This document shows positions 1 to 64,000 of a DNA stretch of 64,000 nucleotides, piece after piece. The stretch is from a virus. The notes beneath the pieces are model-generated. The model did not search any database. It had not been told where the DNA came from and was given only the letters and a program-made list of their open reading frames with translations. The position numbers were made by a program, and so were the translations under genes. Positions within the stretch are counted from its first letter, which is position 1, and each line of letters starts with the position of its first letter. Location of the stretch: IMG/VR virus record IMGVR_UViG_3300025652_000002; one strand, given 5' to 3'.

Positions 1-1428
1 TCCTTTATAGCCGCTATGGCCCAAGGTGGTAACAGTGCTATCTTTGACTTTGGTGTTCGTTTAACAAGTACCCTTAAGGACATCTTCCAACAGGTTGCTG
101 ACTGGTTGGTGGGACCTATCGTAGACGCCTTCGCGGGCCTCTGGGACTCTATTGGTGCTGGTATGCCTAACTGGGCAAGAAAGTTCTTTGGTATTGACCC
201 TATTGACCTCGATGTTAATGTTAGGTTTTCAGGAGAAGAACTGGCGAACCCGCAAGGTGTTCAAGGACTGGATCCAAACGTTGTTTCACCCTTTGCGACA
301 GGAGGATATGTCTCTGGTGAGGGTGGCCCAACGGATGACAAGATTCCTGCCATGCTCTCTAATGGTGAGTACGTACTTAAAGCTTCTGCTGTTAGCAAGT
401 TTGGTACTGGTACTCTCGACATGCTCAACAGAGGTATGGTTCCTAAGTTCGCTACAGGAGGCCAAGTTGGTAATCCTCAAATTGGTCAACTTGAGAGTGA
501 TCTCCGCAGGTTACGTGGTGAACTCATAGCCGCTGAACAAAACAGAGATCCGGGTCAGATCTCTAACTTGAGAAGGATCATCAGTTCTACAGAAGTTAAG
601 CTTGCAGAACTCCGAGCGAATGACGCTGAAGTTTCCTTAGAAGGTGGCGCGACCTCTATCACTGAGGGCGGTTCATCTACTTCTGGTGGTAATGGTCCTA
701 GAGAAGCGCCTGAACAAACCGAAGCAGAGAAAGTTGCTGAAGGTTATGCTGACAACTTCCAAAATGCCTTCTCTGGTGCTCTGTTTGACATCCTTACAGG
801 GGAAGCTAGTAGTGAGACTTTCTTGGCCTTAGCACAGACTTGGGCCTATGATGTTCTTGACACCTTCTCTAAGAGTTTCACAGAGGCTCTCTTTGAGGGG
901 CTTGGTCTGGATACTTTCTTGGAGGACAGTTTCGAAGGAATTGCTGACTGGGCTAAAGGCTTAGGTGGTAAAACTAGTGAGACTATTTCTGAGAACCTCG
1001 GTGACGAGGGCGCTTTCTCTGGTGTCTTCTCTGGCCTCGGTGACTTCTTTAAAGGTATCTCAAGTACGCTTGGTGACCTTATGTCTTCCGTTATGGAAGG
1101 CTTTGGGGGTGGAGGTGGTATCGGCGGTGCAATTACTGCTGGCCTAGGTTTCTTGGGGTTCAGTGAAGGGGGTCTTGTACCCTCTATGGGAACTTCAAGG
1201 ACAGACATTGACTCTGTTCCTGCAATGCTAACCCCCGGTGAACTTGTTGTTCCTGCTGACAAGGTAAAAGGTTTCCTCTCTGGTAACGGTGGGGGTTCTA
1301 CCCAGACCTTCCAAATCAACGTCACAGGGGATATCTCTCGCCAAACTAAGCAAGAGATCATGAGTATGATTCCTCAGATTGCGGGTGGTGTGAACCGTCA
1401 GAACAAGGAGAACAACTTTAGAAGGTAA
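1..1428 (+). CDS. C-terminal part of a large virion/structural protein (5' end outside window). Gly-rich, with repeated 'PAML-x-GE-V' segments.
   Basis: Open frame runs to window position 1 (no upstream stop). Repeats IPAMLSNGEYVL / VPAMLTPGELVV. GGGGGIGG stretch. Confidence 0.5.
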   Translation, partial: SFIAAMAQGGNSAIFDFGVRLTSTLKDIFQQVADWLVGPIVDAFAGLWDSIGAGMPNWARKFFGIDPIDLDVNVRFSGEELANPQGVQGLDPNVVSPFATGGYVSGEGGPTDDKIPAMLSNGEYVLKASAVSKFGTGTLDMLNRGMVPKFATGGQVGNPQIGQLESDLRRLRGELIAAEQNRDPGQISNLRRIISSTEVKLAELRANDAEVSLEGGATSITEGGSSTSGGNGPREAPEQTEAEKVAEGYADNFQNAFSGALFDILTGEASSETFLALAQTWAYDVLDTFSKSFTEALFEGLGLDTFLEDSFEGIADWAKGLGGKTSETISENLGDEGAFSGVFSGLGDFFKGISSTLGDLMSSVMEGFGGGGGIGGAITAGLGFLGFSEGGLVPSMGTSRTDIDSVPAMLTPGELVVPADKVKGFLSGNGGGSTQTFQINVTGDISRQTKQEIMSMIPQIAGGVNRQNKENNFRR

Positions 1429-1431
1429 GCT

Positions 1432-1740
1432 ATGAAGAAATGGAAAAAGCTTTTCAAGCAACAAGGCGGAAAGCTGTATTGGAAGGAATCCCGTGGTCGA
1501 AAGGCTGCGGGTTCCGAGGCTGGCACTAATCATGGTGACGGTTACAAGACAGTCCGCATAGATGGTAAAGCACACTACGTCCATCGTATTGTAAAAGAAA
1601 TGACAACAGGAAAGAAGATTAGGACGGGGGATGTCGATCACAAAGACAGAAACCGCTCTAATAACTCTCCAACTAACCTACGCAAAGTGAGTCGTTCAGA
1701 TAATAACAAGAACAGACGCTCATGGAGTAAAAAGAAATGA
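1432..1740 (+). CDS. HNH endonuclease
   Basis: Basic 102-aa protein with HNH core 'DVDHKDRNRSNNSPTNLR' and upstream His 'HYVHRIV'. Confidence 0.6.
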   Translation: MKKWKKLFKQQGGKLYWKESRGRKAAGSEAGTNHGDGYKTVRIDGKAHYVHRIVKEMTTGKKIRTGDVDHKDRNRSNNSPTNLRKVSRSDNNKNRRSWSKKK

Positions 1741-1744
1741 AATT

Positions 1745-1770
1745 GGTTGCCCTTCGGGGTGGCCTTTTTT
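1745..1770. terminator. rho-independent terminator-like hairpin + T6
   Basis: ggttgcccttcggggtggcc followed by tttttt directly after the HNH gene. Confidence 0.45.
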
Positions 1771-1805
1771 AACATTTTGGGACTAAAAAAAGTGAGAAAA
1801 ACAGG

Positions 1806-1821
1806 GCATCTATAATAGAAA
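1806..1821 (+). promoter_or_regulatory. candidate early promoter motif GCATCTATAATAGAAA (contains TATAAT)
   Basis: Exact 16-nt repeat also at 2731-2746, both immediately upstream of early genes. Confidence 0.3.
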
Positions 1822-1839
1822 CCTAAACAGGATAAAAAG

Positions 1840-2079
1840 ATGTCTAAAGAAGAATTTGGAACCGTACTTGAGCTAGAACTACGTCTTGGTGATGTCGTAA
1901 AACTTATTGAGCCTATCGAGGAGAACATGAGACTTAAAGGTCACATCTACTCAGTTGCGTTTAATAATAAGCTCTATGACACCACCCCTGATAAACTTTG
2001 CCAGTACTATGGCTACACAACTGACACTGACCCTGATGTATTTGAGGTCCTCTACCACATCCCCCAAACAGAAAGCTGA
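1840..2079 (+). CDS. hypothetical protein
   Basis: ATG start with upstream A/G-rich RBS. + strand. Tight spacing. Confidence 0.5.
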   Translation: MSKEEFGTVLELELRLGDVVKLIEPIEENMRLKGHIYSVAFNNKLYDTTPDKLCQYYGYTTDTDPDVFEVLYHIPQTES

Positions 2080-2083
2080 ACAA

Positions 2084-2380
2084 ATGAGCTATGATATCTC
2101 AATCGGTAACATGAACCGGAACTACACAAGCAACGTTGTACCCCTGTGGGACGCTGCTATGCCTGAACTTAACTTGCGCGACATGCACAACATGATCGCC
2201 AGTGAGTGTGAGAACCATCTCCTTAACGGTATCCTCTCTATGGCGCAGAATCGTCACATGTATGAAAGCCTCGTTCGAGGGGAAGGTTGGGGAGACTATG
2301 CTGGCGCTCTGTCAGTCTTGGTCGAACTGTACTGTAACTGCGTGGACTGCCCTGATGACCACGTACGCGTCCACTGCTAA
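2084..2380 (+). CDS. hypothetical protein (Cys-containing)
   Basis: Internal ATG 2084 chosen because the longer ORF from 1955 overlaps the previous gene. Confidence 0.4.
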   Translation: MSYDISIGNMNRNYTSNVVPLWDAAMPELNLRDMHNMIASECENHLLNGILSMAQNRHMYESLVRGEGWGDYAGALSVLVELYCNCVDCPDDHVRVHC

Positions 2381-2390
2381 GGAAAAGAAA

Positions 2391-2720
2391 ATGGAATACT
2401 TCTCCTACGACCCTATCCAAAAGGGTTACCCACAATACAGTATGATGTTTCACTTCGGGTTCGAGAGAGAGCGGATACTTCGTACTTTCGAAGAATACAA
2501 GGAAGATGTTCTTATCATTCTTCCTGAAGAAGACAAGGATGGAAGCTACTACCAAAGTAGGACTTCTACAGAACTCACCTTTGCTCAAAGGCGTTCTAGC
2601 ATTGTTGCCCTCTCTATGGGTGATGACTTCTTTCTTGTGAAGAACCGCTACAACGGAAAGCTTGGCCACATGGGCCGCGACGAACTAGAAGCTGTAGTAA
2701 AACTCCTCAGAGGAAACTGA
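2391..2720 (+). CDS. hypothetical protein
   Basis: ATG at 2391 preceded by aaggaaaag. Longer ORF from 2202 overlaps the upstream gene. Confidence 0.45.
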   Translation: MEYFSYDPIQKGYPQYSMMFHFGFERERILRTFEEYKEDVLIILPEEDKDGSYYQSRTSTELTFAQRRSSIVALSMGDDFFLVKNRYNGKLGHMGRDELEAVVKLLRGN

Positions 2721-2730
2721 GAAAGCTAGC

Positions 2731-2746
2731 GCATCTATAATAGAAA
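2731..2746 (+). promoter_or_regulatory. second copy of GCATCTATAATAGAAA motif
   Basis: Identical to 1806-1821. Lies 30 nt upstream of gene 2777. Confidence 0.3.
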
Positions 2747-2776
2747 AACCAACCCAACCCTAACCGGAGAACTACA

Positions 2777-3256
2777 ATGATTGACTTTATCAAAACAAAA
2801 ACACTCGGCGTTGCTAAGGTAGTACTTGGCACTTTTGTTATGCTTCTGAGCATTGCGTCCTTCGGGACTGCTGCTTACAAGTACGGAGAAGTTGTTTCCT
2901 ACAACAAAACTTCGCTGGACTATGAGGAACTCATCGGAGAACAACAGCGCCGCAACTACGCGCAACTTGTTGCTATGGGTACTCAGTACCTTGCCTTAGT
3001 CGAAGAAGCGCGTGAAGAGGCGCGTCAGGAGTACCTTGCTCTAATCGAAGAAGCGCGTGAAGATACTAGCTCTGATGCTGTTATCAACTGGGAAGCAGTC
3101 GCTACCAAGTGGGAAAACACTACTACGAAAGTAGCAGATACTTCCTCACAAGCTTGGGGTGCAACAACAACGGCGACTAGCAACGCTTGGAATACAACCT
3201 CCTCTAAGACTCTTGAACTTTTTAACCAAGGCCGTAACTGGGTCTTAGCTGACTAA
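2777..3256 (+). CDS. membrane-anchored protein with internal repeat (LALVEEAREEARQEY / LALIEEARED)
   Basis: N-terminal hydrophobic helix. Tandem heptad-like repeat. Confidence 0.5.
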   Translation: MIDFIKTKTLGVAKVVLGTFVMLLSIASFGTAAYKYGEVVSYNKTSLDYEELIGEQQRRNYAQLVAMGTQYLALVEEAREEARQEYLALIEEAREDTSSDAVINWEAVATKWENTTTKVADTSSQAWGATTTATSNAWNTTSSKTLELFNQGRNWVLAD

Positions 3257-3269
3257 AGGAACTACTACT

Positions 3270-3581
3270 ATGATTACCTACATACTTCTGGAAGGAGTGG
3301 AGGGAGTCCTAATCAGACTCTTCTTTGCAATGATTACTGCAATGATCGTCCCTGCACCAAAAGGTGGTAAGGGCAAGAAGTCAACCCCTGTCTTCTTCAC
3401 ACTGCCCGGATTTATGGGGCCGATCGCGGTGGTTTACTACATGCTGTTCCCTGCTTTGGGTGCAGTCTCCTTAGCTTTTGCTATAGGTTTCTTTCTACCA
3501 GAGAACTTCAAGTTCTTTGTCCAAGTACTTAACTACTTCAACCCGCCTCCTGAAGAGGCCAAAAACAAAAAGAAAGGGTAA
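3270..3581 (+). CDS. small integral membrane protein
   Basis: Two or three hydrophobic helices. Lys-rich C-terminus. Confidence 0.5.
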   Translation: MITYILLEGVEGVLIRLFFAMITAMIVPAPKGGKGKKSTPVFFTLPGFMGPIAVVYYMLFPALGAVSLAFAIGFFLPENFKFFVQVLNYFNPPPEEAKNKKKG

Positions 3582-3738
3582 AAACCCTCATGATGACAAT
3601 TTTCTTAATCTGGAACGCCTACTACATTGTTGATTCTTTCAGCAAGAACCAGTAAGAAGTTTGTTGATAGTCAACCAGAGGCCGGAGTACTCTGTACAAA
3701 GTCCGGCACAATGACAACAACCCAACAAAGGACAAGTA

Positions 3739-4065
3739 ATGTTCAAGTTTTACCGTGGGACCACCTTCCCAGAAGCCATAGCTCTCGGTGAAGGGTGCCA
3801 ACACCATAACGATATATTTTGGTGTGACAGCTTTGAAGTGGCAGTCTATCTAAGTCAAGGGGCAGTCGCAGAGATCATCCTTGATGAACTACCACCCCAC
3901 TTCAATGACTACCAGAGCCTTGTAAAAATAAAGGGATACCCTGAACAACGTCCTTATAGGATTTGGGGCATCTCCTCCGACTACTACGAAAAAGATAAGG
4001 GTTTATATAACCACATCGAAGATTTCAAAATCCACTACGAAGGATCTGACTATGAAAAGTCTTGA
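3739..4065 (+). CDS. hypothetical protein
   Basis: ORF with ATG. 150-bp upstream gap holding hairpin gccggagtactctgtacaaagtccggc. Confidence 0.5.
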   Translation: MFKFYRGTTFPEAIALGEGCQHHNDIFWCDSFEVAVYLSQGAVAEIILDELPPHFNDYQSLVKIKGYPEQRPYRIWGISSDYYEKDKGLYNHIEDFKIHYEGSDYEKS

Positions 4066-4474
4066 GATTTTCAGGATAGAAAACCCTGAAACAAACGAGG
4101 GTATGTACTCTACAGCTTACATGGAACTACCTTTTTGGTTCCACGAGCAGACCCACTGCCCCGGCCCTCACAGGGAACAAGAAGAGCCAAAGCTAAGTAA
4201 GTTTTGGGAATACCTAGAACACCACGGAGAATCTTGGGATTGGTACTTTGGCTTTAGAACCCTAAAACAAGCCGCCAAGTGGATTTCTCCTGATCGTTGG
4301 CACATACCTGAAGAAAAGTGGTTCAAGAAAGCTAACCGGAAAGTGGTTGTCTCTAAGTACGCTGTAGACTGCGAAGACAACATTTTTCACGGTAACTCCC
4401 AGTCTATCTTTGTGCGTGAGCGGGCCGGAATAGTTGATACTACCCCTTTAATCAAACTACAAGACCTCATTTAG
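4052..4474 (+). CDS. hypothetical protein
   Basis: ATG start. Overlaps the upstream stop. Confidence 0.5.
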   Translation: MKSLEIFRIENPETNEGMYSTAYMELPFWFHEQTHCPGPHREQEEPKLSKFWEYLEHHGESWDWYFGFRTLKQAAKWISPDRWHIPEEKWFKKANRKVVVSKYAVDCEDNIFHGNSQSIFVRERAGIVDTTPLIKLQDLI

Positions 4475-4485
4475 GGAAACATAAC

Positions 4486-4815
4486 ATGTCTTTGAAACAC
4501 ACTGAGTACGAAACCTTTGACATTTGTAACATTAGAACTGTAAGGGAGTTCAAAAACTTCGTTGAAAACGTCTACAAAGAAGCCCAGCAGAAGGGTTGGA
4601 CAGACCTCAAGTGGGGGTTTACTACAACTACAGACTATGACGATTACTCTGAAGCTGCTATAGAGTTCTACGGAAGCCGCCCCAAAACCCCGGAAGAAGA
4701 AAAAGCAAGTATTAGAGAGGGGGCTGTTAGAAAGGTTGCTAGAGAAAAAGGCATCAGCTACCACGAAGCTTCTACCCTCTATAACCTCCGTGAACGTAAA
4801 AAGATTGACTTCTAA
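4486..4815 (+). CDS. hypothetical protein
   Basis: ATG start. Confidence 0.5.
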   Translation: MSLKHTEYETFDICNIRTVREFKNFVENVYKEAQQKGWTDLKWGFTTTTDYDDYSEAAIEFYGSRPKTPEEEKASIREGAVRKVAREKGISYHEASTLYNLRERKKIDF

Positions 4816-4832
4816 ACAAACTGGAGAACACA

Positions 4833-5507
4833 ATGGCTAACTTCCCGAACTACGTTGTAACAGAAAAAACTTGCTTTGTAGATGCAGACGCTTCTAAGAA
4901 GCTATCTTTCTTGGAGTCTATTGATTTCATGTACCATCTGAAAGAGGAAGGACACGGAGATAAAGTTTTTGTTGAGCTTGCAGCTTTTAACCATACCTTT
5001 ACCCTGACAAACCTAAAGAGTCTTCTTTTGCAAGGGAAAGTAGAGCTACTCCGCGCCTCCCTTGATAAGCACGGAGTCCCTATCCCAGCAGAGACAGAAG
5101 CAAATCTTAGTGCGGTTGGGGACCTTCTGACCTTCATCGAGTCCACTCGCTTTGCGAAGGTTTCGGATAAGTATAAGCTTGATGATCAAACTGAAGAGTT
5201 TAACCCAAAGGATAAGTTCCGTATCGGTACAAAAGATATCGCTATGGGTTATAGTCGCTCTGCTCATCACGTTGTTGAGCGGTTGTGGAAGAACGTCTCA
5301 CAGTCTTGGTTTGATACAGACAATGGCTTCAAGGGGCAGGCCAGCTTCAGTCAAAACATCGCTGGCCAAAACCACAACGTTTCAGTACAAAAGAACATGA
5401 TCCGTGTTGGTTGTAAGGACGTCCGTCGCTACGAACTAGAAGCCCTTGCCCTGAATATGGGTTGGAGCTTCCCTAACCAACTCTCCGAAGAATCTAAAAA
5501 CAAATAA
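4833..5507 (+). CDS. hypothetical protein
   Basis: 224-aa ORF, ATG start. Confidence 0.5.
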   Translation: MANFPNYVVTEKTCFVDADASKKLSFLESIDFMYHLKEEGHGDKVFVELAAFNHTFTLTNLKSLLLQGKVELLRASLDKHGVPIPAETEANLSAVGDLLTFIESTRFAKVSDKYKLDDQTEEFNPKDKFRIGTKDIAMGYSRSAHHVVERLWKNVSQSWFDTDNGFKGQASFSQNIAGQNHNVSVQKNMIRVGCKDVRRYELEALALNMGWSFPNQLSEESKNK

Positions 5508-5518
5508 GGAAAACTAAC

Positions 5519-5914
5519 ATGACCTCACTACTTTGTTTGGCTACGGCCATCTTTTTCGAAGCACGTAACGAACCCATTGATGCACAGTACTTTGTTGCAG
5601 AAGTGGTTATAAACCGTGTACAAGATGAACGCTACCCTGACACTGTGTGTGAGGTTGTGTTCGAGGATAAACAGTTCAGCTTTACCCACGATGGTAAGTC
5701 TGATGATATGGCTGAGTACGACACCTACTTTGATAGGGAGGCTCAACACATGTCTAAGCTAATTGCTGGGGATGTTATCAATGCTAACAGCACCTCTATC
5801 ACCTCAACCCACTACCACACTGCAAGCATTGATCCTTTTTGGAACGATGTCTACACCCTTGATGGTCAGTACGGCTATCACATTTTTTACACCAACGAAA
5901 CCCCTTGGAGGTAA
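5519..5914 (+). CDS. SleB/CwlJ-type cell wall hydrolase
   Basis: FFEARNEP...VAEVVINRV...YPDTVCEVV...QFSF matches the Hydrolase_2 (SleB) signature. Confidence 0.75.
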   Translation: MTSLLCLATAIFFEARNEPIDAQYFVAEVVINRVQDERYPDTVCEVVFEDKQFSFTHDGKSDDMAEYDTYFDREAQHMSKLIAGDVINANSTSITSTHYHTASIDPFWNDVYTLDGQYGYHIFYTNETPWR

Positions 5915-5916
5915 CT

Positions 5917-6282
5917 ATGAACCATCAAGAAGCCTTTGATAAAGCTGTGGCCCACCTTCGCAAACAAGGTGCTAAAGCTCACGATTCTTCACGCAGGACC
6001 GATGACGGTAGTCTGTTCTGTGCTTACCGTGGAGACAACGGTATGATGTGCGCAGTTGGTTGCCTCATTACCGATGAAGAATACACCAAATCTTTTGAGG
6101 GGAGGGCTGCCAGCTGGCTCCAAGAGAGACTCCCCGCTGGGAATAGCTTGGTGTTTTTGGACGGTCATTTCCTTGAAGGCCTCCAATCAATCCATGATAA
6201 CTCCCCTCCGGAGCAGTGGGAAGATCAACTTAAAAACCTCGCAATAGACTACAAACTAAAATACAATGGAGTAGAAGCATGA
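5917..6282 (+). CDS. hypothetical protein
   Basis: The listed ORF start at 5905 is TTG. ATG at 5917 follows ggaggtaact. Confidence 0.5.
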   Translation: MNHQEAFDKAVAHLRKQGAKAHDSSRRTDDGSLFCAYRGDNGMMCAVGCLITDEEYTKSFEGRAASWLQERLPAGNSLVFLDGHFLEGLQSIHDNSPPEQWEDQLKNLAIDYKLKYNGVEA

Positions 6283-6560
6283 AAATTACACGCACATCAA
6301 TGGTCTCAGGCAATACCAACACCTTGGACCTCGATATAACAATGGAACAACTCCGAGACTACGAAGCGGGGACGTTGCTTCAGGACGCCTTCCCAGACCT
6401 TGATGCGGATGACCGTGAGTTTCTCAAAACAGGGATCACTCCTGATGAGTGGGACAACATGTTCAAGTCAGAGGAAGTCGATGAGGACGATCTGTTGGGA
6501 GAAGAACTTCTCTCAGATGAAGACCTAGCTGTACTCTTAGAAGGGGTAAACGTACTATGA
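6279..6560 (+). CDS. acidic hypothetical protein
   Basis: ATGA overlap with the upstream gene. Confidence 0.5.
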   Translation: MKITRTSMVSGNTNTLDLDITMEQLRDYEAGTLLQDAFPDLDADDREFLKTGITPDEWDNMFKSEEVDEDDLLGEELLSDEDLAVLLEGVNVL

Positions 6561-6865
6561 CAACCGAGATCAGAAACAGCCGCTCAGACCACCTTCACAT
6601 CGAGTTTTCCAACGGGTTCACTCTCTCTGCTACTTGGCGGGAGGGTTCCTACACTAGGTTAAACGAGGTGGAACTTGGTTTGTGGGGTGAAGGACACCCT
6701 TGGGTTGTCCTCTCTGAGCACGATGACGTTGCTGGGTATGTTCCTATGCAACAGTGTTTAGAGATCGCCTACAAGCTTGGAGAACTTGCACCAACTTCTG
6801 GTGTAGATGAAGTTCGCCAAGTACTGAAAGAAACCCTTTGGAAAGGAACAGACTTTGAAGGTTAA
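6557..6865 (+). CDS. hypothetical protein
   Basis: ATGA overlap. Confidence 0.5.
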   Translation: MTTEIRNSRSDHLHIEFSNGFTLSATWREGSYTRLNEVELGLWGEGHPWVVLSEHDDVAGYVPMQQCLEIAYKLGELAPTSGVDEVRQVLKETLWKGTDFEG

Positions 6866-7163
6866 AGTAAACTTCCCTAACGGGACCTACATTATTGTTG
6901 ATCGCAGTATTGTAGGTAAGTTCTTCGAAAATGCAAACATTTCAACAGAGGACCTACCTGAAGACTTCGACCTTTCCGCGCCTGAAATCCGGCGTCATAA
7001 CAACGCCTTTAGCTCCTTGGTTGGGGCTATTGACGCAAAGTGGGGTTACTCTTACGAGCCTCTAAAAGCCAAACCTCAGCCTTACATGGCTGGGGACCTA
7101 CGACAGTACATGGATAACCTCATTGAACAGGAGTATGAGAATGACTATGACTACAATAACTGA
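6855..7163 (+). CDS. hypothetical protein (probable TTG start)
   Basis: No in-frame ATG near the 5' end. TTG at 6855 follows aaagga. Confidence 0.35.
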   Translation: MKVKVNFPNGTYIIVDRSIVGKFFENANISTEDLPEDFDLSAPEIRRHNNAFSSLVGAIDAKWGYSYEPLKAKPQPYMAGDLRQYMDNLIEQEYENDYDYNN

Positions 7164-7539
7164 GATCCTTGCCCGTTGCGTTGAACTTGAAGCGACTATG
7201 TCCGAAAAGGGTTTCACAGTTCCAGAGGTTGGGATTCACCTCCGAACTCACGGGCGCATTACAGTGGCCCTAGATTGTAGCTGCACAAGCCCTATTAAGT
7301 TTGATGGCGATCGTTCTTATGCGTTTGCTTATGGAGATACTATCGAAGAAGCTTTTGAAAAGGCCGAACTGTGTATCGAAGATATTGTAGATGTAGAAAC
7401 CCAAAACAAAAAGAGCTACACCAAGAAACTGGCAGACGCTATTGACTTTGGTATGGAAGTCGGAATTGAACGGGCCTTCATTGAACCAGTACGAGAAACA
7501 AAGAACTTGGTCCTTGAGACCCTTATCACAAAGCAGTAG
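7141..7539 (+). CDS. hypothetical protein
   Basis: The listed start at 7123 is TTG. ATG at 7141 sits 8 nt after aggag. Confidence 0.45.
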   Translation: MTMTTITEILARCVELEATMSEKGFTVPEVGIHLRTHGRITVALDCSCTSPIKFDGDRSYAFAYGDTIEEAFEKAELCIEDIVDVETQNKKSYTKKLADAIDFGMEVGIERAFIEPVRETKNLVLETLITKQ

Positions 7540-7547
7540 GAGAAACT

Positions 7548-8222
7548 ATGCTAGAAGTCAAACATGTAAACGAGGCTAAGACCCTTTTCGACCTCCAACC
7601 AGAAGTAGGCAGCTACGTCGATTGTTGGAACAACTCTCATAAAGGCACACTGTTCCTTATCCAAGATAACTGGAAGTCGTGGGGTGGTGTGGGCTGCCCT
7701 TGGTGGGTTCCTCATGGTACAGAGGTAACCCCTGTTAAAAAGCCTGTTCGGGAGGCAAAGTACAAGGACCCAGCAAAGACACGGTACATCCCAACAAACA
7801 AAGTTCTTCAAATGGAGCCTGTTCGGGAGGTGGAGCGTCACACTAAACGGCGAGGTTACACTCGTTTCTCAGAAAGCTTCCGCCGAAAGGTTTGTAAGAC
7901 AGCTATTATCCTTGGGGATATGAAAGAAGCCTCTGATCGTCATAAGGTTTGTCAAACTTCTGTCTGGAACTGGCTTAAAACCTACGGCTATGCTAATGAC
8001 TTTGTGCAGACTAAGTACAAGAAGCGCGGTCTAGAGGTAACAAGCACCCCTTATGATGTTCCAGCAAACAAAGGTTATCCTGATCAGATGCGTCTAGCAG
8101 CCGCCATGTATGCAGTTGATTACAGCCCTCAAGCAGCTGCTAATCGCTATGGTGTCTCTTTGAGTTCAGTGTACTACTGGATTCATAACTACAACTTGTC
8201 TCGTGCTTACGCGAACAAGTAA
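7548..8222 (+). CDS. putative DNA-binding protein with two transposase-like HTH motifs
   Basis: DRHKVCQTSVWNWLKTYG and NRYGVSLSSVYYWIHNY resemble IS630/Tc1-type HTH. Immediately upstream of the RNAP gene. Confidence 0.4.
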   Translation: MLEVKHVNEAKTLFDLQPEVGSYVDCWNNSHKGTLFLIQDNWKSWGGVGCPWWVPHGTEVTPVKKPVREAKYKDPAKTRYIPTNKVLQMEPVREVERHTKRRGYTRFSESFRRKVCKTAIILGDMKEASDRHKVCQTSVWNWLKTYGYANDFVQTKYKKRGLEVTSTPYDVPANKGYPDQMRLAAAMYAVDYSPQAAANRYGVSLSSVYYWIHNYNLSRAYANK

Positions 8223-8232
8223 ATAACCCTTG

Positions 8233-8280
8233 CCTCGCCCCTTCGGGGGCGGGGTTTCTCCTTAACCTTTTTTTTTTTTC
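8233..8280. terminator. rho-independent terminator
   Basis: cctcgcccc-ttcg-ggggcgggg hairpin followed by T12. Confidence 0.6.
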
Positions 8281-8296
8281 TTTTAGAAGGAGTAAG

Positions 8297-10489
8297 ATGA
8301 AAACAGCACTAGAACTGTTATGCGAAGACTTTGAATTTCGCCAACGATACCTGTTAGACAAAACGGGACAAAACGTGGACAAGCGCAAGAAATCTTGGAA
8401 GCTTTATGGTAAGGACGGTAAGGAAGCCATTGAGGCAACCTACGGACACATCCTTACCGCGTTAGAGAGTAACACCTCTCTGTCGGCCCTGACAGTAAAA
8501 ATGGGTGGAGTGATTAGTCGTCGTTTCAACTTGGACAGCGATGAGGTTGAGATGTCTCACCTCGGATGGTTCACCCTTGTCTCTTACTTTGAGATGGGCT
8601 ACCTTAAATACAAAGCAAAACACATAAAGAAGAGGAACGGAAAGAAGACAAAGTACCCAACCTACCACATCTATGTAACTAACACTGACGCAATTAACTC
8701 TCTCTTAGAGTCAGTAAATAGGGACAAAGTGGAACTATTTCCCTCGGCGGGACCTGTAGGTGATTGGGAAGAAGGGTTTCTTCACCCTATAACTAAGTAT
8801 CCTCTGATCAAGAACGCTTCAGAGGATACTATCCAAAAGGTAAAAAACCTTGAGTTGACCTACATTAAGGACACTCTCAACAAACTAAACAACACAGGCT
8901 GGCGTATTAACCAACCAGTATTCGAAGTGTTCAAGGCCAGTATGCACTGGGAAAAGACGCCTTTTAAGTTTTCAAGAGAGATCGATCCGGTAAAGAAAAC
9001 CTCTTTGCTAATTGAGATAAACGCTATCAAGGGGATAGCAGAAAGGCATAAAAATAACACATTCTACCACCTATACAACTTGGACTTTCGAGGAAGAATC
9101 TACCCTAACACAGCTTTCCTTCACGAGCAGTCCTCTGATAATGCCAAGGGCTTGCTTCTGCTTGAGGACTCCGTGCCGCTTGGAGAAGAAGGATACTACT
9201 GGCTCTGTGTCCACGCAGCCAACGTCTGGGGAAACGATAAAGTAGACCTAGATGATCGTGTAAAGTGGGTTCAGGACAACATAGACGATATACTACGCTG
9301 GGGTGCTCTTCCACAAGAGTTCCGTGGCTGGATGGAGGCTGATAAGCCTTTCTCTTTCCTTGCTGCCTGTGTTGAGATCAACATGTTGGATAGTTGGGTA
9401 CAGTCAGGTAACAACCCTCACGACTTCCCAAGCAACCTACCTGTTTACATTGACGGGTCAAACAATGGTGTTCAACACCTTGTTGCTATGTCTAAGGATG
9501 AGACTATTGCACCTTTGGTCAACCTAACTCCCTCAAAACTACCGGGAGATGTCTATCTTTACATTGCTGAAGCCGCCATGGCTAAAGTCAATGAAATGGT
9601 AAAAGCTTTAGACGAGGACGAGGTTGACAAGTTTGAGGGTCTTTTCTCTAAGTACGTTAGTCTTTTAAGGGTAATAGAAGCTGCCCCAGACAACTCTGAG
9701 AAGAAGGCTTTAGCTTGGAAGGCTATGCTTGAGTACAAGAACCACAACCACACCTTAAGGGAGAAGCTTTTTCCCGTCTACTGGTCCAAGATCAAAGACA
9801 AAAAGGTTTGGCGTAAAATGCTCAAGAGAAACGTCATGACCCTCGGTTACGGGGGTACACGTCAAGGTATGGGTGAACAAGTTGTAGAAGACACTCGTGG
9901 GATGAGTGACTACCTTAGAGACAAGGAACCCAAGTGGGGCTACATGCTTGGTAGTATGGTCTTTGACCTCTGCTATGAAAAGCTTGAGGGTCCCGCAAGG
10001 ATGCTCCAAATGTTTCAAGAGCTAGCTGTTAGGGAGAATGACCTTAATAGGCACCTGACTTACACCCTCCCTATAACTGGGTTCCCTTTCCAACACAACT
10101 ACAGGAAACCCAAAAGCAGAGATGTAAGCTTCTACTACGGGGAAGAGCGTATCCGTTTGACACTAAGTATCTGGCAGGAGGCCACCTTAGACAAACAGAA
10201 GCAGAAGACAGGTACAGCACCAAACATTGTACACAGCTTTGATGCTGTTCACCTAGCGAGTGTCGTCCATGATGCTCTCTACGTAATCACAGTTGTCCAT
10301 GATTCTTTTGGGTGCCATGCGGGTAACATGGGACAACTTTTCTACCACGTTAGAGAGAAGTTTATCGATCTTTACGAGTTGGAACCTTTAGAATATGTAA
10401 TGGCACAGTTAGATGCCTTAGACCTTATACCAGAGAAAGGGACATTGGATGTCACAAGAGTTCGATCTTCAGAGTTTTCATTCGCTTGA
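8297..10489 (+). CDS. T7-like single-subunit DNA-dependent RNA polymerase
   Basis: 730 aa. Motif C VVHDSFGC. Ends FSFA like T7 RNAP (FAFA). Overall T7 RNAP-like sequence. Confidence 0.9.
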   Translation: MKTALELLCEDFEFRQRYLLDKTGQNVDKRKKSWKLYGKDGKEAIEATYGHILTALESNTSLSALTVKMGGVISRRFNLDSDEVEMSHLGWFTLVSYFEMGYLKYKAKHIKKRNGKKTKYPTYHIYVTNTDAINSLLESVNRDKVELFPSAGPVGDWEEGFLHPITKYPLIKNASEDTIQKVKNLELTYIKDTLNKLNNTGWRINQPVFEVFKASMHWEKTPFKFSREIDPVKKTSLLIEINAIKGIAERHKNNTFYHLYNLDFRGRIYPNTAFLHEQSSDNAKGLLLLEDSVPLGEEGYYWLCVHAANVWGNDKVDLDDRVKWVQDNIDDILRWGALPQEFRGWMEADKPFSFLAACVEINMLDSWVQSGNNPHDFPSNLPVYIDGSNNGVQHLVAMSKDETIAPLVNLTPSKLPGDVYLYIAEAAMAKVNEMVKALDEDEVDKFEGLFSKYVSLLRVIEAAPDNSEKKALAWKAMLEYKNHNHTLREKLFPVYWSKIKDKKVWRKMLKRNVMTLGYGGTRQGMGEQVVEDTRGMSDYLRDKEPKWGYMLGSMVFDLCYEKLEGPARMLQMFQELAVRENDLNRHLTYTLPITGFPFQHNYRKPKSRDVSFYYGEERIRLTLSIWQEATLDKQKQKTGTAPNIVHSFDAVHLASVVHDALYVITVVHDSFGCHAGNMGQLFYHVREKFIDLYELEPLEYVMAQLDALDLIPEKGTLDVTRVRSSEFSFA

Positions 10490-10712
10490 GGAAGATGACG
10501 TGTTAATCTTAGACCCGATCGGGCTAGGAAACTCCGGTGGAGAATTCCTTGTCCACGAGAAATACCAAGGGCTGAACTTAGGGTCTGTAATCACAGGCTA
10601 TTTTTACCCCTTTGAAACAGGAAACCAGTACAAAAGTACAAGCTATTATGGAGAGATTATGGAAGAAGATTGGTACAAGATCAAAGAAGTAGTCCACAAG
10701 GTAGGAGCATAA
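10449..10712 (+). CDS. hypothetical protein
   Basis: ATG start. 41-nt overlap with the RNAP 3' end. Confidence 0.4.
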   Translation: MSQEFDLQSFHSLEEDDVLILDPIGLGNSGGEFLVHEKYQGLNLGSVITGYFYPFETGNQYKSTSYYGEIMEEDWYKIKEVVHKVGA

Positions 10713-10931
10713 ATGCAGGCTCAAACTACGGATGAACTAATCAAATACATGAACGAGGTAAATCGGCCTGTGCTTGTAATCTCAAAACCAGATTACGACG
10801 CAGAGCCAGAATTTCTTAGCGTTGAGTCCTTCGACGCAGAAGAAGAAGCATTTCAAGTACTTAACCCCGCTACAGGAGAGTGGGGTGAGTGGTATGTAAA
10901 TGATAAGTATCTCTATGATATCATTGTGTAA
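10713..10931 (+). CDS. hypothetical protein
   Basis: ATG immediately after the upstream stop. Confidence 0.45.
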   Translation: MQAQTTDELIKYMNEVNRPVLVISKPDYDAEPEFLSVESFDAEEEAFQVLNPATGEWGEWYVNDKYLYDIIV

Positions 10932-10954
10932 AAAATACTGCCGCCTAATGACCA
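10931..10954 (+). promoter_or_regulatory. candidate phage-RNAP promoter AAAAATACTGCCGCCTAATGACCA
   Basis: One of four intergenic copies of a conserved ~24-nt motif. Upstream of the SSB gene. Confidence 0.5.
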
Positions 10955-11014
10955 AGGCCAGTTGCCGACGCGGTCAAACAACAACAAAAATGAAAACAAA
11001 AGGAAAGCAAATTT

Positions 11015-11680
11015 ATGGCTGTAATTGAAAACGTAGAACTGTGGTGGGTAAAGTGTGATCCAGAGGATCCAGTAAAGAACGATGATGATGACAAACCAGA
11101 CTACTGGGAAGTCCAAGTTCGTACCACTGACAAAGAAAAGGCTCTACACTGGAAGAAGAATAATGTTCGTTTCAAACCTCTGAAGCGTATTGTTCGTGAT
11201 GACAAGGGCGAAAAAGTCCTAGATGAAATGAATGAGCCAGTTCGAGAGAACGTTCTAGATGAGGATACAGGTCTGCCTTACTTCGCAGTCACTCTTCGTC
11301 GCAAAGTCACAAAGGCTAACGGTAAGGAAATGCCCCCTGTTAGTGTTCGTGGTGGTATGGATACTCTTGATCCTAACATTATCGGTAACAAAACTATCGG
11401 TAACGTAAGTATCTTTCAGTACGACTACGTTTATAAGGGCGAGGAAGGTATTGCTACAATGCTAAAGGGCATTCAGGCAGTAAAACTCGTCAAGTTCGAG
11501 AAGACAGGTGGTGACGATGAGTTTAAACCTGTTGAAATGGAAATCGTTGGGGGTGGTAATATTGATGATATCAATGAGACTCCTTCTGCAAAGACCCCTG
11601 TTAAAGGGAAGTCTAAAGCGAAAGCTAAAGAAGAAGACTTCGACGATGACAATATGGACGACGAAATCCCTTTTAACTAA
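11015..11680 (+). CDS. putative ssDNA-binding protein (T7 gp2.5-like)
   Basis: 221 aa. Acidic C-terminal tail EEDFDDDNMDDEIPFN with an aromatic near the end. Positioned between RNAP and DNAP. Confidence 0.45.
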   Translation: MAVIENVELWWVKCDPEDPVKNDDDDKPDYWEVQVRTTDKEKALHWKKNNVRFKPLKRIVRDDKGEKVLDEMNEPVRENVLDEDTGLPYFAVTLRRKVTKANGKEMPPVSVRGGMDTLDPNIIGNKTIGNVSIFQYDYVYKGEEGIATMLKGIQAVKLVKFEKTGGDDEFKPVEMEIVGGGNIDDINETPSAKTPVKGKSKAKAKEEDFDDDNMDDEIPFN

Positions 11681-11692
11681 GGGAACTTGTCC

Positions 11693-11815
11693 ATGAGCAC
11701 CATTGAAAAATGGCGGCAGGTTCCTGATCTACCTATAAAAGCTTCGTCTTGGGGTAGAATCTGGAAAGAACCAAAAGAAGGCGTACCTCTCCCAAACGGA
11801 GGGGTGCGTCAGTAA
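11693..11815 (+). pseudogene. possible remnant of an HNH homing endonuclease (NUMOD4-like N-terminus only)
   Basis: MSTIEKWRQVPDLPIKASSWGRIWK resembles the NUMOD4 motif. The frame stops after 40 codons, with a similar coding-like frame continuing downstream. Confidence 0.3.
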
Positions 11816-11891
11816 ACCACCCAGACTTTATTGAATACTGTAAAAGTCGAACTGGGGAGTATAGCCCTTACCGAAAAGGGAAAGCACTAAT

Positions 11892-11920
11892 GGAGAACCT
11901 GTAATGGGTTCTCCTTTTTT
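11892..11920. terminator. rho-independent terminator
   Basis: ggagaacc-tgtaatg-ggttctcc followed by tttttt. Confidence 0.6.
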
Positions 11921-11942
11921 ATCATTTTAGGAATGAACAAGA

Positions 11943-12536
11943 ATGTATAAGAACGACTTACCAAAAATCAAGAAGTTTGTGCTCGAAGAAGGCATCAGCG
12001 GTATGGACCGTGTTTTCTACTTTATGTTGGGTTCTATCCGCGTAAAGTTTTTGACCCTCCCTTCAGTAACAGACTCGATCGTTAAAGAAGGTGCCCTCTC
12101 GCGCCATATTTGGGGCAACAAGGCTACGGCCTACAAAGACTACAACCGCTTAGACAAGATCAAGCTGTTTGAAGACGTGTTTGACCCAGCAAAGAGCACC
12201 ATAGATCTATCTCGTGAGCTAACGGATATCAGGGGCATCGGAGTCACCAAGTCGTCGTTCTTTCTGCAACTCTTGGGCAGAGACACTGCTTGCTTAGACG
12301 TACATAACCTCAAGAAGTTAGGGTTCCACCACAAGAAGTTTGCCAAGAAAGATATTGAGACCGCCAAGCAATACCACAAGACTGTAAACGAAAAGGGTGC
12401 AGCTTTCTGGTGGGATAGCTGGTGTGGAACAATCTTTGACGGTTATTCTGAATACTTCGAAAGCCCCGAACAGATTTCTAACCTCCACCTTGAAATCATT
12501 TCAGGTCAGGTTACTGACAACTTTAAGAAAGTATAA
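11943..12536 (+). CDS. hypothetical protein with HhH-GPD-like (DNA glycosylase superfamily) motif
   Basis: LTDIRGIGVTKSSFFLQLLGRDTACLDVHNLKKLG resembles the helix-hairpin-helix + VDTHV element. Confidence 0.35.
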   Translation: MYKNDLPKIKKFVLEEGISGMDRVFYFMLGSIRVKFLTLPSVTDSIVKEGALSRHIWGNKATAYKDYNRLDKIKLFEDVFDPAKSTIDLSRELTDIRGIGVTKSSFFLQLLGRDTACLDVHNLKKLGFHHKKFAKKDIETAKQYHKTVNEKGAAFWWDSWCGTIFDGYSEYFESPEQISNLHLEIISGQVTDNFKKV

Positions 12537-12541
12537 GTACA

Positions 12542-12757
12542 ATGACCAAAGTTTATCTAATCTACACTATGGGGGGAGAAGACCCTCTTTACACGACCTC
12601 TACCTTAGAGGTAGCTAACGAGGTAGTTGAACAACTACTTTTAGAAGACAACGAGCAACTTGGTTATCCTCTATCCTACTGGATAGTAGAACAACCCCTC
12701 GTTGAGAGTCTATCCGACACAGAATACACCCCCAAACTAGAGGACTTAACCCCATGA
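12542..12757 (+). CDS. small hypothetical protein (paralog of 12974-13180)
   Basis: YLIYTMGGEDPLYTTSTLEVANE vs ILVYRQGDEDPHFATTTPEIAQE. Confidence 0.45.
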   Translation: MTKVYLIYTMGGEDPLYTTSTLEVANEVVEQLLLEDNEQLGYPLSYWIVEQPLVESLSDTEYTPKLEDLTP

Positions 12758-12987
12758 AACCTAATTACAGTGAAGACCTACTCTATGAAGTCATGCTTAC
12801 TGAAATGAAAAACATAATTGAGTTCGAGGAGACAGAGGGTAACGACCCTTACGAAACAACCTACGAGAAGGCTATAATGATTGCCGCTGCGTACCGTATC
12901 CTGCGTCACTACACAAATGGCTCTGACTTCAAGGCTTTCTGCGAACTACGCCGCCTTGTACGGGAGAAACACTATGGCAACGACTAG
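12754..12987 (+). CDS. hypothetical protein
   Basis: ATGA overlap. Confidence 0.45.
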   Translation: MKPNYSEDLLYEVMLTEMKNIIEFEETEGNDPYETTYEKAIMIAAAYRILRHYTNGSDFKAFCELRRLVREKHYGND

Positions 12988-13180
12988 TATCATTCTTGTC
13001 TATCGGCAAGGTGATGAAGACCCACACTTTGCAACAACAACCCCAGAGATTGCTCAAGAGTGTTGTGACATACTTAACGCTGAAGAAAAAGAAAGTGGTT
13101 GGGCTGGTGCCTACGGACCCTTTGGGTGGGGTGCCTTAGAACTAATTGATTCAGTAGAAGACTTAGGGGGACTTATATAA
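12974..13180 (+). CDS. small hypothetical protein (paralog of 12542-12757)
   Basis: ATG at 12974 within the longer listed ORF. Sequence similarity to the upstream paralog. Confidence 0.4.
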   Translation: MATTSIILVYRQGDEDPHFATTTPEIAQECCDILNAEEKESGWAGAYGPFGWGALELIDSVEDLGGLI

Positions 13181-13431
13181 TGATGATCTCAGTCTGCAAG
13201 AACGTTATTGCAAGTAATAACAAAGCTGGCTGGCTCTTCCCTGAACCCGCTATTCGAGTCTCTACAACCAAGTCGGGGAAGGTAGTTCAGCGAGCACACA
13301 AGCTGGCTATCAAGGACAAAGACGGTAACATCGTTGCCACTATCTTGTCATCGACCGATGGAAACCCTGTCATCAAGTGTGGCGCTAAAGTCGCTATTGA
13401 TACGGTGTATGAAACAGAAGTATTGGAGTAA
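13180..13431 (+). CDS. hypothetical protein
   Basis: ATG start. Confidence 0.45.
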   Translation: MMISVCKNVIASNNKAGWLFPEPAIRVSTTKSGKVVQRAHKLAIKDKDGNIVATILSSTDGNPVIKCGAKVAIDTVYETEVLE

Positions 13432-13434
13432 ACT

Positions 13435-13641
13435 ATGGAAGAGTACCAAACAAGAACTCAGAGGCTTGTCTTTGTTGTCCTAAAGCAATACAAGTCTGGC
13501 TACCAAGAAGAAGTCATGCACTGTGCTTCTGCTGACTACGCACGAAGGTCTATCGAGGGCTTTGGTGGTGAAGGAGAGCATGAAGACTACCACGGCTGCT
13601 ATACCCTTCACTACTATGAGCGTTGGGAAGAAATCGAGTGA
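13435..13641 (+). CDS. hypothetical protein
   Basis: ATG start. Confidence 0.45.
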   Translation: MEEYQTRTQRLVFVVLKQYKSGYQEEVMHCASADYARRSIEGFGGEGEHEDYHGCYTLHYYERWEEIE

Positions 13642-14021
13642 AACAGTGTATCAACGAAGGTTGTGTTAACCCTGTTAAAAAGATATCCTTCTCAAAGTCT
13701 GGTTATGCAATAAAACACAACTTTTGTAACACTTGTATACAAACAAAGTCAAACTACGGCATAACTGTGCCTGAGAGAAATGCCCTTCTCGAAGAACAAT
13801 CAGGTACCTGTGCTTTGTGTGAAAAGGCCATAGAGTTCAAAGGTCAAACGAAAAAGGGTGACAGTAGTGAAGGTGTTGCGGTTGTTGACCACTGCCACGA
13901 CAAACAAGTTGTTAGAGGGATACTTTGTAGCAACTGTAACAGGGGTTTAGGTTTGTTTTATGAAAACAAAAACACACTTCTAAGAGCAATCAAATATTTG
14001 GAGAATACGGAAAATGACTAA
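13638..14021 (+). CDS. recombination endonuclease VII (T4 gp49-like)
   Basis: CALCEK...VVDHCHDKQVVRGILCSNCNRGLG matches the Endo VII Zn/H-N-H signature. Probable GTG start at 13638 overlapping the upstream TGA (the listed start at 13623 is TTG). Confidence 0.7.
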   Translation: MKQCINEGCVNPVKKISFSKSGYAIKHNFCNTCIQTKSNYGITVPERNALLEEQSGTCALCEKAIEFKGQTKKGDSSEGVAVVDHCHDKQVVRGILCSNCNRGLGLFYENKNTLLRAIKYLENTEND

Positions 14022-14466
14022 ATCTAAAGACCATGTGTATCTTTGCGGCCCGATGGAAGACGTATCAGTAGACCACATGACAAGCTGGCGGCGTCAGGCC
14101 TCTGAGCGATTTGATGCAGCAGGGATTGACAGCCTTGATCCAACGAGACGAGTATCCTTCCATGATCAACTTCAGGGTGTAGACCACCTACAAGAGGTTG
14201 TAAAGGGAATGAACATCTGCAAACGTATCTTCAAACAAGACCTTGAAGACATTGCCAACTCTAAGGTGATGCTTGTTGACGCTCGACGGTCGTCTGGCAA
14301 AGGAACCGGAACGGCTATGGAAGTCATGTTTGCTCACACAAAGAACAAGATCATTATCCTCTGGTGTGATGAAGATGATCACCCTCACCCGTTCTATGAG
14401 GCAATGTACTCAGAGAAACACTACAACCTTGAAGACGCTATTGAAGCTGTACTGGAGTACTTCTGA
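14014..14466 (+). CDS. nucleoside 2-deoxyribosyltransferase-like protein
   Basis: VYLCGPM near the N-terminus and GKGTGTAMEVMFA resemble PF05014-family motifs. Confidence 0.4.
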   Translation: MTKSKDHVYLCGPMEDVSVDHMTSWRRQASERFDAAGIDSLDPTRRVSFHDQLQGVDHLQEVVKGMNICKRIFKQDLEDIANSKVMLVDARRSSGKGTGTAMEVMFAHTKNKIIILWCDEDDHPHPFYEAMYSEKHYNLEDAIEAVLEYF

Positions 14467-14618
14467 TGATGTCACCTGAACGAGAGAAAGAGATTATAGC
14501 CGCTATCCGCCTTGTTGTTGAGGAACAGTCAGAGGGCGAGTGGGACGATTCAACTGTAGACTCTGATACTAACATGTTCTTCAACCAGCTTTGGGAGTAC
14601 TTTAGCGATGACAGTTAA
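14466..14618 (+). CDS. small acidic hypothetical protein (50 aa)
   Basis: ATGA overlap with the upstream gene. Fills an otherwise empty 140-nt gap. Confidence 0.25.
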   Translation: MMSPEREKEIIAAIRLVVEEQSEGEWDDSTVDSDTNMFFNQLWEYFSDDS

Positions 14619-14619
14619 G

Positions 14620-15051
14620 ATGAAAGACAACCGGATGGAAGATAGCTTTAAATCAAACGAAATGCGAGAGCTATACAAGAGTGTAATCAAGGAAGAAGGC
14701 TACATTGTTTACCACATCTTCTACGATGGCTTCTATGGTAGCCGTGACTGCCGTATGCCGGGACTCGGCTACGTTGGTTACACAAGCCTTCCAACAATTG
14801 AAGCTATTATGGAACGATACAGGATTGCGAAAAAGGAGATCGCTGCAGGGCTTGGTAAGCCGCGTATGGTCGATAAAATGATCAATCAGTGGGGCAAAAA
14901 GATTGGGTTCAAGGTCCTGTGTAAGGGTTTGACAGAAGCCTCTGCCCTCCAAGTTGAGGGTTTGCTTCGGCCACCTTGCCTCACTTACACCTACGATCGT
15001 TTTATCTGGAACACAAACCCCGGAGGGAAGATCTATGGGAAAGAGTCTTGA
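14620..15051 (+). CDS. hypothetical protein
   Basis: ATG at 14620 directly after the preceding stop. The listed ORF begins at 14608. Confidence 0.5.
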   Translation: MKDNRMEDSFKSNEMRELYKSVIKEEGYIVYHIFYDGFYGSRDCRMPGLGYVGYTSLPTIEAIMERYRIAKKEIAAGLGKPRMVDKMINQWGKKIGFKVLCKGLTEASALQVEGLLRPPCLTYTYDRFIWNTNPGGKIYGKES

Positions 15052-15220
15052 CGGACAAACTCTTGATGACCTGTTCGAAGAACGTGCAGCAATACTAGAG
15101 TACGATGCTGGCCGTAGTCGCTGGGAAGCCGAAACAATGGCGGCTCAGGCTTATGGTTTTAAAAATAAGTTCGACTTAAAACAAGAAGTACAGCGTAGAA
15201 AGGCTCAAAACAATGTATGA
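15035..15220 (+). CDS. small hypothetical protein
   Basis: ATG at 15035 inside the listed ORF 14954-15220. Confidence 0.35.
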   Translation: MGKSLDGQTLDDLFEERAAILEYDAGRSRWEAETMAAQAYGFKNKFDLKQEVQRRKAQNNV

Positions 15221-15578
15221 CCAAGTTGTAGAAGATATGATTGGCAAGGTACCAGAATCTATCACTGGAGCAGATAGAGACTCAGACTTACTTGAAATGA
15301 AGTTCAGTGATGGGAGTTCTATCTCCTTCTACCACAACCAAGACTGTTGTGAGAGTGTTGATATCAACGACGTTTACGGAGAGCTAAACGACTTGATCGG
15401 ACACCCAATTCTTGTTGCAGAAGAACGTTCCGAGGATGGGGATGAGTCCTATGAGTCTAGCACTTGGACCTTCTACACTTTCCGTAGCCTTGGTGGCACA
15501 CTAGAAATCCGGTGGTTGGGAACTTCCAATGGTTACTACTCAGAGAGTGTTACTTGGAGTTTCAAAAATGCAAAGTGA
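15213..15578 (+). CDS. hypothetical protein
   Basis: ATG start overlapping the upstream stop. Confidence 0.5.
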   Translation: MYDQVVEDMIGKVPESITGADRDSDLLEMKFSDGSSISFYHNQDCCESVDINDVYGELNDLIGHPILVAEERSEDGDESYESSTWTFYTFRSLGGTLEIRWLGTSNGYYSESVTWSFKNAK

Positions 15579-15690
15579 AGAAGAGGAGACTGTTTATGAT
15601 GAAGAACCCTGCTGTTGGTGTAACGACCAAGGGCCAGAAACAGAGGATGGTGAGAGCCACCCTTGCGCATTTTGTGGAGTAATGTCATGA
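15568..15690 (+). CDS. small zinc-ribbon protein (40 aa)
   Basis: Not in the ORF track. MQSEEEETVYDEEPCCWCNDQGPETEDGESHPCAFCGVMS with CxxC...CxxC. Confidence 0.3.
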   Translation: MQSEEEETVYDEEPCCWCNDQGPETEDGESHPCAFCGVMS

Positions 15691-15911
15691 ACAACCATCC
15701 AGCAAGTTTTGCTATGGGGTTTCTACTGGCGGTAATCGCCTTTAATGTATCTTTCAGTGTCGAAGAGAGTATCTGTCAAACAGACTATAACGTCGCTGAC
15801 TGTAGGTACACTTACATACCCTCTGGAAGCAACTTAACACTCACAGCACCCAATGAAATAACTTACGACTGGCCTATTGGAAGCTGGTACGGTAGAGAGG
15901 AACTTAAATGA
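15687..15911 (+). CDS. small secreted/membrane protein
   Basis: ATG 15687. Hydrophobic N-terminal segment. Confidence 0.4.
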   Translation: MNNHPASFAMGFLLAVIAFNVSFSVEESICQTDYNVADCRYTYIPSGSNLTLTAPNEITYDWPIGSWYGREELK

Positions 15912-16414
15912 CAGCAGATAATAAATTTCACGGTGACTTCAGCACCCTAACTGATGAAGAGAAAGACCTAGTCATCAACCCAAAGCACTATAAGATTCTT
16001 GGTGTTGAGGTGATGCAGCTGTTCCTCTATAAAGGTATGGAGTATATGGACATTATGAGGTACGCCCTGTCACGACATACAGGGGTTATTGCCCACGTCC
16101 TTGGTCAAGTCTTCAAGTATTCTTTCCGCTTAGGTGGGAAGGATGACGAACTACAAGACGCTACAAAGATTGCTTGGTACGGTAACCGTCTTGTTGAAGA
16201 GATCGAGTTCAAACGCGGTATCCGTAAAGAGGAACCTCGTGGTGACTTCCCAGAAGGGCTACTCTCAGATAGACAACGAGTCATTTCTCATCTTGAAGAA
16301 GCAGGTAGGCTTCTTGATAGACATGACGAAGTTAGAAGCCCAGACCTTGACGACGCGTTCGCTTTCATACAAAAAGCTAATAGTAAGATGGGCGACTTCG
16401 TAGGTGACTTTTAA
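15908..16414 (+). CDS. hypothetical protein
   Basis: ATGA overlap. Immediately upstream of DNAP. Confidence 0.5.
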   Translation: MTADNKFHGDFSTLTDEEKDLVINPKHYKILGVEVMQLFLYKGMEYMDIMRYALSRHTGVIAHVLGQVFKYSFRLGGKDDELQDATKIAWYGNRLVEEIEFKRGIRKEEPRGDFPEGLLSDRQRVISHLEEAGRLLDRHDEVRSPDLDDAFAFIQKANSKMGDFVGDF

Positions 16415-18399
16415 TGATCCTAGTTTTCGACACAGAGAATAACAACCTCCTACGAGGAGTTTCTAAGTTTCACTGCGGAGGGGCTATTGACGTTGCTTCA
16501 GGTAGAGAGTACTGGTACGGTCCAGACCAACTAGATGAGTTCCTAGCCTTGCTAGATGAAGCAGAAACTATTGTGGCCCACAACATCAACGGCTATGATA
16601 TTCCTGCTTTACAAAAGATCAAGGCACTCTCAGGGGAAAGCTGGGTTCCAAAAGCCCATATACAGTGTACCTTGGTCATGTCTCAGGTAATGAACTTCCA
16701 GAGGTTTAACGGTAAACACTCTCTGGGTGCTTGGGGTAAGTTTTTTGAAGAGCAGAACGAGGCTTCCTTAGCTAAAGCTATTCGTCAAGGTAACAAAACT
16801 AATGCTGAGAAGTTTAGGGAACTTAGAGGTACCTTCTACAAGGGTGACTATAAGGGCGGCTTCGAAACCTTCAACCCTGAGATGTTTGACTATATGAAGC
16901 AAGACGTGCGGCTTGGTCTTCTAGTTTACAAGTACCTCCGTAAAGAGATTGTTAAGTACATCAAGTCTTCAGGCTCTAAGGGCGTTCTGACAGCCTTAAC
17001 CAACGAAATTCGCATGGATGAAGTTATGACAAGGCAGTCTGAGAATGGCTGGCTTTTCAATAAAGAGGGCGCAGAGGAACTCCTCATTAAAGTTGAGGAA
17101 GAAATCCAAGCCACAAGAGACTTCATTAACCCCATGCTCAACCCTACAGTAAAAGTCATCGACCCTGACACAAAGACTGACTTTGAACCAATAACAGGAA
17201 AGCGCCATGGTCAAACGAAAACACCTACTTATACAAAAGCAGGAAAACTTAATCAGCACCTTATCAATTGGTTTGGCCTTCCTGATGACACCGATGTTAA
17301 TTCTAGCCCTTTCTTTCGGGAATCTCTGGGCTTTTGTCGGGTTGATTTTATTGATGGTGATGTTGGTAATACTACTACGGTTAAAAATCACCTGTACACC
17401 ATCGGGTGGAAGCCTGACGAGTGGAATTGGGAGAGGGTGGGACGACAGTTTGTAAAGAAGTCAGCTAAGCTCTCAGATAGCTCCTTAGAGCCTCTGGGAG
17501 AAATTGGCCAGCTTCTTATGAAGTACTACACCTTAAGATCAAGGAAGTCTATCATAGAAGGGTGGTTCACCCACATCGATGAAGAGGGTCGTCTCCACGG
17601 GGATGTCTTTAACATTGGTACTCCAACCTTTAGACAGACCCACAAGATTATTGCCAACCTACCTTCAGGTAAGGCGGAGTTAGGTCCTGAGATCAGGGCG
17701 CTCTTTATTGCTCCTCCGGGTCGTGTGTTGGTTTCTGGTGACTCCGCTGCTTGTCAGCTACGGTTGCTTGCTCACTACATGGAAGACCCAGAGTTCACAC
17801 AAGAGGTACTTACTGGAGACGTTCACCAGAAGAACGCAGACATTCTTTCTAAGGCTGTAAACAGTCTTAAGAGTAGTACCAGTCACATTGCCATTGAACG
17901 GGCCTTGGCTAAACCCTTTATCTTTGCCTTCCTGTATGGTGCTGGGGGTGCTAAGTTGGCCCGTATTCTTGGCCTCTCTGAGAGAATTGGTGCTGCCTTG
18001 AAAGAGCAGTTCCAGAAGGCTTACCCTAAGCTTGACTCTCTTATCAACGATACCAAGTTCGATGTCGCCAGCACAGGCTTCATTGTTGGGCTTGATGGGC
18101 GTCCTGTCTTCTGTGAAACGGAGCATAAGGCCCTTAACTACCTGATTCAGAGTGCTGAAGCGATCGTCATGAAACTGACTATCTTGATGATTGAAGAGCG
18201 TTTTAAGGAAGAACTCCCTAACGCTAAAATCTTGCTGTTCTACCACGATGAGGTAACTTATGAGGTAGACGAGGCCGACGCGGAACGAGCACGAGAGATT
18301 ATGATTGAATGCTTTGAAGAGGCACCTAAGGAGGTAGGTATTGATTTCATGACTTGTGGCGACTGCAAAATCGGAAACGACTACTACGAAGTTCACTAA
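16414..18399 (+). CDS. family A DNA polymerase (T7 gp5-like) with 3'-5' exonuclease domain
   Basis: N-terminal ExoI LVFDTEN. KPFIFAFLYGAG (motif B K...YG). YHDEVTYE (motif C). Confidence 0.85.
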   Translation: MILVFDTENNNLLRGVSKFHCGGAIDVASGREYWYGPDQLDEFLALLDEAETIVAHNINGYDIPALQKIKALSGESWVPKAHIQCTLVMSQVMNFQRFNGKHSLGAWGKFFEEQNEASLAKAIRQGNKTNAEKFRELRGTFYKGDYKGGFETFNPEMFDYMKQDVRLGLLVYKYLRKEIVKYIKSSGSKGVLTALTNEIRMDEVMTRQSENGWLFNKEGAEELLIKVEEEIQATRDFINPMLNPTVKVIDPDTKTDFEPITGKRHGQTKTPTYTKAGKLNQHLINWFGLPDDTDVNSSPFFRESLGFCRVDFIDGDVGNTTTVKNHLYTIGWKPDEWNWERVGRQFVKKSAKLSDSSLEPLGEIGQLLMKYYTLRSRKSIIEGWFTHIDEEGRLHGDVFNIGTPTFRQTHKIIANLPSGKAELGPEIRALFIAPPGRVLVSGDSAACQLRLLAHYMEDPEFTQEVLTGDVHQKNADILSKAVNSLKSSTSHIAIERALAKPFIFAFLYGAGGAKLARILGLSERIGAALKEQFQKAYPKLDSLINDTKFDVASTGFIVGLDGRPVFCETEHKALNYLIQSAEAIVMKLTILMIEERFKEELPNAKILLFYHDEVTYEVDEADAERAREIMIECFEEAPKEVGIDFMTCGDCKIGNDYYEVH

Positions 18400-18594
18400 C
18401 AGAACAAAGGAGCCTTTTATGGGCATGTACACAGAACTCTTTCTACAAGTTGGGGGGAGGCTTAAATAGACAATGAGCAGCTTTCCCTCTTTCAAGCACT
18501 ACCTAAGGCGGGGGTTCAATACAACGAGGAAATCCGCAATCGTATACGCCTCGCAGTTGCAGCCTACACCTATGAGTATGAGAATACCTCCATC

Positions 18595-18816
18595 ATGTCT
18601 GATGCAGAGTTCGATCGTATCTCGTATCTCATTCAGCCCGAAGTGAAGACTGGCAACATCAAGCTAGACAACTTCTTTAAAAAACACTTCGAACCCGCAA
18701 CTGGTATGTGGGTTCGGAAACACTCCAATAAGAAAGGTTTGAAGAACATTTATGAAAGATACTACAACAAAGGGGGTAAGTTCTACATCGGTCCCCGTGG
18801 GGTTCCACCTGATTGA
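18595..18816 (+). CDS. hypothetical protein
   Basis: First ATG of a frame that is open and coding-like for ~130 nt upstream (see findings). Confidence 0.4.
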   Translation: MSDAEFDRISYLIQPEVKTGNIKLDNFFKKHFEPATGMWVRKHSNKKGLKNIYERYYNKGGKFYIGPRGVPPD

Positions 18817-18964
18817 TCCAGCCACGGAAGCGGTAAGGGTTGCCAACCTGCAGACAGCTTTTTATGCAAACACAGGTCAGGAATACGAAGAAGCTATCAA
18901 CTACTTTTTAAGAATTGGCTCTGGCTACGGCACAGAGGTAGTAAACCTAGGGGCAGCAAAATGA
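18752..18964 (+). CDS. hypothetical protein
   Basis: Overlaps the previous gene in another frame. Start uncertain. Confidence 0.3.
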   Translation: MKDTTTKGVSSTSVPVGFHLIDPATEAVRVANLQTAFYANTGQEYEEAINYFLRIGSGYGTEVVNLGAAK

Positions 18965-19131
18965 CTAAATTCCAACCAGTAAACTTCTTCTACACCCCCA
19001 CAACGCAGGGCAACCTAGAAGACCTTTTACGTATACACAAGGATAACGGTATGATGTGCGCCATGTTCATGCACAACTACCTCTGCCAAGAGTTTAACAA
19101 AGAAATTGAGGCTAACTATGTTGAGAAATAA
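18961..19131 (+). CDS. small hypothetical protein (56 aa)
   Basis: Not in the ORF track. ATGA overlap upstream and an abutting ATG downstream. Confidence 0.35.
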   Translation: MTKFQPVNFFYTPTTQGNLEDLLRIHKDNGMMCAMFMHNYLCQEFNKEIEANYVEK

Positions 19132-19371
19132 ATGTACACAGTAGAGTTCTTTCAAAATGCTGCTGTTGTAACTGTTCTCGATGAGTATGACAACTTCGAG
19201 GACGTCCAGATTATCATTGATGAGGAGAATACAGTCTACCTGCGTCAGTGGAATGAAGATAAAAACGAGTATGATCTTTTGGAACTAGGCTACAAACAGT
19301 TCTTAGACATGGCTGCTTCCCTGAATTCCCCTGAAGGCTTCCACCAAATTCAACCAGAGGCTAAAGCATGA
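19132..19371 (+). CDS. hypothetical protein
   Basis: ATG start. Confidence 0.5.
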   Translation: MYTVEFFQNAAVVTVLDEYDNFEDVQIIIDEENTVYLRQWNEDKNEYDLLELGYKQFLDMAASLNSPEGFHQIQPEAKA

Positions 19372-19658
19372 CACCAGAAATGTATACTAAACTGGCGCTC
19401 AACTTTGTTGAGGAAGGCACCACAAAAGAAACCCTCTACGTTGGCTTTGCCAGCGAGTGCGGTGAAGTCATGAAGGAGCGGATGAAAGAAGTCCGTAAAG
19501 GGGAGCGTAAGACGGTAGAAATTGCTGATGAGCTAAGTGACGTTCTCTGGTACGTTGCTATTCTTGCTCATCAGCGTGGCTACACTCTTGAAAGCCTCAT
19601 GGAACACAGTATTGCTAAACTCGAAAACCGTCTTCTTAACCCAAAGAAAGGGTATTGA
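19368..19658 (+). CDS. mazG: MazG-like nucleotide pyrophosphohydrolase
   Basis: EVMKERMKEV...ELSDVLWYVAILA matches the MazG EExxE / DxLwY core. Confidence 0.7.
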   Translation: MTPEMYTKLALNFVEEGTTKETLYVGFASECGEVMKERMKEVRKGERKTVEIADELSDVLWYVAILAHQRGYTLESLMEHSIAKLENRLLNPKKGY

Positions 19659-19661
19659 ACC

Positions 19662-19850
19662 GTGGAAGAAATGACAGAACGAAGCAAGATCATAGACGCT
19701 GTAGGCTTGGCTGTAGACTTTGGCTGGATTGGCGGTGCTCACCATAAGGACTGGGTTATCGATCAGATGGTTCGTAAACTACAAACAGAACAAGAGTACA
19801 AAGACCTACGTCGAGCTATCCCGGATTGGGAAGAAGGTATTGCCCCTTAA
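19662..19850 (+). CDS. hypothetical protein
   Basis: Small ORF with ATG. Confidence 0.4.
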   Translation: MEEMTERSKIIDAVGLAVDFGWIGGAHHKDWVIDQMVRKLQTEQEYKDLRRAIPDWEEGIAP

Positions 19851-19870
19851 CCCCAAGTAAACAAAGGTGG

Positions 19871-19894
19871 AAAAATACTGCCGCCTAATGACCA
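19871..19894 (+). promoter_or_regulatory. candidate phage-RNAP promoter AAAAATACTGCCGCCTAATGACCA
   Basis: Second copy of the conserved motif. Upstream of the exonuclease operon. Confidence 0.5.
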
Positions 19895-19910
19895 TAGGAA
19901 AGGAAAATTT

Positions 19911-20039
19911 ATGTCTAACTGGTACGACGAAGCTATGAATGAACTCGAAGAAATGTTTGAGGAGGGGACCCTAGACGCCGAGGGTCTCCGGCGAGCAATT
20001 CGAGACCTTGATGAAGAGTTCGAAGAACACGGTGAATAA
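19911..20039 (+). CDS. small acidic protein (42 aa)
   Basis: Not in the ORF track. Sits between the promoter motif and the exonuclease gene. Confidence 0.3.
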   Translation: MSNWYDEAMNELEEMFEEGTLDAEGLRRAIRDLDEEFEEHGE

Positions 20040-20048
20040 GGAGAAAAA

Positions 20049-20897
20049 ATGATTGTTCTAATTGATGGAGATCCACTAATCTACCAAGCTTACTGGCCTG
20101 TGCAGGTTACTTATAAAAAGTATCTGAAAGGTCTAAAAGAGCGGCTGTTGATGGGTGAGCTTTCCCAAGAAAAATATGAGAAGAAGCTTGAAAGAGCAGA
20201 AACTTCTTTCCTCAAGAGAGGAAAAGTCAAAGCGATTGCTAACATCGATAGACTTATTGCTTCTATTTTAGAAGACAACTTTACTACAGAACATGTTATT
20301 GCTCTAGGCGGTCCAACCAACTTTCGAAAGGACTTATATCCTGAGTATAAGGTTTCCTCCACGCGTACAACAGTGCGTGACAACAAGCCACCTTTCTTTG
20401 ATGACTTGCATGAGCACATTGCTTCTATGGAAACCACTATTGTTTCTGAAGGGTGTGAAGCAGATGACCTAATTCGTATCTGGTCGTTAGAGTGTGAAAA
20501 GGAAAACAAAGAGTTCTTCATCTGTTCTATTGATAAAGACCTCGACTGTATTCCGGGTTGGCACTACTGTAACATCCACCCAACCAAAGGGCCTCACAGT
20601 TACGAGGTAACCCCTGAGTATGCCAACTGGTTCTACTGGAAACAAGCCCTCATGGGAGATAACGTTGATAACATACCGGGAATCTGGAGAGTTGGACCAA
20701 AGAAAGCTGAAGCTATTCTTGCTGAAGTTGAACCCGAAGACTATGAAAGGGCTGTCTGTAAAGCCTATGATAAAGCCTACGGAGAAGAAGGCTACGATAC
20801 AATGTTGTTGAACTGCCGACTACTTCACATTTGGCGCTACCAAGATGACCACTTCAAGGTCCCACGGGAGCGGTATGATGCTTTTATCAAAGACTGA
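20049..20897 (+). CDS. 5'-3' exonuclease / flap endonuclease (T7 gp6-like)
   Basis: N-terminus MIVLIDGDPLIYQAYW resembles the T7 gp6 LVMDGDWLVFQA PIN/FEN start. Acidic clusters throughout. Confidence 0.55.
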   Translation: MIVLIDGDPLIYQAYWPVQVTYKKYLKGLKERLLMGELSQEKYEKKLERAETSFLKRGKVKAIANIDRLIASILEDNFTTEHVIALGGPTNFRKDLYPEYKVSSTRTTVRDNKPPFFDDLHEHIASMETTIVSEGCEADDLIRIWSLECEKENKEFFICSIDKDLDCIPGWHYCNIHPTKGPHSYEVTPEYANWFYWKQALMGDNVDNIPGIWRVGPKKAEAILAEVEPEDYERAVCKAYDKAYGEEGYDTMLLNCRLLHIWRYQDDHFKVPRERYDAFIKD

Positions 20898-21366
20898 TTT
20901 AGGTCACTGGAAGTACTTTGGTCCCCTGCCAAAGGACGCTGATGATGAAACCTACTTTGGTTTTGTCTATGTTATTGAAAACAAGGCAACCAAACAGTTC
21001 TACTGTGGTAAGAAACAGTTCAGAGTTAGGGGTGCTAAACGTTCTAAGAACTACAACAAGTCTCACTCTTGGAGAACCTACACAGGCTCCTCCACCCACC
21101 TCAACGCAGACATCAAGGCTCAAGGTAAGGAGAACTTTGACTTTACAATGGTGTCCCTGTATAAGACCAAGGGTGGCTTGTACTATTCAGAGGCTTACTC
21201 TCAGATGGTCTTGGGAGTAATGACACACTACAAACCTTGTGGAAAGATTCCTGTCTGGTATAACGGACAGATTGGCCCTGTAAGGTTTGCTCCAAAAGAA
21301 GACATTTCAGAAAACAACCTTAAGTTTATAAGGAGTTTTATTAGGAACAAACGATGGCAAGAATAG
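20875..21366 (+). CDS. GIY-YIG homing endonuclease
   Basis: FVYVIENKATKQFYCGKK (GIY...YIG). ENFDFTMVSLYK (FxFxILE-like). Inserted between the exonuclease and primase genes. Confidence 0.55.
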   Translation: MMLLSKTDLGHWKYFGPLPKDADDETYFGFVYVIENKATKQFYCGKKQFRVRGAKRSKNYNKSHSWRTYTGSSTHLNADIKAQGKENFDFTMVSLYKTKGGLYYSEAYSQMVLGVMTHYKPCGKIPVWYNGQIGPVRFAPKEDISENNLKFIRSFIRNKRWQE

Positions 21367-23117
21367 TTGAACATATCTCATGCACCTTTTGCGGCAGTGA
21401 GGATAACAGAGCAGTCTACGATGATGGACACAGCTTTTGTTATACCCCTGACTGCCCTAAGGCTTATTTAAAAGGAGACTCAATGAGTGGTTACGAAGAC
21501 CTAGACGCAGAGTTCGATGAAGTCAAACCTTCCTCTCTACGATCAAACGACTCCAACACGGGCGATAATCGCGCTTGGTTGGTAGAGAAGGTAATTAACG
21601 AGTTCAAGAGTGAAGCGATGCCTAGTCGAAAGGTATCCAAGGCAACCTACGATTTCTATGGTGTAAAGGTTGCCTACAATAGTGCTGGGATTGTTAACGA
21701 ACAGTACTACCCCTACCACAAAACATCAGTCCAGACAACGGAGTATGAGGATCAGCCTCAAGGCTTCAAGATTCGAGTGCTCCCTAAAGACTTCAAGTCT
21801 AAGGGTTCGATTGGCAAGTGTGCTGGCCTCTTTGGTATGAACAAGTTTGGTTCAGGTGGTAAACGTCTGATCATTACAGAGGGTGAAGAAGACTGCTGTG
21901 CGCTTCAAGAGGCTACCTTCCAACATTACAAGAAGTACTACCCTATCGTTTCCCTACGTTCTTCAAGTATTACAGAGGATCTTCTAGAAGACCGTGACAA
22001 GATTCGCTCTTATGATGAAGTCATTCTTTGGATGGACAACGACGAGGCTGGTGAAAAGGCGCTACAGAAAGCAGCTAAGATCATCGGCTATGATAAGGTC
22101 AAGTACATTTCCTCTTCGGAGAATGATGCTTCAGACCTCTGGATAAAGAACAAAGCTGATGTCCTTAAAGCTGTCTGGAACGCTAAAGAATACACCCCCG
22201 CTGGAATCTTGACTAAAGAGGGCCTTTGGGCACAGCTGGAAGCCTACAACAAGATTGAGTCGGTTCCTTACCCTCCTTTTATGTCAGGGTTGAACGACAA
22301 ACTTAAAGGGATGCGCTTTGGCGAAATCACCCTTTGGACTTCTGGTACAGGCTCAGGTAAGTCTACCCTACTACGAGAAATTGTTCTCTGGCTTTTAGAG
22401 ACCACCCCTGACAAGGTTGGTATTATTAGTCTTGAAGAATCCCCTGCTGAGACCGCTCGAAAGATGTCTGGCATGTCTATTTACAAGAACCCTGCTGCCG
22501 AGGAACTCACTGATGAGGAGTTGAAAAGAGGGTTCGATACCGTCTTTGGTGACGATAGGGTTATTGTCCTTGATCACCACGGTAGTGTGGCGGACTCTCG
22601 TATTGTAGATCACCTTGAGTTTATGTGCCTGAAAGGAGTGAAGTACCTCTTTTTAGACCACATTACCTTACTTGTATCAGAGGGTGCAGATGGGCTTACT
22701 GGTAACGAAGCCACAGACAAGGTTATGAATGACCTTCTTCGAGTCGTTAAGAAACATGACTGCTGGCTTGGTCTTATCTCTCACCTACGAAAGACCCCTG
22801 ACAGTAAGGGTCAGTCGTTTGAAGAGGGCAAGCTACCAAGTCTTGATGACATCCGTGGCTCAGGTTCTATCAAACAGGTTTCTATGGACGTTATTGCCTT
22901 TGCAAGGGATGTTTCTGCAACAGACGAGACCGTAAGGAACACCATTAAGACGAAGGTTCTCAAGTGCCGCTACACTGGTCTTACAGGTCCGACAGGGAAC
23001 CTTAGCTATGACTATGAGACTGGCCGAATGACTTCTGCCAAGGGTGAGTTCAATGACGAGATCATGGAAGTAAAAACTAAATTAATCAATGTAAAAGAAG
23101 AAGAACTGGATTTTTAA
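21354..23117 (+). CDS. bifunctional DNA primase/helicase (T7 gp4-like)
   Basis: N-terminal Zn ribbon CTFCGS...CYTPDC. TOPRIM EGEEDC / WMDNDEAG. DnaB-type Walker A SGTGSGKST. Confidence 0.85.
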   Translation: MARIVEHISCTFCGSEDNRAVYDDGHSFCYTPDCPKAYLKGDSMSGYEDLDAEFDEVKPSSLRSNDSNTGDNRAWLVEKVINEFKSEAMPSRKVSKATYDFYGVKVAYNSAGIVNEQYYPYHKTSVQTTEYEDQPQGFKIRVLPKDFKSKGSIGKCAGLFGMNKFGSGGKRLIITEGEEDCCALQEATFQHYKKYYPIVSLRSSSITEDLLEDRDKIRSYDEVILWMDNDEAGEKALQKAAKIIGYDKVKYISSSENDASDLWIKNKADVLKAVWNAKEYTPAGILTKEGLWAQLEAYNKIESVPYPPFMSGLNDKLKGMRFGEITLWTSGTGSGKSTLLREIVLWLLETTPDKVGIISLEESPAETARKMSGMSIYKNPAAEELTDEELKRGFDTVFGDDRVIVLDHHGSVADSRIVDHLEFMCLKGVKYLFLDHITLLVSEGADGLTGNEATDKVMNDLLRVVKKHDCWLGLISHLRKTPDSKGQSFEEGKLPSLDDIRGSGSIKQVSMDVIAFARDVSATDETVRNTIKTKVLKCRYTGLTGPTGNLSYDYETGRMTSAKGEFNDEIMEVKTKLINVKEEELDF

Positions 23118-23119
23118 CT

Positions 23120-23341
23120 ATGAGTAAACAAGCAGATATTGTCAAGGCTATCACCACGATTCTCGTTGTAAAGCTTGCGGCAAAGATTGAACTATCACCC
23201 TTCGAAAAGGAATTCCTAGCAGGTATTGTTGAGGGGGTGAAGTCGATGGAGGGTGACGCCTACAACGAGTTTATGAACTTCCCAGACACCTATGCAGCGG
23301 CTTACACAGCCAAACTCAATGAAAATGAAACAAAGCACTAA
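23120..23341 (+). CDS. hypothetical protein
   Basis: ATG start. Confidence 0.45.
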   Translation: MSKQADIVKAITTILVVKLAAKIELSPFEKEFLAGIVEGVKSMEGDAYNEFMNFPDTYAAAYTAKLNENETKH

Positions 23342-23351
23342 GGAATACACA

Positions 23352-23606
23352 ATGAAAAAAGAAGATTACATGGAAAGTGAAACAGAACTAGACCCTAAGT
23401 TTAACCGCGCTTGGGAGTATGCAAACAGCTTCCTTTACAAGACAATGGTGGACGAGGCCCAACTTGACCGCTTCTTGGCTATGGACGACATTAAGAAAAA
23501 GTTCAGTGACGAAGAGCGTGAGTTCCTCAAGGTTGCTTGGCTGATGATTACTGGGGTAGAGGTCACACCGATCGAATACGTTGAAGTAGAAGACGAAAAA
23601 GAATAA
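23352..23606 (+). CDS. hypothetical protein
   Basis: ATG 23352 after aagga. The longer listed ORF overlaps upstream. Confidence 0.45.
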   Translation: MKKEDYMESETELDPKFNRAWEYANSFLYKTMVDEAQLDRFLAMDDIKKKFSDEEREFLKVAWLMITGVEVTPIEYVEVEDEKE

Positions 23607-23657
23607 CTACAAGAACATGGTCCAAAGAGACCCAATAATAATAAGAAACGGAACACT

Positions 23658-25526
23658 ATGGACAACTATCAAAAATTTATTCACCTCTCTCGTTACTCAC
23701 GCTTCCTCGACACAGAAGGTCGAAGGGAGTCGTGGGGAGAAACCGTTGACCGCGTTATCAACTTCTGGCGTAAGCAGATTGGTAACAACGTACTAACAGA
23801 GGCGGAATTCCAAGCTATTGAAGCTGCAATCTATGACCTAAAGGTTATGCCTTCAATGCGTTCTATGTGGGCGGCTGGTCCGGCCCTCGAAGCTAACCAC
23901 TTCCGTGGATATAACTGTAGCTTTGCGGCAGTGGATCACATTCGGGTCTTTGATGAGATTCTCTACATCCTCATGTCAGGGACAGGGGTTGGTTTCTCAG
24001 CCGAAGCAAAGTATGTGAACAAGCTACCAATTATCAATGACAACTTCACAAAGACTGAACGCGTTATCTCTATCGGCGACTCCTCTGAAGGCTGGGCTAA
24101 GGCTCTCCGCAAGCTGATTGCCGATCTTTACTTAGGAAATGAACATGAATGGGACTATACTCGAATTCGCGGTGAAGGTGCACGACTTAAGACTATGGGT
24201 GGAAGAGCTTCTGGTCCGAAACCACTTATGGATCTTTTTGCTTACGTAACAGCCGTATTTAAGAAGGCTGCTGGTCGTAAACTAACACCTCAAGAAGTAC
24301 ACGACATCGTGTGTAAGATTGCTGAGATTGTTGTTGTAGGAGGTGTACGCCGCTCTGCTCTTATCTCTCTGTCTGACCTCGGTGATCCAGAAATCCGTGA
24401 CTGCAAGTCTGGCCGTTGGTGGGAAACCGCTCCACACCGCTCTTTGTCAAATAACTCCGCTGTCTACGAGCAGAAGCCTACTATGGCTGTGTTCATGGAT
24501 GAGTGGGTTTCTTTGATGAAGTCTGGCTCTGGTGAACGCGGTATCTTTAACCGTGGTGGTGCTCGTGAGTTTGCTCCTGAGCGTCGTGATGCTGATCTTC
24601 TGGTTGGCACCAACCCTTGTGCTGAAATCCAGCTTCGTAACGCTCAACTCTGTAACCTAACAGAGGTGGTTGCTCGTGAAGGGGACAGTCTTAAAGACCT
24701 AGCAGAAAAGGTGCGCTTGGCTACTATCTTAGGAACCTTGCAGTCTTCTTTGACTGACTTCAAGTATGTTCGTAACATCTGGAAAAAGAACTGTGAAGAA
24801 GAGCGTCTACTTGGTGTTTCCCTAACAGGTATCCAAGACTGTGAACTTTTGCAGAACCCTCAGCAGGAAGACCTAGAGTTCCTTAAAGGTGTGGCGGTAA
24901 GAACTAACATTGAGTTTGCTGAACGTCTAGGTATCAACCCGTCTACAGCGGTAACAACCGTTAAGCCTTCTGGCACTGTCTCCCAACTGGTTGACTCTGC
25001 CTCTGGTATTCACGGTCGCTTTGACAAGTTCTACATCCGCTCTGTACGTCAGAGCAATAACGACCCTCTAACCCAGATGCTCAAGGACCAAGGCATCCGT
25101 AATGAACCTGACCTTATGAACCCAACAAAGACAACTGTGTTCTTCTTCCCTGTCAAGGCTCCGAGTAGGGCTGTCCTTGCGGGAAACCAAGGCGCTATCC
25201 AACAGCTTGAGAACTGGAAACTGTTCCAGAAGCACTGGTCAGAACACTCTGTCTCTGTCACTGTCTACGTCAAAGAAGACGAGTGGCTCAAGGTGGGTGA
25301 CTGGGTCTATCAGAACTTCGACTACATCACGGGTGTATCGTTTCTGCCGTACTCTGAGCATACCTACCAACAGGCCCCGTATGATAGCTGCACCGAGGCT
25401 GAGTATGAGGCCGCTCTCGAAACCATGCCTGAAATTGACTTCAGTAAACTCGCAGAGTATGAGTTTGAAGACAATACAGAAGGCTCCCAAACTTTAGCTT
25501 GTGGCGCAGGAGGTTGCGAAATCTAA
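23658..25526 (+). CDS. ribonucleotide reductase, probably class II (NrdJ-like)
   Basis: 622 aa. Active-site-like GTNPCAEIQL. Overall RNR-like. Confidence 0.6.
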   Translation: MDNYQKFIHLSRYSRFLDTEGRRESWGETVDRVINFWRKQIGNNVLTEAEFQAIEAAIYDLKVMPSMRSMWAAGPALEANHFRGYNCSFAAVDHIRVFDEILYILMSGTGVGFSAEAKYVNKLPIINDNFTKTERVISIGDSSEGWAKALRKLIADLYLGNEHEWDYTRIRGEGARLKTMGGRASGPKPLMDLFAYVTAVFKKAAGRKLTPQEVHDIVCKIAEIVVVGGVRRSALISLSDLGDPEIRDCKSGRWWETAPHRSLSNNSAVYEQKPTMAVFMDEWVSLMKSGSGERGIFNRGGAREFAPERRDADLLVGTNPCAEIQLRNAQLCNLTEVVAREGDSLKDLAEKVRLATILGTLQSSLTDFKYVRNIWKKNCEEERLLGVSLTGIQDCELLQNPQQEDLEFLKGVAVRTNIEFAERLGINPSTAVTTVKPSGTVSQLVDSASGIHGRFDKFYIRSVRQSNNDPLTQMLKDQGIRNEPDLMNPTKTTVFFFPVKAPSRAVLAGNQGAIQQLENWKLFQKHWSEHSVSVTVYVKEDEWLKVGDWVYQNFDYITGVSFLPYSEHTYQQAPYDSCTEAEYEAALETMPEIDFSKLAEYEFEDNTEGSQTLACGAGGCEI

Positions 25527-26137
25527 TGATAACGACTAAAGATAAGGTCTTTATTCACATACCCCGAACAGGGGGGAGTACCTTGAAACAGGCACTACGT
25601 CAAGAAAACAAGGCAGTGTGGGATCCTTTTCCACCTGTCCTTGACTTGGCGACTTGTAACGGTTGTCGTCCCTACTACTTTTGGGAAGACTCAAAACCAG
25701 CCCAACGTAAGACCCCTTACAGTATTGTTCGCTGCCCTTATGAACGGGCTGCAAGCATGTACGGCTACCTTACGACTAACTTCTACATGCAACAGTTTGT
25801 TGTTGGAAGTACCTTTAAAGAGGTCATGATGGATGGCCTAACTGGAGTTGGGCATCAATGGCTCGTTACCTCAACCCAGTCGGAGATTCTTTTCTCCCTT
25901 CTTGGCAAAGAGGTACAGGTCTACCACTACGAGGATGGTCTAAGCGACTTCTACGCCCTTTTTGGGGTGAACCCTAAAGAACGCGTCAATGCTAGTCCTT
26001 TTGACTACACGATGCTTGACCAAGAAGCACTCGATGTAATCCACCTTCTTTTCCTTGAAGACTTTGAAAGCTTCGGCTACACTCAAGTAAATACAGTCAA
26101 GGATCTAATTGAAATGAAAGCAGAAAATGGCACCTAA
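25526..26137 (+). CDS. sulfotransferase-family protein
   Basis: VFIHIPRTGGSTLKQAL matches the 5'-PSB P-loop of sulfotransferases. Confidence 0.5.
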   Translation: MITTKDKVFIHIPRTGGSTLKQALRQENKAVWDPFPPVLDLATCNGCRPYYFWEDSKPAQRKTPYSIVRCPYERAASMYGYLTTNFYMQQFVVGSTFKEVMMDGLTGVGHQWLVTSTQSEILFSLLGKEVQVYHYEDGLSDFYALFGVNPKERVNASPFDYTMLDQEALDVIHLLFLEDFESFGYTQVNTVKDLIEMKAENGT

Positions 26138-26543
26138 AGCTAAAATTAAAACCAAGGCGACTGGTACTGTTCAGCGCCGTAAAGTCAAACTTCGACCCCA
26201 CCCTGACGACGCTAAGAAGAAGTTCTTTACTCTTTTCAGTGAGGTGAGGGTTGTCTCTGTATTTGGAATTGATGACTTCACAGACGCCCTAATTGAGCAA
26301 GCTTGGAAGAACCCTCAGATTCAGGTGATCTACTGTACAGACCCTAACCAAGACAAGCTTGCGAGTATGAACCGACGCATCGGTGGAAGAAGTTTTTCTG
26401 TCTCCCGTTGGTCTCCCCAGTCAACCTCTGACTTCTTTGCTTACTCGGAGTCTGAAGTAATTGTGGTTGCTAAAAAGCATAGGGAAATGGCAGAGAAGAT
26501 GAACGTCTATAACTTCGAACTAGTATCCTTGGAAGAACTCTGA
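26127..26543 (+). CDS. hypothetical protein (basic N-terminus)
   Basis: ATG start. Confidence 0.5.
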   Translation: MAPKAKIKTKATGTVQRRKVKLRPHPDDAKKKFFTLFSEVRVVSVFGIDDFTDALIEQAWKNPQIQVIYCTDPNQDKLASMNRRIGGRSFSVSRWSPQSTSDFFAYSESEVIVVAKKHREMAEKMNVYNFELVSLEEL

Positions 26544-26761
26544 TGGAAGAAGAAGTAGTTTTCATACCTTACAACCAGAACATGGACTACCTTATCATGG
26601 AGTTTCATAGCCTTAAACGAGACGAAGAAACAAAAGCCCTTGACATTATGATGGTAAGGTACAAGGATAAGCTCTACCCCCTACACTACGACTATCGCTA
26701 CGAGTACTACGTAGGGAACGTAACACACAACAACAAACAAGTAAAAGGATATGTAGTATAA
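26543..26761 (+). CDS. hypothetical protein
   Basis: ATGA overlap. Confidence 0.45.
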   Translation: MEEEVVFIPYNQNMDYLIMEFHSLKRDEETKALDIMMVRYKDKLYPLHYDYRYEYYVGNVTHNNKQVKGYVV

Positions 26762-26988
26762 TGACAAAACAGTATTTAATCTCGTGGAACGCTGGCTACG
26801 GTAATAACTATGATGTAGTAGAAGCGGAGAGCGAAAAGGAAGCAGGAATTATGGCCTACGATGCTTGGAAGGACGAAGCAGAGTCTCAAGCAGACTATGA
26901 TGTTGAAGAGGCTAACTATGGCAATCTAGAAGATTTTGGGTTTGATCCAGAAGATTACGGTTTTACACTTGAAGAAGAAGAAGGATAA
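26761..26988 (+). CDS. acidic hypothetical protein
   Basis: ATGA overlap. Confidence 0.45.
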   Translation: MTKQYLISWNAGYGNNYDVVEAESEKEAGIMAYDAWKDEAESQADYDVEEANYGNLEDFGFDPEDYGFTLEEEEG

Positions 26989-26992
26989 GAAG

Positions 26993-27241
26993 ATGGCTAA
27001 CACAAACAACAACAATACTGGTAGCGGTGTAGGCTTCCTTGGCCTTCTCGCAATCCTCTTTATTGGTCTGAAGCTGGGTGGAGTTATCACTTGGTCTTGG
27101 TGGTGGGTGTTGTCCCCTCTCTGGGGTCCTCTTGCTATCCTTTTGGTCGTCATCTTGAGTTCAGCTTTTATTGCTGGTCTCGTTGCAGGGACAAGGGCTG
27201 TGAAAGGCGAAAAGCAGCGCCGCAAGAATAAGCTCAACTAA
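26993..27241 (+). CDS. small membrane protein
   Basis: ATG 26993. Two hydrophobic helices. Basic tail. Confidence 0.45.
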   Translation: MANTNNNNTGSGVGFLGLLAILFIGLKLGGVITWSWWWVLSPLWGPLAILLVVILSSAFIAGLVAGTRAVKGEKQRRKNKLN

Positions 27242-27257
27242 AGTTTTGGAGAACACT

Positions 27258-27404
27258 ATGGAAGAAGAAAAGAAGGTTTTCTACTGCAAAGACTGTGATG
27301 AAGAAGTAGACGAAGATGGTGATACACTAACTGACTTTGGTTGCTCTTACTGCCCCGTCTACTGTGATACCTGCGGGGATCATGGCTGTGATCAGTCCTG
27401 TTAA
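27258..27404 (+). CDS. small Cys-rich protein (48 aa)
   Basis: Not in the ORF track. YCKDC...CSYCPVYCDTCGDHGCDQSC. Confidence 0.35.
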   Translation: MEEEKKVFYCKDCDEEVDEDGDTLTDFGCSYCPVYCDTCGDHGCDQSC

Positions 27405-27673
27405 TGGACTACTCTGTTGGGGATGGCTACATCTTTGTGGAGAACACACAGGATTGTTTCTATGAAGTTTCCTTTGAGAACTGGTTGGCTCCTTCGCCGA
27501 CTGTTGAGACTGCTCTTGAACACGAAACTTTACAAATGCTAATTGTTCGGGGGTACTTTGATGCCCCCGACGAGGTGTTTATCTTTGACACCGCAACAAA
27601 GGTTTCCTACTACATGTTGGTAGAGGACAAAACAACGGGTACAGTCTGTATCCCTCACCCAATGCTGGGGTAA
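27404..27673 (+). CDS. hypothetical protein
   Basis: ATG overlapping the upstream stop. Confidence 0.45.
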   Translation: MDYSVGDGYIFVENTQDCFYEVSFENWLAPSPTVETALEHETLQMLIVRGYFDAPDEVFIFDTATKVSYYMLVEDKTTGTVCIPHPMLG

Positions 27674-27689
27674 AAGTAAAGGAAGTAAC

Positions 27690-27914
27690 ATGACCGATCG
27701 ACCCAACTGCCACAAATGCAAGTGGTCCAAACAGAGTGTCCTTAACTCCGGCACTCACCACCGAAGCTGTCATTTGAAGATCAAAGACACAGAGTTCTTG
27801 CCTGAAATTAACCTAAGTGAACACGGAATTATGAAGGGGTGGTGTAGTTGGCCTTATGACTTTGATCCAGTTTGGGTCGATCGTTGTACCGCCTTTGAGG
27901 AGAAACTAGGATGA
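27690..27914 (+). CDS. Cys/His-rich hypothetical protein
   Basis: CHKCKW...HHRSCH. Possible Zn binding. Confidence 0.4.
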   Translation: MTDRPNCHKCKWSKQSVLNSGTHHRSCHLKIKDTEFLPEINLSEHGIMKGWCSWPYDFDPVWVDRCTAFEEKLG

Positions 27915-28081
27915 AATACGCAGCAAAGGTATATAGCCCTAATGGTTCTGAATGGATCTTTTGTGTATCCCACTCAAAAAAGGCTTGCAAGAAGCAGTTC
28001 TGTGAATGGTATGCTAACGTTAGTTACGAGGATATCTGCGTTAAGTATATTGAGGTAGAAGTGACGGAGAAACTAAGATGA
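27911..28081 (+). CDS. small hypothetical protein (56 aa)
   Basis: Not in the ORF track. ATGA overlaps both sides. Confidence 0.3.
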   Translation: MKYAAKVYSPNGSEWIFCVSHSKKACKKQFCEWYANVSYEDICVKYIEVEVTEKLR

Positions 28082-28302
28082 ACTACGAAGAATACAAAGA
28101 GGCAGGTAGCCACTACACCTTTATAGACGACAAGTCAGGCTACGAATGTTACCCTCGCTGGCTTGTCCTCCTAGACGTAATGGTCCATCAACCTTCCCAA
28201 ATTACTGAGCCTCTCATGGGTATTGGTAAAGAGGGTCGCCCTGATGAAACGGACGTCCTTGTTTGTTTTGAGCAGCTTAAGAAGAAAGTGAACACACTAT
28301 GA
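28078..28302 (+). CDS. hypothetical protein
   Basis: ATG start. Confidence 0.45.
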   Translation: MNYEEYKEAGSHYTFIDDKSGYECYPRWLVLLDVMVHQPSQITEPLMGIGKEGRPDETDVLVCFEQLKKKVNTL

Positions 28303-28715
28303 CCGTTGAAGGTAAGCCTAACCTCTTCATTGTGAGGGGAGTTCCCGGATCAGGGAAAACCACTTTTGTAAAAAAGTCGAATGTCCAGTGCTTGCATCTT
28401 GAGGCTGACATGTTGTGTTACGTTCAGGGTGCCTACAACTGGCGTCCAGATCAAGTACGTCTTAACCATGAAGCTTGTTGGCAAATCGCTAAGATCACGA
28501 TGGACCGTGGCGCTGACATTGTGATCTCAAACACCTTCACACGTCGTTGGGAGTTTTGTAAATACGTTGACTATGCGGAGTCCCTTGGTTATAATGTTGA
28601 GGTGTACCGCATGATGGGTGACTTTGAAAACACCCACGATGTACCACCAGAAATAGTACAGTCAATGCGAGATCGCTTTGAGGACTTTGAAGGAGAAATT
28701 CGTGTCCAGCTTTAG
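28299..28715 (+). CDS. P-loop polynucleotide 5'-kinase-like protein
   Basis: VRGVPGSGKTTF plus DIVISNTFTRRWEFCKYVDYAESLGYNVEV parallels the T4 Pnk kinase domain (GCPGSGKST ... VIISDTNLNPERRLAW...GWKVE). Confidence 0.6.
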   Translation: MTVEGKPNLFIVRGVPGSGKTTFVKKSNVQCLHLEADMLCYVQGAYNWRPDQVRLNHEACWQIAKITMDRGADIVISNTFTRRWEFCKYVDYAESLGYNVEVYRMMGDFENTHDVPPEIVQSMRDRFEDFEGEIRVQL

Positions 28716-29244
28716 AAACGATATCTGGTTCATTTCAGATACTCACTTTCAACACACTAACATCCTGAAGTACTCTAAGTCTCGTGCTGCGTTGTTCAAC
28801 AATACAAAGCAGATGGATGAGGTGATGATTGATAACTGGAACAAGACTATCAAGCCAGAGGATAAAGTGTATCACCTCGGTGATGTTACTTTTGGGAGTA
28901 AGGAGTACTATGCAGACAACATCCACCCACGGTTGAACGGTAAGAAGCGTTTGATTGTAGGGAACCACGATAACATCAAGTTCTTTGCTGAACGTAACCT
29001 GTTCCAGAAGATCATGTTGTGGCGTGTTTTTAGTGACCCTGAGTACCCGTTCCTGTTTTCTCACGTCCCTGTCTTCCAGAGGGAGATAGATGACCGAGTA
29101 AAACAACCTAACGCCAAGAACATTCATGGCCACTTCCATGATGACCTACCTCCAACAAAGAACCATTTCTGTGTCTGTGTTGAGCAGATTAACTTTAAAC
29201 CTATCCATATTGAGGAAATTAAACATGAAGTGTCCAAACTGTAA
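28702..29244 (+). CDS. calcineurin-like metallophosphoesterase
   Basis: ISDTHFQH, YHLGDVTFG and IVGNHDN motifs. The listed start at 28678 is TTG. GTG at 28702 sits 8 nt after aaggag. Confidence 0.55.
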   Translation: MSSFRNDIWFISDTHFQHTNILKYSKSRAALFNNTKQMDEVMIDNWNKTIKPEDKVYHLGDVTFGSKEYYADNIHPRLNGKKRLIVGNHDNIKFFAERNLFQKIMLWRVFSDPEYPFLFSHVPVFQREIDDRVKQPNAKNIHGHFHDDLPPTKNHFCVCVEQINFKPIHIEEIKHEVSKL

Positions 29245-29515
29245 AGTAGAATTAACCGGAATTATCGACCAAGACGTAGAGGGTAAGATAGATATTAAAC
29301 TGAAAGTTAAACCCAAACTGTCTCAGGTTAAGGTAAAGTCGCAGCCGCTTGGCTTTTACATCTACAAGGGAGAGGGCTTAAATACACGGTATCTTGGCAC
29401 AGACTTAAATTTCCACAAGACCATGATGACAGACTTTACCCCTTATCTATCAAAACCTTACGCTGATAGGTTGGTTGATAATCTGCACAAAAAGGAAAAG
29501 AAGGTTCAACAGTAA
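29225..29515 (+). CDS. Zn-ribbon protein
   Basis: MKCPNCKVEL. ATG 29225 after gagga. Confidence 0.4.
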   Translation: MKCPNCKVELTGIIDQDVEGKIDIKLKVKPKLSQVKVKSQPLGFYIYKGEGLNTRYLGTDLNFHKTMMTDFTPYLSKPYADRLVDNLHKKEKKVQQ

Positions 29516-29805
29516 TGAAAGTCAAAGAGCTAATCAACATCTTAAAGACCCTACCACAGGAGGTAGAGGTGGTTATGCAGTTAGGCCAAGAAGGTAACTA
29601 CTATGAAGCCCTTTGGAGTGAACCCGCTCTCAAAACAGCTGATGGTTACCAAGAAGACGGTTATGGCTATAGTGATTGTATCTTCCGAGACCCTGAACTT
29701 ACTCTCGAAGAATACAACGAAGAAACAGAAATCTTCGATGACCCTTACGAAGTCATGGAAGAGTGGCTTGAGTATGTTGCATCACCAAAAGTGGTTGTGC
29801 TATGA
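29515..29805 (+). CDS. hypothetical protein
   Basis: ATGA overlap. Confidence 0.45.
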   Translation: MKVKELINILKTLPQEVEVVMQLGQEGNYYEALWSEPALKTADGYQEDGYGYSDCIFRDPELTLEEYNEETEIFDDPYEVMEEWLEYVASPKVVVL

Positions 29806-29984
29806 ACGGCCAAGGACAACCACTACCTTTAGTGTCTATCCATCAACAATCAGATGGGTGGCGTATCGAAGTTAACAACCGGAGCTACAGCTGGAATCAC
29901 AACGAACCAGACTTGGGTGTTTTCGCACTACAGGTCTTTCTTTCTGACTTGGGCTTCAACACAGAACTAGTAGAGGAATACTAA
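29802..29984 (+). CDS. hypothetical protein
   Basis: ATGA overlap. Confidence 0.4.
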   Translation: MNGQGQPLPLVSIHQQSDGWRIEVNNRSYSWNHNEPDLGVFALQVFLSDLGFNTELVEEY

Positions 29985-30904
29985 TGGACTATGTAAGATT
30001 TCTTTCACTATCCCGTATGGGAAAGGCTGAGGTTGAGGGGATTGAGGCAGGAACCTGCCACGTTTTCCCTAAGCTAGATGGTACCAATGCCTCCCTATTT
30101 TGGGATGATGCAAACTACGGGTTAGGTGCAGGGTCTCGTAACCGAAAACTCTCTGTTGACGCTGACAATGCTGGTTTCCTGAACCACATGAAGGACCACC
30201 CGACTGCTAACGAGTTGGTAAAGTCTTTCTCCGAGTGGAACATTTTTGGTGAGTGGCTTGTACCCCACAGCCTAAAGAGTTACCGTGAAGAAGCTTGGCG
30301 TCAGTTCTACATCTTCGACGTCTGGGATCAAAACAAAGAGTGCTACCTTCACTACGATGAGTACAACGCTGCTCTTTCCCCTATTCTCCAGTCAGTTCCT
30401 TGCAACGACATTAAGATCATTCCGCCTATGGCGATTGTGACTAATGGTGATGCAATCAAGTTCCAGCATCTTGCTGAACAGAACACCTACATGATTGAAG
30501 ACGGTAAGGGTTGTGGTGAAGGGGTTGTTATCAAGAACTACAGCTATGTCTCTAAGTTCGGTAACTATCAGGCTGCAAAGCTTGTAACAAACCTATTCAA
30601 AGAAGTCAATGCCGAAGCCTTCGGACCTCGTGAGATCAACCAAGAAGTCGTTGAACAACTGATTGCCGAAGCCTACGTAACAAAGGGCCGAGTCGAAAAG
30701 ATTGTTCACAAGATCGAAGATGAAATGGGTCAGAAGTTCGACTCAAAGTCTATTCCACGGCTACTCAACTCTGTCTACCATGACATTATTGTTGAAGAGT
30801 CTTGGGAGTTCATTAAGAAGTTCAAGCAACCAACAGTAAACTATAAACTTCTGCAGCGGTATGTTATCATGCAGATCAAGACAGTATCACAGGAGTTATT
30901 TTAA
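29984..30904 (+). CDS. ATP-dependent RNA ligase, Rnl2-like (possibly a polynucleotide ligase)
   Basis: Motif I FPKLDGTNASL (K-x-D-G-T-N as in Rnl2). Motif IV EGVVIKN. Motif V AAKLV. Confidence 0.55.
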   Translation: MDYVRFLSLSRMGKAEVEGIEAGTCHVFPKLDGTNASLFWDDANYGLGAGSRNRKLSVDADNAGFLNHMKDHPTANELVKSFSEWNIFGEWLVPHSLKSYREEAWRQFYIFDVWDQNKECYLHYDEYNAALSPILQSVPCNDIKIIPPMAIVTNGDAIKFQHLAEQNTYMIEDGKGCGEGVVIKNYSYVSKFGNYQAAKLVTNLFKEVNAEAFGPREINQEVVEQLIAEAYVTKGRVEKIVHKIEDEMGQKFDSKSIPRLLNSVYHDIIVEESWEFIKKFKQPTVNYKLLQRYVIMQIKTVSQELF

Positions 30905-31230
30905 TGGATAAAGCAAAATTCGATGCGGGGCGAATCATCCTAGATGTCCCGATGCAAGAAAACGATGCAGGGGCAGACACGATCGGAGACTATTTAATCC
31001 TACTCGCTGAAGGTGTTTGGATGGGGGGAGAGAGCTTCTCAGGTAAACGTCCCTTCGGTAACTCTGGCTGGCAGGGAGAGGTGTTCTACGCACTCGTTGC
31101 AGAGGGCCAAATTGAAGGAGAGATTGACCCAGAGTATGGTGATATTTTAGACTACGACAAAGATCATGGGAGAAAGCTAATCCTTATGGCCTTCCACGCA
31201 CTATACCACCTAAACAAGGAACTACTATGA
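30904..31230 (+). CDS. hypothetical protein
   Basis: ATGA overlap. Confidence 0.45.
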   Translation: MDKAKFDAGRIILDVPMQENDAGADTIGDYLILLAEGVWMGGESFSGKRPFGNSGWQGEVFYALVAEGQIEGEIDPEYGDILDYDKDHGRKLILMAFHALYHLNKELL

Positions 31231-31394
31231 TGAAAGTATACAAGGCAACAGGATTCTGCCGGGAGTCACTAGATGGGGGTGGTTGGCAAGTTTTTCACTC
31301 GGAGGGTACTATCCGCACAGCAACAGCAAAGCCAATGGAGAAGGATCAGCTATTCTTCATCGATGACTACGGTCGTTGGTGGGTACCAGCATGA
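31227..31394 (+). CDS. small hypothetical protein (55 aa)
   Basis: Not in the ORF track. The listed ORF 31273-31464 is in another frame and looks spurious. Confidence 0.3.
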   Translation: MMKVYKATGFCRESLDGGGWQVFHSEGTIRTATAKPMEKDQLFFIDDYGRWWVPA

Positions 31395-31534
31395 CAGCCC
31401 TAGAAGTGATCAAGGGCATCCTCATCGATCAGGAACCGGGTGCTGGCTACTTTGGTGGTGCTGAAGGCGCAGTCCGCGTACTTCTGCTCACTGTTCTCCT
31501 ACTAACAATCGGACTCCTCTGTCTATTCATCTAA
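31391..31534 (+). CDS. small membrane protein (47 aa)
   Basis: C-terminal hydrophobic helix LLLTVLLLTIGLLCLFI. Confidence 0.3.
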   Translation: MTALEVIKGILIDQEPGAGYFGGAEGAVRVLLLTVLLLTIGLLCLFI

Positions 31535-31552
31535 ATAAAAAGGACTATCCTT

Positions 31553-32470
31553 ATGAAATTCTTTACAAAACTTGCTATCCTCGGCGTTCTCCTGACTTCC
31601 CTCGCTGGTTGTTGGGGTGAAAAAGTAGAAGTTCCACCCGCATCGGTTGGTCTTGTCCTCGGTAAGAATGGTTACCAAGGTGACCTCGTACCACCCTCCC
31701 GTTTCCGCCTGACACCGTGTATCTTTAACTGTGACAAACTAGTTGTTATCGAAGCAGGTGACATCGGTATGGTTGAATCAATGAACGTCCTCATGCCACG
31801 AGACAACCTTGATCTTGGTGTTGACGTGCGCTTTACTCTAGCCCTAAGCCAAGATCGGGGGGAAATCCTCTCTGTCTTTGATCGTGTTGTCCCTACTCGT
31901 TTGAGTGGTGATGGTATCTTCGGTGGAGGTAACTTCGGAACTAACCTCACAATGATCTATGATACCTATGGTAAGGCCGTGGTACGTAACGTTGTACGAT
32001 CGAAACTGTCAGAGTATACTATTGATGAGATTGCCAATAACCAAGGTCGTGTCTCTGAAGAACTACGTCAGGCCGTTGCTTCTGCTCTTGAGAAAACACC
32101 TCTTGAAGTAAAGCAGTTTGGTCTAGCAAGTATCAGCTACCCAACAACAATTACAGAAGCCCGTGAGAGTGCTGCTCGTCGTGAGATTGACATTCAACGT
32201 GCCGATGCTGATGCTCAGGTGAAGATCCGTGAAGCCCAAGCCCGTCTTGAGGTTACTCGTGCTGAACGTGAAGCAGACATCCTTGCTGCCCAGACCATTG
32301 CTGAACAGAACCTCATTCTTGCTAATGGTGTGACACCAGAAGTCCTCCGCTACATGGAACTTGAAGTGATGAAAGAAATGGCCCGTAACAAGAACACTAT
32401 CTTCTTCCCCCTCGATATGATGGGATCAGAAGCCCTTGACTACCGAGTACTGAATACACAAACACAGTAA
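31553..32470 (+). CDS. SPFH/band-7 (stomatin/HflC-like) lipoprotein
   Basis: Lipobox LTSLAGC. Ala/Glu-rich coiled region DIQRADADAQVKIREAQARLEVTRAEREADILAAQTIAE typical of SPFH proteins. Confidence 0.55.
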   Translation: MKFFTKLAILGVLLTSLAGCWGEKVEVPPASVGLVLGKNGYQGDLVPPSRFRLTPCIFNCDKLVVIEAGDIGMVESMNVLMPRDNLDLGVDVRFTLALSQDRGEILSVFDRVVPTRLSGDGIFGGGNFGTNLTMIYDTYGKAVVRNVVRSKLSEYTIDEIANNQGRVSEELRQAVASALEKTPLEVKQFGLASISYPTTITEARESAARREIDIQRADADAQVKIREAQARLEVTRAEREADILAAQTIAEQNLILANGVTPEVLRYMELEVMKEMARNKNTIFFPLDMMGSEALDYRVLNTQTQ

Positions 32471-32617
32471 TGAGAACCTTAGCTCATATCGCTAAAGCTT
32501 GGCTTGCCAAGAGGCGTGTCAATAAGCTAATTGATTTGTGCGGGGAGACGGGGGGTGAGAACTCTCCGTTCTTCGAAGACCTACAGGAAGCGATTAACCA
32601 AGAGAAGGCTTACAAAA

Positions 32618-33001
32618 ATGTTCGGAATTGAGTTCCTATCAACAATGTTTCTTATCCATGCGTTCAAGTCAGCGATTGCTTCCCTCATTATCTGGGGTTT
32701 CCTTCGCTACATCTTGAGCCTGTTTTACTTTGACCTGAGTCACATGTATGACATGGAAGGTGCTGACCCCTACTTCAAGAAGATCATTAACATGTTTGGT
32801 CTTCTGCTGTTCGTTATCCTCTTGTTCTTCGGGACAGTGGGTAACACCCGTATTGTAATTGATCCGGTACAGAACTATGAACTACGTCAGTATCAAGAGA
32901 ACGAAGCCCTGCCTGAGTTTGTTACACCAGAAGAACGGTATGAACAGCTACAGTGGTACACCCCACCTACAAGTGTAACTACGCTCTCTTTGGAACTATA
33001 A
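32618..33001 (+). CDS. membrane protein (possible NfeD-like partner of the SPFH protein)
   Basis: ATG 32618. Two or three TM helices then a soluble C-terminal domain. Position directly after the SPFH gene. Confidence 0.4.
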   Translation: MFGIEFLSTMFLIHAFKSAIASLIIWGFLRYILSLFYFDLSHMYDMEGADPYFKKIINMFGLLLFVILLFFGTVGNTRIVIDPVQNYELRQYQENEALPEFVTPEERYEQLQWYTPPTSVTTLSLEL

Positions 33002-33022
33002 CAAAGGTTAGTGAGTACAACT

Positions 33023-33193
33023 ATGGAAGATTTCGAAACAGTAGCCCTCGATATTGGCTTACTAGAACAGCTTCTTGATGACGGTATCCACTATGGAACC
33101 TTAACTAAGAAGGCTAGGCAAGACCTAGAAACACGAATAGAGGAGTTGAAGCTTTACAAAAAGCAAGGCTCAGTCTTTATACCTCAATTTTAA
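33023..33193 (+). CDS. small hypothetical protein
   Basis: ATG 33023 (the listed start at 33011 is GTG). Confidence 0.4.
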   Translation: MEDFETVALDIGLLEQLLDDGIHYGTLTKKARQDLETRIEELKLYKKQGSVFIPQF

Positions 33194-33203
33194 AGGAGAT
33201 ACC

Positions 33204-33494
33204 ATGAAATCACCTCAACACTACATCCGATATATTTTACAGGCTATTCTAAGACTCTTGCTTATGATCCCTGCCCTCTATATGATGGTTATCGTTTCAG
33301 TCGTCTCAGGAGTGGGCCTTTTTTGCCTTTGGGTGTTTAAAGACCTGATGTACACCCCCAACTACCTCAACTGGATGGATGACTTGGAAGAGTTCTTTTT
33401 CTTGTACCTAACCATTACCCTTTGGACGGTTGGCATTACCCTTAATCCAAGCTTGCTTGAGAAGGGAGTGGGTGGCTATTATGGACGACACTGA
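33204..33494 (+). CDS. small membrane protein
   Basis: Hydrophobic helices. Confidence 0.45.
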   Translation: MKSPQHYIRYILQAILRLLLMIPALYMMVIVSVVSGVGLFCLWVFKDLMYTPNYLNWMDDLEEFFFLYLTITLWTVGITLNPSLLEKGVGGYYGRH

Positions 33495-33696
33495 TAACCC
33501 TTTTGAAATCGTAAACCTACCCGTGTATGTCTTTTTGCTCGTCAAAGGTGACAACCCTAAGAAGCGGGTTGGGACAGTGGTTAGTGGCCACACAAACCTT
33601 ACCTCTGCCGATAAGGCTTTGTACGACCTTGTTCACGAAGAAAGGAACGCCCCTGCAGGGTACTACCGTGTAGAGGTGATCGCTCTTGATCAATAA
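33481..33696 (+). CDS. hypothetical protein
   Basis: ATG 33481 within the listed ORF 33430-33696. Confidence 0.4.
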   Translation: MDDTDNPFEIVNLPVYVFLLVKGDNPKKRVGTVVSGHTNLTSADKALYDLVHEERNAPAGYYRVEVIALDQ

Positions 33697-33742
33697 ACAG
33701 CTTAGACCAATCATCCTACAACACGTCTTGAAGGCACTAGGG

Positions 33743-33913
33743 ATGGCCTCCTTTCTTTGGGTTGCTGTCCTGTTTCCCTTGAAGGCGGCGGCCTTAGTAA
33801 TATCTATCGTTATTGCTGTATCCATACTAATTATTTTAATCGCAGAAACTAACTACGCTTTGAAGGAAAACAGCGTAGAGGACCCTGCAGAAGAAGAGGA
33901 AGAAGAACTATGA
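33743..33913 (+). CDS. small membrane protein with acidic tail
   Basis: The listed start at 33686 is TTG. ATG at 33743. Confidence 0.3.
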   Translation: MASFLWVAVLFPLKAAALVISIVIAVSILIILIAETNYALKENSVEDPAEEEEEEL

Positions 33914-34077
33914 CAGAAGAAAACATGATCGACATTGAAATTAACTACTACGATGGTCTGGTAGGAGCCATTGTTATGGCCCGACACTTTGCACCAGAAA
34001 TGACCTCAGAGGAGGTGATCACTCTCTATGACTCCTTGAGCGAAAAGCAAGAAGAAACCGTAGAAACCGTAGACTAG
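33910..34077 (+). CDS. small acidic protein (55 aa)
   Basis: Not in the ORF track. ATGA overlap. Confidence 0.3.
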   Translation: MTEENMIDIEINYYDGLVGAIVMARHFAPEMTSEEVITLYDSLSEKQEETVETVD

Positions 34078-34124
34078 ACCTTTTAAAAGGAATGGGTGGG
34101 GACTCAACCTTAAAGGATAAACTA

Positions 34125-34562
34125 ATGAAAACTTACATGAAACTCTCACTTGCTGCTCTCGTTGTTGCTTTCGTAGCAGCCTGTACTCCTCCTGTTCAAA
34201 CGATTTGTAAGGACGAGTACATCGATAAGCTTAACCCTTCCGTTCAGGTCTGTTCAGACGTGGCTGTTGGGTGGTCTTACTTTATGCAGCCTACAGTGAC
34301 AACCACGGACGGTGACAATGACCGAGACCTTCCTAAGCTACCTACCGGAACACCTACAGGAGAAGATAATGACGTTCCAGACGAACCGGGAAAAGACACA
34401 ACAGAGGATGACAACACAGAAACCGACGACACCACTACAACAACTCCTGACCGAGTACGCGGAGATAACTCCGATGCTAACGGTAAGGGAGGAAACCGAC
34501 ATGATCGAAATGACTTTACCCATGGCGGCACAGAAGTGGCAGAAGATAAAAAAGATAGTTGA
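34125..34562 (+). CDS. acidic low-complexity lipoprotein
   Basis: MKTYMKLSLAALVVAFVAAC lipobox signal peptide. Asp/Thr-rich repeats. Confidence 0.45.
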   Translation: MKTYMKLSLAALVVAFVAACTPPVQTICKDEYIDKLNPSVQVCSDVAVGWSYFMQPTVTTTDGDNDRDLPKLPTGTPTGEDNDVPDEPGKDTTEDDNTETDDTTTTTPDRVRGDNSDANGKGGNRHDRNDFTHGGTEVAEDKKDS

Positions 34563-34713
34563 GTCCAAACCTGTTGAGGGTTGGCACTACTACGTCCACC
34601 AATCTGAGTGGGACTACCTCGTACTACTTTATGGAGAGGACTGGGTGAACACTCGTTGTGTGCTCATTCAACCTCTTCCCTACTGGGACCAAAATAAGGA
34701 AGAAAACAAATGA
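34522..34713 (+). CDS. small hypothetical protein
   Basis: C-terminal part of the listed ORF 34312-34713 looks globular (WHYYVHQSEWDYLVLLYGEDW). Overlaps the lipoprotein gene 3' end. Confidence 0.3.
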   Translation: MAAQKWQKIKKIVESKPVEGWHYYVHQSEWDYLVLLYGEDWVNTRCVLIQPLPYWDQNKEENK

Positions 34714-34940
34714 AACTTTACGTTGTTTTTGGTCGTGAGTACTGCTCACACTGTGACTCAGCAAAAGAACTCTTAGAGACAAAGGGGCTAGACTACCTCT
34801 ACTATGATGTCTCCCTTCCTAAAAATAGTCGTCTACGGGAAGTTCTTGTAAGTGATGTGGGGGCAGTGACCGTACCTCAAATCTTCCAACTTGTTGGAGG
34901 GGCTGACGACCTACTATTAAAACTACTCAAAGAGGAATAA
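34710..34940 (+). CDS. glutaredoxin
   Basis: YCSHC active site. TVPQIF-x-GG motif. Confidence 0.7.
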   Translation: MKLYVVFGREYCSHCDSAKELLETKGLDYLYYDVSLPKNSRLREVLVSDVGAVTVPQIFQLVGGADDLLLKLLKEE

Positions 34941-34944
34941 AACT

Positions 34945-35376
34945 ATGGACTCGACCCTAACGTTAGAACACGCCTACCTACCTTGTTTCTTTTCAAAGGA
35001 ACTTCACGTCATGGCTAAAGCTTTCCGAGCCTTAGACACCGCACGGGCTATGAGCCTCTTAAAGTCCCCGGTTGACCTCCATACAGGTCGTATTGAGGGG
35101 CGGGATGTAACGATTTTAGGTATGGCTTTCCTTGACTCTCTTGAGTTTATGGGGTCTTCTAAAAATATTAAGTCAGCCCTTGGTATTAGTTACCCTTACG
35201 TCTACCGTATTAATGGCAACCATAAACAACCTAGCCATCAGGTTATAATGTATGCTGGCACCAAGGAAATAGATATCATCAAGGGTGTCAAGCCTGTAAG
35301 ACAGAACACACAACCTGTTGAAGGGGACTACGTTAAGGTCTCCCCTACTAACTACATCACGTTCATCAAACCATAA
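34945..35376 (+). CDS. hypothetical protein
   Basis: ATG start. Confidence 0.5.
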   Translation: MDSTLTLEHAYLPCFFSKELHVMAKAFRALDTARAMSLLKSPVDLHTGRIEGRDVTILGMAFLDSLEFMGSSKNIKSALGISYPYVYRINGNHKQPSHQVIMYAGTKEIDIIKGVKPVRQNTQPVEGDYVKVSPTNYITFIKP

Positions 35377-35391
35377 TAAAGGAATAATAGT

Positions 35392-35604
35392 ATGACTAAC
35401 AAGACAATTAGCCTTGAAGTTAAGACAGAGATAACCTGTTCAATTAAAGGAGGATCTACTACCCCAGCGGAAAACCATGCTATGTTGGATGTTATCTTTG
35501 GTCGTATGAGTCGGAACGACGTGGAAGAGTACCTGTATAAGTACTCTAGGCACAAGAACATCTTTGCTAATTTACTACCCGAAGAGAACCTGTTGATGGT
35601 TTAA
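35392..35604 (+). CDS. hypothetical protein
   Basis: ATG start. Confidence 0.45.
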   Translation: MTNKTISLEVKTEITCSIKGGSTTPAENHAMLDVIFGRMSRNDVEEYLYKYSRHKNIFANLLPEENLLMV

Positions 35605-35640
35605 CTACTTACTATATAGAACATCGTTAGTAGTCGTTAG

Positions 35641-35718
35641 CCCCTCCCTCACCCCTCCCTTGATGCCCTAGCGGGTGTCTTGGTTGGGGTGAGGGAGGGG
35701 TAACCTTTTTTTTTTTTT
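35641..35718. terminator. strong rho-independent terminator
   Basis: 15-bp perfect inverted repeat cccctccctcacccc / ggggtgagggagggg followed by T13. Confidence 0.7.
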
Positions 35719-35760
35719 CGTAAAAGAGGGCCTTAAAAAGACCCTTGTTTATAAGGAAGA

Positions 35761-35784
35761 AAAAATACTGCCGACTAATGAAGA
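35761..35784 (+). promoter_or_regulatory. candidate phage-RNAP promoter AAAAATACTGCCGACTAATGAAGA (late-type variant)
   Basis: Third copy of the conserved motif. Shares the downstream CTAATGAAGAAGGGGG with the copy at 58050. Confidence 0.5.
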
Positions 35785-35967
35785 AGGGGGACTTTAGGGG
35801 GTAGCCCCCCCGAAGGGTCTTTTAGACCCCTTATTAAGGTTTTAGTAAGGCTCCAAAGGAGACCTTAAAGTTAGACAATAATTGCTATAGATAGCTAAAA
35901 AAGAAATAAAAAGAGACCTTGGTAAGGTCCTTATAAAGACCCTTAATAAGGAGGCTCAAAAACTAAA

Positions 35968-36216
35968 ATGGTAAACGCTCACGAAACAAACAGTTTTTAT
36001 GATCGCCTCATGGCACTAGAAAAAGAACTAAAAGAGGCTCGAACAGCTGTAGCAGAGCTAGACACTAAGTTAGCTGTCGCTCACGTTCAACGGGATAACG
36101 TTGAGAAACGCTTATTCGCAATCGAAGACACCCTACGGTGGTTGGTAAGGCTTATTGTAAGCTTCTTACTTTTATCAGCGTTAGGCTTTATAGTAGCTGG
36201 AGGGTTGGTACTCTAA
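35968..36216 (+). CDS. coiled-coil protein with C-terminal transmembrane helix
   Basis: ATG. LVRLIVSFLLLSALGFIVAGGLVL. Confidence 0.5.
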   Translation: MVNAHETNSFYDRLMALEKELKEARTAVAELDTKLAVAHVQRDNVEKRLFAIEDTLRWLVRLIVSFLLLSALGFIVAGGLVL

Positions 36217-36738
36217 ATGAACTTTGACCACAAACCCTTATACAACACCCGGAGTAAGATTTTCTCTGCCTTAGAGCAGTTAGTGATTTCTTTATCGTTG
36301 GTGTTCTTTCTCTTTGTAAGCAGCTTCTTTGTTATAGACTCAGACACGTTCTTAGAGACCAAGACAATGACAGTCTTTACTGATGGTCAGGTAGTGGCCG
36401 TTGAGGACCCTGCTTGGACGGGTATCACCCTAGACTACTACGCAGAACTTGTTACAATTGATGGCAAGGTCTGTACAACAGGACGGTTAATTCGTTCTTA
36501 TGAAGACCTAGACGTAGCCCATACCTACCAACTTGAGCAGAGTCTTTTACCCTGCTTAGAGGAGGGCGCTCTGCACACTATCACTCGTCAGTACGGCTTC
36601 TTTAGACCTACACAGTTCACTACCACAGTGGTCTCGTATGAGGATATTTCTCAAAGACTTCGAGGAACGACTTCTTTAGGAAGCTGGAGAGGGTCTGAAA
36701 TAGGTACAAAGTGGACTTACTGGAAAGAGGAAAGATAA
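36217..36738 (+). CDS. membrane-anchored hypothetical protein
   Basis: N-terminal TM helix. Confidence 0.5.
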   Translation: MNFDHKPLYNTRSKIFSALEQLVISLSLVFFLFVSSFFVIDSDTFLETKTMTVFTDGQVVAVEDPAWTGITLDYYAELVTIDGKVCTTGRLIRSYEDLDVAHTYQLEQSLLPCLEEGALHTITRQYGFFRPTQFTTTVVSYEDISQRLRGTTSLGSWRGSEIGTKWTYWKEER

Positions 36739-36830
36739 AGGTTTTCAAGGAGATAAGCTGAAAGGTCTTTAAAATAAGGACTTTTTATGAGATTTTTAAA
36801 CAAGCGAAAAACAAGAAAGGAGGTCCAATC

Positions 36831-37271
36831 ATGGAACCTAAAAATGATTCCCCACCAGAGGCCCCGGTAAAACGTGGGAGAGGTCGCCCCAAAGGCACCT
36901 TCACTACCCCTGACTGTGTCCGTAATAAGGTCCGAGAAGGTGGTGGTAAGAACGGTGGAGCAAGGAAGGCAGCAGGTCGTCCCAAAGGCTCTAAGAACAT
37001 CTACTCCCACGAGTCAGTAAAGAAGCTTCAAGACCTAAAGTTCGACCCTATTGAAAAGATGGTAGCCGAGTATGAGGCCATTACAGAGGTCATAGAGAGT
37101 GGCGAAGTAAGGATCGGTTCAGGAGCCTACTCCCAGCTTATTGCTACCAAGGCTGTTCTAATCAACAACCTTATGCAGTATGGCTATAAGAAGATTCCTG
37201 AGAGAACAGAAACAGAAGAAATCAACAAGAAGCCGATTGCTATTACCTTGGCACGGCGTAAAGAGGAATAA
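36831..37271 (+). CDS. putative terminase small subunit with AT-hook DNA-binding motifs
   Basis: Two RGRPKG / GRPKGS AT-hooks. Immediately upstream of the large terminase. Confidence 0.45.
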   Translation: MEPKNDSPPEAPVKRGRGRPKGTFTTPDCVRNKVREGGGKNGGARKAAGRPKGSKNIYSHESVKKLQDLKFDPIEKMVAEYEAITEVIESGEVRIGSGAYSQLIATKAVLINNLMQYGYKKIPERTETEEINKKPIAITLARRKEE

Positions 37272-37276
37272 CCTAA

Positions 37277-38614
37277 ATGACAGAGATTGCCCTACATGAG
37301 GCTCAGTCAGATGTTATTGGAGACCTGTTTTTAGATAACGTTTGTCGTTACGCGGTAGTGAATGCCAGCCGTGGCCTTGGTAAGTCCTACATGGGCGCAA
37401 CCGCTGCGGGGATCGCTGTCCAAGAGTTAATGGAGTTAGATGAGAGTGTTCCTAACAAGAACGTTGCTCTTATTGCTCCTACCTACAGTCAAGCCATTGA
37501 CATTTACTTTCCTCTCTTAGCGTATCAGCTAGGACTAGAGTCCTTCTGCACTAAGAGTTCTCGAACAGCGGGCACCTTCTGGTTCCCTAACAACGTCCAA
37601 CTCAAGATTTGGTCCTATGAAGCCTCAGAACGTATGCGAGGCACAGGCCAGTACTTTGTAGTAGCCGATGAGGTTACTTCTTGGAAGGGCGCTGGGATGA
37701 ACCTTAAAGAGTCTTGGGAAAGTATTATCCAGCCCTGTGTGTCTACACGTTGGTCAAGGAAGAACGCCGTTAAGTGGGGCGCTCAACCGGGAAAGTCACT
37801 TATTATTAGCACACCAAAAGGCTATGACTATTTCTACGAAATGTATAACAGACAGGAAGTTGATGATGACTGGAAAAGCTACACCTACACCTACCGAGAC
37901 TCCCCTTATCTCGACGAAGACGAAATCAATCGAGTCAAGTCTACACTTGATCCTCTCAAGTTTGCTAGAGAATATGAAGCCTCCTTTGAGGACTCTGGAA
38001 ACAACGTCTTTTACTGCTTCAACAGAAAAGAGCACATTTCTAACGACCTACCTTATTTCGAAGCGGGTGAAGATGTTCACATTGCGATTGACTTTAACGT
38101 GGGTATTATGGCAAGTGTGGCTTTTGCGTTGCGTGGTGGACAAGTCCACATCCTCGACGAGTTCCAAGGACACCCAGACACCGAAAGTCTAGCTAAGGAC
38201 CTCTATGCAAAATACAAAGGGCATAAGATTATTTCTTACCCTGACCCTAGTGGTAGAGCACGTAAGACCTCTGCTGCTGTAGGGATTACTGACTTTAAGA
38301 TTCTAGAGAGTCCTCCTTATAGGATTCAGACTAGAGCACACCAAAAGGCCCCTCCGATCATTGACTCGGTAGCCGCAGTAAACAAGAAGTTTAAGAACGC
38401 CAACGGTGACATTGATATGTTTGTTCACCCTCGTTGCGTAAACACAATTCGTTCACTAGAGAGAACTCAGTGGACCGAAACTAACCCTGATACTGCTACT
38501 ATCGATAAGAAAGAGGGAGTAGAACACTGGTCTGACGGTATCCGTTATGCTATTGAGTATCTCTTCCCTATTCGTTCTGGTACGATTAACACAGCGAGAG
38601 GGTTTAGTTTCTAA
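37277..38614 (+). CDS. terminase large subunit
   Basis: Walker A NASRGLGKS. Walker B YFVVADEV. Nuclease-domain acidic motifs VHIAIDFNVG, ILDEF. Confidence 0.85.
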   Translation: MTEIALHEAQSDVIGDLFLDNVCRYAVVNASRGLGKSYMGATAAGIAVQELMELDESVPNKNVALIAPTYSQAIDIYFPLLAYQLGLESFCTKSSRTAGTFWFPNNVQLKIWSYEASERMRGTGQYFVVADEVTSWKGAGMNLKESWESIIQPCVSTRWSRKNAVKWGAQPGKSLIISTPKGYDYFYEMYNRQEVDDDWKSYTYTYRDSPYLDEDEINRVKSTLDPLKFAREYEASFEDSGNNVFYCFNRKEHISNDLPYFEAGEDVHIAIDFNVGIMASVAFALRGGQVHILDEFQGHPDTESLAKDLYAKYKGHKIISYPDPSGRARKTSAAVGITDFKILESPPYRIQTRAHQKAPPIIDSVAAVNKKFKNANGDIDMFVHPRCVNTIRSLERTQWTETNPDTATIDKKEGVEHWSDGIRYAIEYLFPIRSGTINTARGFSF

Positions 38615-38632
38615 TCATAAAGGAAAACTAAA

Positions 38633-39202
38633 ATGTCCATTATTGGAAGAGTAGGTAGAGCCGCTGTTAAGAGGTTTGGCCGAGGAGCCGCTAGAGGAGG
38701 TGCTATGAGCGCCGCCCAGAAACGAGCCTTGGCTAAAGCTGTTAAAGCTTCTGCCTTAGCCCGTACAAAGAACGCTGGAGCAACAGTTGCTAAAGGAGCC
38801 TCTCGACGGGTTGCTAAAAAGGCTGCTCGTGCCTCCGCTATTAAGAATACCGAATCCCTAGCTTTAAGACGAGTCACTAGGGGCTTCAAGATGAGTGGCC
38901 TTCGTCGTGTTGACAGTGCTCAGTTTAGCGGCACTACTGGGCGTGCTTTAAAGAAGGCTTCGTATAGTGCCCGTCTAGCTAGTTCTAGGGCACAGTATGT
39001 ACAATCCTCTGTTGCTAACAGGGTGGGTCAAAAGGCCCTTGGTGTTGGCGTCACTGGTAACGTTATGAGACGCCGCTACTCTGACCTCACTACAGGTGAG
39101 AATGTTCGTCGTAACATTTCACGGTATCTTAAAGTTGCTATCCCTGTAAACGCCACTGTAGGTACTGCCTACTACACGAATATGTCAAGAAACAAAATAT
39201 AA
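38633..39202 (+). CDS. highly basic Ala/Lys/Arg-rich protein (paralog 1)
   Basis: AAQKRALAKAVKASALARTKNAGATVAKGASRRVAKKAARASAI. Confidence 0.55.
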   Translation: MSIIGRVGRAAVKRFGRGAARGGAMSAAQKRALAKAVKASALARTKNAGATVAKGASRRVAKKAARASAIKNTESLALRRVTRGFKMSGLRRVDSAQFSGTTGRALKKASYSARLASSRAQYVQSSVANRVGQKALGVGVTGNVMRRRYSDLTTGENVRRNISRYLKVAIPVNATVGTAYYTNMSRNKI

Positions 39203-39213
39203 GGATACCCCCG

Positions 39214-39813
39214 ATGCTTAAAAGACTCATAGCCAAAAAGCTTGGCCGAAGAATTGGACGGAGTGCCGCTACTGGCGTCCGAAGTGCTGCCCAAAAACGG
39301 GCCTTGATGAAAGCTGTTAAGGCTTCTGCCTTGGCCCGCTCTAAGACCGTTGCTAGGTCTGGGGTAGGTCGTGTAGCCGCTGTTGGTGTTGCCGCCACTA
39401 CAGCTACCGTTGCTGTCAATGCTGCAACTCGACGTAAGGCAAACAACCCAAGAAACAAGAGTATGGCTGTGGCCCAACTTAACCGAGGCACTACCTTTGC
39501 AAGAGTTACTGCAAGAGGTCTCGGCGATGTTGCTAAGGCTAAGGTAGCGACTACTGTTGCTGTTGCACGAGGGGACTTGAACCCCGTTGTAGGCAACGCT
39601 ATGGTAGGGGCTGTTTCTCTTCGTGCCCTTGCGAGGGTCACTACTTCTAGTGCAGCAACCCGTGGTAACGTTAATCGGGCAAGAGCAAACAACGCTCGCA
39701 GTGGAGCTTCCCAAATGAAAGAGGGGCTTCAGGCCCTAGCACGGAACGCTGGCACTCTAGCAAGTTATTCTCGTGCCACTCGCCCTTTAACTAACTATCT
39801 CAACAATAAATGA
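39214..39813 (+). CDS. highly basic Ala/Lys/Arg-rich protein (paralog 2)
   Basis: AAQKRALMKAVKASALARSKTVARSGVGRVAAVGVAATTA. Same N-terminal architecture as 38633. Confidence 0.55.
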   Translation: MLKRLIAKKLGRRIGRSAATGVRSAAQKRALMKAVKASALARSKTVARSGVGRVAAVGVAATTATVAVNAATRRKANNPRNKSMAVAQLNRGTTFARVTARGLGDVAKAKVATTVAVARGDLNPVVGNAMVGAVSLRALARVTTSSAATRGNVNRARANNARSGASQMKEGLQALARNAGTLASYSRATRPLTNYLNNK

Positions 39814-39828
39814 TATGAGGGCTAAGAA

Positions 39829-40140
39829 ATGGCTGCTTATGAATTCAACCTAGACACCTCTAGCCCTCGTTATGAGGTTACTCTTGAGAGAATAGGTCCT
39901 CAAGGTCCTGCTGGCCCCGCTGGAAGTGCTGGTTGGTTAACCTTCGCTACAGCCTTCTCCTCTACTCCGACCTTGACTGCCACCTTAGTTTCTGGCGAAG
40001 TATACACCTACCTTTATAACAACGATACCTTTACTCTGTACAGGCATATCACAACCTCTAGTGATACCTTCTACACAGACTTCGACGGAACAACCCTCTC
40101 AGGACTTGTCTCCAGTAAACAAATAACAATAACAATCTAA
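39829..40140 (+). CDS. small virion-associated hypothetical protein
   Basis: ATG. Sits within the structural block. Confidence 0.5.
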   Translation: MAAYEFNLDTSSPRYEVTLERIGPQGPAGPAGSAGWLTFATAFSSTPTLTATLVSGEVYTYLYNNDTFTLYRHITTSSDTFYTDFDGTTLSGLVSSKQITITI

Positions 40141-40155
40141 TTTGGAGAACAAACA

Positions 40156-42087
40156 ATGGCTTTTGTATCTACTGACTGGTCCATCGCTGCTAACGGAGAT
40201 ATTCGTTACATTGGTGATGACCACAATGGGGCGGCTCCGTCCTATTCTACTGTAATCGACTTTCACCGCGCTTTGCAAGACTTCGCGGATGATGCTGCTG
40301 CTGCTGGTGATGACCTGCTGGACATCTCTAGCTTAACACCTTCTGATCGTTCGACTGACAACATTATTACGCTGCTTAACGGCTTTAACATTAATGCTAC
40401 GGGAAGTGAACACCTCTTTGACGGTACTATCGTACAGACAGGTGGCAACGACGTTTATGATGGTATCGTTAACTTCGGCAACCCTGAAGTAGAACTTGGT
40501 ATCGTCCAAAATGGCGGTGTCCTCTCTGATGACTGGTGGAACCTTGGTGGTTTTCACGGTGCAGTCACAGGCGGATCTACCTCTACTCTTGTTGACACTG
40601 GCGCTGGCTGGACTGTTGATGCGTGGGTTGGCTATGTCGTTCGTAACGTAACTGACGGGTCTCAGGGCCTAGTAACTTCTAACACTGCCGATACTCTGAC
40701 TATTGATGGTCTGATGTATGGCGGTACTACTAATACTAACACGGCTGCTGCTGTGTATTACATTGCTAAAGGCTTGAATGCTGATGCAAACAACGGTATT
40801 TCACACCGCTTCATGGTACCTGTTATTGTTGGTGGAACCCCTACAGATAACCGTAAGATCATTGGCTTTGCTCGTACCTTTGGTAAGACACACTCCGAGT
40901 TTACCATTAACTCAACCAACAACGGTAACAACGTTCTAGCTGTGTCTGACTCTTCGGACCTTAACAACGCCACACCTCCTAATGATGTATACAACTCTGT
41001 TGGTACTGTCTTTGTTGCTCCTTTCGACTCCATCGTAAACCTTACTACTGGTTACATTGGCTTGGACGTTAACAACGATACAGTCAATGAGTTCTTCTGG
41101 TCTCAGTGGGATCGTGGTACAGCCTCTATTAACCAGTTCTATGAGTACACTAAGTATGTAACTCGCTACAAGGCGGAAACAGGCACCCTTTACGGTATTG
41201 CTGGCGATCTGTTCCGTGGTGTTACTACTGAGCTTACTGTTACTGGTATTGGTGGTACTTGGGTTGAACCCGAGGCAGTCTCTTGGACAGGCGGTACTGG
41301 TCAGCTCTTTGCTGTAGATAACACTGCTGGTGCTTCTACTACGAAGGTATGGATTCAGGTCTTGACAGGCTCAGCCCCTACTTCCGGTACACTCACTGGT
41401 GCAGGCGGTGCTACGGCTACTGTGACCGCTGCTACGGCTCGTGCGCTTAGCTATCCCTTCTCTGGTCAGTCTACTGGCTCGGCTCTGATTGGTGGCTATG
41501 GTGTTGGTATTGATACTAATGACCTTAGTGCTTCGGACTTGCTGCGTGCTCTTGACAACCTTACCTATCAGCCGCCTAACAACGTTTCTTTCTCTGTTGG
41601 TGGCCTAGTCATTGGCGAAGATACTGTCCTTGTTACTTCCGAAAGTGGTGGTACTATTAATAAGACACAACTGCTGTTGAATACTAGCTTGGTTACTGCT
41701 ACAGAGAACTCTGTTGTTACAACTGCACCTATTCCTACAGACACACCGTCTACTGGTACAATCCGTGTTGTAAACGATTCAGGCTTTGATGTACCATTGG
41801 TTTACACTTCTTTCTCTGGTAGCACGTTCACCCTCGATACAAACTATGTGTTTAACGGGACTAGTGAAACTGATGCTGCTACCGCTGGTAATGGTGTCTA
41901 TATCACCTACCTCGATAAAGTTGCAGGGGCTTCTACTGAAAGCTTCACTGTTGTTTATGACGCAGATCGTCCACTGTTTATCCGTGTTCGTGATGGTGGT
42001 GGTACTCCGATTAAGACATTTGAAACCACAGGTTCTATTGGTTCTGCTGGTGGTTCTACTACAGCAATCCGTACTTCTGACGAATAA
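40156..42087 (+). CDS. large structural protein (tail/spike-like, Gly/Thr/Asn-rich)
   Basis: 643 aa. Composition typical of fibre/spike proteins. Confidence 0.5.
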   Translation: MAFVSTDWSIAANGDIRYIGDDHNGAAPSYSTVIDFHRALQDFADDAAAAGDDLLDISSLTPSDRSTDNIITLLNGFNINATGSEHLFDGTIVQTGGNDVYDGIVNFGNPEVELGIVQNGGVLSDDWWNLGGFHGAVTGGSTSTLVDTGAGWTVDAWVGYVVRNVTDGSQGLVTSNTADTLTIDGLMYGGTTNTNTAAAVYYIAKGLNADANNGISHRFMVPVIVGGTPTDNRKIIGFARTFGKTHSEFTINSTNNGNNVLAVSDSSDLNNATPPNDVYNSVGTVFVAPFDSIVNLTTGYIGLDVNNDTVNEFFWSQWDRGTASINQFYEYTKYVTRYKAETGTLYGIAGDLFRGVTTELTVTGIGGTWVEPEAVSWTGGTGQLFAVDNTAGASTTKVWIQVLTGSAPTSGTLTGAGGATATVTAATARALSYPFSGQSTGSALIGGYGVGIDTNDLSASDLLRALDNLTYQPPNNVSFSVGGLVIGEDTVLVTSESGGTINKTQLLLNTSLVTATENSVVTTAPIPTDTPSTGTIRVVNDSGFDVPLVYTSFSGSTFTLDTNYVFNGTSETDAATAGNGVYITYLDKVAGASTESFTVVYDADRPLFIRVRDGGGTPIKTFETTGSIGSAGGSTTAIRTSDE

Positions 42088-42102
42088 CAAAAGGAAATAA
42101 TT

Positions 42103-43710
42103 ATGGCCGCTCCCATTTATACAACTGACCTAGTTGATATCACTACTGCTGAGACCGTCACAGGTTGGTCTGCCCTTGGGGGTGGCCAAGCTGGTCTCTC
42201 TGATGAAACTGATTACTTTATCGAAGGAACCCAGTGTGTTTCTAAGTCAGGCTTTACTGCTTCTACCCGTGGTATGATCTTCTCTGCTGGCGCTACTACT
42301 ATTGCTGCAGGGGACGCTGTCTTTGTGTGGTCTAAACAAAACAACCGTAACCTTATGGACCTCCAAGCTAATGGTGGTGCTCAGTTCCTTATTGGGGATG
42401 GCACCTCCGCTTTTGATCAGTTCTATATCGATGGTAGTGATAGTGAAGGCTCTGCCCTAGCTGGTTGGAGAAACTATGCTGTTGACCCTACTGCTACACC
42501 TTCTGCCACTACAGGCACTCCTGCTGCAACATCTTTCTTTGGTATGCAGTGGGCTATCCTTGGTGCTGGTTCTTTGAAGGGTTCACCTAATGGAATTGAT
42601 GTTGTCCGACACGGTCGTGAGCTAAGGGTGACAGATGGGGACTTGGCTAGTGGCTATGCAACCTTTGCTGGTGCTGCTGCCTTTGACTCCGCTACAACTC
42701 GCGCTTGGGGTCTCTTGACTCCTATTCAGGGTGGTAACCTTTTCCACGGCCACTTGGTCCTTGGTCAAGCAGGTGTTCCTGTTGACTTCCGAGATAGTAA
42801 CCGTTCTATCATCGTTCTTGATGACACCTTCCTTCCTTCCACCTTCAACGAGATTTCTATTGTTGATGCTGCTTCCAACGTAGAGTGGACAGGAATTACT
42901 CTTTCTCACCTTGGTACGACTTCCCCTACTGTTCTAAACTTGAATGTAGGAACCTTTGTTGGTAGAAACTGCCGCTTCTCTAGGGCAGGTATCACTACCT
43001 TTAGTTTGGGCCAGACCTGCACAGACTCCGCTTGGGAAATTTGTGGTCAGGTGGTTGCTGGAGGCGCTACTCTAACAAACAGTAGCATTTCTGGTTATGA
43101 AGGCGTGGCTAACACCTCTGCTATGCTTTATGCTGTTGCTGCTGATCCTGATGGTGAGCTTGATGGTATGTCCTTTGAAAAGGGGGTTGCTGCTACTCAT
43201 GCTATTGAATTCGGGGCCACTAGCCCTCTAACAATGACGCTACGTAACTGTGACTTCTCTGGTTATAACGCGGCTAACAATGTCAACGATAGTATGTTCC
43301 ACATTAAGCGAACTACAGGAACCGTTACGATTAACCTCGTTGGTTGTTCCACAGATTCCGCTTTCTCTTACCGTACTGATGGTGCAGCCGTGGTCTTTGT
43401 TATTGACCCTGTTACAACTCTCATTAAGGTTGTGGATGCTACAACTAAAGCAAACCTTGCAGGCTCTCGCGTTCTTATTCTTGCTGATGCGGGTGGACCT
43501 CTTGCCCAAGGTACTGTTATTATCTCCGGAGACACAGATAGCAATGGTGAGATCACCGACTCAAGGACTTTAGCAGCCAGCCAGCCAATCACAGGTCGTG
43601 TTCGACTTTCAACCACTCCCGGTAGTCTTTATAAGACAGGGGATGTAGTTGGTACAATTAACTCGCTGACAGGGTTTAGTACTACTGTTCAGCTTATCCC
43701 AGACGAGTAA
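42103..43710 (+). CDS. structural protein with beta-helix-like repeats (tailspike-like)
   Basis: Repetitive NCxFS / SISG / GxT periodicity. Confidence 0.5.
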   Translation: MAAPIYTTDLVDITTAETVTGWSALGGGQAGLSDETDYFIEGTQCVSKSGFTASTRGMIFSAGATTIAAGDAVFVWSKQNNRNLMDLQANGGAQFLIGDGTSAFDQFYIDGSDSEGSALAGWRNYAVDPTATPSATTGTPAATSFFGMQWAILGAGSLKGSPNGIDVVRHGRELRVTDGDLASGYATFAGAAAFDSATTRAWGLLTPIQGGNLFHGHLVLGQAGVPVDFRDSNRSIIVLDDTFLPSTFNEISIVDAASNVEWTGITLSHLGTTSPTVLNLNVGTFVGRNCRFSRAGITTFSLGQTCTDSAWEICGQVVAGGATLTNSSISGYEGVANTSAMLYAVAADPDGELDGMSFEKGVAATHAIEFGATSPLTMTLRNCDFSGYNAANNVNDSMFHIKRTTGTVTINLVGCSTDSAFSYRTDGAAVVFVIDPVTTLIKVVDATTKANLAGSRVLILADAGGPLAQGTVIISGDTDSNGEITDSRTLAASQPITGRVRLSTTPGSLYKTGDVVGTINSLTGFSTTVQLIPDE

Positions 43711-43714
43711 GTAA

Positions 43715-43933
43715 ATGACAACTGAACTTCAAAGAGAAATCACCCATCAAAACGTTGAGAAGCTTGTTTCCACTATCCGTGGAGAACGTGAAGCAAGAGA
43801 GGCGTTATACAAAAAGATCGTATTACTGGAACAACATGTTCAAATGTTAACAGGGCGGCTACAACAAGCTGAGTCTAATGCTCACGCCGCCTTAGCGATC
43901 GTCCGAAACATGAACGGAAGTTCAACAACATAA
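43715..43933 (+). CDS. small coiled-coil protein
   Basis: Heptad pattern. Confidence 0.45.
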   Translation: MTTELQREITHQNVEKLVSTIRGEREAREALYKKIVLLEQHVQMLTGRLQQAESNAHAALAIVRNMNGSSTT

Positions 43934-43948
43934 AGGAGGACAAGAACC

Positions 43949-45805
43949 ATGCCTATTTCAATTGATTGGGGTACGAAGGTTATCTCTATCCCTCGGTCTG
44001 ATATGATCCTGCTCCAATCTATGCCCACAGAAATCAGGGAACTTGACCTCAACTCTTTTCGGCTAGCCCTTAAGGATATCGAAGATAGTGATCTTGGTAT
44101 GACGCAAGACACGACACATAACCACGTTGCTCCTATTGGGGTTGGTGGTGTTACTCTTGCGCGGGTGGTAGAGATCATTAACAACTATACTGTGACCTTT
44201 GAAGATGGCCAGTACGCTGTAAACCTTTCTGGCGCTAACACAAACCTTGCCGACAAGGTGAACGTTAACCAAGTTTCTGTCCGCTCTGCTAACTCTGCGG
44301 GTCTTGTTCAGACTTCCGAGATTGAATACTCTTCTTTCCAGAACTCAGTTTCTCTTGACGTTGTTAATGGTGGGGCGGGTCAGGCTTACCCCTTAGGTAC
44401 AGCCCAGTTTCCTGTAAACAACCTTGCAGACGCTAAGTTCATTGCTCAACTTCGAGGCTTTGATACCATTAAGGTCAAAGGAGACTTTACCTTTGGGGTT
44501 GCGGATACTATTGATAACTTTGAGTTTATCGGTCAGTCCTTGACTAAAACACACATTGGCCTCACAAACGAGGCAGTAATTACTAACTGTATTTTCAGAG
44601 ACGCTACAATAAGTGGATTCTTGGATGGGGATAGTAACCTCATCGACTGTCGCCTTGAAGGGATCAACTACGTAGACGGTAACGTTACAGGGTGTGAAAT
44701 TGGTGTCGGGGATATCATTCTAAACGGTCAACTCGCGGTCCTTGTAAACTGCTACTCCGGTATTCCCGGGGGTCTTGCAAACCAGACTGCTACTATTGAC
44801 CTTGGTGGTGGGGGTACAGACCTTATTGTCCGTAACTACACAGGCGGTATGACGCTTAAGAACCACACCTTTGGCGATGATGACGTCTCCGTTGACATTC
44901 TCTCAGGCCAAATTGTCTTTGACGAGACTATCACCTCTGGAACCTACGTGGTACGAGGTGTAGGTAAAGTAGTCAACAACTCTTCAGGAACAGCTATTGT
45001 TAACGTAGAGGTGCTTGATAGCCAGAATATCAACAGAACTACCTTCACAGATGGAGGTGTTTACCTTACCCAAGGCTCTGCCTTTAGTACGGAAACCTAC
45101 CCTATCGGTACGCCTGCTAAGCCTGTAAACAACCTAACCACAGCTATTGCTATTGCTCAACGTGAAGGGCTTTCTAAGATTTTCTTGTCAGGCTTCTTTA
45201 CAGCCCTATCAACAGACGACCTCTCTGGTATTACTGTTGTCGGTGGTTCAGGCTCAGGTAACGTTCTCCTACTTCAGGCAGGAGTAACAACAGTTTCTTC
45301 GGGCTTTGAGAAGCTTATTATTGCTGGACAACTTGGGGGTCTCTCTCGAATTGTTAACTGTATCCTTGGGGTTAGTGGTCTCGGTGCCTTTACAGAGTGT
45401 GAAGGACGTGTTGTTGATTGTATCATCAATACTACTGCTGGTGTAACCCAAAAGACAACAGGGGCAGGAACTCTCTTTGACAACTGTAGTTTTATTACAC
45501 CAAACGACTTACAAGTAACCTTAGATGCTAACGGTAAGGCTTTCTCTCTAAGAAAGTGTACTGGTCACATCCTCATTGCAAACGGCACCTCTACGGAGGC
45601 TCAAGAAATAAACCTTCAAGGTGGCCGTCTTGAGATTGCTTCTAGTTGCACAGCAGGTGCTTTCTATGTCTCCGGTGATGCTGTTCTCACAGATAACTCT
45701 AACGGAACCACAGTAACTAACGTCTTGACTACAGGCAACCTAAACGTAGTAAATACAGGGGTACAGAAGGCTTCTCTTCTCATTCCTCATACAACTAACC
45801 TGTAA
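43949..45805 (+). CDS. right-handed beta-helix protein (tailspike/depolymerase-like)
   Basis: NCIFRDATISGFLDGDSNLIDCRLEGINYVDGNVTGCEIG-type coils. Confidence 0.5.
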   Translation: MPISIDWGTKVISIPRSDMILLQSMPTEIRELDLNSFRLALKDIEDSDLGMTQDTTHNHVAPIGVGGVTLARVVEIINNYTVTFEDGQYAVNLSGANTNLADKVNVNQVSVRSANSAGLVQTSEIEYSSFQNSVSLDVVNGGAGQAYPLGTAQFPVNNLADAKFIAQLRGFDTIKVKGDFTFGVADTIDNFEFIGQSLTKTHIGLTNEAVITNCIFRDATISGFLDGDSNLIDCRLEGINYVDGNVTGCEIGVGDIILNGQLAVLVNCYSGIPGGLANQTATIDLGGGGTDLIVRNYTGGMTLKNHTFGDDDVSVDILSGQIVFDETITSGTYVVRGVGKVVNNSSGTAIVNVEVLDSQNINRTTFTDGGVYLTQGSAFSTETYPIGTPAKPVNNLTTAIAIAQREGLSKIFLSGFFTALSTDDLSGITVVGGSGSGNVLLLQAGVTTVSSGFEKLIIAGQLGGLSRIVNCILGVSGLGAFTECEGRVVDCIINTTAGVTQKTTGAGTLFDNCSFITPNDLQVTLDANGKAFSLRKCTGHILIANGTSTEAQEINLQGGRLEIASSCTAGAFYVSGDAVLTDNSNGTTVTNVLTTGNLNVVNTGVQKASLLIPHTTNL

Positions 45806-45837
45806 TCTCCATCTGAGGATCGAGAAAGGAAAACATA

Positions 45838-46314
45838 ATGCCTAGAATTACCAATGAGGTAACGAGTCAGCCTATGGGCCGTTCTCGTATCACCTCCCCT
45901 TCTAAGGATTCTGTTACCGATAACGGTACAGCCCTTATTTCTATCGTAGATGGAGAACAAATCCAAATTACAATTACTCTCTCTTGGATGACAAGCCTCG
46001 CCTCTGCTACAGTTTTTGCTAAGATCGTAGAGGGAAATAATGACGGTCTAGGGACAGTCCCAAACACTGCTCAAGCGGCAGGAGTTGTTACTACCCTCCC
46101 TATTATCGATGTCAACCCAGCAGACAACACCTTCAATATTGTAATCCCTGAGACCCTAATCGATGGTTGGGCAGTGCAGCCTAACGCAGACTCACCAGTC
46201 TATGGTTTCATTGGCCTAGAAGTTGATGATGGTGGCGTCGGTGATGCTCGTCAGGTTTGGAAACCAATGCGTGGCCTTGTAGAGGTTCTGTACAGCCCTT
46301 CAGAGGCGGTATAA
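45838..46314 (+). CDS. structural hypothetical protein
   Basis: ATG. Confidence 0.5.
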   Translation: MPRITNEVTSQPMGRSRITSPSKDSVTDNGTALISIVDGEQIQITITLSWMTSLASATVFAKIVEGNNDGLGTVPNTAQAAGVVTTLPIIDVNPADNTFNIVIPETLIDGWAVQPNADSPVYGFIGLEVDDGGVGDARQVWKPMRGLVEVLYSPSEAV

Positions 46315-46317
46315 AAA

Positions 46318-47517
46318 ATGAGCACCTACGGCCTAACAGTTGAAAACAAAACCTATAACCTAACACTTTCTCCAACTGAGTTGACCGTAACCCTAGTCCC
46401 ACCGAGTGACTACGTTGTAAACATAGACAACCCAAACCTAGTAACCAGCATCGAGACCCAAGACTATAATGTTTCTCTTTCAAGGGTGGGTGCTCAAGGG
46501 GCTGATGCTGACCTTACAAACATAGACTATTTGGGTTTTGATCTAGCCTCCACCCACGAAGTTTTGGAAGGGGAACTAGCTTGGAACGTAGATGACGGAA
46601 CCCTAGACCTCGGTTTGGGTTTTGGGGTTGTGAACCAACTCGGTCAAGAGACCCATATCTATGTTAAGGCAAAAGAAGCTATCTCAAATGGAGAAGTGGT
46701 TTACGTTAGTGGCAGTCCCGGAAATAGTGGTAAGCTTGAAGTTTTAAAGTACATTGCCAATGCTACAATCGATGAACTCTATGTTTCAGGGGTTGCTACC
46801 CACGATATTGCCGTAGGTGACTTTGGCTACATCACTGTCTTTGGTGCTGTTAGAGGTCTACCTACAGATGGCGCACTACAAGGTGAAACTTGGGTTGCTG
46901 GTACTATCTTGTATGCTTCCCCTATTGTTGCGGGAGGTATGACAAACATTTTACCCGTTGCTCCAAACCAGAAAATCCCTGTAGCTATTGTTCTAAACCC
47001 TAGCCCAAATAACGGGGCTATCTTTGCAAGAGCACACGAACTCGGCTATCACTTAGGTGAACTGCATGACGTCAATATCTCGGATATCACAGATGGTGAA
47101 CTTATCCGCTGGGATGGTACAAGGTTTGTAAACAACACTCTTACTGAAGCAGGTATCCAACCCGCTGGTTCTTACTCTGTCGTAGGTCACACCCATCCCT
47201 TTTCTGATATAACAGACACCCCAACAACCCTAGCAGGGTATGGTATTACAGATGGTGGTAGCGGGTCTGGCGCAACAGAATTAAACGGGCTTAGTGACGT
47301 CACTGTGGCTGTTCTACAAGAAGGTGATGCCTTACTCTTTGATAGCGCTTCTGGTGACTTTCAAAACTATCAACTCACAACTACTCGCTTGGGAGATATA
47401 GACAACACTAACAGAGCCGATGGTTCTGTCCTTGTTTATAACGGTACAACCACTAAATACGTTGCAACCAACTCCCTAGAAAACCCAAACTTAACAGTAA
47501 TCGGAGGTAGCTTTTAA
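46318..47517 (+). CDS. tail fibre protein
   Basis: Fibre-like composition. ATGA junctions with its neighbours. Confidence 0.5.
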   Translation: MSTYGLTVENKTYNLTLSPTELTVTLVPPSDYVVNIDNPNLVTSIETQDYNVSLSRVGAQGADADLTNIDYLGFDLASTHEVLEGELAWNVDDGTLDLGLGFGVVNQLGQETHIYVKAKEAISNGEVVYVSGSPGNSGKLEVLKYIANATIDELYVSGVATHDIAVGDFGYITVFGAVRGLPTDGALQGETWVAGTILYASPIVAGGMTNILPVAPNQKIPVAIVLNPSPNNGAIFARAHELGYHLGELHDVNISDITDGELIRWDGTRFVNNTLTEAGIQPAGSYSVVGHTHPFSDITDTPTTLAGYGITDGGSGSGATELNGLSDVTVAVLQEGDALLFDSASGDFQNYQLTTTRLGDIDNTNRADGSVLVYNGTTTKYVATNSLENPNLTVIGGSF

Positions 47518-48641
47518 TGGCAACCAAAATTATTATCAAAAAGAGCAGCACTGCTGGTGCCGTTCCCCTCTCCGGTAATCTGGATCAGGGTGAAGTCGCG
47601 GTCAACCTAGCTGATCGTAAAATTTACACAAAGGATAACTCCAACGCTATCGTCTCCCTTGGTGGCGCTTACGTTGACTCTGTGGCCCCATCCACTCCCG
47701 CCGAAGGTGACATTTGGTATGACACTGTTGCTAACGCACTAAAAGCTTATAACGGTTCTGCTTGGATCGCTGCAGGGGTAAGCTCCCTCGCCGCTCTTTC
47801 TGATGTAACTATCACCACAGTTGCTTCTGGGGAAGTGCTTAAGTATGACGGTGCAGGTTGGATTAACAACACCCTAGCAGAGGCAGGTATTGCAGCAACA
47901 GGGGATATCCCAACAAACAACAACCAGCTTACTAACGGTGCTGGCTATATCACAGGGATTACTGGGGAAAACCTCCAAAGCCTGAATGATGTAAACATCA
48001 CCTCTATTGCTTCTGGTGAACTCCTGAAGTGGACAGGTACCGAGTGGGTCAATAACACCTTAGTTGAAGCTGGAGTTGCTTCCGTTGCTTCTGTCCCAAC
48101 AAACAACAACCAACTTACTAACGGTGCAGGGTATATCACTACCTATACAGTCACCCAAGGAGACGTTACAGCACATCAAGCTGCACTCTCTATCACAGAG
48201 TCTCAAATCAGTGACCTTCAGGCTTACCTGACTGCTGAAGCGGATACTCTTGCTACGGTTATGTCTCGTGGTGCTACTACTGCAACCGCTATGACTATCA
48301 CAAACGCCACGGCCTCCACTACTACAGGTACAGGCGCTCTTAAGGTAACAGGCGGCGCTGGTATCGGTGGAAACGTAAACGTTGGTGGTAATGTCGTCGT
48401 TGCAGGTGACTTGACAGTAAACGGTACAACCACTTCTGTTAACTCCAACACAGTAAACATCGGTGACTCTATTATCACCCTTAACTCTGATGAGGTAGGT
48501 GTTCCTTCGCAGAACGCTGGCTTTGAGGTTGAGCGTGGTACGTCAGCTAATGTTTCCTTCTTCTGGAATGAAGCTAACGATGCTTGGGATATGGGAGACT
48601 ATAACCTTCAAAACGTCGTTATCGACGGTGGTACTTACTAA
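47517..48641 (+). CDS. tail fibre protein (shares N-terminal domain with 48680)
   Basis: MATKIIIKKSSTAGAVPLSGNLDQGEVAVNLADRKIYTK vs MATKIIPKKSTVAAKVPLVGDLDQGELAINLTDKKIYSK. Confidence 0.55.
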   Translation: MATKIIIKKSSTAGAVPLSGNLDQGEVAVNLADRKIYTKDNSNAIVSLGGAYVDSVAPSTPAEGDIWYDTVANALKAYNGSAWIAAGVSSLAALSDVTITTVASGEVLKYDGAGWINNTLAEAGIAATGDIPTNNNQLTNGAGYITGITGENLQSLNDVNITSIASGELLKWTGTEWVNNTLVEAGVASVASVPTNNNQLTNGAGYITTYTVTQGDVTAHQAALSITESQISDLQAYLTAEADTLATVMSRGATTATAMTITNATASTTTGTGALKVTGGAGIGGNVNVGGNVVVAGDLTVNGTTTSVNSNTVNIGDSIITLNSDEVGVPSQNAGFEVERGTSANVSFFWNEANDAWDMGDYNLQNVVIDGGTY

Positions 48642-48679
48642 CACACTAACCCTTACTCTATAGTAAAAGGATAAGCCTT

Positions 48680-49957
48680 ATGGCAACTAAGATTATTCCA
48701 AAGAAAAGTACGGTAGCAGCAAAGGTTCCCTTGGTCGGCGATCTCGATCAAGGTGAGCTTGCTATCAACCTTACAGATAAAAAGATTTACTCTAAAAACG
48801 GCTCAAATGCTATTGTTGAAATGGGGTTTGATGGTGCCTACGGCTCTCTCTCCGGTGTACCCGGAACCTTTCCGCCAACAATCACTGGTACTAGCTTCAG
48901 CGGGACCTACCCTGTTCTTTTTAACGTTACAGGGGACTTACTATACAGTGACACCGACATAACCTTCACAGGTACTACTGGTGTACTTTCTGTTCCCGCT
49001 GTAGATGCTGGTACTGGTTATGGTACTGGCTTTACCTTAGAAGGTAACACGCACCAGATTAACTCAAATGATGGTGGGGGAAACTTCAACATCCGTGTTG
49101 CTAACGACTTTATTACAGGCTGTACAGAGGCAGGGTATGCTTCCCACTGGGTATATTCACAGTCCACAGGTGTTTGGTCGTTCAATGGCAGCACAGCAAC
49201 CTTGGCTGTAGGTAACGCACCAACTTGGCAGACTAACATGTCCCTTGACGCCAATGGAAATTTGGGTATACTTGGAACAGTGGACGGACGAAACGTCGCT
49301 GTGGATGGGTCCAAGCTTGATGGTATTGAAGCTGGCGCTACAGCAGGTCTACCCTCAACAGGTACAATGACAAGCCTAACCATCGGTGCAGGTGTAACTC
49401 TAAAAGAGTCCACTGACCGACCAGATCTCCTACAGATTGAGTCGCTTACAGGAACTTGGTCTGGTATGCAGATTTATAATAGCGTAGACAACCTCCGTTG
49501 TAGCTTCTTTTGTGATGGTACAACAGCAGGCTTTTATGATGATGTTGTGAACCAGTGGATGTGTAAGTTTGAGGCAGCGGGTCAGGTAGAACTCTTCCAC
49601 GCTAACTTAATTAAGTTTGCAACAACCTCCACAGGCATCACCGTAACAGGTGACGTCAACTCAACCTCTGACCGTGCTCTCAAAGAGAACATTGTAAAGC
49701 TGGAAGACCCGATTGTCAAGCTAAGGGCTATCAATGGCTACACCTATAACTTCATCGAAAACGGTGAGCGTTCTGTTGGTGTTATTGCTCAAGAAGTCGA
49801 AGCTATTCTCCCTGACGCTGTAAGAGGTGAAGAGGGTGAAAAGACAGTAAACTATAACGCTCTGATTGGTCTTCTTGTGGAAGTCAACAAAGAGCAACAA
49901 AGTAAAATAGAAAGTCTAGAGGCTCGTTTAGAAGCCCTAGAAGAACGCCTAGTTTAA
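48680..49957 (+). CDS. tail fibre protein with C-terminal intramolecular chaperone (peptidase S74-like) domain
   Basis: C-terminus DRALKENIVKLEDPIVKLRAINGYTYNF...VGVIAQEVEAILPDAV...NYNALIGLLVEVNKEQQ is typical of the autoproteolytic chaperone. Confidence 0.6.
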   Translation: MATKIIPKKSTVAAKVPLVGDLDQGELAINLTDKKIYSKNGSNAIVEMGFDGAYGSLSGVPGTFPPTITGTSFSGTYPVLFNVTGDLLYSDTDITFTGTTGVLSVPAVDAGTGYGTGFTLEGNTHQINSNDGGGNFNIRVANDFITGCTEAGYASHWVYSQSTGVWSFNGSTATLAVGNAPTWQTNMSLDANGNLGILGTVDGRNVAVDGSKLDGIEAGATAGLPSTGTMTSLTIGAGVTLKESTDRPDLLQIESLTGTWSGMQIYNSVDNLRCSFFCDGTTAGFYDDVVNQWMCKFEAAGQVELFHANLIKFATTSTGITVTGDVNSTSDRALKENIVKLEDPIVKLRAINGYTYNFIENGERSVGVIAQEVEAILPDAVRGEEGEKTVNYNALIGLLVEVNKEQQSKIESLEARLEALEERLV

Positions 49958-49975
49958 CTCGAAAGGAAAACGAAA

Positions 49976-50551
49976 ATGGCTATTCAAATTAGTGGAACCA
50001 CTGTTATTGACAACAGTAGGAACCTTACAAACATCGTGGCACTTAACGGTACAACCGTTTCTCTTTTAGCCACAACCACGGGCACACAGACCCTTACAAA
50101 CAAGACACTTACATCACCTACTCTTACATCACCTACTCTTACAGGTACTCCAACAGCACCTACAGCTACCCTTGGTACAAATTCAACACAGATTGCCACG
50201 ACAGCCTTTGTGCAAGCAAGCAAAGGTTGGGTTAGTCCTGACTTCACAGATACTATTACAGGTGCAGCAACTTGGGACGGTAATTTAACAACAGTGGCGC
50301 ATGGTCTTGGCACAATACCTTCATTTGTTTGGGGGTTCTTGCGTTGCAGGGTAGCTAATAGTGGCTATTTGGTGGGGGATAGAATCTCTGCCATGACGGG
50401 GCTGGGAAACTCTCAGGCTATTGGTATGTCTTACGATGCGACTAATGTTTACCTTGTCTCTTTCAACCCCGTATACTTCCGAAATGATGGGGTAGTATCC
50501 TTTGTAGTAGACGACTCATTTTGGGATTTTGAATTGGAGGTTTGGGCATGA
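49976..50551 (+). CDS. tail fibre-like protein
   Basis: TNKTLTSPTLTSPTLTG repeats and TQIATTAFV motif common in fibre proteins. Confidence 0.5.
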   Translation: MAIQISGTTVIDNSRNLTNIVALNGTTVSLLATTTGTQTLTNKTLTSPTLTSPTLTGTPTAPTATLGTNSTQIATTAFVQASKGWVSPDFTDTITGAATWDGNLTTVAHGLGTIPSFVWGFLRCRVANSGYLVGDRISAMTGLGNSQAIGMSYDATNVYLVSFNPVYFRNDGVVSFVVDDSFWDFELEVWA

Positions 50552-50838
50552 GGGTAACTAGGCACGTTTACCGTAATGGAGAATACGCTGGCGTTTTCCG
50601 TGGTGAGGAATCTGACCTAACCGCACAGGGTTTTGTAGAAGGATCACCGAGAAATCAAGAGGAAATAAGCAGCTTGCGAGCTGAGTCTGTAAAGCAAGAG
50701 TTGGATAATCAGAACAGCGTCAACAGGGTGCTGCTCAAGATTGGCTTCTTACAGGAGAACCGCATCCGTGTACTTGAGGGGCAACCTGAGATTACAGCAG
50801 CCCAATTCCGCACTTGGGTAGACGCCCAAATCGAATAA
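50548..50838 (+). CDS. hypothetical protein
   Basis: The listed start at 50542 is TTG. ATG 50548 overlaps the upstream TGA. Confidence 0.4.
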   Translation: MRVTRHVYRNGEYAGVFRGEESDLTAQGFVEGSPRNQEEISSLRAESVKQELDNQNSVNRVLLKIGFLQENRIRVLEGQPEITAAQFRTWVDAQIE

Positions 50839-50862
50839 CTTAACTCTAACCAAGGAACTTAC

Positions 50863-51555
50863 ATGGCCAAACTAACAAAATCCCGCTACCGTAAGAAAAC
50901 AGAGAACTCTGTAACAGAACTCTATAGTTTCAACGTGGTTCCAAAGAACCAAAAGCAGGACCTCCTAATTCGTTCTATTAAGGAAAACCCTATTGTCGTG
51001 ACTATTGGTTGCGCTGGAACAGGGAAAACTTATTGCAGTACGGGCACTGTTGCTCACCTCTTTCTTAAGGGTGGCTACGACCGTATTGTACTTACGCGTC
51101 CAAACATCGCAACGGGTAAGTCTCTGGGAAGTTTTCCCGGTGATATCAAAGATAAAATGACGCCGTGGTTGATGCCTATGCTTGAAGTGCTACGTAAGGC
51201 ATTGAAGGGTAAGTATAACTATATGTTGGAGAAGGGTCAGATTGAGATTCAGCCTTTGGAAACCATCCGAGGCCGTTCTTACGAGAGGACTCTTATTCTT
51301 GTAGATGAGGCACAAAACCTTACAATGGATGAACTTAAGGCCATAACCACCCGCATTGGTGAGAACTCTAAACTGGTTCTAATGGGTGATCCGGCTCAGT
51401 CCGACCACAAAAATGGCCAAGACCTACTTACTTTCTGCAAGAAGGTGAATGACGCAGGTATCGGTGTGCCTGTAATCCAGTTTAATGTCAGCGAAATTGT
51501 CCGCTCGGATATCGTAGCCGACCTAGTTAGGCTCTTTATGCAAGAGAGTATGTAA
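50863..51555 (+). CDS. phoH: PhoH-like ATPase
   Basis: Walker A GCAGTGKTY. LILVDEAQN. LVLMGDPAQSD. Confidence 0.85.
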   Translation: MAKLTKSRYRKKTENSVTELYSFNVVPKNQKQDLLIRSIKENPIVVTIGCAGTGKTYCSTGTVAHLFLKGGYDRIVLTRPNIATGKSLGSFPGDIKDKMTPWLMPMLEVLRKALKGKYNYMLEKGQIEIQPLETIRGRSYERTLILVDEAQNLTMDELKAITTRIGENSKLVLMGDPAQSDHKNGQDLLTFCKKVNDAGIGVPVIQFNVSEIVRSDIVADLVRLFMQESM

Positions 51556-51682
51556 ACTGCACCAGAGAGCTATAGGGTGCAACTCTGTATATAAGCCCCC
51601 ATCTAACACCCTAAACGTTGCCCTCTGTGGCTCTCTGACAGTATTTCACTGTATTAGATAACTCTCAAGATTGGAGAAAATC

Positions 51683-52276
51683 ATGACTACCTACCTTTAC
51701 AACGGGAACCTTATTGCGGCTCCCGTAACCTTTCTGAGCAATAAACCTGTCTTTGCTGTTGACAGTATCTCTCTAAAGCAGTATAGAACAGCCCAAGACG
51801 CCCAACGATGGGAGGTTTCCTTCGGCGCTTTGACAAACGATAACGTTGCGGAAACCTTTTTAGCTTCTATTACTGAAATGGACGCAACATCTTCTATGAT
51901 CATGCCTCAACTTAAAGAGGTAGATGATCGGCGAACTGCGTCAGGGAGTATGGTAGCTGCAGCGGAAGCCGTAGCTGGTGCCGATACAGTAACCTTTGCA
52001 CTTTCAAACACAGGACTGCTACCTAAAGGCTCTTTTGTTAAGTTTGCCAACCATACAAAGGTCTACATTACGACGGCTGACTTTATCTTTGGCTCTAACA
52101 CTGTTTTGAATATCTTTCCAAAGCTGGTGGCAACGGTTCCGAGTTCTACTGCCTTTAACTATGGTAGCGGTTGTGTTTTAACCTACTTCCGCAGCATAAA
52201 TAACTCAGCAGGTATCACCTACGTAGATGGTGTTCTAGCAGATGTTGGGACAATCACCGTTGTGGAGGCAATCTAA
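51683..52276 (+). CDS. tail-associated hypothetical protein
   Basis: ATG 51683 (the listed start at 51671 is TTG). Upstream of the J-like gene. Confidence 0.45.
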   Translation: MTTYLYNGNLIAAPVTFLSNKPVFAVDSISLKQYRTAQDAQRWEVSFGALTNDNVAETFLASITEMDATSSMIMPQLKEVDDRRTASGSMVAAAEAVAGADTVTFALSNTGLLPKGSFVKFANHTKVYITTADFIFGSNTVLNIFPKLVATVPSSTAFNYGSGCVLTYFRSINNSAGITYVDGVLADVGTITVVEAI

Positions 52277-52839
52277 TGAGAACTTACTCTGCCGCAACCC
52301 TAGCCGCCTTAGCCGACGCAACTGTTTCTTTCTTTTATTTAATAGAACTTGAGTTGAACAACGCTACTTACTACTTTACTACCTACCCTCGCGACCTTGT
52401 GGTTGGGGGCCAAACGTATCTAGGTAATGGCCTAGTACTAGACACCTCCACACCAACCCAGAATACTGTTGTGAACCGTGCTGCCTACACCCTAACCCTC
52501 GCTGATCCTAACGATGAGTTGAGAACAGAAATAAAACAAGGTATTGTTGGTAAGAATCTCAGAATTCGGGCTGGGTTTGCAACTGAAGCAGCAGGTCCGT
52601 TACTTGATGAGGCTGATCTGATCTTTGCTTACAGGGGTTACATTGACTCTCCAAAGACTACCAACGATTTTTACTCAAAGGTAGTAGTTTTAGAAGGTTC
52701 TTCTCCTATGTCTGATCTCGATCTAGTAAAACCGTACTTTACAAGTAAGTATGGTGTAAGTCAATTTGACCCAACTGACACCTGTTTTGACAGGATTTCA
52801 GAGGGTTACGCAATTCAAGTAAGGTGGGGTAAAATCTAA
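52276..52839 (+). CDS. tail-associated hypothetical protein
   Basis: ATGA overlap. Confidence 0.45.
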   Translation: MRTYSAATLAALADATVSFFYLIELELNNATYYFTTYPRDLVVGGQTYLGNGLVLDTSTPTQNTVVNRAAYTLTLADPNDELRTEIKQGIVGKNLRIRAGFATEAAGPLLDEADLIFAYRGYIDSPKTTNDFYSKVVVLEGSSPMSDLDLVKPYFTSKYGVSQFDPTDTCFDRISEGYAIQVRWGKI

Positions 52840-55800
52840 TGCCATTTTTTCAATTTGTCTTCGCTGTTGCTGTAGGACTTTATACTTCTTCTAAGCAAAA
52901 AGCCGCATTAAAGAAGGCCCAGCGGGAACAAGAAGCCGCCGCTGATAAACGACGCGGTAGTGAGTTTGAGGTAAAGAATGATGTTATCTCTTTACCTATC
53001 GCTTACGGTCGAACAATTATTGCAGGGGTCCAGTATGACCACCGCGTGAGCAAAGACTATAACTATGTGGTTCCTGAAAACGGCACCTATATCTTTGACT
53101 CTCAAGACCTCATCCCATCGGTTGTTGATGAAAGACTAGACTCAGGGTTTTCTCTAGCAACCTTCTTTGACCGCTTTGCACTTCTTGGTTCCATCTACTC
53201 TCTCCTTGAAAATTTGACTGAGGAGGAGAATAAGACAGACAAGGGTGGATTAGCTGCCACAGTTACCGGGACAAAAGATGAGTTTCTGTTCTGTAAGCGA
53301 GCAATTTGTCATGCAGGTATCAGTGAAGTGATTCATGCTGTTGTTGATAACAAGGCTTACAGCCATAAAGACTATAAGTTTGGTCAACGATTTGTTGTTT
53401 ACCCTAACGGAGGTCCTAGTGCCCTTCTTCAGGATAACGGCTACCCTGATTCCGAGTCGTTTACTAACGTTTGCCATGCCGCAGAGGTCTTTCGCCTAGA
53501 CCGTGAAGAGGCTAACTACAGTTCAGCCCCTCAAGTCCAGTACCTTGTCAAGGGTCAGGCGGTCTACTCTATCGAGGAGAACGTTGGGGTCTACACCCTT
53601 AGTGCTTCTAAGGCTTACAGCAATAACCCTGCCTACGTCTTGCTTGACTACCTAACCAACACCGTTTACGGTCGTGGTATGCCCTTGTCAGAGATCAACC
53701 TTGAAAGCTTTTACAACGCTGCTCTGGTTTGTGACACAGTTGTTCTAACTGCAGCACAGGTTGCAGGTAATATTTGGGGTTCACGCCCTCTTTCTCGCTA
53801 CCCAACTTTTGCAGACTTTCCTAATCCAAATGCTTTCGGCTTCGAAGATATCTTGCTGATGGATGACCAACTGAATGTGCCTTACTACTGGAACAAGGTT
53901 AGTGAAGATGAGGATAAAGGAACTGTAGTTGGTGAGTTTGTGGCTACAACACTTCCTACTGCCGACATCAAGCTTTTCGAGTGTAACCTCACTCTTGAGA
54001 CACAAACTTCAATTCGTGATAACATTGAGGAAATCCTCTCAACAATGGGGGAAGCAGAACTTACTTGGGACGCTAGTGGGTCTTACAAACTCCTTTTGGA
54101 CTACCCAACAACCCAAGGAGAGTCCGACGCCCTCGTTACCCAAACCTTCACTGAAGATGACTTGCTAAGAACTAACGTTGAAACCACGTTCCCAAACGCA
54201 GTTGAACGCTACAACTTTGTAACGGTTAGCTTTAAAAATGAGAACAAGAACTTCAAGTCAGATACTGTTTCTTGGCCACAAAAGGGTGATTCGGTTTACG
54301 CAACCTACCTCGCCGAGGATAACGGTCAACCTTTCGAAACCTCTGTGTCTCCAAAAGGTATCACAGATGCTTACCACGCCTTAGCCTACGCTGAACAGTT
54401 GGTTCGTGCTAGCCGCTCTCTGTATACAATTTCTGTAGACACCAATCGAAAAGGTGTCTTAACAGAACCGGGCGACTTTATCAGAATTGATACCCCTACA
54501 GCGGATATAGCCTCTACTGACATCTTTCTGGTGAAGGAAGTGCAAATTGGTAAAGACTTTAATACGAGGCTTATAGCTAACAAGTTTGACTTCACAACCT
54601 TAGCTTGGAACATCGCAGATGGTACAGCCTACCCTGAAACAGATAACTATGATTTCAGAGTGCCGCCTGTAACCAACCTTCAGATTGGTGTTGTACCTGT
54701 CGTTACTAGCGCAGGGGTCACAAACCTCTCTTGGGATTTTGCTGAAGGTTCTTCTTATAACTTTGAAGTAAGCTATCGTGCGACAGGGGGTACAGATTTT
54801 CTTGCCTATGGCACAACCCGAAACAACTACTTTGAAGTTGGGGCACTAGAAGGGTTTGAAACAACTACCCAGTACGACTTCAGGGTAGTAGTAATTTCTG
54901 CTTTAGGAACTCGTTCCCTAGCCTCCTTCTTAGAAAACGTGGAAGTCCTCTCTAAGCCGGGTTCTGCCCAGAACCTCGCTGTCGCTGATGAAATCTACAA
55001 TACCAACACTGCAGCGGGTATCAAGTCACGAGCAATACTTAGCTGGTCCACAGGTTCCTCAGGGACAGCTGCCGACTACTACACTATTGAGTACAAGCTC
55101 GCTACAGACGTCGCCTACACTAACGTAGGGGTGACAAATAATCTGAGCTTCACTTTCTTTGATTTGAAGCCTGACATCTACAACTTTAAGGTAACACCTA
55201 CTTCTTACCTCGGTTTGAACGGGACTTCTGCTATAGTTGCAAAGCTTGTACAAGGTCTTCTAGCTGACCCTCAAGACCCAACAGGCTTTTCTGCAAACGT
55301 CAACGAGGGACAGATTCAACTTAGTTGGGATGTTCCAACAGACCTAGATGTTTTGACAGGTGGACGTACTGAGATTAGGACTCACCCTGATATCACTGCT
55401 TCTGCTACTTGGGAAACCGCTACTACCCTAGTGGAGTCTGTCGCTGGTAACAACAACAACAAAACTATCCCGGCAATCAGAGGCACTTACTTCATTAAGC
55501 ACATCGACTCCTCTAATAGACTTTCGGTGAATGCTGCTTCGGCTGTTAACTTGTTTGTTGATAACACCTTTAGAACTGTTACGTTTATAAACGAAGATGC
55601 CAGTAACTTTGCTGGGGTAAAGACTAACTGTAACTATAACTCCCTCACAGGTAACCTAGAGATCGATGCGGGTCAAACTTCTATGACCTATGATTTCGAA
55701 AACGTTCTAGACTTCGGTGAAATTGAGCAGTTCAGGGTCACTCCTAGCATTACCGCAACTGTCAGTGAGGCGGGTGTAAACGTTGCAGACTATGTCAGTA

Positions 55801-56273
55801 TTGCGGACTTGGTTCGGTTTGTCGGTGACTTCACTGACGCGGCGCTTCGTTTTGAGATTTCTCAAACTCAAGATGATCCTACAGGTTCACCTGTCTGGAC
55901 CCCTTACGAGACCTTCCACATTGGTAGCTATACCGCTCGTGCTCTTAGGTTCCGTTTCGTTGGAACAGCCCTCAACAATAGTACCCTGATCGCTGTACAA
56001 AACCTAGACTTGTTAGTTGAACGTGCTGCTCTCTTTAAAACAGGGCAGACGACAAGTAGCTCGTCCGGGGATGTCACAGTGACTTATACAGACCCTTTCT
56101 ATGGGGGACTAGACGGTCTCTTTACACCTAGTATCGCTCTACAAATCATCGGTGGAAGCCAAGGTGACGAAATCATCATAACCAGCAAAGACAAGGATGG
56201 CTTTACTTACTCTGTTTATAACAGTGCTAGCCGAGTTGTAAGAACCCTAGACTGGCAAGCACTAGGACAATAA
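52839..56273 (+). CDS. lambda gpJ-like host-specificity / tail tip protein with fibronectin type III-like domains
   Basis: YVLLDYLTNTVYGRGMPLSEINLESFYNAALVCD parallels lambda J NMAWCLWDMLTHPRYGMGKRLGAADVDKWALYVIGQYCD. PGDFIRIDTP vs PGDVIEICDD. FN3-like SW...Y...V..R repeats. Confidence 0.5.
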   Translation: MPFFQFVFAVAVGLYTSSKQKAALKKAQREQEAAADKRRGSEFEVKNDVISLPIAYGRTIIAGVQYDHRVSKDYNYVVPENGTYIFDSQDLIPSVVDERLDSGFSLATFFDRFALLGSIYSLLENLTEEENKTDKGGLAATVTGTKDEFLFCKRAICHAGISEVIHAVVDNKAYSHKDYKFGQRFVVYPNGGPSALLQDNGYPDSESFTNVCHAAEVFRLDREEANYSSAPQVQYLVKGQAVYSIEENVGVYTLSASKAYSNNPAYVLLDYLTNTVYGRGMPLSEINLESFYNAALVCDTVVLTAAQVAGNIWGSRPLSRYPTFADFPNPNAFGFEDILLMDDQLNVPYYWNKVSEDEDKGTVVGEFVATTLPTADIKLFECNLTLETQTSIRDNIEEILSTMGEAELTWDASGSYKLLLDYPTTQGESDALVTQTFTEDDLLRTNVETTFPNAVERYNFVTVSFKNENKNFKSDTVSWPQKGDSVYATYLAEDNGQPFETSVSPKGITDAYHALAYAEQLVRASRSLYTISVDTNRKGVLTEPGDFIRIDTPTADIASTDIFLVKEVQIGKDFNTRLIANKFDFTTLAWNIADGTAYPETDNYDFRVPPVTNLQIGVVPVVTSAGVTNLSWDFAEGSSYNFEVSYRATGGTDFLAYGTTRNNYFEVGALEGFETTTQYDFRVVVISALGTRSLASFLENVEVLSKPGSAQNLAVADEIYNTNTAAGIKSRAILSWSTGSSGTAADYYTIEYKLATDVAYTNVGVTNNLSFTFFDLKPDIYNFKVTPTSYLGLNGTSAIVAKLVQGLLADPQDPTGFSANVNEGQIQLSWDVPTDLDVLTGGRTEIRTHPDITASATWETATTLVESVAGNNNNKTIPAIRGTYFIKHIDSSNRLSVNAASAVNLFVDNTFRTVTFINEDASNFAGVKTNCNYNSLTGNLEIDAGQTSMTYDFENVLDFGEIEQFRVTPSITATVSEAGVNVADYVSIADLVRFVGDFTDAALRFEISQTQDDPTGSPVWTPYETFHIGSYTARALRFRFVGTALNNSTLIAVQNLDLLVERAALFKTGQTTSSSSGDVTVTYTDPFYGGLDGLFTPSIALQIIGGSQGDEIIITSKDKDGFTYSVYNSASRVVRTLDWQALGQ

Positions 56274-56285
56274 AAGGAAAACATT

Positions 56286-57023
56286 ATGCCAAGTAATAGT
56301 CGAGTAATCAGTGCCCTACAAGGGGGTACACCCTACACCGCTGACCTCAACCTAGCCTTAGAGGCTATAGACACCTGTCACTCAGGGGTATCAGCGCCAA
56401 CAGACGACCTAGCTAACGGTAAGCTTTGGTTGGATACAACCATTTCTGGTAGCTATCGTTTGAAAATGTATAGAGGCGGCGTTTGGTTGGAACTTTTCCA
56501 GCTAACGGGCACCACAGTAAACATGAGTATTGGTGCAATCACGGGCACAACCCTTACCTCCTCGGGTTCTGTGAACGGCGCTACGGGGGTTTTCACGACC
56601 TCTGTAGCGGCCCCTGCTCATACAGGATCAACAGTTAACGTAACTACTTCTGTAACGGCTCCTTCTGGGTCTTTTACCTCTATCTCAGGAACTACCTGTA
56701 CCTACACCACAGTAAATTCTACCTCGGATGAACGCCTAAAAAGCAATATCAGTATGATGAATAGCACAGAAGCTCTTGATAAGGTATGTTCTTTACAAGG
56801 TGTAAGTTATATCATGGAAGGTAAGCCCAACGTAGGTCTTATCGCCCAGCGCGTTGAGGAGGTTGTACCTGAAGTTGTAACGACAAACGAAGACGGGTAC
56901 AAGTCAGTGGCCTACGGAAACATTGTTGCTCTCTTAGTAGAAGCAGTCAAGGACCAACAGGATCAAATCAACGAGCTGAAATATGAAGTAAACAATCTTA
57001 AACAAGAATTGGAAAGAAAGTAA
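56286..57023 (+). CDS. tail fibre/spike protein with C-terminal intramolecular chaperone (S74-like) domain
   Basis: SDERLKSNISMMNSTEALDKVCSLQGVSYIMEGKPNVGLIAQRVEEVVPEVV...AYGNIVALLVEAVKDQQ. Confidence 0.55.
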   Translation: MPSNSRVISALQGGTPYTADLNLALEAIDTCHSGVSAPTDDLANGKLWLDTTISGSYRLKMYRGGVWLELFQLTGTTVNMSIGAITGTTLTSSGSVNGATGVFTTSVAAPAHTGSTVNVTTSVTAPSGSFTSISGTTCTYTTVNSTSDERLKSNISMMNSTEALDKVCSLQGVSYIMEGKPNVGLIAQRVEEVVPEVVTTNEDGYKSVAYGNIVALLVEAVKDQQDQINELKYEVNNLKQELERK

Positions 57024-57430
57024 TGTCAACAGCACTTATCACCCTGCTAGCCCCTATTATCTCCGACATCGTAAAGCGAGTCGCACCAGATAGGGACCAA
57101 GCAGCAAACATTGAGAGGGAAGTTAAGCTGACCCTCCTAGACAAAGAAGAAGCCCTGCAAAACATGGCAGGTAAGATCGTCCTAGCGGAGGCCCAGTCAG
57201 GGAACTGGCTAACCGCCTCTTGGCGTCCTCTCCTCATGCTCACAGTTGTGGCAATTATTGCCTGTAACTACCTACTCTTCCCCATTATCGGTATTTTCTA
57301 CCCCGCTATGATCACCCTAGCCTTACCTGCTGAACTTTGGAATCTCCTCACTATTGGTGTTGGTGGTTACGTCGTAGGACGCTCAGGTGAGAAGATGGTA
57401 AATTCCTACACACAAGGGGGCCAGAAATGA
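57023..57430 (+). CDS. putative holin
   Basis: Two TM helices. Immediately upstream of the endolysin. ATGA overlaps. Confidence 0.45.
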   Translation: MSTALITLLAPIISDIVKRVAPDRDQAANIEREVKLTLLDKEEALQNMAGKIVLAEAQSGNWLTASWRPLLMLTVVAIIACNYLLFPIIGIFYPAMITLALPAELWNLLTIGVGGYVVGRSGEKMVNSYTQGGQK

Positions 57431-57969
57431 TGGAGTTTTCTAGACTAAAGCTAACTTCCTTATTTCCGAGCCGTGAACCTGACGTACAAAAGGAGCCTAC
57501 AAGTGGTTTCAAGTTCGGCAAGCGTTCACGGCGTGAAATGAAAGGAGTTCACCCAACCCTCATCGCGGTTACAACACGAGCCTTAGAAATCAGTGACGTG
57601 GACTTCGGAGTGACTGCAGGTCTTCGTACTCTTGAAGAGCAGAAACGACTCGTAGCCCTCGGACGCAGCCAGACAATGAAGTCTAAGCACCTTCCTCAAG
57701 AGGATGGGTGGAGCCATGCAATCGACCTACTTGCCTACGACAACGGCAAGGTTACGTGGGAGATCAGCATGTATGCTGCTATTGCTGACGCCATGAAACA
57801 AGCTTGTATCGAACAGAACGTGAGTGCTCGCTGGGGTGCCGCTTGGCATCAACAGACAATTGGTATGTGGAAAGGTCCTATGGAGGAGTTGATGAACCAG
57901 TATGTGGACATCCGACGCTCTCAGGGACGGACCCCGTTCATCGACGGTCCTCACTTCGAACTTACCTAA
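57427..57969 (+). CDS. endolysin, peptidase M15 (L-Ala-D-Glu peptidase / VanY-like)
   Basis: GLRTLEEQKRLVALGRS...SKHLPQEDGWSHAIDL matches the M15_3 Zn-binding H/D/H arrangement. Confidence 0.7.
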   Translation: MMEFSRLKLTSLFPSREPDVQKEPTSGFKFGKRSRREMKGVHPTLIAVTTRALEISDVDFGVTAGLRTLEEQKRLVALGRSQTMKSKHLPQEDGWSHAIDLLAYDNGKVTWEISMYAAIADAMKQACIEQNVSARWGAAWHQQTIGMWKGPMEELMNQYVDIRRSQGRTPFIDGPHFELT

Positions 57970-57982
57970 AAAGAGATCAGAA

Positions 57983-58041
57983 AGCCATGAAAATGTTGAT
58001 TTTGGAGATATAGCTTTTCCTTATAGTTTTCATGGCCTTTT
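57983..58041. terminator. terminator-like long hairpin
   Basis: agccatgaaaa ... ttttcatggc 10-11-bp stem followed by cttttg, directly after the endolysin gene. Confidence 0.4.
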
Positions 58042-58049
58042 GACAAACC

Positions 58050-58079
58050 AAAAATACTGCCGCCTAATGAAGAAGGGGG
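58050..58079 (+). promoter_or_regulatory. candidate phage-RNAP promoter AAAAATACTGCCGCCTAATGAAGAAGGGGG (late-type variant)
   Basis: Fourth copy of the motif. Upstream of the portal gene. Confidence 0.5.
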
Positions 58080-58179
58080 TACCCCTTAATAAGGTCCCTT
58101 CAAGTGATTTTAGAGGACCCGAAATGAGAATTGACTACTATGAGTCGATCAAACAACAACCATTTATAAGGAGACTTAG

Positions 58180-59751
58180 ATGGCTAAACTAACGAAGTCA
58201 CCAAAGGCCCTAAAAAGGTCCGTGGCAGACCCAACAGATAGTTATATCGCTATCAAGCCTCTTTGGAAACGAGCACGAGCAGTCCTTCAAGGTCAGGCTA
58301 TGGCTAAAGCCCACGATGTTTATGTTTCCGATTTTGAAACAAACCTACTGATTCCCTTCTCTAACAACATGAGCGATGCACAGTATTCCTTTTATAAGGC
58401 TGAGGCAGAACTTCCGGGGCTTACAGCACAATATTCTAAGGTTCTTATCAACGCGCTTCTACGAAAACGCTCTGTCCTAGAACTACCTGAGTCTATCCCA
58501 GCTGATGCTAAGGAGTGGATTGAGAGCGACTTCACCATTGAAGGTCAGTCACTTTTCAACTTCCTAGACAACGCTTTGTGGGAAGAACTACAAACCTCCC
58601 GCGCTTGGGTCTACGTGGACTATCCCTCTATTACAGAGGAAGACTGGACCGCTATGGATGCCGATCAACGGAAAGCCGTTGCCCCTTACCCCATCTTGGT
58701 TAAGGCTGAAAGCATTATTAACGTTCAAACAAACCTCCACCCTATTACCCGAACTAAAACTGTTACACGGTTCATTACACGGTATCTGACGGAGAAGTTT
58801 ACTGAAGCAAACCCTTGGCACGCAGAACACGTTGACACTGTGGTTGACCACTACCTTGACGAGTCCGGTTACCTAGTAATCAACTACTATGAAAGCCCAG
58901 ACTCAGCTAACACCATCACTATCACAAACGGGGAAGTTGCCCAAGAGTATAATGATACTGCCCAAGATTCAAACTTTGTTCTTGTAAATACGATTCGTCC
59001 AACAATGGCTGGGGAACCTATTAAACGTATTCCTGCTTGGCCCTTGAATGGTCAAATTGAACCAATGGAGCCTATTCTTATGCCCTTGGTTGATCGTGAG
59101 ATTGCTCTGTATAACAAGATTTCTCGTCGTAACCACCTGCTATACGGTGCCGCAACCTACACACCTATTGTCAAGTCTGACATGGGAGACGATGAGTTCC
59201 AAGAACTTGTTAACTCCGGTCTAGGTTCTTGGCTTCGTGTTCGTGTGGGCGAAGACATTACTGTTCTTGAAACTCCCACCGCAGCCCTCGCTGACATGGA
59301 TCGTGCTATCGAAGCCACCATTGAAGAAATGGCTAAAATGGGTATTCGTATGCTCACACCGGAGCCAGCTGCTTCAGGTGTCGCCCTAGAGATTCGAAAC
59401 GCTTCTCAGACAGCTCAGCTAGGAGCCTTGAATACTAAGGTGTCTAGTACCATGCAAGAGGTTATCGCCTTCATGGTTGACTGGCGTTATGGTATTGAGA
59501 TTGACAGCAGCGAGATTAGCTTCGAAATGTCTTCTGACTTCTCACCTATGGTTGGTGGAGAGGGGGCTATGCGCCTTGTTGGAGAATGGTACCAAACTGG
59601 TCTTATTCCACGGTCTGTTTTTGTCAACATCGCTAAGTACAACGACTTCTTACCCTCAGACTATGATGATGATAATGCAATTCAAGAAATCCAGACTGAT
59701 CCTTTAGCAGCGCAGGTTGCAGGGAACCAAGAGGTAGACCTCGAAGAGTAA
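58180..59751 (+). CDS. portal (head-to-tail connector) protein
   Basis: 523 aa. Size and loose similarity to T7 gp8. Followed by a MuF-domain gene, the canonical portal-MuF order. Confidence 0.5.
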   Translation: MAKLTKSPKALKRSVADPTDSYIAIKPLWKRARAVLQGQAMAKAHDVYVSDFETNLLIPFSNNMSDAQYSFYKAEAELPGLTAQYSKVLINALLRKRSVLELPESIPADAKEWIESDFTIEGQSLFNFLDNALWEELQTSRAWVYVDYPSITEEDWTAMDADQRKAVAPYPILVKAESIINVQTNLHPITRTKTVTRFITRYLTEKFTEANPWHAEHVDTVVDHYLDESGYLVINYYESPDSANTITITNGEVAQEYNDTAQDSNFVLVNTIRPTMAGEPIKRIPAWPLNGQIEPMEPILMPLVDREIALYNKISRRNHLLYGAATYTPIVKSDMGDDEFQELVNSGLGSWLRVRVGEDITVLETPTAALADMDRAIEATIEEMAKMGIRMLTPEPAASGVALEIRNASQTAQLGALNTKVSSTMQEVIAFMVDWRYGIEIDSSEISFEMSSDFSPMVGGEGAMRLVGEWYQTGLIPRSVFVNIAKYNDFLPSDYDDDNAIQEIQTDPLAAQVAGNQEVDLEE

Positions 59752-59896
59752 ACTAATACAAACTGTACGCATGGTTTGTTAACAACCTTGGCTAGCTAGG
59801 TCGGTATAAAAAACAACAGCAATTGGGACTAGCCTTCGGGACCTCCCTTTAAGACCTCACGGCAGCGGTATCTTTCCGTGTCAGGGGGCAACTTCT

Positions 59897-59968
59897 TCCT
59901 CCCTAGCTTAGCGGTAAAGCACCCGACTGTTAATCGGACGAGGCTTGGTTCGAGTCCAAGGGGAGGAG
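59897..59968 (+). tRNA. tRNA-Asn (GTT), CCA encoded
   Basis: Manual cloverleaf. Acceptor tcctccc/gggagga. Anticodon loop ctGTTaa. T-loop ttcgagt. Confidence 0.65.
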
Positions 59969-59973
59969 CCAAT

Positions 59974-60046
59974 CTTGGTGTAGCTCAGAGGGTAGAGTGG
60001 CTGCTTTGGAAGCAGAGAGTCGGAGGTTCGAGTCCTCCTACCGAGA
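59974..60046 (+). tRNA. tRNA-Pro (TGG), CCA encoded
   Basis: Manual cloverleaf. Anticodon loop ttTGGaa. T arm ggagg-ttcgagt-cctcc. Acceptor stem has two G-U pairs. Confidence 0.55.
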
Positions 60047-60051
60047 CCAAG

Positions 60052-60124
60052 GCCGTTGTAACTCAGTTGGTAGAGTGCCTGACTTGTAATCAGGATGTCC
60101 GGAGTTCGATCCTTCGCGGCGGCA
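60052..60124 (+). tRNA. tRNA-Thr (TGT), CCA encoded
   Basis: Manual cloverleaf. Anticodon stem cctga/tcagg with loop ctTGTaa. T-loop ttcgatc. Confidence 0.6.
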
Positions 60125-60130
60125 CCATAC

Positions 60131-60201
60131 AGGGGTATAGCTTAGTGGTAAAGCAGGGGTCTCCAAAACCCCGTACGGGAGTTCGATTCTCCCTACTTTT
60201 G
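60131..60201 (+). tRNA. tRNA-Trp (CCA), CCA encoded; G-U-rich acceptor stem
   Basis: Starts AGGGGTA like bacterial tRNA-Trp. Anticodon stem ggggt/acccc with loop ctCCAaa. T arm gggag-ttcgatt-ctccc. Acceptor 3' strand tactttt gives three G-U pairs. Confidence 0.45.
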
Positions 60202-60238
60202 CCAACAACCAGTCACTTACTACTCAGGAGAGTACAAG

Positions 60239-63200
60239 ATGAACGCTAATGATAAACTGTTTGATCGTATTGTTGACAATATGACAGACGTAAGACTCTA
60301 TGAAAATGGAGTGCAAGTTGAGAACGGGCGGATACTAAACCGTCACAGAAAGCGCCTTAGGTCGTTACTTTCTCAGAACATCAAAGCTGATGTGAAACCA
60401 GAGATTACTCGCTTTGGTAAGGAACTCCTTACTAACACTGAACGTAGTGTTCGAGAGTTTTCCACCTCACAGTTAGACTTTCATTCTGACAACCTTCATA
60501 AAGAAGTTACACGCTTCTATAGGGTTCAACGACCAAGGACTAAAGAACTCCTTGCAGAAATTACAGGACCTAGCATCAAAGGCCCTTCAACCCTCTCTCG
60601 GAACTTATCAAACATTTCTTCCGGAGAACTCGTAAGAATTCAAACAAAGGTCAGTCTCGGACTAGCTGAAGGTCTTTCTCAACAAAAGATCATCAACAAC
60701 GTCTTGAAGACTACCCGTCTAACAGAAATTCAGGCTAAGACCCTGACACGTACTTCTATTACCTCTACCCAGACAGCAGCCTTAAACAAGGTCATGGAGA
60801 ACAACGCCGACATTCTCGATGGTTACATGTTCACTGCTATTCTCGACTCAAGAACTAGTGCAATCTGTAGCTTCCACAACGGTAAAGTCTACAAGATTGA
60901 CGACATGTCCTATCGGCCTCCGCTGCACTGGAACTGTCGTTCTTCTATGGTTCCTGTCCTTAAGTCTAAGGAACAGTTAGCTGAAACGGAGTCGGCTCGT
61001 CTTAAAAGGAAAGAGGTAGCTAAGCTTGACGAAGGTCTTTTCAACGGAAAGCCCGCTCAAATCATGAACTTTGGGAACTGGCTACGACGTCAGACCTCAG
61101 ACATCCAAGAGAAACTCCTTGGCAGTGAAGACGCTGTTTCAATGTTTCGACAAGGAAAGCTTAAAGCAGAAGAATTCATTTCTCCTGTTGGCAAGGCCCT
61201 GAGTATTCAGGCACTCCGCCGCAGAGCCGCAGCTGCCACCGCTGTATTCCACCCTCGTCAGAGAAACGTGGTGTCTTCTATTGACATTCCTGCCCAAAGA
61301 CCTTCTACCCTTATTAATAACCCTGCCCATAAAGCGAGTTTACGCAACCTCTTTATTGATGATGCTGATAACTTCACTTCGACCTATGCCTTGACAGACT
61401 TCAAAGGTACGTCCTTGGTGGGTAAACAGGCCTCTCGTAGACGCGTGGGCAATCAGTTTGATGAACGTAACTTCTCCTCCGATCCTTTGACCGGAGAGAT
61501 TAGGAACAACAATCTTTATGACCCCGATTTTAACCTGTACCAAGAGCGTATTGACTTTATGCGTAACTCAAAGGACCTTACACCAGATCAAAAGAACTTC
61601 ATTGAAAGCACCGTAGCTGCTCTTGACGACAAGGTTTCTGTTAATCAACAAACAGTTGCAATAGAAAACTTGAGAGTCGTCTTCCAACGGTATAACAATA
61701 ACAAGGAGCCTTGGGGTGACTTTTCTGCTGTAGTCCGTGCTGAGAACAGGTTTGCTGTTCAGAACGTATCACGTCTACTTGACACCCGTTCACGAGAACG
61801 CTCCAAAATGTTTGTCAGCTACCTTTCTAAGGACACCCCACAGGTGCAAATCTTAGGTAAGTACTACAACCTTGAGGACCTTACAAAGGGCCAACTTGCT
61901 GACCAACGCTTCATTGACGCTTGGCGGCGTACACAAGGTGCTAGTCTTGCAAGAGGTGTCTACTTCAAAGGACGTGCTCCTCTGAGAACCTACTTTAACC
62001 GCTTCCTTACAACGGAAAAGCAGATAAAGAAGTTCAAGGAGGACCTCTTAAACAAGATCATTCCTTTACGGAAAGAGTACCTTGCTTTCAAGAAACTCTT
62101 TAATCGAGACCCTACAGACCGTTGGTGGACTAAACAGTTTGCCAAGCTAAGAGAGGCTCAACGTAAGATTCTGGACTATGAGTTCCTACAGTTTGATAAG
62201 AAGCCTACTTCCAAGATCATGGATGAAGAAGCCCTTAACTCCCTTACAAAGATTTTCAAGTTAGTCGCTTCAGGCCAATCAACAGACTATGATAGTCTCG
62301 CTATCGGTATTGGTAAGAAACTAGCAGAGGATATTGGTGACCTAGTTCCGGGTATGACACATACTTTAAAGGACTACCACGCTGAAGGTTCTAAAATCCT
62401 AGAGTACATGCGTGAGCAAGGAATGATCCGTATCAACTTCCGTGGTAAGACCCGTCGAGGTGTCTATGATGTGGACACAGGCCGCGCTTCAGGTGGTTGG
62501 GGTGATACTGTGAGCCGTGAGGTTCAGGTGATAGACAAGACCCTTTTGAAGCTACAGGAAGCAGAACGTAGGACTGTCATTGCTCGTCGTTTAGGCGTTG
62601 TCAGTGAGCGCGATCGTCTTTATGTCAAGGCAGGTAAGAAAACCTTCTTTGATGCTAGGGGTAATGACAGTGGAATCCCTATTATTTCTTCCAGCAAGTT
62701 TGCTGACTATGACCCTAAGCAAATTGACCGCGAAATGGCTCAGATGATGAACCACGTAATGGATGTTGAGTACTCTGTTGATAACGAGTTCTTTGACTTC
62801 ATGGATGACCTTGTTAGGTTCCGAGACCCTCGTGGTAACTCTAAGTACTATGACAGTATCAATGAGTTTCGGCATGAGATTCTACAACGTGGAGAGCAAG
62901 GTTACGGTATGATGGCTACGGCTAAGTACCATAGACAGCGCAGTGCTAACTTCCGTACACAGGTCTTTATTGACTCCCGTGGTCGGGTTTATCACCGTGG
63001 CTACCTTACTCCTACAGGCGGTGAGCTAGTGCGTCCCTTCCTCAACTCTGGAAGAGCCGTGGCTATGAACGCTAAGGCTTACCGTGAACTACGTATTCAG
63101 ATTGGTGCCCTTATTGGCTCAGGTACAGAGATTCTTTCTCAGGCTGGGCGGATTGACACCTTTAATCGTAAGCGTAAACAGTTACTTGAACTTGGTGGTC

Positions 63201-64000
63201 TGCTTCAAGCAAAGACCCAAAGAGACAGACGCATCCGTGAGTTTCTTGAACACCCTTTAGTGAGAGAACTCGAAGGTGCTGAAGTAGCAAAGCTTGCTCG
63301 TATGGCTTTAGAATTGAAACGCCTAGATGATTTCATGGGTGGAGACTACTCTGACCTTGCTAAACTCGCAGGGTTTAAGACTCGCCTAATGATTGAGAAT
63401 GACGCTTCCTCTAGTGGTGCTCAAATTATCGCCCTGTCTACAGGGGACCGCGCTATTGCTAACGTTTCTAACGTCCTTGCTACACGCCAAAAGAACAGAC
63501 TCTATGACCTCGTTGCTCAGGACACTATCAACGACCCTGAGTTTCTAAAGATTGCTGCTCTTCGTAACTCCGGCCTCGATTGGGAAGACCTTGCTAAGGC
63601 TGCTAAAGCCCAGAACATGGTTACCTTCTATGGTGCTGGTGAAGCAACCAAGACAGCAAACGTGGCTAACAAACTATCCAAGCTTCTTGACGAGAAGGGT
63701 TTCCTTACAATCACTAAGGCTACACTTAACGACAACACTCGCTTAATTGACAACCAAATCAAACTTGCTACGCGCTTAGGCGCTACAAGAACAGTAGATG
63801 ACTTGACTGCGTTCCGTAAGGAACTCATTGAGTTAGTAAACAATAGTGCCCCCGTAGGTAGACACCTACTAACGGAGGCTATGGACATTCACCCAGACGT
63901 AGGTGACTTTGTACAGAGTATGATGAACGCAAGACGTGGAATTGTAGGACCAAAAGACTTCGAGGCTGTGTCTCGTATTATGTCTTCTAACCTAGCTCAA
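60239..64000 (+). CDS. giant virion protein: N-terminal Mu-F/SPP1 gp7 head-morphogenesis domain fused to a T7/N4-like single-subunit RNA polymerase domain (3' end outside window)
   Basis: MuF motif ILDSRTSAICSFHNGKVYKIDDMSYRPPLHWNCRSS. ssRNAP signatures: FIDSRGRVYHRGYLTPTGGELVRPFL (T7 DWRGRVYAVSMFNPQG), motif A MIENDASSSGAQIIALS (T7 FDGSCSGIQHFSA), motif B QNMVTFYGAGEATK (T7 RSVMTLAYGSKE). No stop before the window end. Confidence 0.65.
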   Translation, partial: MNANDKLFDRIVDNMTDVRLYENGVQVENGRILNRHRKRLRSLLSQNIKADVKPEITRFGKELLTNTERSVREFSTSQLDFHSDNLHKEVTRFYRVQRPRTKELLAEITGPSIKGPSTLSRNLSNISSGELVRIQTKVSLGLAEGLSQQKIINNVLKTTRLTEIQAKTLTRTSITSTQTAALNKVMENNADILDGYMFTAILDSRTSAICSFHNGKVYKIDDMSYRPPLHWNCRSSMVPVLKSKEQLAETESARLKRKEVAKLDEGLFNGKPAQIMNFGNWLRRQTSDIQEKLLGSEDAVSMFRQGKLKAEEFISPVGKALSIQALRRRAAAATAVFHPRQRNVVSSIDIPAQRPSTLINNPAHKASLRNLFIDDADNFTSTYALTDFKGTSLVGKQASRRRVGNQFDERNFSSDPLTGEIRNNNLYDPDFNLYQERIDFMRNSKDLTPDQKNFIESTVAALDDKVSVNQQTVAIENLRVVFQRYNNNKEPWGDFSAVVRAENRFAVQNVSRLLDTRSRERSKMFVSYLSKDTPQVQILGKYYNLEDLTKGQLADQRFIDAWRRTQGASLARGVYFKGRAPLRTYFNRFLTTEKQIKKFKEDLLNKIIPLRKEYLAFKKLFNRDPTDRWWTKQFAKLREAQRKILDYEFLQFDKKPTSKIMDEEALNSLTKIFKLVASGQSTDYDSLAIGIGKKLAEDIGDLVPGMTHTLKDYHAEGSKILEYMREQGMIRINFRGKTRRGVYDVDTGRASGGWGDTVSREVQVIDKTLLKLQEAERRTVIARRLGVVSERDRLYVKAGKKTFFDARGNDSGIPIISSSKFADYDPKQIDREMAQMMNHVMDVEYSVDNEFFDFMDDLVRFRDPRGNSKYYDSINEFRHEILQRGEQGYGMMATAKYHRQRSANFRTQVFIDSRGRVYHRGYLTPTGGELVRPFLNSGRAVAMNAKAYRELRIQIGALIGSGTEILSQAGRIDTFNRKRKQLLELGGLLQAKTQRDRRIREFLEHPLVRELEGAEVAKLARMALELKRLDDFMGGDYSDLAKLAGFKTRLMIENDASSSGAQIIALSTGDRAIANVSNVLATRQKNRLYDLVAQDTINDPEFLKIAALRNSGLDWEDLAKAAKAQNMVTFYGAGEATKTANVANKLSKLLDEKGFLTITKATLNDNTRLIDNQIKLATRLGATRTVDDLTAFRKELIELVNNSAPVGRHLLTEAMDIHPDVGDFVQSMMNARRGIVGPKDFEAVSRIMSSNLAQ

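Follow-up and report, generated by a model that had tools for sequence, protein, structure and literature searches.

A capsid-fused and a free T7-type RNA polymerase suggest a two-stage transcription programme in a Naomviridae-like phage

The stretch of viral DNA analysed here (the window: 64,000 nucleotides of the IMG/VR virus record IMGVR_UViG_3300025652_000002) encodes an intact T7-type single-subunit RNA polymerase of 730 amino acids and a second polymerase of this type, fused to a MuF/SPP1-gp7 minor capsid protein; it also carries two classes of conserved, promoter-like motif. We consider it probable that the early genes are transcribed by the capsid-delivered polymerase and the middle and late genes by the 730-aa enzyme. 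A two-stage, two-polymerase programme had been proposed in a sequence-only reading of the same DNA and is supported here, in that both polymerases are real and the comparative data fit it.

Results

The window belongs to a metagenomic phage genome of ~72 kb that is colinear with the roseophage DSS3_VP1 (Naomviridae, a siphovirus): 24 of its 103 ORFs have a DSS3_VP1 homologue (E<1e-5; 28-70% identity), in colinear order. Near-identical phage DNA was absent from 50,697 phage records, and a search of bacterial genomes gave one match, a lake Phycisphaerales MAG that is probably a mis-binned phage contig. At least some Naomviridae-like phages have uracil-containing DNA; BLASTP found no match in the window to the dU-DNA enzymes Dcd and Dtm of DSS3_VP1 (47637-48089), and a Pfam scan of 20 window ORFs revealed no deaminase or HD domain.

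The free polymerase is encoded as follows:

8297-10489, + strand: gene of the 730-aa T7-like single-subunit RNA polymerase (non-virion enzyme), an ORF with an ATG start
10100-10189, + strand: codons of its specificity beta-hairpin (residues 602-631, YRKPKSRDVSFYYGEERIRLTLSIWQEATL), aligned to T7 739-770

The ORF is preceded by a Shine-Dalgarno sequence (GGAG, 7 nt 5' of the start), and its product matches Pfam RNA_pol PF00940 (251.6 bits, cut-off 22, E=1.9e-74), PHROG 414 'RNA polymerase' (E=3.5e-124) and, in a PDB sequence search, T7 RNAP chains (E=9e-57). Residues 253-730 pair with T7 411-883, so the shortfall of ~153 aa relative to T7 (883 aa) is N-terminal, close to the 150 aa estimated from the sequence. 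Each catalytic motif aligns to its T7 counterpart: T/DxxGR is DFRGRIY (R267), motif A YIDGSNNGVQH (D386), motif B KRNVMTLGYGG (K510, Y518) and motif C VVHDSFGC (residues 666-673; H668, D669), and R267, D386, K510, Y518, H668 and D669 are all invariant in 40 homologues. The protein ends in ...SEFSFA, corresponding to ...SDFAFA of T7 (an F-x-F-A carboxylate), and F729 is also invariant in the 40. ORF, alignments and profiles thus agree with the original description of a 730-aa RNAP with motif C VVHDSFGC and a C-terminal FSFA.

The AF2 model of this enzyme (pLDDT 90.1, pTM 0.87) is predicted to adopt the T7 RNAP fold over the whole chain, N-terminal domain and specificity beta-hairpin (strands 605-614 and 617-626) included; the best Foldseek match is the T7 RNAP-promoter complex 1cez_A (TMq 0.78, E=1e-28). 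The hairpin is the predicted reader of promoter positions -12 to -5, and no other segment of the catalytic half varies as much (majority frequency 0.57 vs 0.70).

The second polymerase lies at the far end of the window:

60239-64000, + strand: gene for a fusion of a MuF/SPP1-gp7 capsid protein and a single-subunit RNA polymerase (presumed virion enzyme), running off the window

The full gene has 1458 codons and ends at window-equivalent 64615, a length taken from L029, which shows 0 mismatches to the window over 15,821 shared bases. At the N-terminus of the product, Phage_Mu_F PF04233 scores 54.7 bits (cut-off 29.6, E=2e-14) and NCBIfam TIGR01641 62.8 bits (cut-off 39.65). The polymerase domain just exceeds the Pfam RNA_pol cut-off (22.5 bits vs 22), as does that of the DSS3_VP1 fusion, and the protein matches PHROG 414 (E=1.3e-22). 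A PDB sequence search gave no significant match, and a fold search was therefore required: the C-terminal ~640 aa (residues 821-1458, modelled with AF2 at pLDDT 85.8) match T7 RNAP in Foldseek (E=1.6e-14) and are predicted to fold as a T7- or mitochondrial-type RNAP with all four motifs present. Thirty homologues all retain D912/R914/R916, D1055, K1123/Y1131 and H1372/D1373. An hhalign comparison, which we used for residue correspondence only, was colinear over all motifs of the two polymerase families with weak statistics (E=0.11, low probability). In the fusion enzyme, the segment equivalent to the specificity hairpin (residues 1296-1325) has a conservation of 0.76, against a domain average of 0.72. 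The sequence-only reading had placed an RNAP domain in a giant virion protein; the open ORF from 60239 does hold Phage_Mu_F and RNAP domains, but at 1458 aa the protein is not N4-sized.

The fusion architecture is kept in >200 protein clusters and >530 IMG/VR stretches. Immediately upstream of the gene stands the portal gene (DUF4055; 58180-59751), and the fusion gene sits in the late operon, as expected for a virion protein. We infer that the fusion is packaged in virions and ejected, MuF being a known carrier of enzymes that are delivered with phage DNA (PMC5512222).

The region upstream of the free polymerase contains these features:

1745-1770, + strand: canonical hairpin + T6 terminator, ending the late operon just before the first early promoter
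1789-1825, + strand: candidate early promoter element, copy 1 (AAAGTGAGAAAAACAGGGCATCTATAATAGAAA), a repeat; same element in relatives
1840-8222, + strand: early block of ~16 small ORFs, with the same synteny in L032-L034
2714-2750, + strand: candidate early promoter element, copy 2 (AAACTGAGAAAGCTAGCGCATCTATAATAGAAA), a repeat; aligned with relatives
5519-5914, + strand: cell-wall hydrolase of the early block
7548-8222, + strand: HTH_23 protein of the early block
8232-8279, + strand: GC-rich stem-loop (loop C(UUCG)G), then a 12-nt spacer and T12, ending 17 nt short of the polymerase start codon

The early block had been credited with about 18 small genes. A block on the + strand is there, but the count wrongly took in 16-1428, which encodes the C-terminal end of the tape measure, and the HNH endonuclease at 1432-1740; these two close the late operon. 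The terminator that had been placed directly before the polymerase gene can be seen as a stem-loop at 8232-8255 (GCCTCGCCCC-TTCG-GGGGCGGGGT) followed by T12 at 8268-8279; it is probably a terminator or attenuator that closes the early operon. In 9 lineages, a hairpin, a spacer and a run of T9-14 stand just 5' of the polymerase gene; in DSS3_VP1 the hairpin is followed by a shorter T7 run. With a strong hairpin and T-run immediately ahead of this gene in essentially all lineages, the programme proposed below needs read-through or an unseen promoter. A hairpin promoter at 8232-8279 was considered and rejected: loops of the C(UUCG)G type stabilise RNA, and a second copy of the element ends the middle operon.

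The TATAAT-containing repeats reported at 1806 and 2731 are genuine, with GCATCTATAATAGAAA exact at both, inside a 33-nt repeat of 85% identity. They belong to a longer early element of ~35 nt, AAAAAGTGAGAAAA-N5-GCATCTATAAT, found upstream of the polymerase gene and nearly unchanged across the clade. The element of 1789-1825 recurs in L004, L006, L008, L032, L033, L035 and DSS3_VP1, L034 has two variant copies, and in contig Ga0222645_100059 it reads CCCTCTATAAT. We aligned 19 instances from 8 lineages (8 more come from 5 further loci); the aligned elements have + orientation and follow the tape-measure/HNH genes, ahead of the polymerase gene, and GCATCTATAAT is near-invariant although the polymerases of these lineages are only 46-55% identical. 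By eye, the aligned instances match TTGACA at 0-1 of 6 positions at a spacing of 16-18 nt, and they contain neither a TGn nor a conserved inverted repeat. An N4-type hairpin promoter in this element was likewise rejected, as the palindrome TCTATAATAGA is found in the window only and is absent from relatives. Sigma-70-like sites are not enriched in positions 1-20000 (22 observed vs 22.1 expected). Early transcription had been assigned either to the injected enzyme or to host RNAP: a near-invariant, clade-wide element lacking a sigma-70 -35 box and TGn favours the former, and the host option retains the TATAAT. Closer relatives all carry the same early promoter; at divergent fusion-enzyme loci, the 10-kb flanks end inside long tape-measure genes.

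A second class of motif lies downstream:

10931-10951, + strand: candidate class II promoter 1 (exact AAAAATACTGCCGCCTAATGA), 442 nt past the stop codon of the polymerase gene
11892-11920, + strand: hairpin + T6 terminator, after the first gene that promoter 1 would drive
19871-19891, + strand: candidate class II promoter 2 (exact AAAAATACTGCCGCCTAATGA), before 5'-3' exonuclease and primase-helicase genes
35641-35718, + strand: second hairpin (15-bp arms), TAACC and T13, 43 nt before class II promoter 3
35761-35781, + strand: candidate class II promoter 3 (AAAAATACTGCCGCCTAATGA with a single mismatch, A for C at inferred -6), heading the late structural block
58050-58070, + strand: candidate class II promoter 4 (exact AAAAATACTGCCGCCTAATGA), before the portal gene, a tRNA cluster and the fusion-polymerase gene

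The class II motif, ATA-N8-TAA(T/A)GA, has a T7-like layout, and the window's four 21-mers belong to it. The four conserved motifs pointed out earlier hold up well: three are exact and one has a single mismatch, all lie in intergenic DNA in the orientation of the genes, and none of 100 shuffles contained a copy. As in the T7 promoter, an AT-rich block is followed by an 8-nt block, TAAT and a purine; with the start site that we infer, this gives AAATA from -17, CTGCCGCC, TAAT up to -1 and G at +1. Only four such promoters would serve ~60 kb. The element at 35641-35718 is probably the terminator of the middle operon and contains the only other run of at least eight T in the window. The product of 11015-11680, the first gene after promoter 1, has an acidic C-terminal tail and no match in Pfam, PHROGs, NCBIfam or PDB.

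The position of the motif is conserved: comparing L004, L005, L006, L007, L010, L013, L032, L033, L034, L035 and DSS3_VP1, we found that the polymerase gene is followed at 60-1300 nt by the first class II copy in 10 of the 11 lineages with sequence there, and DSS3_VP1 has at least 12 copies ahead of genes. ATA and TAA(T/A)GA are constant; the 8-nt block varies by lineage, tracking the specificity hairpin of the 730-aa enzyme. In particular, the hairpin RTELKYG..LKVQ.QVW and the core CCTGACGT occur jointly in three independent contigs, a link between core and hairpin that is confounded by shared descent. The T7-like motif layout and this co-variation indirectly back the idea that the enzyme may initiate on duplex DNA in a promoter-specific, cofactor-free manner.

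Discussion

In the programme that we propose, the polymerase in the 1458-aa MuF/SPP1-gp7 minor capsid protein would be packaged in the head and enter with the DNA, start at the early promoters (1806 and 2731) and transcribe the small early genes. Read-through of the hairpin and T-run at 8232-8279 would then allow expression of the 730-aa polymerase, which would recognise the T7-layout duplex promoters at 10931, 19871, 35761 and 58050, with residues ~602-631, the specificity hairpin, reading the -12 to -5 block. These four promoters would drive first the replication and later the structural genes, among the latter that of the capsid-borne polymerase itself, in long rightward operons. The whole genome is thus probably transcribed without the host enzyme. 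More broadly, we lean towards the view that an aquatic siphovirus lineage is fully independent of host RNAP: a MuF-tethered T7-type polymerase would act at a ~35-nt duplex promoter and hand over to a paralogous free enzyme, whose promoter specificity would have diversified along with its hairpin. The lineage so defined consists of Naomviridae and relatives, with >500 IMG/VR stretches, and is widespread in aquatic samples.

T7-like phages have their early genes read by host RNAP, and the same could hold here: host sigma-70 RNAP would start at the TATAAT elements to read the early genes, everything else would fall to the 730-aa enzyme, and the capsid-borne polymerase domain would have some other task, such as pulling DNA in, priming replication or acting late. 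The perfect -10 hexamer (TATAAT) in the early element fits this scheme, and packaging of the fusion protein is our own deduction. We nevertheless find it rather unlikely, because the element has neither a -35 box nor an extended -10, and conservation extends to ~25 further positions among phages whose hosts must differ (DSS3_VP1 infects Ruegeria, and other phages come from marine and lake samples). Moreover, the catalytic residues of the fusion are all invariant in 30 homologues and its gene adjoins the portal gene, like other ejected MuF fusions. A separate objection concerns the 21-mer and its relatives, which might be regulator, replication, packaging or RNA processing sites instead of promoters, given that the start sites are deduced and that the window has just four copies. 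This appears very unlikely. The T7 promoter consensus is tripartite, with 17 nt before the purine, and the motif has the same layout and length; its copies are co-oriented with the genes, usually after a terminator-like hairpin, and relatives (10/11) have a conserved site just after the polymerase gene. Its variable block also coincides with the variable hairpin of the enzyme, and the copies in DSS3_VP1 (at least 12) stand ahead of genes.

The genome has a virion and a non-virion single-subunit polymerase, as in N4, and PHROG families of N4-like RNAPII are among the secondary matches of the 730-aa enzyme. One could therefore imagine that this enzyme is a fused N4 RNAPII, which would depend on ssDNA-binding cofactors and read middle genes only, with host RNAP taking the late genes. 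We judge this highly improbable: the enzyme is one polypeptide, and its model shows a specificity hairpin and a complete N-terminal domain of T7 type. Of the alignments advised in the sequence-only reading, those with T7 and N4 RNAPII place it nearer to T7: in BLASTP, N4 gp15 reaches only E=0.13 and gp16 only 2e-8, and N4 RNAPII (6dt7) is absent from the PDB sequence matches at E<0.01. In addition, class II promoters 3 and 4 head late genes, and N4 middle promoters are minimal and AT-rich (-7 to +2) (PMC4496689), unlike the 19-nt motif found here.

The capsid-delivered programme, if true, would explain gene expression in Naomviridae-like phages, which are common in marine and lake metagenomes, and it would mean that a polymerase rides a head-protein module known for toxins and other effectors. 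T7-type polymerases of ~720-740 aa paired with distinct 17-19-nt promoters form a natural series, which could yield orthogonal transcription tools and a test bed for mapping specificity loops to promoters. Since DSS3_VP1 grows on a model bacterium, Ruegeria pomeroyi, the predictions are directly testable: its later transcript 5' ends would fall at ATAGGGTGCGTTAAAG and its early ends just after GCATCTATAAT. The literature that we searched contains no transcript 5' ends, virion proteome or rifampicin experiment for the clade. Neither 'RNA polymerase' nor 'RNAP' occurs in the description of DSS3_VP1 (PMC8323127), which leaves the polymerases undiscussed and reports no virion proteomics.

Comparison with known systems

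DSS3_VP1 and DSS3_PM1 (Naomviridae, Noahvirus) are the closest isolates, with gp56 annotated as 'RNA polymerase' and gp28 as 'minor head protein-like protein'. DSS3_VP1 has a polymerase of 732 aa (46% identical to the 730-aa enzyme) and a MuF-polymerase fusion of 1463 aa (59% identical), and it shares with the window a colinear gene order, the early GCATCTATAAT and the class II frame; the class II core is GGGTGCGT in DSS3_VP1 and CTGCCGCC in the window. T7 RNAP resembles the 730-aa enzyme in its single chain, its fold, motifs T/DxxGR, A, B and C, specificity hairpin and FxFA end, and T7 resembles the window phage in having promoters of 17 nt before a purine, the first just downstream of the polymerase gene. 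Unlike T7, the window has an enzyme that is shorter N-terminally, a siphovirus-like genome with a tape-measure gene, a second, capsid-fused polymerase and early promoters that do not look like sigma-70 sites. Autographiviridae are defined as podoviruses with one RNAP and host-read early genes, whereas a tape-measure gene, siphovirus relatives and a second polymerase are found here.

N4 (Schitoviridae) follows the same logic, a packaged single-subunit polymerase for early genes and an early-encoded second single-subunit enzyme for the next ones (PMC4496689), but the components of the window's system are not N4-like. The N4 virion enzyme (~3500 aa) has no MuF and reads DNA hairpins (PMC4496689), in contrast to a fusion of 1458 aa with MuF. 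N4 RNAPII, a heterodimer of gp15 and gp16 in which the N-terminal and thumb domains are truncated, depends on gp2 and lacks duplex specificity; the 730-aa ORF is uninterrupted, and the gp15/gp16 break falls at the equivalents of ~290/~300, after T/DxxGR. N4 late genes use host RNAP, whereas those of the window carry candidate promoters of the 730-aa enzyme. In the Thermus siphovirus P23-45, a virion polymerase fused to the tape measure reads the pre-early genes, including that of a second, non-virion polymerase (PMC10770324); its enzymes are homologous to cellular two-barrel RNAPs, while both of the window's are T7-type single-subunit enzymes and the carrier is MuF. AR9/PBS2 and phiKZ also run host-independent two-polymerase programmes, but with multisubunit enzymes in jumbo myoviruses; AR9 and DSS3_VP1 both have uracil-containing DNA. 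The MuF-polymerase programme would be a variant of the known strategy of pairing a virion with a non-virion polymerase. A full-text search found neither the MuF-polymerase fusion nor Naomviridae transcription described, and the MuF carrier, if the programme is true, would be a third architecture for carried-in phage polymerases, beside the giant protein of N4 and the tape-measure fusion of P23-45.

A compact T7-type polymerase

The ORF at 8297-10489 almost certainly encodes a functional T7-like RNA polymerase. The enzyme carries VVHDSFGC at residues 666-673, ends in FSFA, and its ATG lies 7 nt 3' of a GGAG; it matches Pfam RNA_pol (251.6 bits, cut-off 22), PHROG 414 (E=3.5e-124) and T7 RNAP chains in the PDB (E=9e-57). 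In an alignment of 40 homologues, T/DxxGR (R267), motif A (D386), motif B (K510, Y518) and motif C (H668, D669) are all invariant. An AlphaFold model built from this alignment is confident (pLDDT 90.1, pTM 0.87); compared over the whole chain, it fits the T7 RNAP-promoter complex 1cez_A best (TMq 0.78), then mitochondrial RNAPs, and N4 enzymes are absent from the top 50 matches. ORF call, family matches and model thus bear out the "conventional T7-like" 730-aa RNAP of the sequence-only reading, as well as its shortfall of about 150 aa relative to T7: T7 411-883 aligns with residues 253-730, and the deficit (~153 aa) is therefore N-terminal. When aligned with N4 RNAPII, as had been proposed, the enzyme gave BLASTP E-values of 0.13 (gp15) and 2e-8 (gp16); a fused N4 RNAPII is ruled out, given these weak matches and T7 as the closest structure. 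By itself, the gene is a further member of a known family, with >480 homologues in metagenomes (the majority 717-795 aa) and a counterpart already annotated "RNA polymerase" in roseophage DSS3_VP1.

In several lineages a small ORF (65-114 aa, without family match) overlaps the polymerase 3' end by 32-41 nt in a different frame (window 10449-10712; DSS3_VP1 44594-44938; related loci L033 12138-12335 and L034 12297-12554), an arrangement that suggests translational coupling between the polymerase and an unknown partner protein.

Genome context and relatives

Genes run rightward throughout the window. They include:

16-1428, +, tape-measure gene, C-terminal end
1432-1740, +, HNH gene
1745-1770, +, canonical terminator
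8297-10489, +, 730-aa polymerase gene
14014-14466, nucleoside 2-deoxyribosyltransferase-like protein
23658-25526, class II (B12-type) ribonucleotide reductase
29984-30904, RNA ligase
59897-60204, four tRNA genes (Asn-GTT, Pro-TGG, Thr-TGT, Trp-CCA), between the portal and fusion-polymerase genes
60239 to beyond the window end, +, MuF-polymerase fusion gene (full length 1458 aa, from locus L029)

Because the tape-measure end, HNH gene and terminator open the window, the early block begins at ~1800; the order tape measure, HNH, small genes, polymerase, DNA polymerase is also found in relatives. A protein identical to the 730-aa enzyme is present on ~72.3-kb contigs (JGI, ENA), and L029 has 0 mismatches to the window in 15,821 overlapping bases. 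The closest isolates are the roseophages DSS3_VP1 and DSS3_PM1 (Naomviridae, siphovirus morphology; polymerase identity 46%), colinear in gene order and with 24/103 ORFs in common; homologues of the DSS3_VP1 dU-DNA enzymes were searched for in the window and not found. Among 185,579 species genomes the sole polymerase match is L037 (JBIKJV010000357.1, a 13.9-kb contig of a Phycisphaerales MAG from Lake Mendota), probably a mis-binned phage contig, which shows that fresh water, too, harbours the clade.

Several other genes deserve mention: a cell-wall hydrolase/endolysin-like gene among the early genes (5519-5914), an odd place for a lysis enzyme, with homologues (Hydrolase_2) at the equivalent place in DSS3_VP1 and L032-L034; a possible transcription factor of 224 aa (7548-8222; HTH_23 at the C-terminus), encoded directly 5' of the hairpin and polymerase gene, with small HTH proteins equivalently placed in L033 and L034; and the adjacent genes 38633-39202 and 39214-39813, which look like a tandem duplication (a common 70-nt stretch, 38708-38777 / 39283-39352, 80% identity).

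A hairpin precedes the polymerase gene

Just 5' of the polymerase gene, nine lineages carry a GC hairpin (loop usually C(TTCG)G; C(UUCG)G in RNA), a 5-17-nt spacer and T9-14; in DSS3_VP1 the T-run that accompanies the hairpin is shorter (T7).

Positions of hairpin and T-run elements
Window: 8232-8279; 35641-35718
L004: ~9790-9841
L005: ~10-63
L006: ~9810-9864
L007: ~890-940
L008: ~6590-6642
L032: ~9925-9978
L033: ~9800-9853
L034: 9881-9891

The two window elements contain its only runs of >=8 T, the second (35706-35718) following its hairpin at the middle/late boundary. A terminator had been proposed directly before the polymerase gene; the element is there and we read both as terminators or attenuators, but since the T-run is apart from the stem they are not of the canonical intrinsic type. 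If they act in this way, expression of the polymerase gene relies on read-through.

Putative class II promoters co-vary with the specificity hairpin

The 730-aa enzyme probably uses as promoters a 21-mer (class II) that has four copies in the window, all intergenic, and none in shuffles. With an inferred start site it parses, from -19 to +2, as AA-AAATA-CTGCCGCC-TAAT-GA, a layout in common with the T7 consensus TAATA-CGACTCAC-TATA-G. In relatives, ATA and TAA(T/A)GA are constant and the 8-nt block changes.

The 8-nt block of class II motifs
Window, L013: CTGCCGCC
L032: CTTCCGAC
L004: CTCCCGCC
L005, L006, L033: CCTGACGT
L007: GGGCGGAA
L034: CCCGCAAA
DSS3_VP1 (at least 12 copies): GGGTGCGT

Similar ...GC(T/G)TAAAG motifs lie directly 3' of the polymerase gene in L035 and L010; in L009 a class II motif was not seen. 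Going 3' from the polymerase stop codon, the first copy is reached after 60-1300 nt, both in the window and in 11 related lineages. No segment in the catalytic half of the enzyme varies more than the specificity hairpin, residues 602-631 (T7 739-770 in the alignment; majority frequency 0.57 vs 0.70), and lineages group by it exactly as they do by promoter core, a co-variation confounded by phylogeny.

A MuF-polymerase fusion

Residues 134-240 of the fusion protein form a MuF/SPP1-gp7 minor capsid domain (Pfam 54.7 bits, cut-off 29.6; TIGR01641 62.8, cut-off 39.65). Its C-terminal part passes Pfam RNA_pol narrowly (22.5 bits, cut-off 22; the DSS3_VP1 counterpart is clearer, 27.1) and matches PHROG 414 (E=1.3e-22); IDSRGRVY, ENDASSSGAQ, KAQNMVTFYGAG and TIHDAFF are invariant across 30 homologues, and the model of residues 821-1458 (pLDDT 85.8, pTM 0.81) matches T7 and mitochondrial RNAPs (E=1e-14, probability 1.00). 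The fusion is kept in >200 protein clusters (1450-1600 aa), named just "head morphogenesis" or "minor capsid protein", and in >530 IMG/VR stretches; among 50,697 phage records it occurs only in DSS3_VP1, DSS3_PM1 and EBPR siphovirus 1. In the last (JF412302.1, 28078-31141) the match to the homologue is broken into three, and the annotation places an HNH endonuclease gene in between, which suggests an intron or intein-like interruption.

The available text of PMC5512222 documents MuF as a head-borne carrier of enzymes that travel with phage DNA; a single-subunit polymerase is absent from the MuF fusions given there. The fusion gene lies behind the fourth 21-mer, 3' of the portal gene and tRNA cluster, which makes it a late gene. 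At the position of the tRNA cluster, DSS3_VP1 has a single tRNA-Asn; as the tRNA genes occupy this interval, the listed ORF 59878-60249 is spurious.

The early element

Both TATAAT repeats (1806 and 2731) sit in a ~35-nt element, AAAAAGTGAGAAAA-N5-GCATCTATAAT(GATA), of which we aligned 19 instances from 8 lineages, with eight more in 5 further loci. All are + strand copies located 3' of the tape-measure/HNH genes and 5' of the polymerase gene, and their core is nearly constant although the lineages' polymerases are only 46-55% identical (variants: GTATCTATAAT in two lineages, CCCTCTATAAT in L034).

Its TATAAT could serve host RNAP; a TTGACA-like hexamer looked for at 16-18-nt spacing gave 0-1/6 matches, TGn is absent from the element, and sigma-70-like sites are not enriched in window 1-20000 (22 observed vs 22.1 expected). 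Aligned on TAATGA, the element shows the class II frame, but with (C)GCATCTA at -12 to -5 and an additional upstream block. In the fusion enzyme, conservation of the equivalent hairpin (1296-1325) exceeds the domain average (0.76 vs 0.72), which matches an invariant early promoter. From these comparisons we lean towards reading of the early element by the capsid-borne enzyme and not by host RNAP. No conserved inverted repeat was found in the element, which is therefore unlike the hairpin promoters of N4 (PMC4496689).

Many relatives (among them L004 6322-6336, L033 7080-7094 and L032 5295-5310) have an inverted repeat directly 3' of the early TATAAT, for example GATACAATAGTATC, so that early transcripts would carry a hairpin at their 5' end; both window copies are without it.

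A proposed two-polymerase programme

Comparative evidence supports the two-polymerase, two-stage interpretation of the sequence-only reading, and the most economical scheme has four inferred steps: (i), the capsid-borne polymerase would enter with the DNA and read the early promoters; (ii), the 730-aa enzyme would be produced; (iii), it would read class II promoters before replication genes (10931, 19871) and structural genes (35761, 58050); (iv), the fusion gene would be expressed late and its product packaged.

Two-polymerase programmes are known in N4 (PMC4496689), phiKZ, AR9 and crAss-like phages, and in siphovirus P23-45, whose tape measure carries the virion enzyme as a fusion (PMC10770324). 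A literature search found no description of a MuF-polymerase programme, which is not proof of absence. The proposed programme of this phage is a variation on a known strategy and differs from those in three respects: a MuF head protein serves as carrier, the two polymerases are each a compact T7-type chain, and the promoters of either class resemble duplex promoters of T7 type.

Follow-up and report, generated by a model that had tools for sequence, protein, structure and literature searches.

A short sequence recurs at four places in the 64,000-nt stretch of viral DNA analyzed here (IMG/VR record IMGVR_UViG_3300025652_000002), referred to throughout as the window. A preliminary description proposed it as a promoter of the phage's own RNA polymerase (RNAP). 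This raises the question of whether the repeat is indeed a promoter and, if so, which enzyme reads it.

A discrete set of four intergenic motif copies

Both strands of the window were scanned for AAAAATACTGCCG(C/A)CTAATGA, which yielded four copies (P1 to P4), all of them on the + strand (4/4) and intergenic (4/4). Their coordinates and orientation agree with the preliminary description, which had placed them at operon starts; a similar frequency within coding regions, which it had named as an argument against a promoter, is not what the scan returned. Three copies match the 21-mer AAAAATACTGCCGCCTAATGA exactly, and the one at 35761-35781 carries the single mismatch ascribed to it, C to A at motif position 14. 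The invariant block measures 21 nt, shorter than the 24 to 30 nt first proposed. A Hamming scan of both strands of the window found no 21-mer site at two to six mismatches, the next-best sites lying at seven, and the four-site set is therefore discrete. The 21-mer is also the top direct-repeat family within the window, and none of 100 dinucleotide shuffles contained any match to it.

By a crude gene call, ~4.5% of the window is intergenic. Since only ~3.4% of positions would put 20 of the 21 bases in intergenic DNA, the probability that four such placements arise by chance is near 1e-6. No copy is found between 1.4 and 8.3 kb, upstream of the RNAP gene; the first lies ~440 nt downstream of that gene, just past the RNAP gene cluster, and its first base doubles as the final stop-codon base of an ORF at 10713-10931.

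Table 1. Predicted promoters, terminators, leader hairpins and related genes in the window, with the loci of relatives that carry a motif at the same position
Feature	Position	Strand	Description	Loci in relatives
Early-region motif	~1786-1821, ~2711-2746		AAAAA(G/C)TGAGAAAA-N-TAA-N-GCATCTATAAT, ~33 nt, invariant family-wide	
HTH_23-domain protein gene	7548-8222		Directly upstream of the RNAP gene	
730-aa single-subunit T7-type RNAP gene	8297..10489	+	Pfam RNA_pol, E = 1.9e-74	
Specificity-loop equivalent	10100-10174		RNAP residues 602-626	
Promoter copy P1	10931..10951	+	-19 to +2; predicted +1, G at 10950; continues GACCAAGG	L019, L048, L049, L057, L065, L068; variant motifs in L010, L011, L012, L013, DSS3_VP1
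SSB-like gene	11015-11680			
Promoter copy P2	19871..19891	+	Predicted +1, G at 19890; continues GACCATAGG	L002, L006, L019, L037, L041, L052-L054, L063, L069; variant motifs in L011, L013
42-aa ORF	19911-20039		Conserved	
Intrinsic terminator	35636..35718	+	Long G+C-rich hairpin, then U13; closes the P2 unit, 43 nt before P3	
Promoter copy P3	35761..35781	+	Predicted +1, G at 35780; A for C at -6; continues GAAGAAGGGGG	L008, L009, L039, L040, L043, L046, L047, L056, L058, L061, L064
G-rich stem-loop	35784..35832	+	At +5 to +53 of the predicted P3 transcript (5' end)	
Large terminase gene	37277-38614			
Terminator-like hairpin	57977..58043	+	Closes the P3 unit, 7 nt before P4; weak U tract	
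Promoter copy P4	58050..58070	+	Predicted +1, G at 58069; continues GAAGAAGGGGG	L001, L003, L004, L042, L044, L059, L062, L067, L076, L101
Short GGGGGUACCCC stem-loop	58073..58087	+	At +5 to +19 of the predicted P4 transcript (5' end)	
Portal gene	58180-59751			
MuF-RNAP gene	60215 to window end		MuF head-morphogenesis domain fused to a second T7-like RNAP domain	

Gene context and terminators

Each copy stands shortly before a group of genes. P1 precedes the SSB-like gene by 63 nt; that gene gave no family or structure match and shows only an acidic DDEIPF-type tail. A 21-nt leader separates P2 from the conserved 42-aa ORF, beyond which lie the 5'-3' exonuclease, primase/helicase and ribonucleotide reductase genes. 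P3 is followed by a 188-nt structured leader, small genes, the large terminase gene and the structural block, and P4 by a 111-nt leader, the portal gene, four tRNAs and the MuF-RNAP head protein. Four promoters in at least 64 kb are sparse and transcription units of 16 to 22 kb are long, which counts against reading the motif as a promoter.

The strong terminators that had been claimed before two of the sites were both borne out by folding. The segment folded for the hairpin at 35636-35704 with its U13 run reaches a minimum free energy of -67.6 kcal/mol (z = -7.3), and the hairpin ahead of P4 one of -25.4 kcal/mol (z = -5.0); in either case, 0 of 200 shuffles were as stable. The stem-loops at the start of the predicted late transcripts are less pronounced: the P3 leader folds with z = -2.7, the stability of the P4 leader overall is not unusual (z = -1.3), and the GGGGGUACCCC stem-loop is weak by itself.

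The 730-aa RNA polymerase

The 730-aa protein taken for a phage RNAP in the preliminary description proved to be a T7-type polymerase, both by its Pfam match (Table 1) and by alignment to T7 RNAP residues 411-883 (~28% identity). Only T7 residues 295-350 and 411-883 align, and the N terminus is ~125 to 150 aa shorter than that of T7 RNAP. The motifs DGS..GxQH, KRxVMTLxYG, HSxD, HDSFG and the C-terminal FxFA are kept, as are the equivalents of T7 D537, K631/Y639, H784 and D812. Judged by these motifs, the enzyme is catalytically intact.

Conservation of the motif and covariation with the specificity loop

In syntenic metagenomic relatives, whose proteins are ~60 to 77% identical to those of the window, the motif is found at the same four positions in diverged flanks. 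Three of these loci were retrieved by protein similarity alone (L019, RNAP 73% identical; L101 and L076, portal 70 to 71%), and they carry the motif at orthologous sites despite their diverged flanks. Some 25 further syntenic contigs show the same placement and flank divergence, and at most loci orthologous to P4 a second, tandem copy lies ~122 nt upstream. In the site alignment (A1), only the motif itself is conserved. In a set of 28 distinct site sequences, positions -19 to +2 are invariant save -6 and conservation ends at -20, although much of the apparent invariance in this large set is due to retrieval by DNA pattern.

In lineages whose RNAP is only 46 to 55% identical, the same positions are occupied by different repeated motifs. 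These are TCCCGCC-TAAT (L010), CTGACGT-TAAA (L011 and L012), CTGACGT-TTAA (L096 and L139), GGCGGAA-TAAT (L013), AGGCCCA-TAAT (L136 and L137) and, in the cultured roseophage DSS3_VP1, 12 copies of ATAGG(G/T)(T/G)(G/A)CGTTAAAGA. The ATAGGGTGCGTTAAAGA sites of DSS3_VP1 are the equivalent predicted promoters. All lineages share TA(C/G)-N7-TAA(A/T)-GA, and only the N7 middle block (-11 to -5) changes.

The loop of the 730-aa RNAP that corresponds to the T7 specificity loop varies in parallel. It is near-identical in five lineages with the same motif (overall RNAP identity, 70 to 73%), and each of the other motif types goes with a loop of its own. At the column aligned with T7 R746, Arg accompanies C at -7, as in T7, and D, E or T accompanies G at -7, and a simple R756/-9 rule is broken by L010; with the loop aligned to T7 at ~28% identity, such residue-to-base assignments are tentative. 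The data support the view that the variable N7 block tracks the specificity loop, in a comparison of about six lineages that is confounded by shared ancestry and carries no phylogenetic correction.

Two sequence classes

The copies had been split into middle and late subclasses by their continuations, and the subclasses do correlate with the class of gene served; the difference lies only in the initially transcribed region, from +3 onward. Position +3 is C at sites 1 and 2 and T or A at sites 3 and 4 in all orthologues (28 distinct site sequences), and the polymerase-binding part is alike in both classes. Sites 3 and 4 continue identically with AGAAGGGGG, as described. Sites 1 and 2 share a continuation too, but CCAAGG (site 1) versus CCATAGG (site 2) is an indel rather than the A/T substitution first given. 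G-runs or hairpins follow the late-class copies, and GGGG...CCCC-like hairpins are found after those of relatives, including DSS3_VP1. Plausibly, the difference between GAC... and GA(A/T)G...GGGG with a 5' hairpin sets promoter escape or strength at late genes, as well as transcript stability.

A second polymerase and alternative readings of the motif

A second, very divergent T7-like RNAP domain is encoded at the end of the window, fused to a MuF head-morphogenesis domain (MuF-RNAP). Its DSS3_VP1 counterpart, gp108, scores 27.1 bits against Pfam RNA_pol (cut-off, 22). The motifs DxxGR, the motif A Asp, an HSxD-like motif and HDAF are visible, and a loop homologous to the specificity loop of T7 is present. 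This loop (YRPxLQxRIxFxDPVxGRxxxNIY) is conserved across four motif types; counted from the sequences, loop identity between the window phage and DSS3_VP1 is ~71% for MuF-RNAP versus ~26% for the 730-aa RNAP. Another T7-superfamily polymerase with such a loop, presumably delivered from the capsid, could itself be the reader of the 21-mer. We consider this unlikely because the MuF-RNAP loop stays conserved among lineages with entirely different middle/late motifs. Moreover, an injected enzyme would be expected to act at early promoters, and the early region is devoid of the 21-mer, which heads the replication and late operons, including that of MuF-RNAP itself. The family-wide invariant motif of the early region (Table 1) would suit a conserved polymerase better.

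The parallel change of motif and loop in the 730-aa RNAP also bears on the remaining readings. A site for a phage DNA-binding protein, serving as operator, activator, replication or packaging site, is brought to mind by the HTH_23-domain protein encoded immediately upstream of the RNAP gene, and lineage-specific sites could co-evolve with a lineage-specific regulator. Yet the motif has neither dyad symmetry nor iteron-like repetition, occurs as a single copy per site and is strictly co-oriented with the genes. Its 3' end, TAA(A/T)GA, is common to all lineages, with variation limited to -11 to -5; this is the bipartite T7-type pattern, and the variation follows the RNAP loop; a protein-binding site is thus very unlikely. 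Recognition by the host RNAP, with a host sigma factor or an unrecognized phage sigma factor or activator, has precedent in the many phages, N4 among them, that use the host enzyme for late genes, and most early proteins here are devoid of recognizable function. It is nevertheless highly improbable: in keeping with the lack of sigma70 architecture noted earlier, a -35/-10 consensus scan made no call at any of the four sites, TAATGA and TATAAT have 2 of 6 bases in common, the upstream flanks are unconserved, and no sigma domain was detected among ten early proteins. Nor would wholesale replacement between sister lineages, parallel to the loop of the phage RNAP, be expected of a host promoter. 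An element acting in RNA, such as a processing site, stability element or translational signal in polycistronic transcripts, would fit the intercistronic positions and the hairpins that follow the late sites. It is hardly credible for a 30-nt region that does not fold significantly (-4.9 kcal/mol, z = -1.7) and lacks an inverted repeat; two copies lie just past terminators, where little read-through RNA is expected, and a conserved host RNase site should be family-wide rather than lineage-specific.

Proposed transcription scheme

We thus regard the four copies as likely T7-type promoters, read by the phage's own 730-aa single-subunit RNAP. The resemblance to T7-group promoters that had been noted is supported by the cognate RNAP, the strand-specific intergenic placement, the orthologous conservation and the replacement in parallel with the loop. 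The layout is bipartite (AAAAATAC/TGCCG(C/A)C/TAAT/GA), and we infer RNAP binding and the start position, the G of TGA at motif position 20. By analogy, -19 to -12 (AAAAATAC) and -11 to -5 (TGCCG(C/A)C) would form the binding region, with the specificity loop reading the latter block and TAAT at -4 to -1 serving as the melting region. The register with G as +1 agrees with the 23-bp consensus promoters (-17 to +6) of T7 (sequence from PMC3950665) and of T3, SP6 and K11 at 10 to 12 of the 23 positions (background, 5.9 +/- 2.1) and is the best of 17 shifts tested.

Because the early region, with the RNAP gene at its end, is free of the motif, it would have to be transcribed by another enzyme. Once made, the 730-aa RNAP would transcribe the DNA metabolism genes (11.0 to 35.6 kb) from P1 and P2, and the packaging, structural, lysis, portal, tRNA and head genes from P3 and P4. 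The hairpin terminators at 35.6 and 58.0 kb would part the units, dividing the genome into four phage-RNAP transcription units with terminator boundaries. As for the enzyme that comes first, we tentatively propose a two-polymerase program, independent of the host RNAP, in Naomviridae-like marine phages. In this program, a capsid-delivered MuF-RNAP, annotated only as "head morphogenesis," may read the ~33-nt early promoter and thereby switch on the 730-aa RNAP, which may then read the fast-evolving, lineage-specific middle/late promoters. If so, both enzymes must recognize uracil-containing promoters in members with dU-DNA such as DSS3_VP1, and the family supplies at least six natural, mutually distinct RNAP-promoter pairs.

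A literature search by family names and motif sequences, and by term in the main family papers, yielded neither a promoter nor a scheme of transcription for this phage family. The present analysis offers a concrete prediction of promoters and +1 positions for an uncultured marine phage, with equivalent ones for the cultured type species DSS3_VP1. It also points to a set of related natural single-subunit RNAPs whose promoter specificities differ, with loop changes to match; these would be of use in studying the code of the specificity loop and as candidate parts for orthogonal expression. Finally, it raises the question of how transcription starts in these phages, some of which have dU-DNA, and whether the MuF-fused polymerase is an injected enzyme.

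Comparison with known systems

As a very probable start signal for the phage's own RNAP, the element is of an ordinary kind, but it makes a new polymerase-promoter pair. Like the promoters of T7, T3, SP6 and K11, it is a highly conserved ~21-nt motif in multiple co-oriented intergenic copies. The similarity extends to the layout: the 5' part is AT-rich and has the AATAC of T7 at -16 to -12, the block from -11 to -5 varies among related phages, and a T/A-rich segment at -4 to -1 leads to a G at +1. The CTAAT-G found here compares with CTAAA-G in the T3 promoter, and the purine-rich initial GAAGAA with GAAGAG in SP6. The first copy likewise lies just after the RNAP gene, and terminators consisting of a hairpin and a U-run are present. 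In contrast, the TGCCGCC block is unrelated to those of the four phages, and conservation reaches -19 as an A-tract. T7 has ~17 to 18 copies in 40 kb, compared to four in at least 64 kb here, and its polymerase has 883 aa rather than 730. The genome of ~75 kb also differs, and the cultured relative is a phage of siphovirus morphotype, not a T7-like podovirus.

The two sequence classes recall class II and class III of T7, where one enzyme serves DNA metabolism and late/structural promoters that differ at few positions, the late promoters are the most uniform and late transcripts start with a stable 5' stem-loop. Here, however, both classes have the same binding region and diverge only from +3 onward.

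The marine cyanophage Syn5, phiKMV/LUZ19 and KP34 also have short, genome-specific promoters in few copies, read by divergent single-subunit RNAPs. Four copies per genome fall within the known range, since LUZ19 and KP34 have four and Syn5 two (PMC11880802). The Syn5 promoter, ATTGGGCACCCGTAA-G, has TAA before the +1 G, as here (PMC3950665). Upstream of -4, the sequences of this group are unrelated to the present motif, and the Syn5 promoter spans 15 bp. The promoters of this group were mapped experimentally, whereas the present one is a prediction read from DNA.

N4 offers a further parallel in having two T7-superfamily polymerases, with one here fused to a capsid-associated domain as a putative virion enzyme, and the two unrelated conserved motif families, one early and one middle/late, add to the likeness. 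The N4 program begins with an injected virion RNAP, followed by a second phage RNAP. In contrast to N4, whose late genes use the host RNAP, the late genes here share the motif of the replication genes. The promoters of the N4 virion RNAP are DNA hairpins; no hairpin of this type (5- to 7-bp stem, 3-nt loop) was found at the 30-nt motif region, and the early motif is linear, spans ~33 nt and includes TATAAT.

A 21-nt motif heads four intergenic sites

The window is part of a phage genome whose genes lie almost exclusively on the + strand. It contains four + strand copies of the 21-mer AAAAATACTGCCGCCTAATGA, its biggest direct-repeat family. Three copies are exact and the fourth, P3, carries one C-to-A change. 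A Hamming scan of both strands found no matches with two to six mismatches, the next-best sites lying seven mismatches away, and 0/100 dinucleotide shuffles matched at three mismatches or fewer. By a crude gene call, about 4.5% of the window is intergenic and all four copies are intergenic, a placement with a chance probability near 1e-6. The preliminary description of four oriented intergenic copies is thereby confirmed. The conserved repeat is shorter than the 24 to 30 nt given there: the invariant block spans 21 nt and is followed by CCAAGG at P1, CCATAGG at P2 and AGAAGGGGG at both P3 and P4. RNA folding found no fold of the motif itself.

Folding against shuffled sequences also gave strong folds for the two terminators earlier placed before P3 and P4; a simple terminator scan overlooked both of these long-stem structures. 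The start codon of the 730-aa T7-type RNA polymerase (RNAP) is directly preceded by a strong G+C hairpin, GCCTCGCCCC-TTCG-GGGGCGGGGT, and its T12 run. No recognisable promoter lies between this hairpin and the start codon, so the RNAP gene may rely on read-through or attenuation; alternatively, the hairpin may have a role in processing or stability. The gene immediately upstream of the RNAP gene encodes a possible transcription regulator. Right after the SSB-like gene, within the P1 unit, a terminator-like hairpin could act as an attenuator that raises SSB expression relative to the downstream genes. The SSB label itself is provisional, the protein matching no family in Pfam or PHROGs.

Features of the window
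Feature	Coordinates	Remarks
HTH protein	7548-8222	224 aa; helix-turn-helix domains (HTH_23, E = 5e-9)
Hairpin	8232-8279	upstream of RNAP start codon
730-aa T7-type RNA polymerase	8297-10489	aligns to T7 RNAP 411-883; catalytic motifs and C-terminal FxFA retained
P1	10931 (+)	exact 21-mer
SSB-like protein	11015-11680	acidic DDEIPF-type tail
Terminator-like hairpin	11892-11914	followed by T6
Nucleoside 2-deoxyribosyltransferase-like protein	14014-14466	
Family A DNA polymerase	16414-18399	
P2	19871 (+)	exact 21-mer
5'-3' exonuclease	20049-20897	
Primase/helicase	21354-23117	
Ribonucleotide reductase	23658-25526	
Terminator before P3	35636-35704 plus U13	folded segment -67.6 kcal/mol, z = -7.3
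P3	35761 (+)	one C-to-A change
Large terminase	37277-38614	
Apparent tandem paralogues	38633-39202, 39214-39813	just after terminase gene
Direct repeat, 70 nt	38708-38777, 39283-39352	80% identity; one copy in each of the two adjacent genes
Terminator before P4	57977-58043	-25.4 kcal/mol, z = -5.0; weak U tract
P4	58050 (+)	exact 21-mer
Portal	58180-59751	
Four tRNAs	59897-60204	Asn-GTT, Pro-TGG, Thr-TGT, Trp-CCA; between portal and MuF-RNAP genes
MuF-RNAP ORF	60215 to window end	>1261 aa; runs off window

Conservation in syntenic relatives

In a megablast search of 50,697 phage records the RNAP region had no match; no deposited phage matches at the DNA level, and relatives are found only at the protein level. 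The nearest named ones are the roseophages DSS3_VP1 and DSS3_PM1 (Naomviridae), which share the gene order of the window. Protein identity to DSS3_VP1 is 46% for the RNAP, 50% for the DNA polymerase, 48% for the portal and 62-70% for the large terminase. DSS3_VP1 has one tRNA-Asn in place of the four-tRNA cluster. Its dCTP deaminase (gp070), used for dU-DNA synthesis, has no homologue in the window by tblastn; the same part of the replication block holds the deoxyribosyltransferase-like gene, conserved in relatives.

Scanning IMG/VR and JGI metagenomes for the motif pattern brought up many contigs, of which about 25 are syntenic relatives, with proteins roughly 60-77% identical by translated comparison. 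In these contigs every motif copy sits at one of the four orthologous sites, apart from an additional tandem copy that precedes the portal copy by about 122 nt. The motif is also found at orthologous positions in loci retrieved by RNAP or head-protein similarity only (L019, with an RNAP 73% identical, L101 and L076). There are no further copies past the window end in 6.4 kb of L070 (100% identical to the window where the two align), nor in L101 in the remainder of the locus, about 10 kb, that follows the match to the MuF-RNAP gene. Eight non-syntenic motif matches (L005, L038, L045, L050, L051, L055, L060 and L066) come from contigs that do not resemble the window, and in most of them the A-tract is missing; they were rejected as relatives and set aside because a rough chance estimate for a 17-19-mer in collections of this size is of the same order.

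When eleven sites were aligned with 40-nt flanks, conservation was confined to the motif. Numbered from the G of TGA as the predicted +1, positions -19 to +2 are invariant among 28 distinct site sequences except for -6 (A or C). Conservation drops abruptly at -20, and 27/28 sequences have A at +5. In this register the sites match the T7, T3, SP6 and K11 consensus at 10-12 of 23 positions, against a background of 5.9 +/- 2.1 (11 or more matches at about 2% of random positions), and it is the best of 17 shifts for each of the four reference promoters. A sigma70 reading of the 21-mer was rejected, as the scan called no sigma70-type match at any of the four sites, in line with the earlier remark that no -35/-10 architecture is present.

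Two promoter subclasses had also been proposed. All copies have an identical binding region; the difference that holds up lies in the initially transcribed region. Position +3 is C at every orthologue of P1 and P2 (GAC(C/G/T)A) and T or A at every orthologue of P3, P4 and the tandem copies (GA(A/T)(G/A)A). The late copies usually continue with a G-run and a GGGG...CCCC hairpin, likewise in DSS3_VP1 and other lineages. This pattern supports a conserved middle/late distinction, which may act on promoter escape, strength or transcript stability. In relatives the portal gene is preceded by two or three tandem promoter copies, spaced by about 35-125 nt (L001, L003, L004, L044, L062, L067, L076 and L101; also L096, L139 and L136/L137; at 19202, 19237 and 19326 in DSS3_VP1). 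A GATA-type start marks the upstream copy, a G-rich start with a hairpin the downstream copy, which is the only one present in the window.

Lineage-specific motifs and the polymerase that probably reads them

At the corresponding sites ahead of the SSB-like, exonuclease or portal gene, relatives with an RNAP only 46-55% identical carry repeated motifs of other sequence. Common to all lineages is TA(C/G)-N7-TAA(A/T)-GA with identical spacing, and the N7 block (-11 to -5) alone varies. Loci L015/L017 (RNAP 43% identical) yielded no convincing repeated motif, and L016 has a single unreplicated candidate.

Middle/late motifs and early-motif positions by lineage (coordinates of each locus)
Lineage or locus	Middle/late motif	Early motif
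Window group	ATAC-TGCCG(C/A)C-TAAT-GA	about 1786-1821 and 2711-2746 (window)
L010	TTAC-TCCCGCC-TAAT-GA	6311, 6892, 7164, 7645
L011, L012	TAC-CTGACGT-TAAA-GA	7162, 8423 (L012)
L096, L139	TA(C/G)-CTGACGT-TTAA-GA	
L013	TAG-GGCGGAA-TAAT-GA	
L136, L137	TAG-AGGCCCA-TAAT-GA	
DSS3_VP1	ATAGG(G/T)(T/G)(G/A)CGT-TAAA-GA; 12 ATAGGGTGCGTTAAAGA sites, + strand, mostly intergenic	35809, 36256, 67793
L014		1384, 1870
L106		19097

The segment of the 730-aa RNAP aligned with the T7 specificity loop (residues 602-626, YRKPKSRDVSFYYGEERIRLTLSIW) is nearly unchanged in four other lineages with the window motif, though their RNAPs are 70-73% identical overall, and it is different in all lineages that carry other motifs. 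In T7 RNAP, R746 contacts the template G opposite the C at -7. With C at -7 the equivalent column is Arg, and with G it is D, E or T. The R756-equivalent column agrees with -9 in most lineages, L010 excepted. The T7 contact residue set that includes R746 is cited in PMC11880802. This covariation of loop and motif favours the 730-aa RNAP as the reader; it is supportive rather than proof, because the lineages are few and the comparison is not corrected for phylogeny.

A second candidate reader is encoded downstream of the tRNAs. The giant ORF from 60215 starts with a Mu-F/SPP1 gp7 head-morphogenesis domain, and its later part matches a PHROG with an RNA polymerase annotation. A full-length orthologue is gp108 of DSS3_VP1 (21242-25633 of L035, the DSS3_VP1 locus). 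It clears the Pfam cut-off for RNA_pol, and its alignment to T7 RNAP shows the DxxGR, motif A, HSxD-like and HDAF motifs. Two T7-superfamily polymerases are thus present in the family. The polymerase domain of this MuF-RNAP is very divergent but apparently catalytically intact. Searches of solved-structure sequences with its window part and with the SSB-like protein gave no matches. Lineages with four different types of middle/late motif share a conserved loop-equivalent region in the MuF-RNAP. Counted from the sequences of the window phage and DSS3_VP1, the MuF-RNAP loop is about 71% identical against about 60-65% overall, whereas the loop of the 730-aa RNAP is about 26% identical against 46% overall. 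The fast-changing motif thus pairs with the enzyme whose loop diverges fast. Motif placement agrees with the loop comparison: no copy precedes the 730-aa RNAP gene, and copies stand at the head of the replication and late operons.

The promoter reading advanced in the preliminary description is therefore upheld by conservation, lineage-specific replacement, loop comparison and register. We consider it very likely that the 21-mer is the promoter of the 730-aa RNAP, some doubt remaining because few independent lineages stand behind the covariation.

The MuF-RNAP and the early-region motif

Publicly, the MuF-RNAP is annotated just as 'head morphogenesis' or 'minor head protein'. Relatives occur in at least 398 IMG/VR contigs, and among deposited phages only in DSS3_VP1, DSS3_PM1 and EBPR siphovirus 1. 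The protein is probably capsid-associated and a candidate capsid-delivered RNAP. In L004 (8945-9611) the match to the window gene ends at 63622, and in EBPR siphovirus 1 (JF412302.1, 27784-30136) the match is in two pieces over an annotated HNH endonuclease gene, which suggests mobile insertions (intron or intein) in some relatives.

At the beginning of the early region, before the RNAP gene, is a second motif family, AAAAA(G/C)TGAGAAAA-N-TAA-N-GCATCTATAAT(G/A), which does not vary between lineages with completely different middle/late motifs. It includes a perfect TATAAT, and at a spacing of 16-18 bp there is no TTGACA-like -35. Many relatives, unlike the window, have an inverted repeat after it, for example GATAC-N3-4-GTATC. 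The conserved MuF-RNAP may use the early motif as its promoter; the alternative is a host promoter of an unusual kind. This polymerase, together with a family-wide invariant early motif, is a more novel lead than the 21-mer.

Proposed transcription scheme

We propose a map in which an early unit, running from after a terminator at 1745-1764 to the RNAP gene, would be read by another polymerase. P1 would then drive the SSB-like gene and, past the internal terminator-like hairpin, the DNA polymerase block. The P2 unit would end at the strong terminator at 35.6 kb and the P3 unit at the hairpin at 58.0 kb. P4 would serve the portal, tRNA, MuF-RNAP and head/tail genes, its unit probably ending at the 1745-1764 terminator, as judged by synteny with DSS3_VP1.

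Comparison with known T7-type promoters

A literature search found no published description of promoters or polymerase roles in Naomviridae-like phages, and no paper with any of four motif sequences verbatim. The family paper does not mention RNA polymerase, its sole mention of a promoter concerning an intron; both terms are absent from the dU-biosynthesis and single-particle genomics papers. The proposed RNAP-promoter specificity is therefore new and comes with a natural variant series, while the kind of element is an ordinary T7-type promoter set. AATAC at -16 to -12 is also present in the T7 promoter, and C at -5, T at -4 and A at -3 are among the features in common with the T7, T3, SP6 and K11 promoters. 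Further likenesses are CTAA(T/A)G of T3 and GAAGA(A/G) at +1 of SP6. The Syn5 promoter likewise ends in TAA before the +1 G (PMC3950665). Four copies is also the number in LUZ19 and KP34, Syn5 having two (PMC11880802). The middle/late split is comparable in spirit to the class II and class III promoters of T7, and the lineage motifs differ only in the N7 block, in the same manner as the T7, T3, SP6 and K11 promoters differ among themselves.

Follow-up and report, generated by a model that had tools for sequence, protein, structure and literature searches.

We report that a phage of T7-like character carries three genes, encoding a P-loop kinase, a metallophosphoesterase (MPE) and an Rnl2-like ligase, whose best reading, held with modest confidence, is a pathway, split over separate proteins, that heals and then seals the ends of broken RNA. 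The genes come from the ~72-kb genome of an uncultivated phage, of which a stretch of 64 kb (the window) was analysed. All three are on the + strand, in the order kinase-MPE-ligase and at the positions originally predicted, with motifs and family matches far beyond chance. The predicted T7-like character of the genome is confirmed by a single-subunit RNA polymerase, a family-A DNA polymerase, a primase-helicase and an exonuclease, and the cassette lies in a block of replication and nucleotide-metabolism genes, downstream of the primase-helicase and ribonucleotide reductase (RNR). All genes throughout 28078-31394 overlap by 1-20 nt, and thus form one tightly packed, translationally coupled string. 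Three small + strand ORFs (29225-29515, 29515-29805 and 29802-29984; 29225..29984 in all) separate the MPE from the ligase and are outside the conserved module. They gave no significant family match, apart from one hit to a PHROG of unassigned function (3e-4), their homologues come only from contigs that belong to this phage or to a very close one, and other ORFs take their place in a relative with 68% ligase identity; they are lineage-specific filler. The first of them had been described as a small Zn ribbon, but it has a single CxxC and a Pfam match of just 0.099, and is consequently not a demonstrable Zn ribbon.

The kinase (28299..28715, + strand) is a stand-alone protein of 138 aa and a predicted polynucleotide 5'-kinase, as judged from Pfam, PHROG, profile and fold comparisons. 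Its sequence holds GVPGSGKTT and DIVISNTFTRRW; the Walker A motif (G14-VPGSGK-T21) is unchanged in 25 homologues, and R13, GxxGSGK, E35, D37 and SNTF are invariant in the family. The protein matches Pfam AAA_33 (5e-11), PHROG 2071 (2e-30) and PHROG 505, “polynucleotide kinase” (3e-7). Against the PDB the family profile retrieved PSTK (3e-6), T4 Pnk (4e-6), the Clostridium thermocellum Pnkp (CthPnkp) kinase (3e-5), mammalian PNKP (9e-5) and Trl1-type kinases (3e-4), the match to T4 Pnk spanning the entire kinase domain, P-loop included. The AF2 model (pLDDT 90) had mammalian PNKP as its top Foldseek match, together with PSTK and CthPnkp. These rankings agree with the original description of the protein as T4 Pnk-like, and place it, as a prediction, in the polynucleotide/tRNA-kinase clade with activity on 5'-OH ends. 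The profile points neither to a zeta toxin, which scores 0.03-0.45, nor to a nucleoside kinase, and the small-molecule kinases compared, nicotinamide riboside kinase (NRK; 0.14) and gluconokinase/glucokinase (0.14), were not significant. In T4 Pnk, D35 is the catalytic aspartate that follows strand 2 and serves as general base for the 5'-OH; the invariant D37, the putative catalytic residue of our kinase, pairs with it in the profile alignment. The substrate- and phosphate-contacting arginines of T4 Pnk, R38 and R126, have no clear counterparts, R38 being in an insert that the cassette kinase lacks and R126 falling opposite E128. R124 and R126 of the cassette kinase are near this aligned residue. 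The invariant R13 might compensate for the missing arginines.

The MPE gene (28702..29244, + strand, 180 aa) starts with GTG. A strong Shine-Dalgarno sequence, AAGGAG, can be read directly from the + strand at 28690..28695, 6 nt upstream of the GTG and still within the kinase gene, close to its 3' end. The two genes overlap by 14 nt; gene callers chose the same start on related contigs, in agreement with the prediction of GTG 28702. The motifs DTHFQH, GDVTFG and GNHDN are present, and the full set of the calcineurin-like superfamily (DxH, GD, GNH[DE], H, GHxH) can be recognized. The metal ligands D13-x-H15, G60-D61, G87-N88-H89, H121 and G143-H144-x-H146 are invariant in six phage homologues. 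The protein matches PHROG 547 (4e-47). Its closest solved relative is Aquifex aeolicus aq_1665 (PDB 1xm7), which has identical metal-ligand motifs and was matched at 1e-11 by the sequence alone and at 5e-22 by the family profile (residues 3-146). More distant PDB matches of the profile were GpdQ (a glycerophosphodiesterase), Rv0805 (a cyclic-nucleotide phosphodiesterase) and YfcE, and no Pnkp phosphatase chain was retrieved from the PDB at E≤1. The protein is therefore a binuclear, aq_1665-like MPE and not of the lambda-phosphatase-like type found in bacterial Pnkp, which is where the original comparison had placed it. Since aq_1665 is a structural-genomics protein without assigned function, it gives no information on the substrate; end-healing of 2',3'-cyclic-phosphate and 3'-phosphate termini is a prediction.

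The third enzyme (29984..30904, + strand, 306 aa) is a predicted Rnl2-like ATP-dependent polynucleotide ligase, assigned with Pfam (RNA_ligase PF09414, 2e-17), PHROG (548, 1e-44), Foldseek and hhalign. It consists of a nucleotidyltransferase domain (residues ~1-205) and an alpha-helical C-terminal domain (~220-306), modelled as four helices by AF2 (pLDDT 88.5). Foldseek ranked full-length T4 Rnl2 first (1e-13, 339 aligned columns), followed by RNA ligases alone up to 3qwu, deposited as a “putative DNA ligase” (7e-7); clear DNA ligases begin at 2e-6. In hhalign the family can be aligned with T4 Rnl2 from one end to the other (3-287 against 1-322, E 4e-5), which locates motif I with the predicted adenylylation lysine (K30), R52, motif III (E90), motif IIIa (F111-D112) and motif IV (E179, K184). 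All 42 family sequences compared share K30-x-D-G-x-N, E90, F111-D112 and E179-G-x-x-x-K184, and K30, E90, F111-D112 and E179/K184 correspond to K35, E99, F119-D120 and E204/K209 of T4 Rnl2. Two of the Rnl2 motifs originally proposed, KLDGTN and EGVVIK, are thus in place, but the third, the K-x-K of motif V, is not. K199 aligns with T4 K225 and V201 with K227, leaving one lysine where T4 Rnl2 has two (family consensus W-A-K-I-V), and the sole K-x-K of the protein, KFK, is in the C-terminal domain. The alignment runs through that domain, where a YVT..RV..KI stretch is common to both proteins; taken alone, the domain reaches only E 0.008. Pfam T4_Rnl2_C gave no match, and the protein, at 19.4 bits, stays below the cutoff of the NCBIfam Rnl2 equivalog TIGR02307, which is 197. 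Sequence and model nevertheless suggest a resemblance to T4 Rnl2 over the full length, with RNA ligases ranking ahead of DNA ligases.

Two lines of evidence support a functional linkage of the three enzymes. First, their neighbourhoods are conserved. The trio is retained in relatives at 92% and about 68-73% ligase identity, as well as in the loci L031 and L099, where the gene order differs. Elsewhere unrelated RNA ligases take the place of the ligase partner: members of these kinase and MPE families adjoin Rnl1-type ligases (PF09511) in Escherichia phage rV5 and in Pakpunavirus, Vibrio and Acinetobacter phages, and ligases with OB and PF09414 domains at 9 further loci. At 80 IMG/VR kinase loci the genes found most often nearby on the same strand encode the MPE (27 loci) and RNA ligases, and a ligase is found in 26/30 loci with the MPE compared to 5/50 without it (Fisher p = 4e-12, uncorrected for relatedness). 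The ligases near the kinase family are Rnl1-like at 17 loci, OB+PF09414 at 9 and Rnl2-like at 4. The linkage is partial, as 45 of the 80 kinase loci have neither MPE nor ligase within 6 kb. Secondly, natural fusions join the same families: MPE with kinase (P0278, MPE part 28% identity, 1e-19; and L062:5350-6435), kinase with OB and RNA ligase (P0255), and kinase with a T4-type HAD_PNKP phosphatase (P0227). HAD_PNKP and cREC genes adjoin kinase-family genes elsewhere. That HAD_PNKP is fused to or adjoins the kinase, and that the MPE is fused to it as well, suggests that the MPE fills the slot of a known 3'-phosphatase. Taken as predictions from gene context, these neighbourhoods and fusions make the linkage of kinase, MPE and ligase well supported.

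This linkage weighs against the possibility that the genes are neighbours but act independently, which we consider distinctly improbable. The MPE could then be a nucleotide or cyclic-(oligo)nucleotide phosphodiesterase, used in counter-signalling or nucleotide scavenging, with the kinase acting on small molecules or nucleotides (e.g. in NAD/nucleotide salvage) and the ligase working alone. Consistent with such a division, the MPE family has 1539 phage records compared to 603 for the kinase and 333 for the ligase clade, an RNA ligase or kinase is near the MPE in just 12 of its 80 closest relatives and neither in 68 (model-based counts), and GpdQ and Rv0805 are among its distant relatives. Moreover, some phages, and the relative with 68% ligase identity, have NAD-salvage genes (NAMPT, PRPP synthetase, NMNAT-Nudix) close to the kinase, and the fold matches of the kinase include gluconate and APS kinases. 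Against these points stand the MPE-kinase and kinase-RNA ligase fusions, the translational coupling of kinase and MPE in the cassette, the way in which ligase presence tracks the MPE beside the kinase, and the profiles, which put the kinase with polynucleotide kinases and not with NRK or gluconokinase.

The main alternative, which we regard as somewhat unlikely, is that the cassette acts on nicks in DNA or RNA:DNA hybrids arising from T7-like replication, recombination or nuclease attack. The MPE would then remove 3'-phosphates, the kinase phosphorylate 5'-OH ends and the ligase seal the nicks, in the manner of PNKP and DNA ligase. Several of the neighbourhoods count in this direction and against RNA repair. 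A canonical ATP-dependent DNA ligase (PF01068 + OB) is the commonest MPE neighbour, ~0.8 kb downstream, and is found within 6 kb in 28 of the 80 closest MPE relatives, more than the 12 that have an RNA ligase or kinase; these loci with a DNA ligase, however, share no synteny with the window except the MPE itself. Most of the closest ligase relatives (71 of 80) lack both a kinase and an MPE within 6 kb and sit amid replication and nucleotide-metabolism genes (RNR, 5'-3' exonuclease, MazG). The cassette, too, lies in a block of replication and nucleotide-metabolism genes. A KxDG ligase search and a DNA-ligase HMM revealed no second ligase in the 64-kb window, leaving the cassette ligase as the only one in the window of a phage with T7-like replication. 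Yet L031 and rV5 have a separate DNA ligase, canonical in L031, in addition to their modules, which speaks against the cassette ligase being just the ligase of replication. Its homologues among the PHROG 548 genes carry mixed annotation as DNA or RNA ligase, and several in Cellulophaga and Staphylococcus phages are labelled “DNA ligase” or “lig”, whereas sequence and structure both group the cassette protein with RNA ligases before DNA ligases. The best kinase fold match, mammalian PNKP, is a DNA kinase, but the ligases that accompany the kinase family are mainly RNA ligases, with DNA ligases near only 5 of 80 loci. Finally, Rnl2 and Rnl5 can use a DNA strand on the 5'-PO4 side, and a role in sealing RNA-patched DNA has been proposed for them, although the characterised enzymes require an RNA 3'-OH strand (PMC4408790). 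The pairing of MPE with DNA ligases, the partnerless ligase relatives and the sole ligase in the window keep a DNA or hybrid substrate under consideration.

Comparison with known systems clarifies what an RNA-repair pathway would look like here. The cassette shares with T4 Pnkp (PseT) and Rnl1/Rnl2 the predicted steps of 5'-kinase, 3'-phosphatase and ATP-dependent sealing, but its kinase lacks the HAD phosphatase domain and an MPE takes that part. T4 rnlB adjoins the head genes 24 and hoc; the 10 kb inspected around it contain neither a kinase nor a phosphatase gene, and pseT is not known to be linked to it. As for the proposed T4 Pnk/Rnl-type tRNA repair, the enzyme assignments and their linkage hold, but tRNA repair in T4 relies on Rnl1 and not Rnl2, and the nicks sealed by Rnl2-type enzymes are in duplex RNA or RNA:DNA hybrids (PMC4408790), so that an anticodon-loop target is an extrapolation. 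Nor does anything connect the cassette with the phage tRNA set, as had been suggested; 29 kb separate it from the tRNA cluster (59897-60204). The original reading was therefore right in part, in its enzyme assignments, which withstood both checks proposed with it (a ligase closer to DNA ligases, a kinase of the zeta-toxin or nucleoside-kinase type), and is not supported on the Pnkp-type phosphatase, the tRNA link and the Zn ribbon. The domain order of bacterial Pnkp-Hen1 (CthPnkp), kinase, metallophosphoesterase, ligase, equals the gene order of the cassette (PMC3675462), and a Mn-type binuclear MPE as 2',3'-phosphatase is likewise predicted for it. Bacterial Pnkp is a single trifunctional polypeptide, however, whereas the cassette has three ORFs, with three unrelated ones between MPE and ligase, and no Hen1-like methyltransferase was matched among ORFs 28078-31230.

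The rV5-type neighbourhood, for which RNA repair has been predicted by comparative genomics (Iyer, Burroughs, Aravind and co-workers, PMC9503650), is similar in that kinase and MPE share a gene string with an RNA ligase. The cassette kinase is ~38% identical to rV5 gp077, annotated “polynucleotide kinase” in BASEL phage records, and its MPE is of the same family as gp076; the ligase is Rnl1-like (PF09511) in rV5 and Rnl2-like (PF09414) here. The rV5 module is 3 kb from a tRNA cluster and also adjoins cREC, sirtuin and MazG genes; phmmer searches with the rV5 cREC, Sir2 and MazG proteins and one cREC representative gave no match in the window. The PHROG 548 genes annotated “RNA ligase” or “lig” include Cellulophaga phage phi19:3 gp003 (44% identity to the cassette ligase) and Herelleviridae genes of Staphylococcus, Listeria and Bacillus phages (26-31%). 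In Listeria phage P100 the ligase is near an MPE, RtcB and an HD hydrolase. Unlike the cassette, these phages have no annotated kinase in the stretches inspected, and phi19:3 and phiSA012 no MPE.

The analysis establishes the families and folds of the three proteins, their intact catalytic motifs and the evolutionary coupling of their genes; from these we infer an RNA substrate, its probable identity, what the MPE does at nucleic-acid ends and a counter-defence role, as follows. A metal-independent ribonuclease of the host (or a competitor) would cut tRNA or another structured RNA, after which the MPE would open and remove the cyclic or 3' phosphate to yield a 3'-OH. The kinase would move the gamma-phosphate of an NTP onto the 5'-OH, D37 acting as the general base, and the ligase, adenylylated on K30, would seal the 3'-OH/5'-PO4 nick, which the Rnl2-type architecture would most probably place in a duplex or a stem. 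The literature and PDB searched yielded no biochemical characterisation of the kinase family, the MPE family or the ligase clade. Calcineurin-like phosphatases have been noted in jumbo-phage RNA repair (PMC7824862), and a homologue in Pakpunavirus carries the annotation of a 5'-kinase working with RNA ligases (PMC12846349). Given that similar kits have already been predicted computationally in other phages, the cassette would be one more example and not a new kind.

Three genes within 2.6 kb had been proposed to form an RNA-repair cassette of the T4 kind. The three-enzyme observation itself was confirmed, and the interpretation was borne out in part. The best explanation, which we favor with slightly better than even confidence, is a predicted RNA end-healing and sealing pathway split over separate proteins. 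The first gene (28299-28715, + strand) encodes a P-loop kinase of 138 aa with the motifs GVPGSGKTT and DIVISNTFTRRW. Its single sequence matched Pfam AAA_33 (5e-11) and Zeta_toxin (4e-7), as well as PHROG 2071 “ATPase” (2e-30) and 505 “polynucleotide kinase” (3e-7), and gave nothing useful in a PDB search. When a profile built from 25 homologues was searched against the PDB, the significant matches were nucleic-acid end kinases only: PSTK (3e-6), T4 Pnk over the entire kinase domain (4e-6) and Clostridium thermocellum Pnkp (CthPnkp, 3e-5), followed at lower ranks by mammalian PNKP (9e-5), Trl1-type kinases (3e-4) and Pnkp1 (9e-4). The scores of zeta toxins (0.03-0.45) and of nicotinamide riboside kinase and glucokinase (0.14) stayed below significance in this search, which thus upholds the polynucleotide-kinase type over a zeta toxin or nucleoside kinase. 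In the profile alignment D37 pairs with the catalytic D35 of T4 Pnk, and clear counterparts of T4 Pnk R38 and R126 were not found. The AF2 model (pLDDT 90) had its best fold matches in PNKP, PSTK and CthPnkp, with gluconate and APS kinases close behind. With 1087 cluster representatives at E≤1e-30, the family is a large one. PADLOC returned only a trivial P-loop match, and none of the three proteins scored above any NCBIfam family cutoff.

The second gene (28702-29244, + strand) encodes a metallophosphoesterase (MPE) of 180 aa. It does start at GTG 28702, 14 nt inside the kinase gene, with AAGGAG 6 nt before the start and concurring gene calls on related contigs. The protein matches PHROG 547 (4e-47) and carries the full set of metal ligands of the binuclear MPE superfamily. 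Its sole close solved relative is Aquifex aeolicus aq_1665 (PDB 1xm7), and the literature on aq_1665 and COG4186 gave no function. More distant profile matches were GpdQ, Rv0805 and YfcE; a Pnkp phosphatase chain was not among the matches at E≤1. Since the nearest solved relative is aq_1665 and no Pnkp chain was found, the likeness to the phosphatase of bacterial Pnkp holds at the superfamily level but not below it.

The third gene (29984-30904, + strand) encodes a ligase of 306 aa that matches Pfam RNA_ligase PF09414 (2e-17) and PHROG 548 (1e-44), and has 3117 homologues in its clade at E≤1e-5. A single-sequence PDB search gave no match. The AF2 model (pLDDT 88.5) comprises a nucleotidyltransferase domain and a helical C-terminal domain, and Foldseek placed full-length T4 Rnl2 at the top (1e-13, 339 columns), then Rnl5, Rnl3, Rnl1 and REL1; unequivocal DNA ligases began at 2e-6, after one chain (7e-7) whose deposited name is putative DNA ligase. 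When the ligase family was aligned to T4 Rnl2 with hhalign (residues 3-287, E 4e-5), motifs I, III, IIIa and IV were matched. In motif V, K199 corresponds to K225 and V201 stands opposite K227, so that the K-x-K originally read there is absent. The C-terminal domain on its own matched weakly (E 0.008), Pfam T4_Rnl2_C was not detected in the protein, and the NCBIfam Rnl2 equivalog model was missed by far. From the model, the Foldseek and hhalign results and the missed Rnl2-specific models we infer that the ligase is Rnl2-like in predicted fold and layout, yet a member of a separate clade.

All + strand genes between 28078 and 31394 overlap their neighbors by 1-20 nt, and relatives whose ligases are 92% and about 68-73% identical keep the trio of kinase, MPE and ligase. 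In rV5-like phages (after Escherichia phage rV5), Pakpunavirus, and Vibrio and Acinetobacter phages these kinase and MPE families stand beside Rnl1-type ligases (PF09511), and the MPE partner of the kinase family turns up in many phage groups. Across 80 IMG/VR kinase loci, the top same-strand neighbors within 3 kb were MPE (27), Rnl1-like ligases (17) and an OB+PF09414 ligase (9), with cREC and T4-type HAD_PNKP genes among the neighbors too. Taking 6 kb around the kinase, 26 of the 30 loci with an MPE also had a ligase, against 5 of the 50 that lacked an MPE (Fisher p = 4e-12, uncorrected for relatedness). Fusions exist within the kinase family: MPE+kinase in P0278, whose MPE is 28% identical to that of the window (1e-19), and in locus L062; kinase+OB+RNA ligase in P0255; and kinase+HAD_PNKP in P0227. 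Taken together, the kept trio, the neighbor statistics and the fusions provide strong inferential evidence for two assignments: the kinase as a polynucleotide kinase for end healing, and the MPE as the occupant of the 3'-phosphatase slot. Roseobacter phage DSS3_VP1, with an MPE and an “RNA ligase 2”, was considered as a three-gene equivalent and rejected, its upstream 130-aa ORF not being a kinase. Phage RNA repair has been connected with NAD metabolism in published work, and this is echoed by NAD-salvage genes (NAPRTase/NAMPT, PRPP synthetase) a few kb from the cassette in the relative whose ligase is 68% identical and in Pakpunavirus (L009, 8317-9639; L016, 3412-6247).

The picture differs with the gene from which it is viewed. 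Among the 80 closest IMG/VR relatives of the ligase, 71 have no kinase or MPE within 6 kb and are set among replication genes, and healing partners are confined to the nearest clade. A further reading, that the three genes have independent functions, is in our view decidedly improbable. For the MPE, 28 of its 80 closest IMG/VR relatives lie within 6 kb of a canonical ATP-dependent DNA ligase (PF01068 + OB), whose gene usually sits some 0.8 kb downstream of the MPE; a kinase or RNA ligase is nearby in only 12. A T7-type endonuclease I gene is present as well in one of the MPE+DNA-ligase loci. An in-situ swap of DNA ligase for Rnl2-like ligase was considered and rejected, because these loci have the MPE alone in common with the window. 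No second ligase was found in the window. Ligases of the Rnl2 type act on nicks in duplexes and tolerate DNA as the 5'-PO4 strand; no physiological role has been proven for them in T4, tRNA loop repair being a task of Rnl1 and Rnl4 (PMC4408790). The tRNA cluster of the window (59897-60204; four closely spaced genes, Asn-GTT, Pro-TGG, Thr-TGT and Trp-CCA) lies 29 kb from the cassette with no connection evident, contrary to the suggested link.

Ligase loci mostly without partners, MPE genes beside DNA ligases, a single ligase in the window, the duplex-nick habit of Rnl2 and the distant tRNAs all weaken a strict RNA or tRNA reading. The main rival, that the same chemistry mends DNA or hybrid nicks, is possible although on the unlikely side; against it, rV5 and the IMG/VR locus L031 have a DNA ligase besides the module. 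In L031 (4299-8351) an Rnl2-like ligase, MPE and kinase are followed by a canonical DNA ligase (7005-8351), a natural case of both ligase types beside healing enzymes. The proximity of MPE and DNA ligase suggests a general “ligase-associated” role, of which we found no description for aq_1665-like MPEs. More doubtfully, the aq_1665-like MPE could be a general phage end-cleaning enzyme, working with DNA ligases in some phages and with Pnk and RNA ligases in others; here, with a stand-alone kinase and an atypical single-lysine Rnl2-fold ligase that is the only one of the genome, it would serve PNKP-like repair of 3'-phosphate/5'-OH nicks in DNA or RNA:DNA hybrids, and not (or not only) tRNA. If true, 3'-end healing would gain a third class of enzyme, and DNA maintenance would have taken an Rnl2-fold ligase into its service.

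The source phage is represented by metagenomic contigs of ∼72.3 kb, and is known from these alone, since no DNA near-identical to the window was found among sequenced phages. Its gene set includes a T7-like RNA polymerase, family-A DNA polymerase, primase-helicase, exonuclease and ribonucleotide reductase. A T7-like single-subunit RNA polymerase/replication module occurs together with structural genes matching long tail-fibre proteins and a J-like central tail fibre (8297-10489, 47517-49957, 52839-56273), an unusual mix for the label “T7-supergroup”. A portal-like gene (58180-59751) directly precedes the tRNA cluster, and directly past it an ORF of at least 1255 aa runs from near 60237 off the window end (64000). 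The ORF at the window start (16-1428) has transglycosylase and tape-measure-like matches, and if the genome is 72.3 kb the two may form one virion protein of >4000 aa. Promoter and terminator scans gave site counts no higher than in shuffled controls; a near-consensus sigma-70-like site (28567-28595; TTGACT, 17 nt, TATAAT; 11/12 matches) within the kinase gene precedes the MPE start, in a region whose count is likewise at the control level.

The small ORFs between MPE and ligase are swapped in those relatives, at 92% and at about 68-73% identity of the ligase, that keep the trio. ORF 29225-29515, previously called a Zn ribbon, has a single CxxC and is among those replaced. Cys-rich small ORFs upstream of the cassette (27246-27404 and 27690-27914; e.g. 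CKDC...CSYCPVYCDTCGDHGC) are more plausible candidates for metal-binding mini-proteins. The 108-aa ORF at 30904-31230 was rejected as a conserved partner, being unlike the ORF 3' of the ligase in the 47%-identity clade and having homologues in the same phage only.

The rV5 neighborhood is a predicted RNA-repair system with T4-like tRNA ligase, cREC, nucleotide kinase, MazG and sirtuin, of which a calcineurin-like phosphoesterase is an occasional member (PMC9503650). In jumbo-phage RNA repair, calcineurin-like phosphatases are described as occasional stand-ins for the HAD type (PMC7824862), and the Pakpunavirus kinase homologue has been annotated as a 5'-kinase without a phosphatase domain (PMC12846349). 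Compared with the rV5-type neighborhood the cassette is a minimal version, with an Rnl2-like ligase in place of an Rnl1-like one and no rV5-type cREC, sirtuin or MazG found in the window. It adds one case to a kind already predicted computationally, and the gain is incremental because the concept is already in the comparative-genomics literature. To our knowledge, T4 is the only phage with proven RNA repair, its Pnkp and Rnl1 countering the anticodon nuclease PrrC; defences that cleave tRNA are now recognised as common. We found no experimental data on the kinase, MPE or ligase families in the literature searched, nor biochemical data on the first two in the PDB, and the compact three-gene version is a handy set for biochemistry on a large kinase family and a recurrent MPE. 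The substrate range of the MPE is a testable question, since it also adjoins DNA ligases. If the aq_1665-like MPE truly heals 2',3'-phosphate ends, it would join the HAD, lambda-phosphatase-like and 2H enzymes as a further solution.
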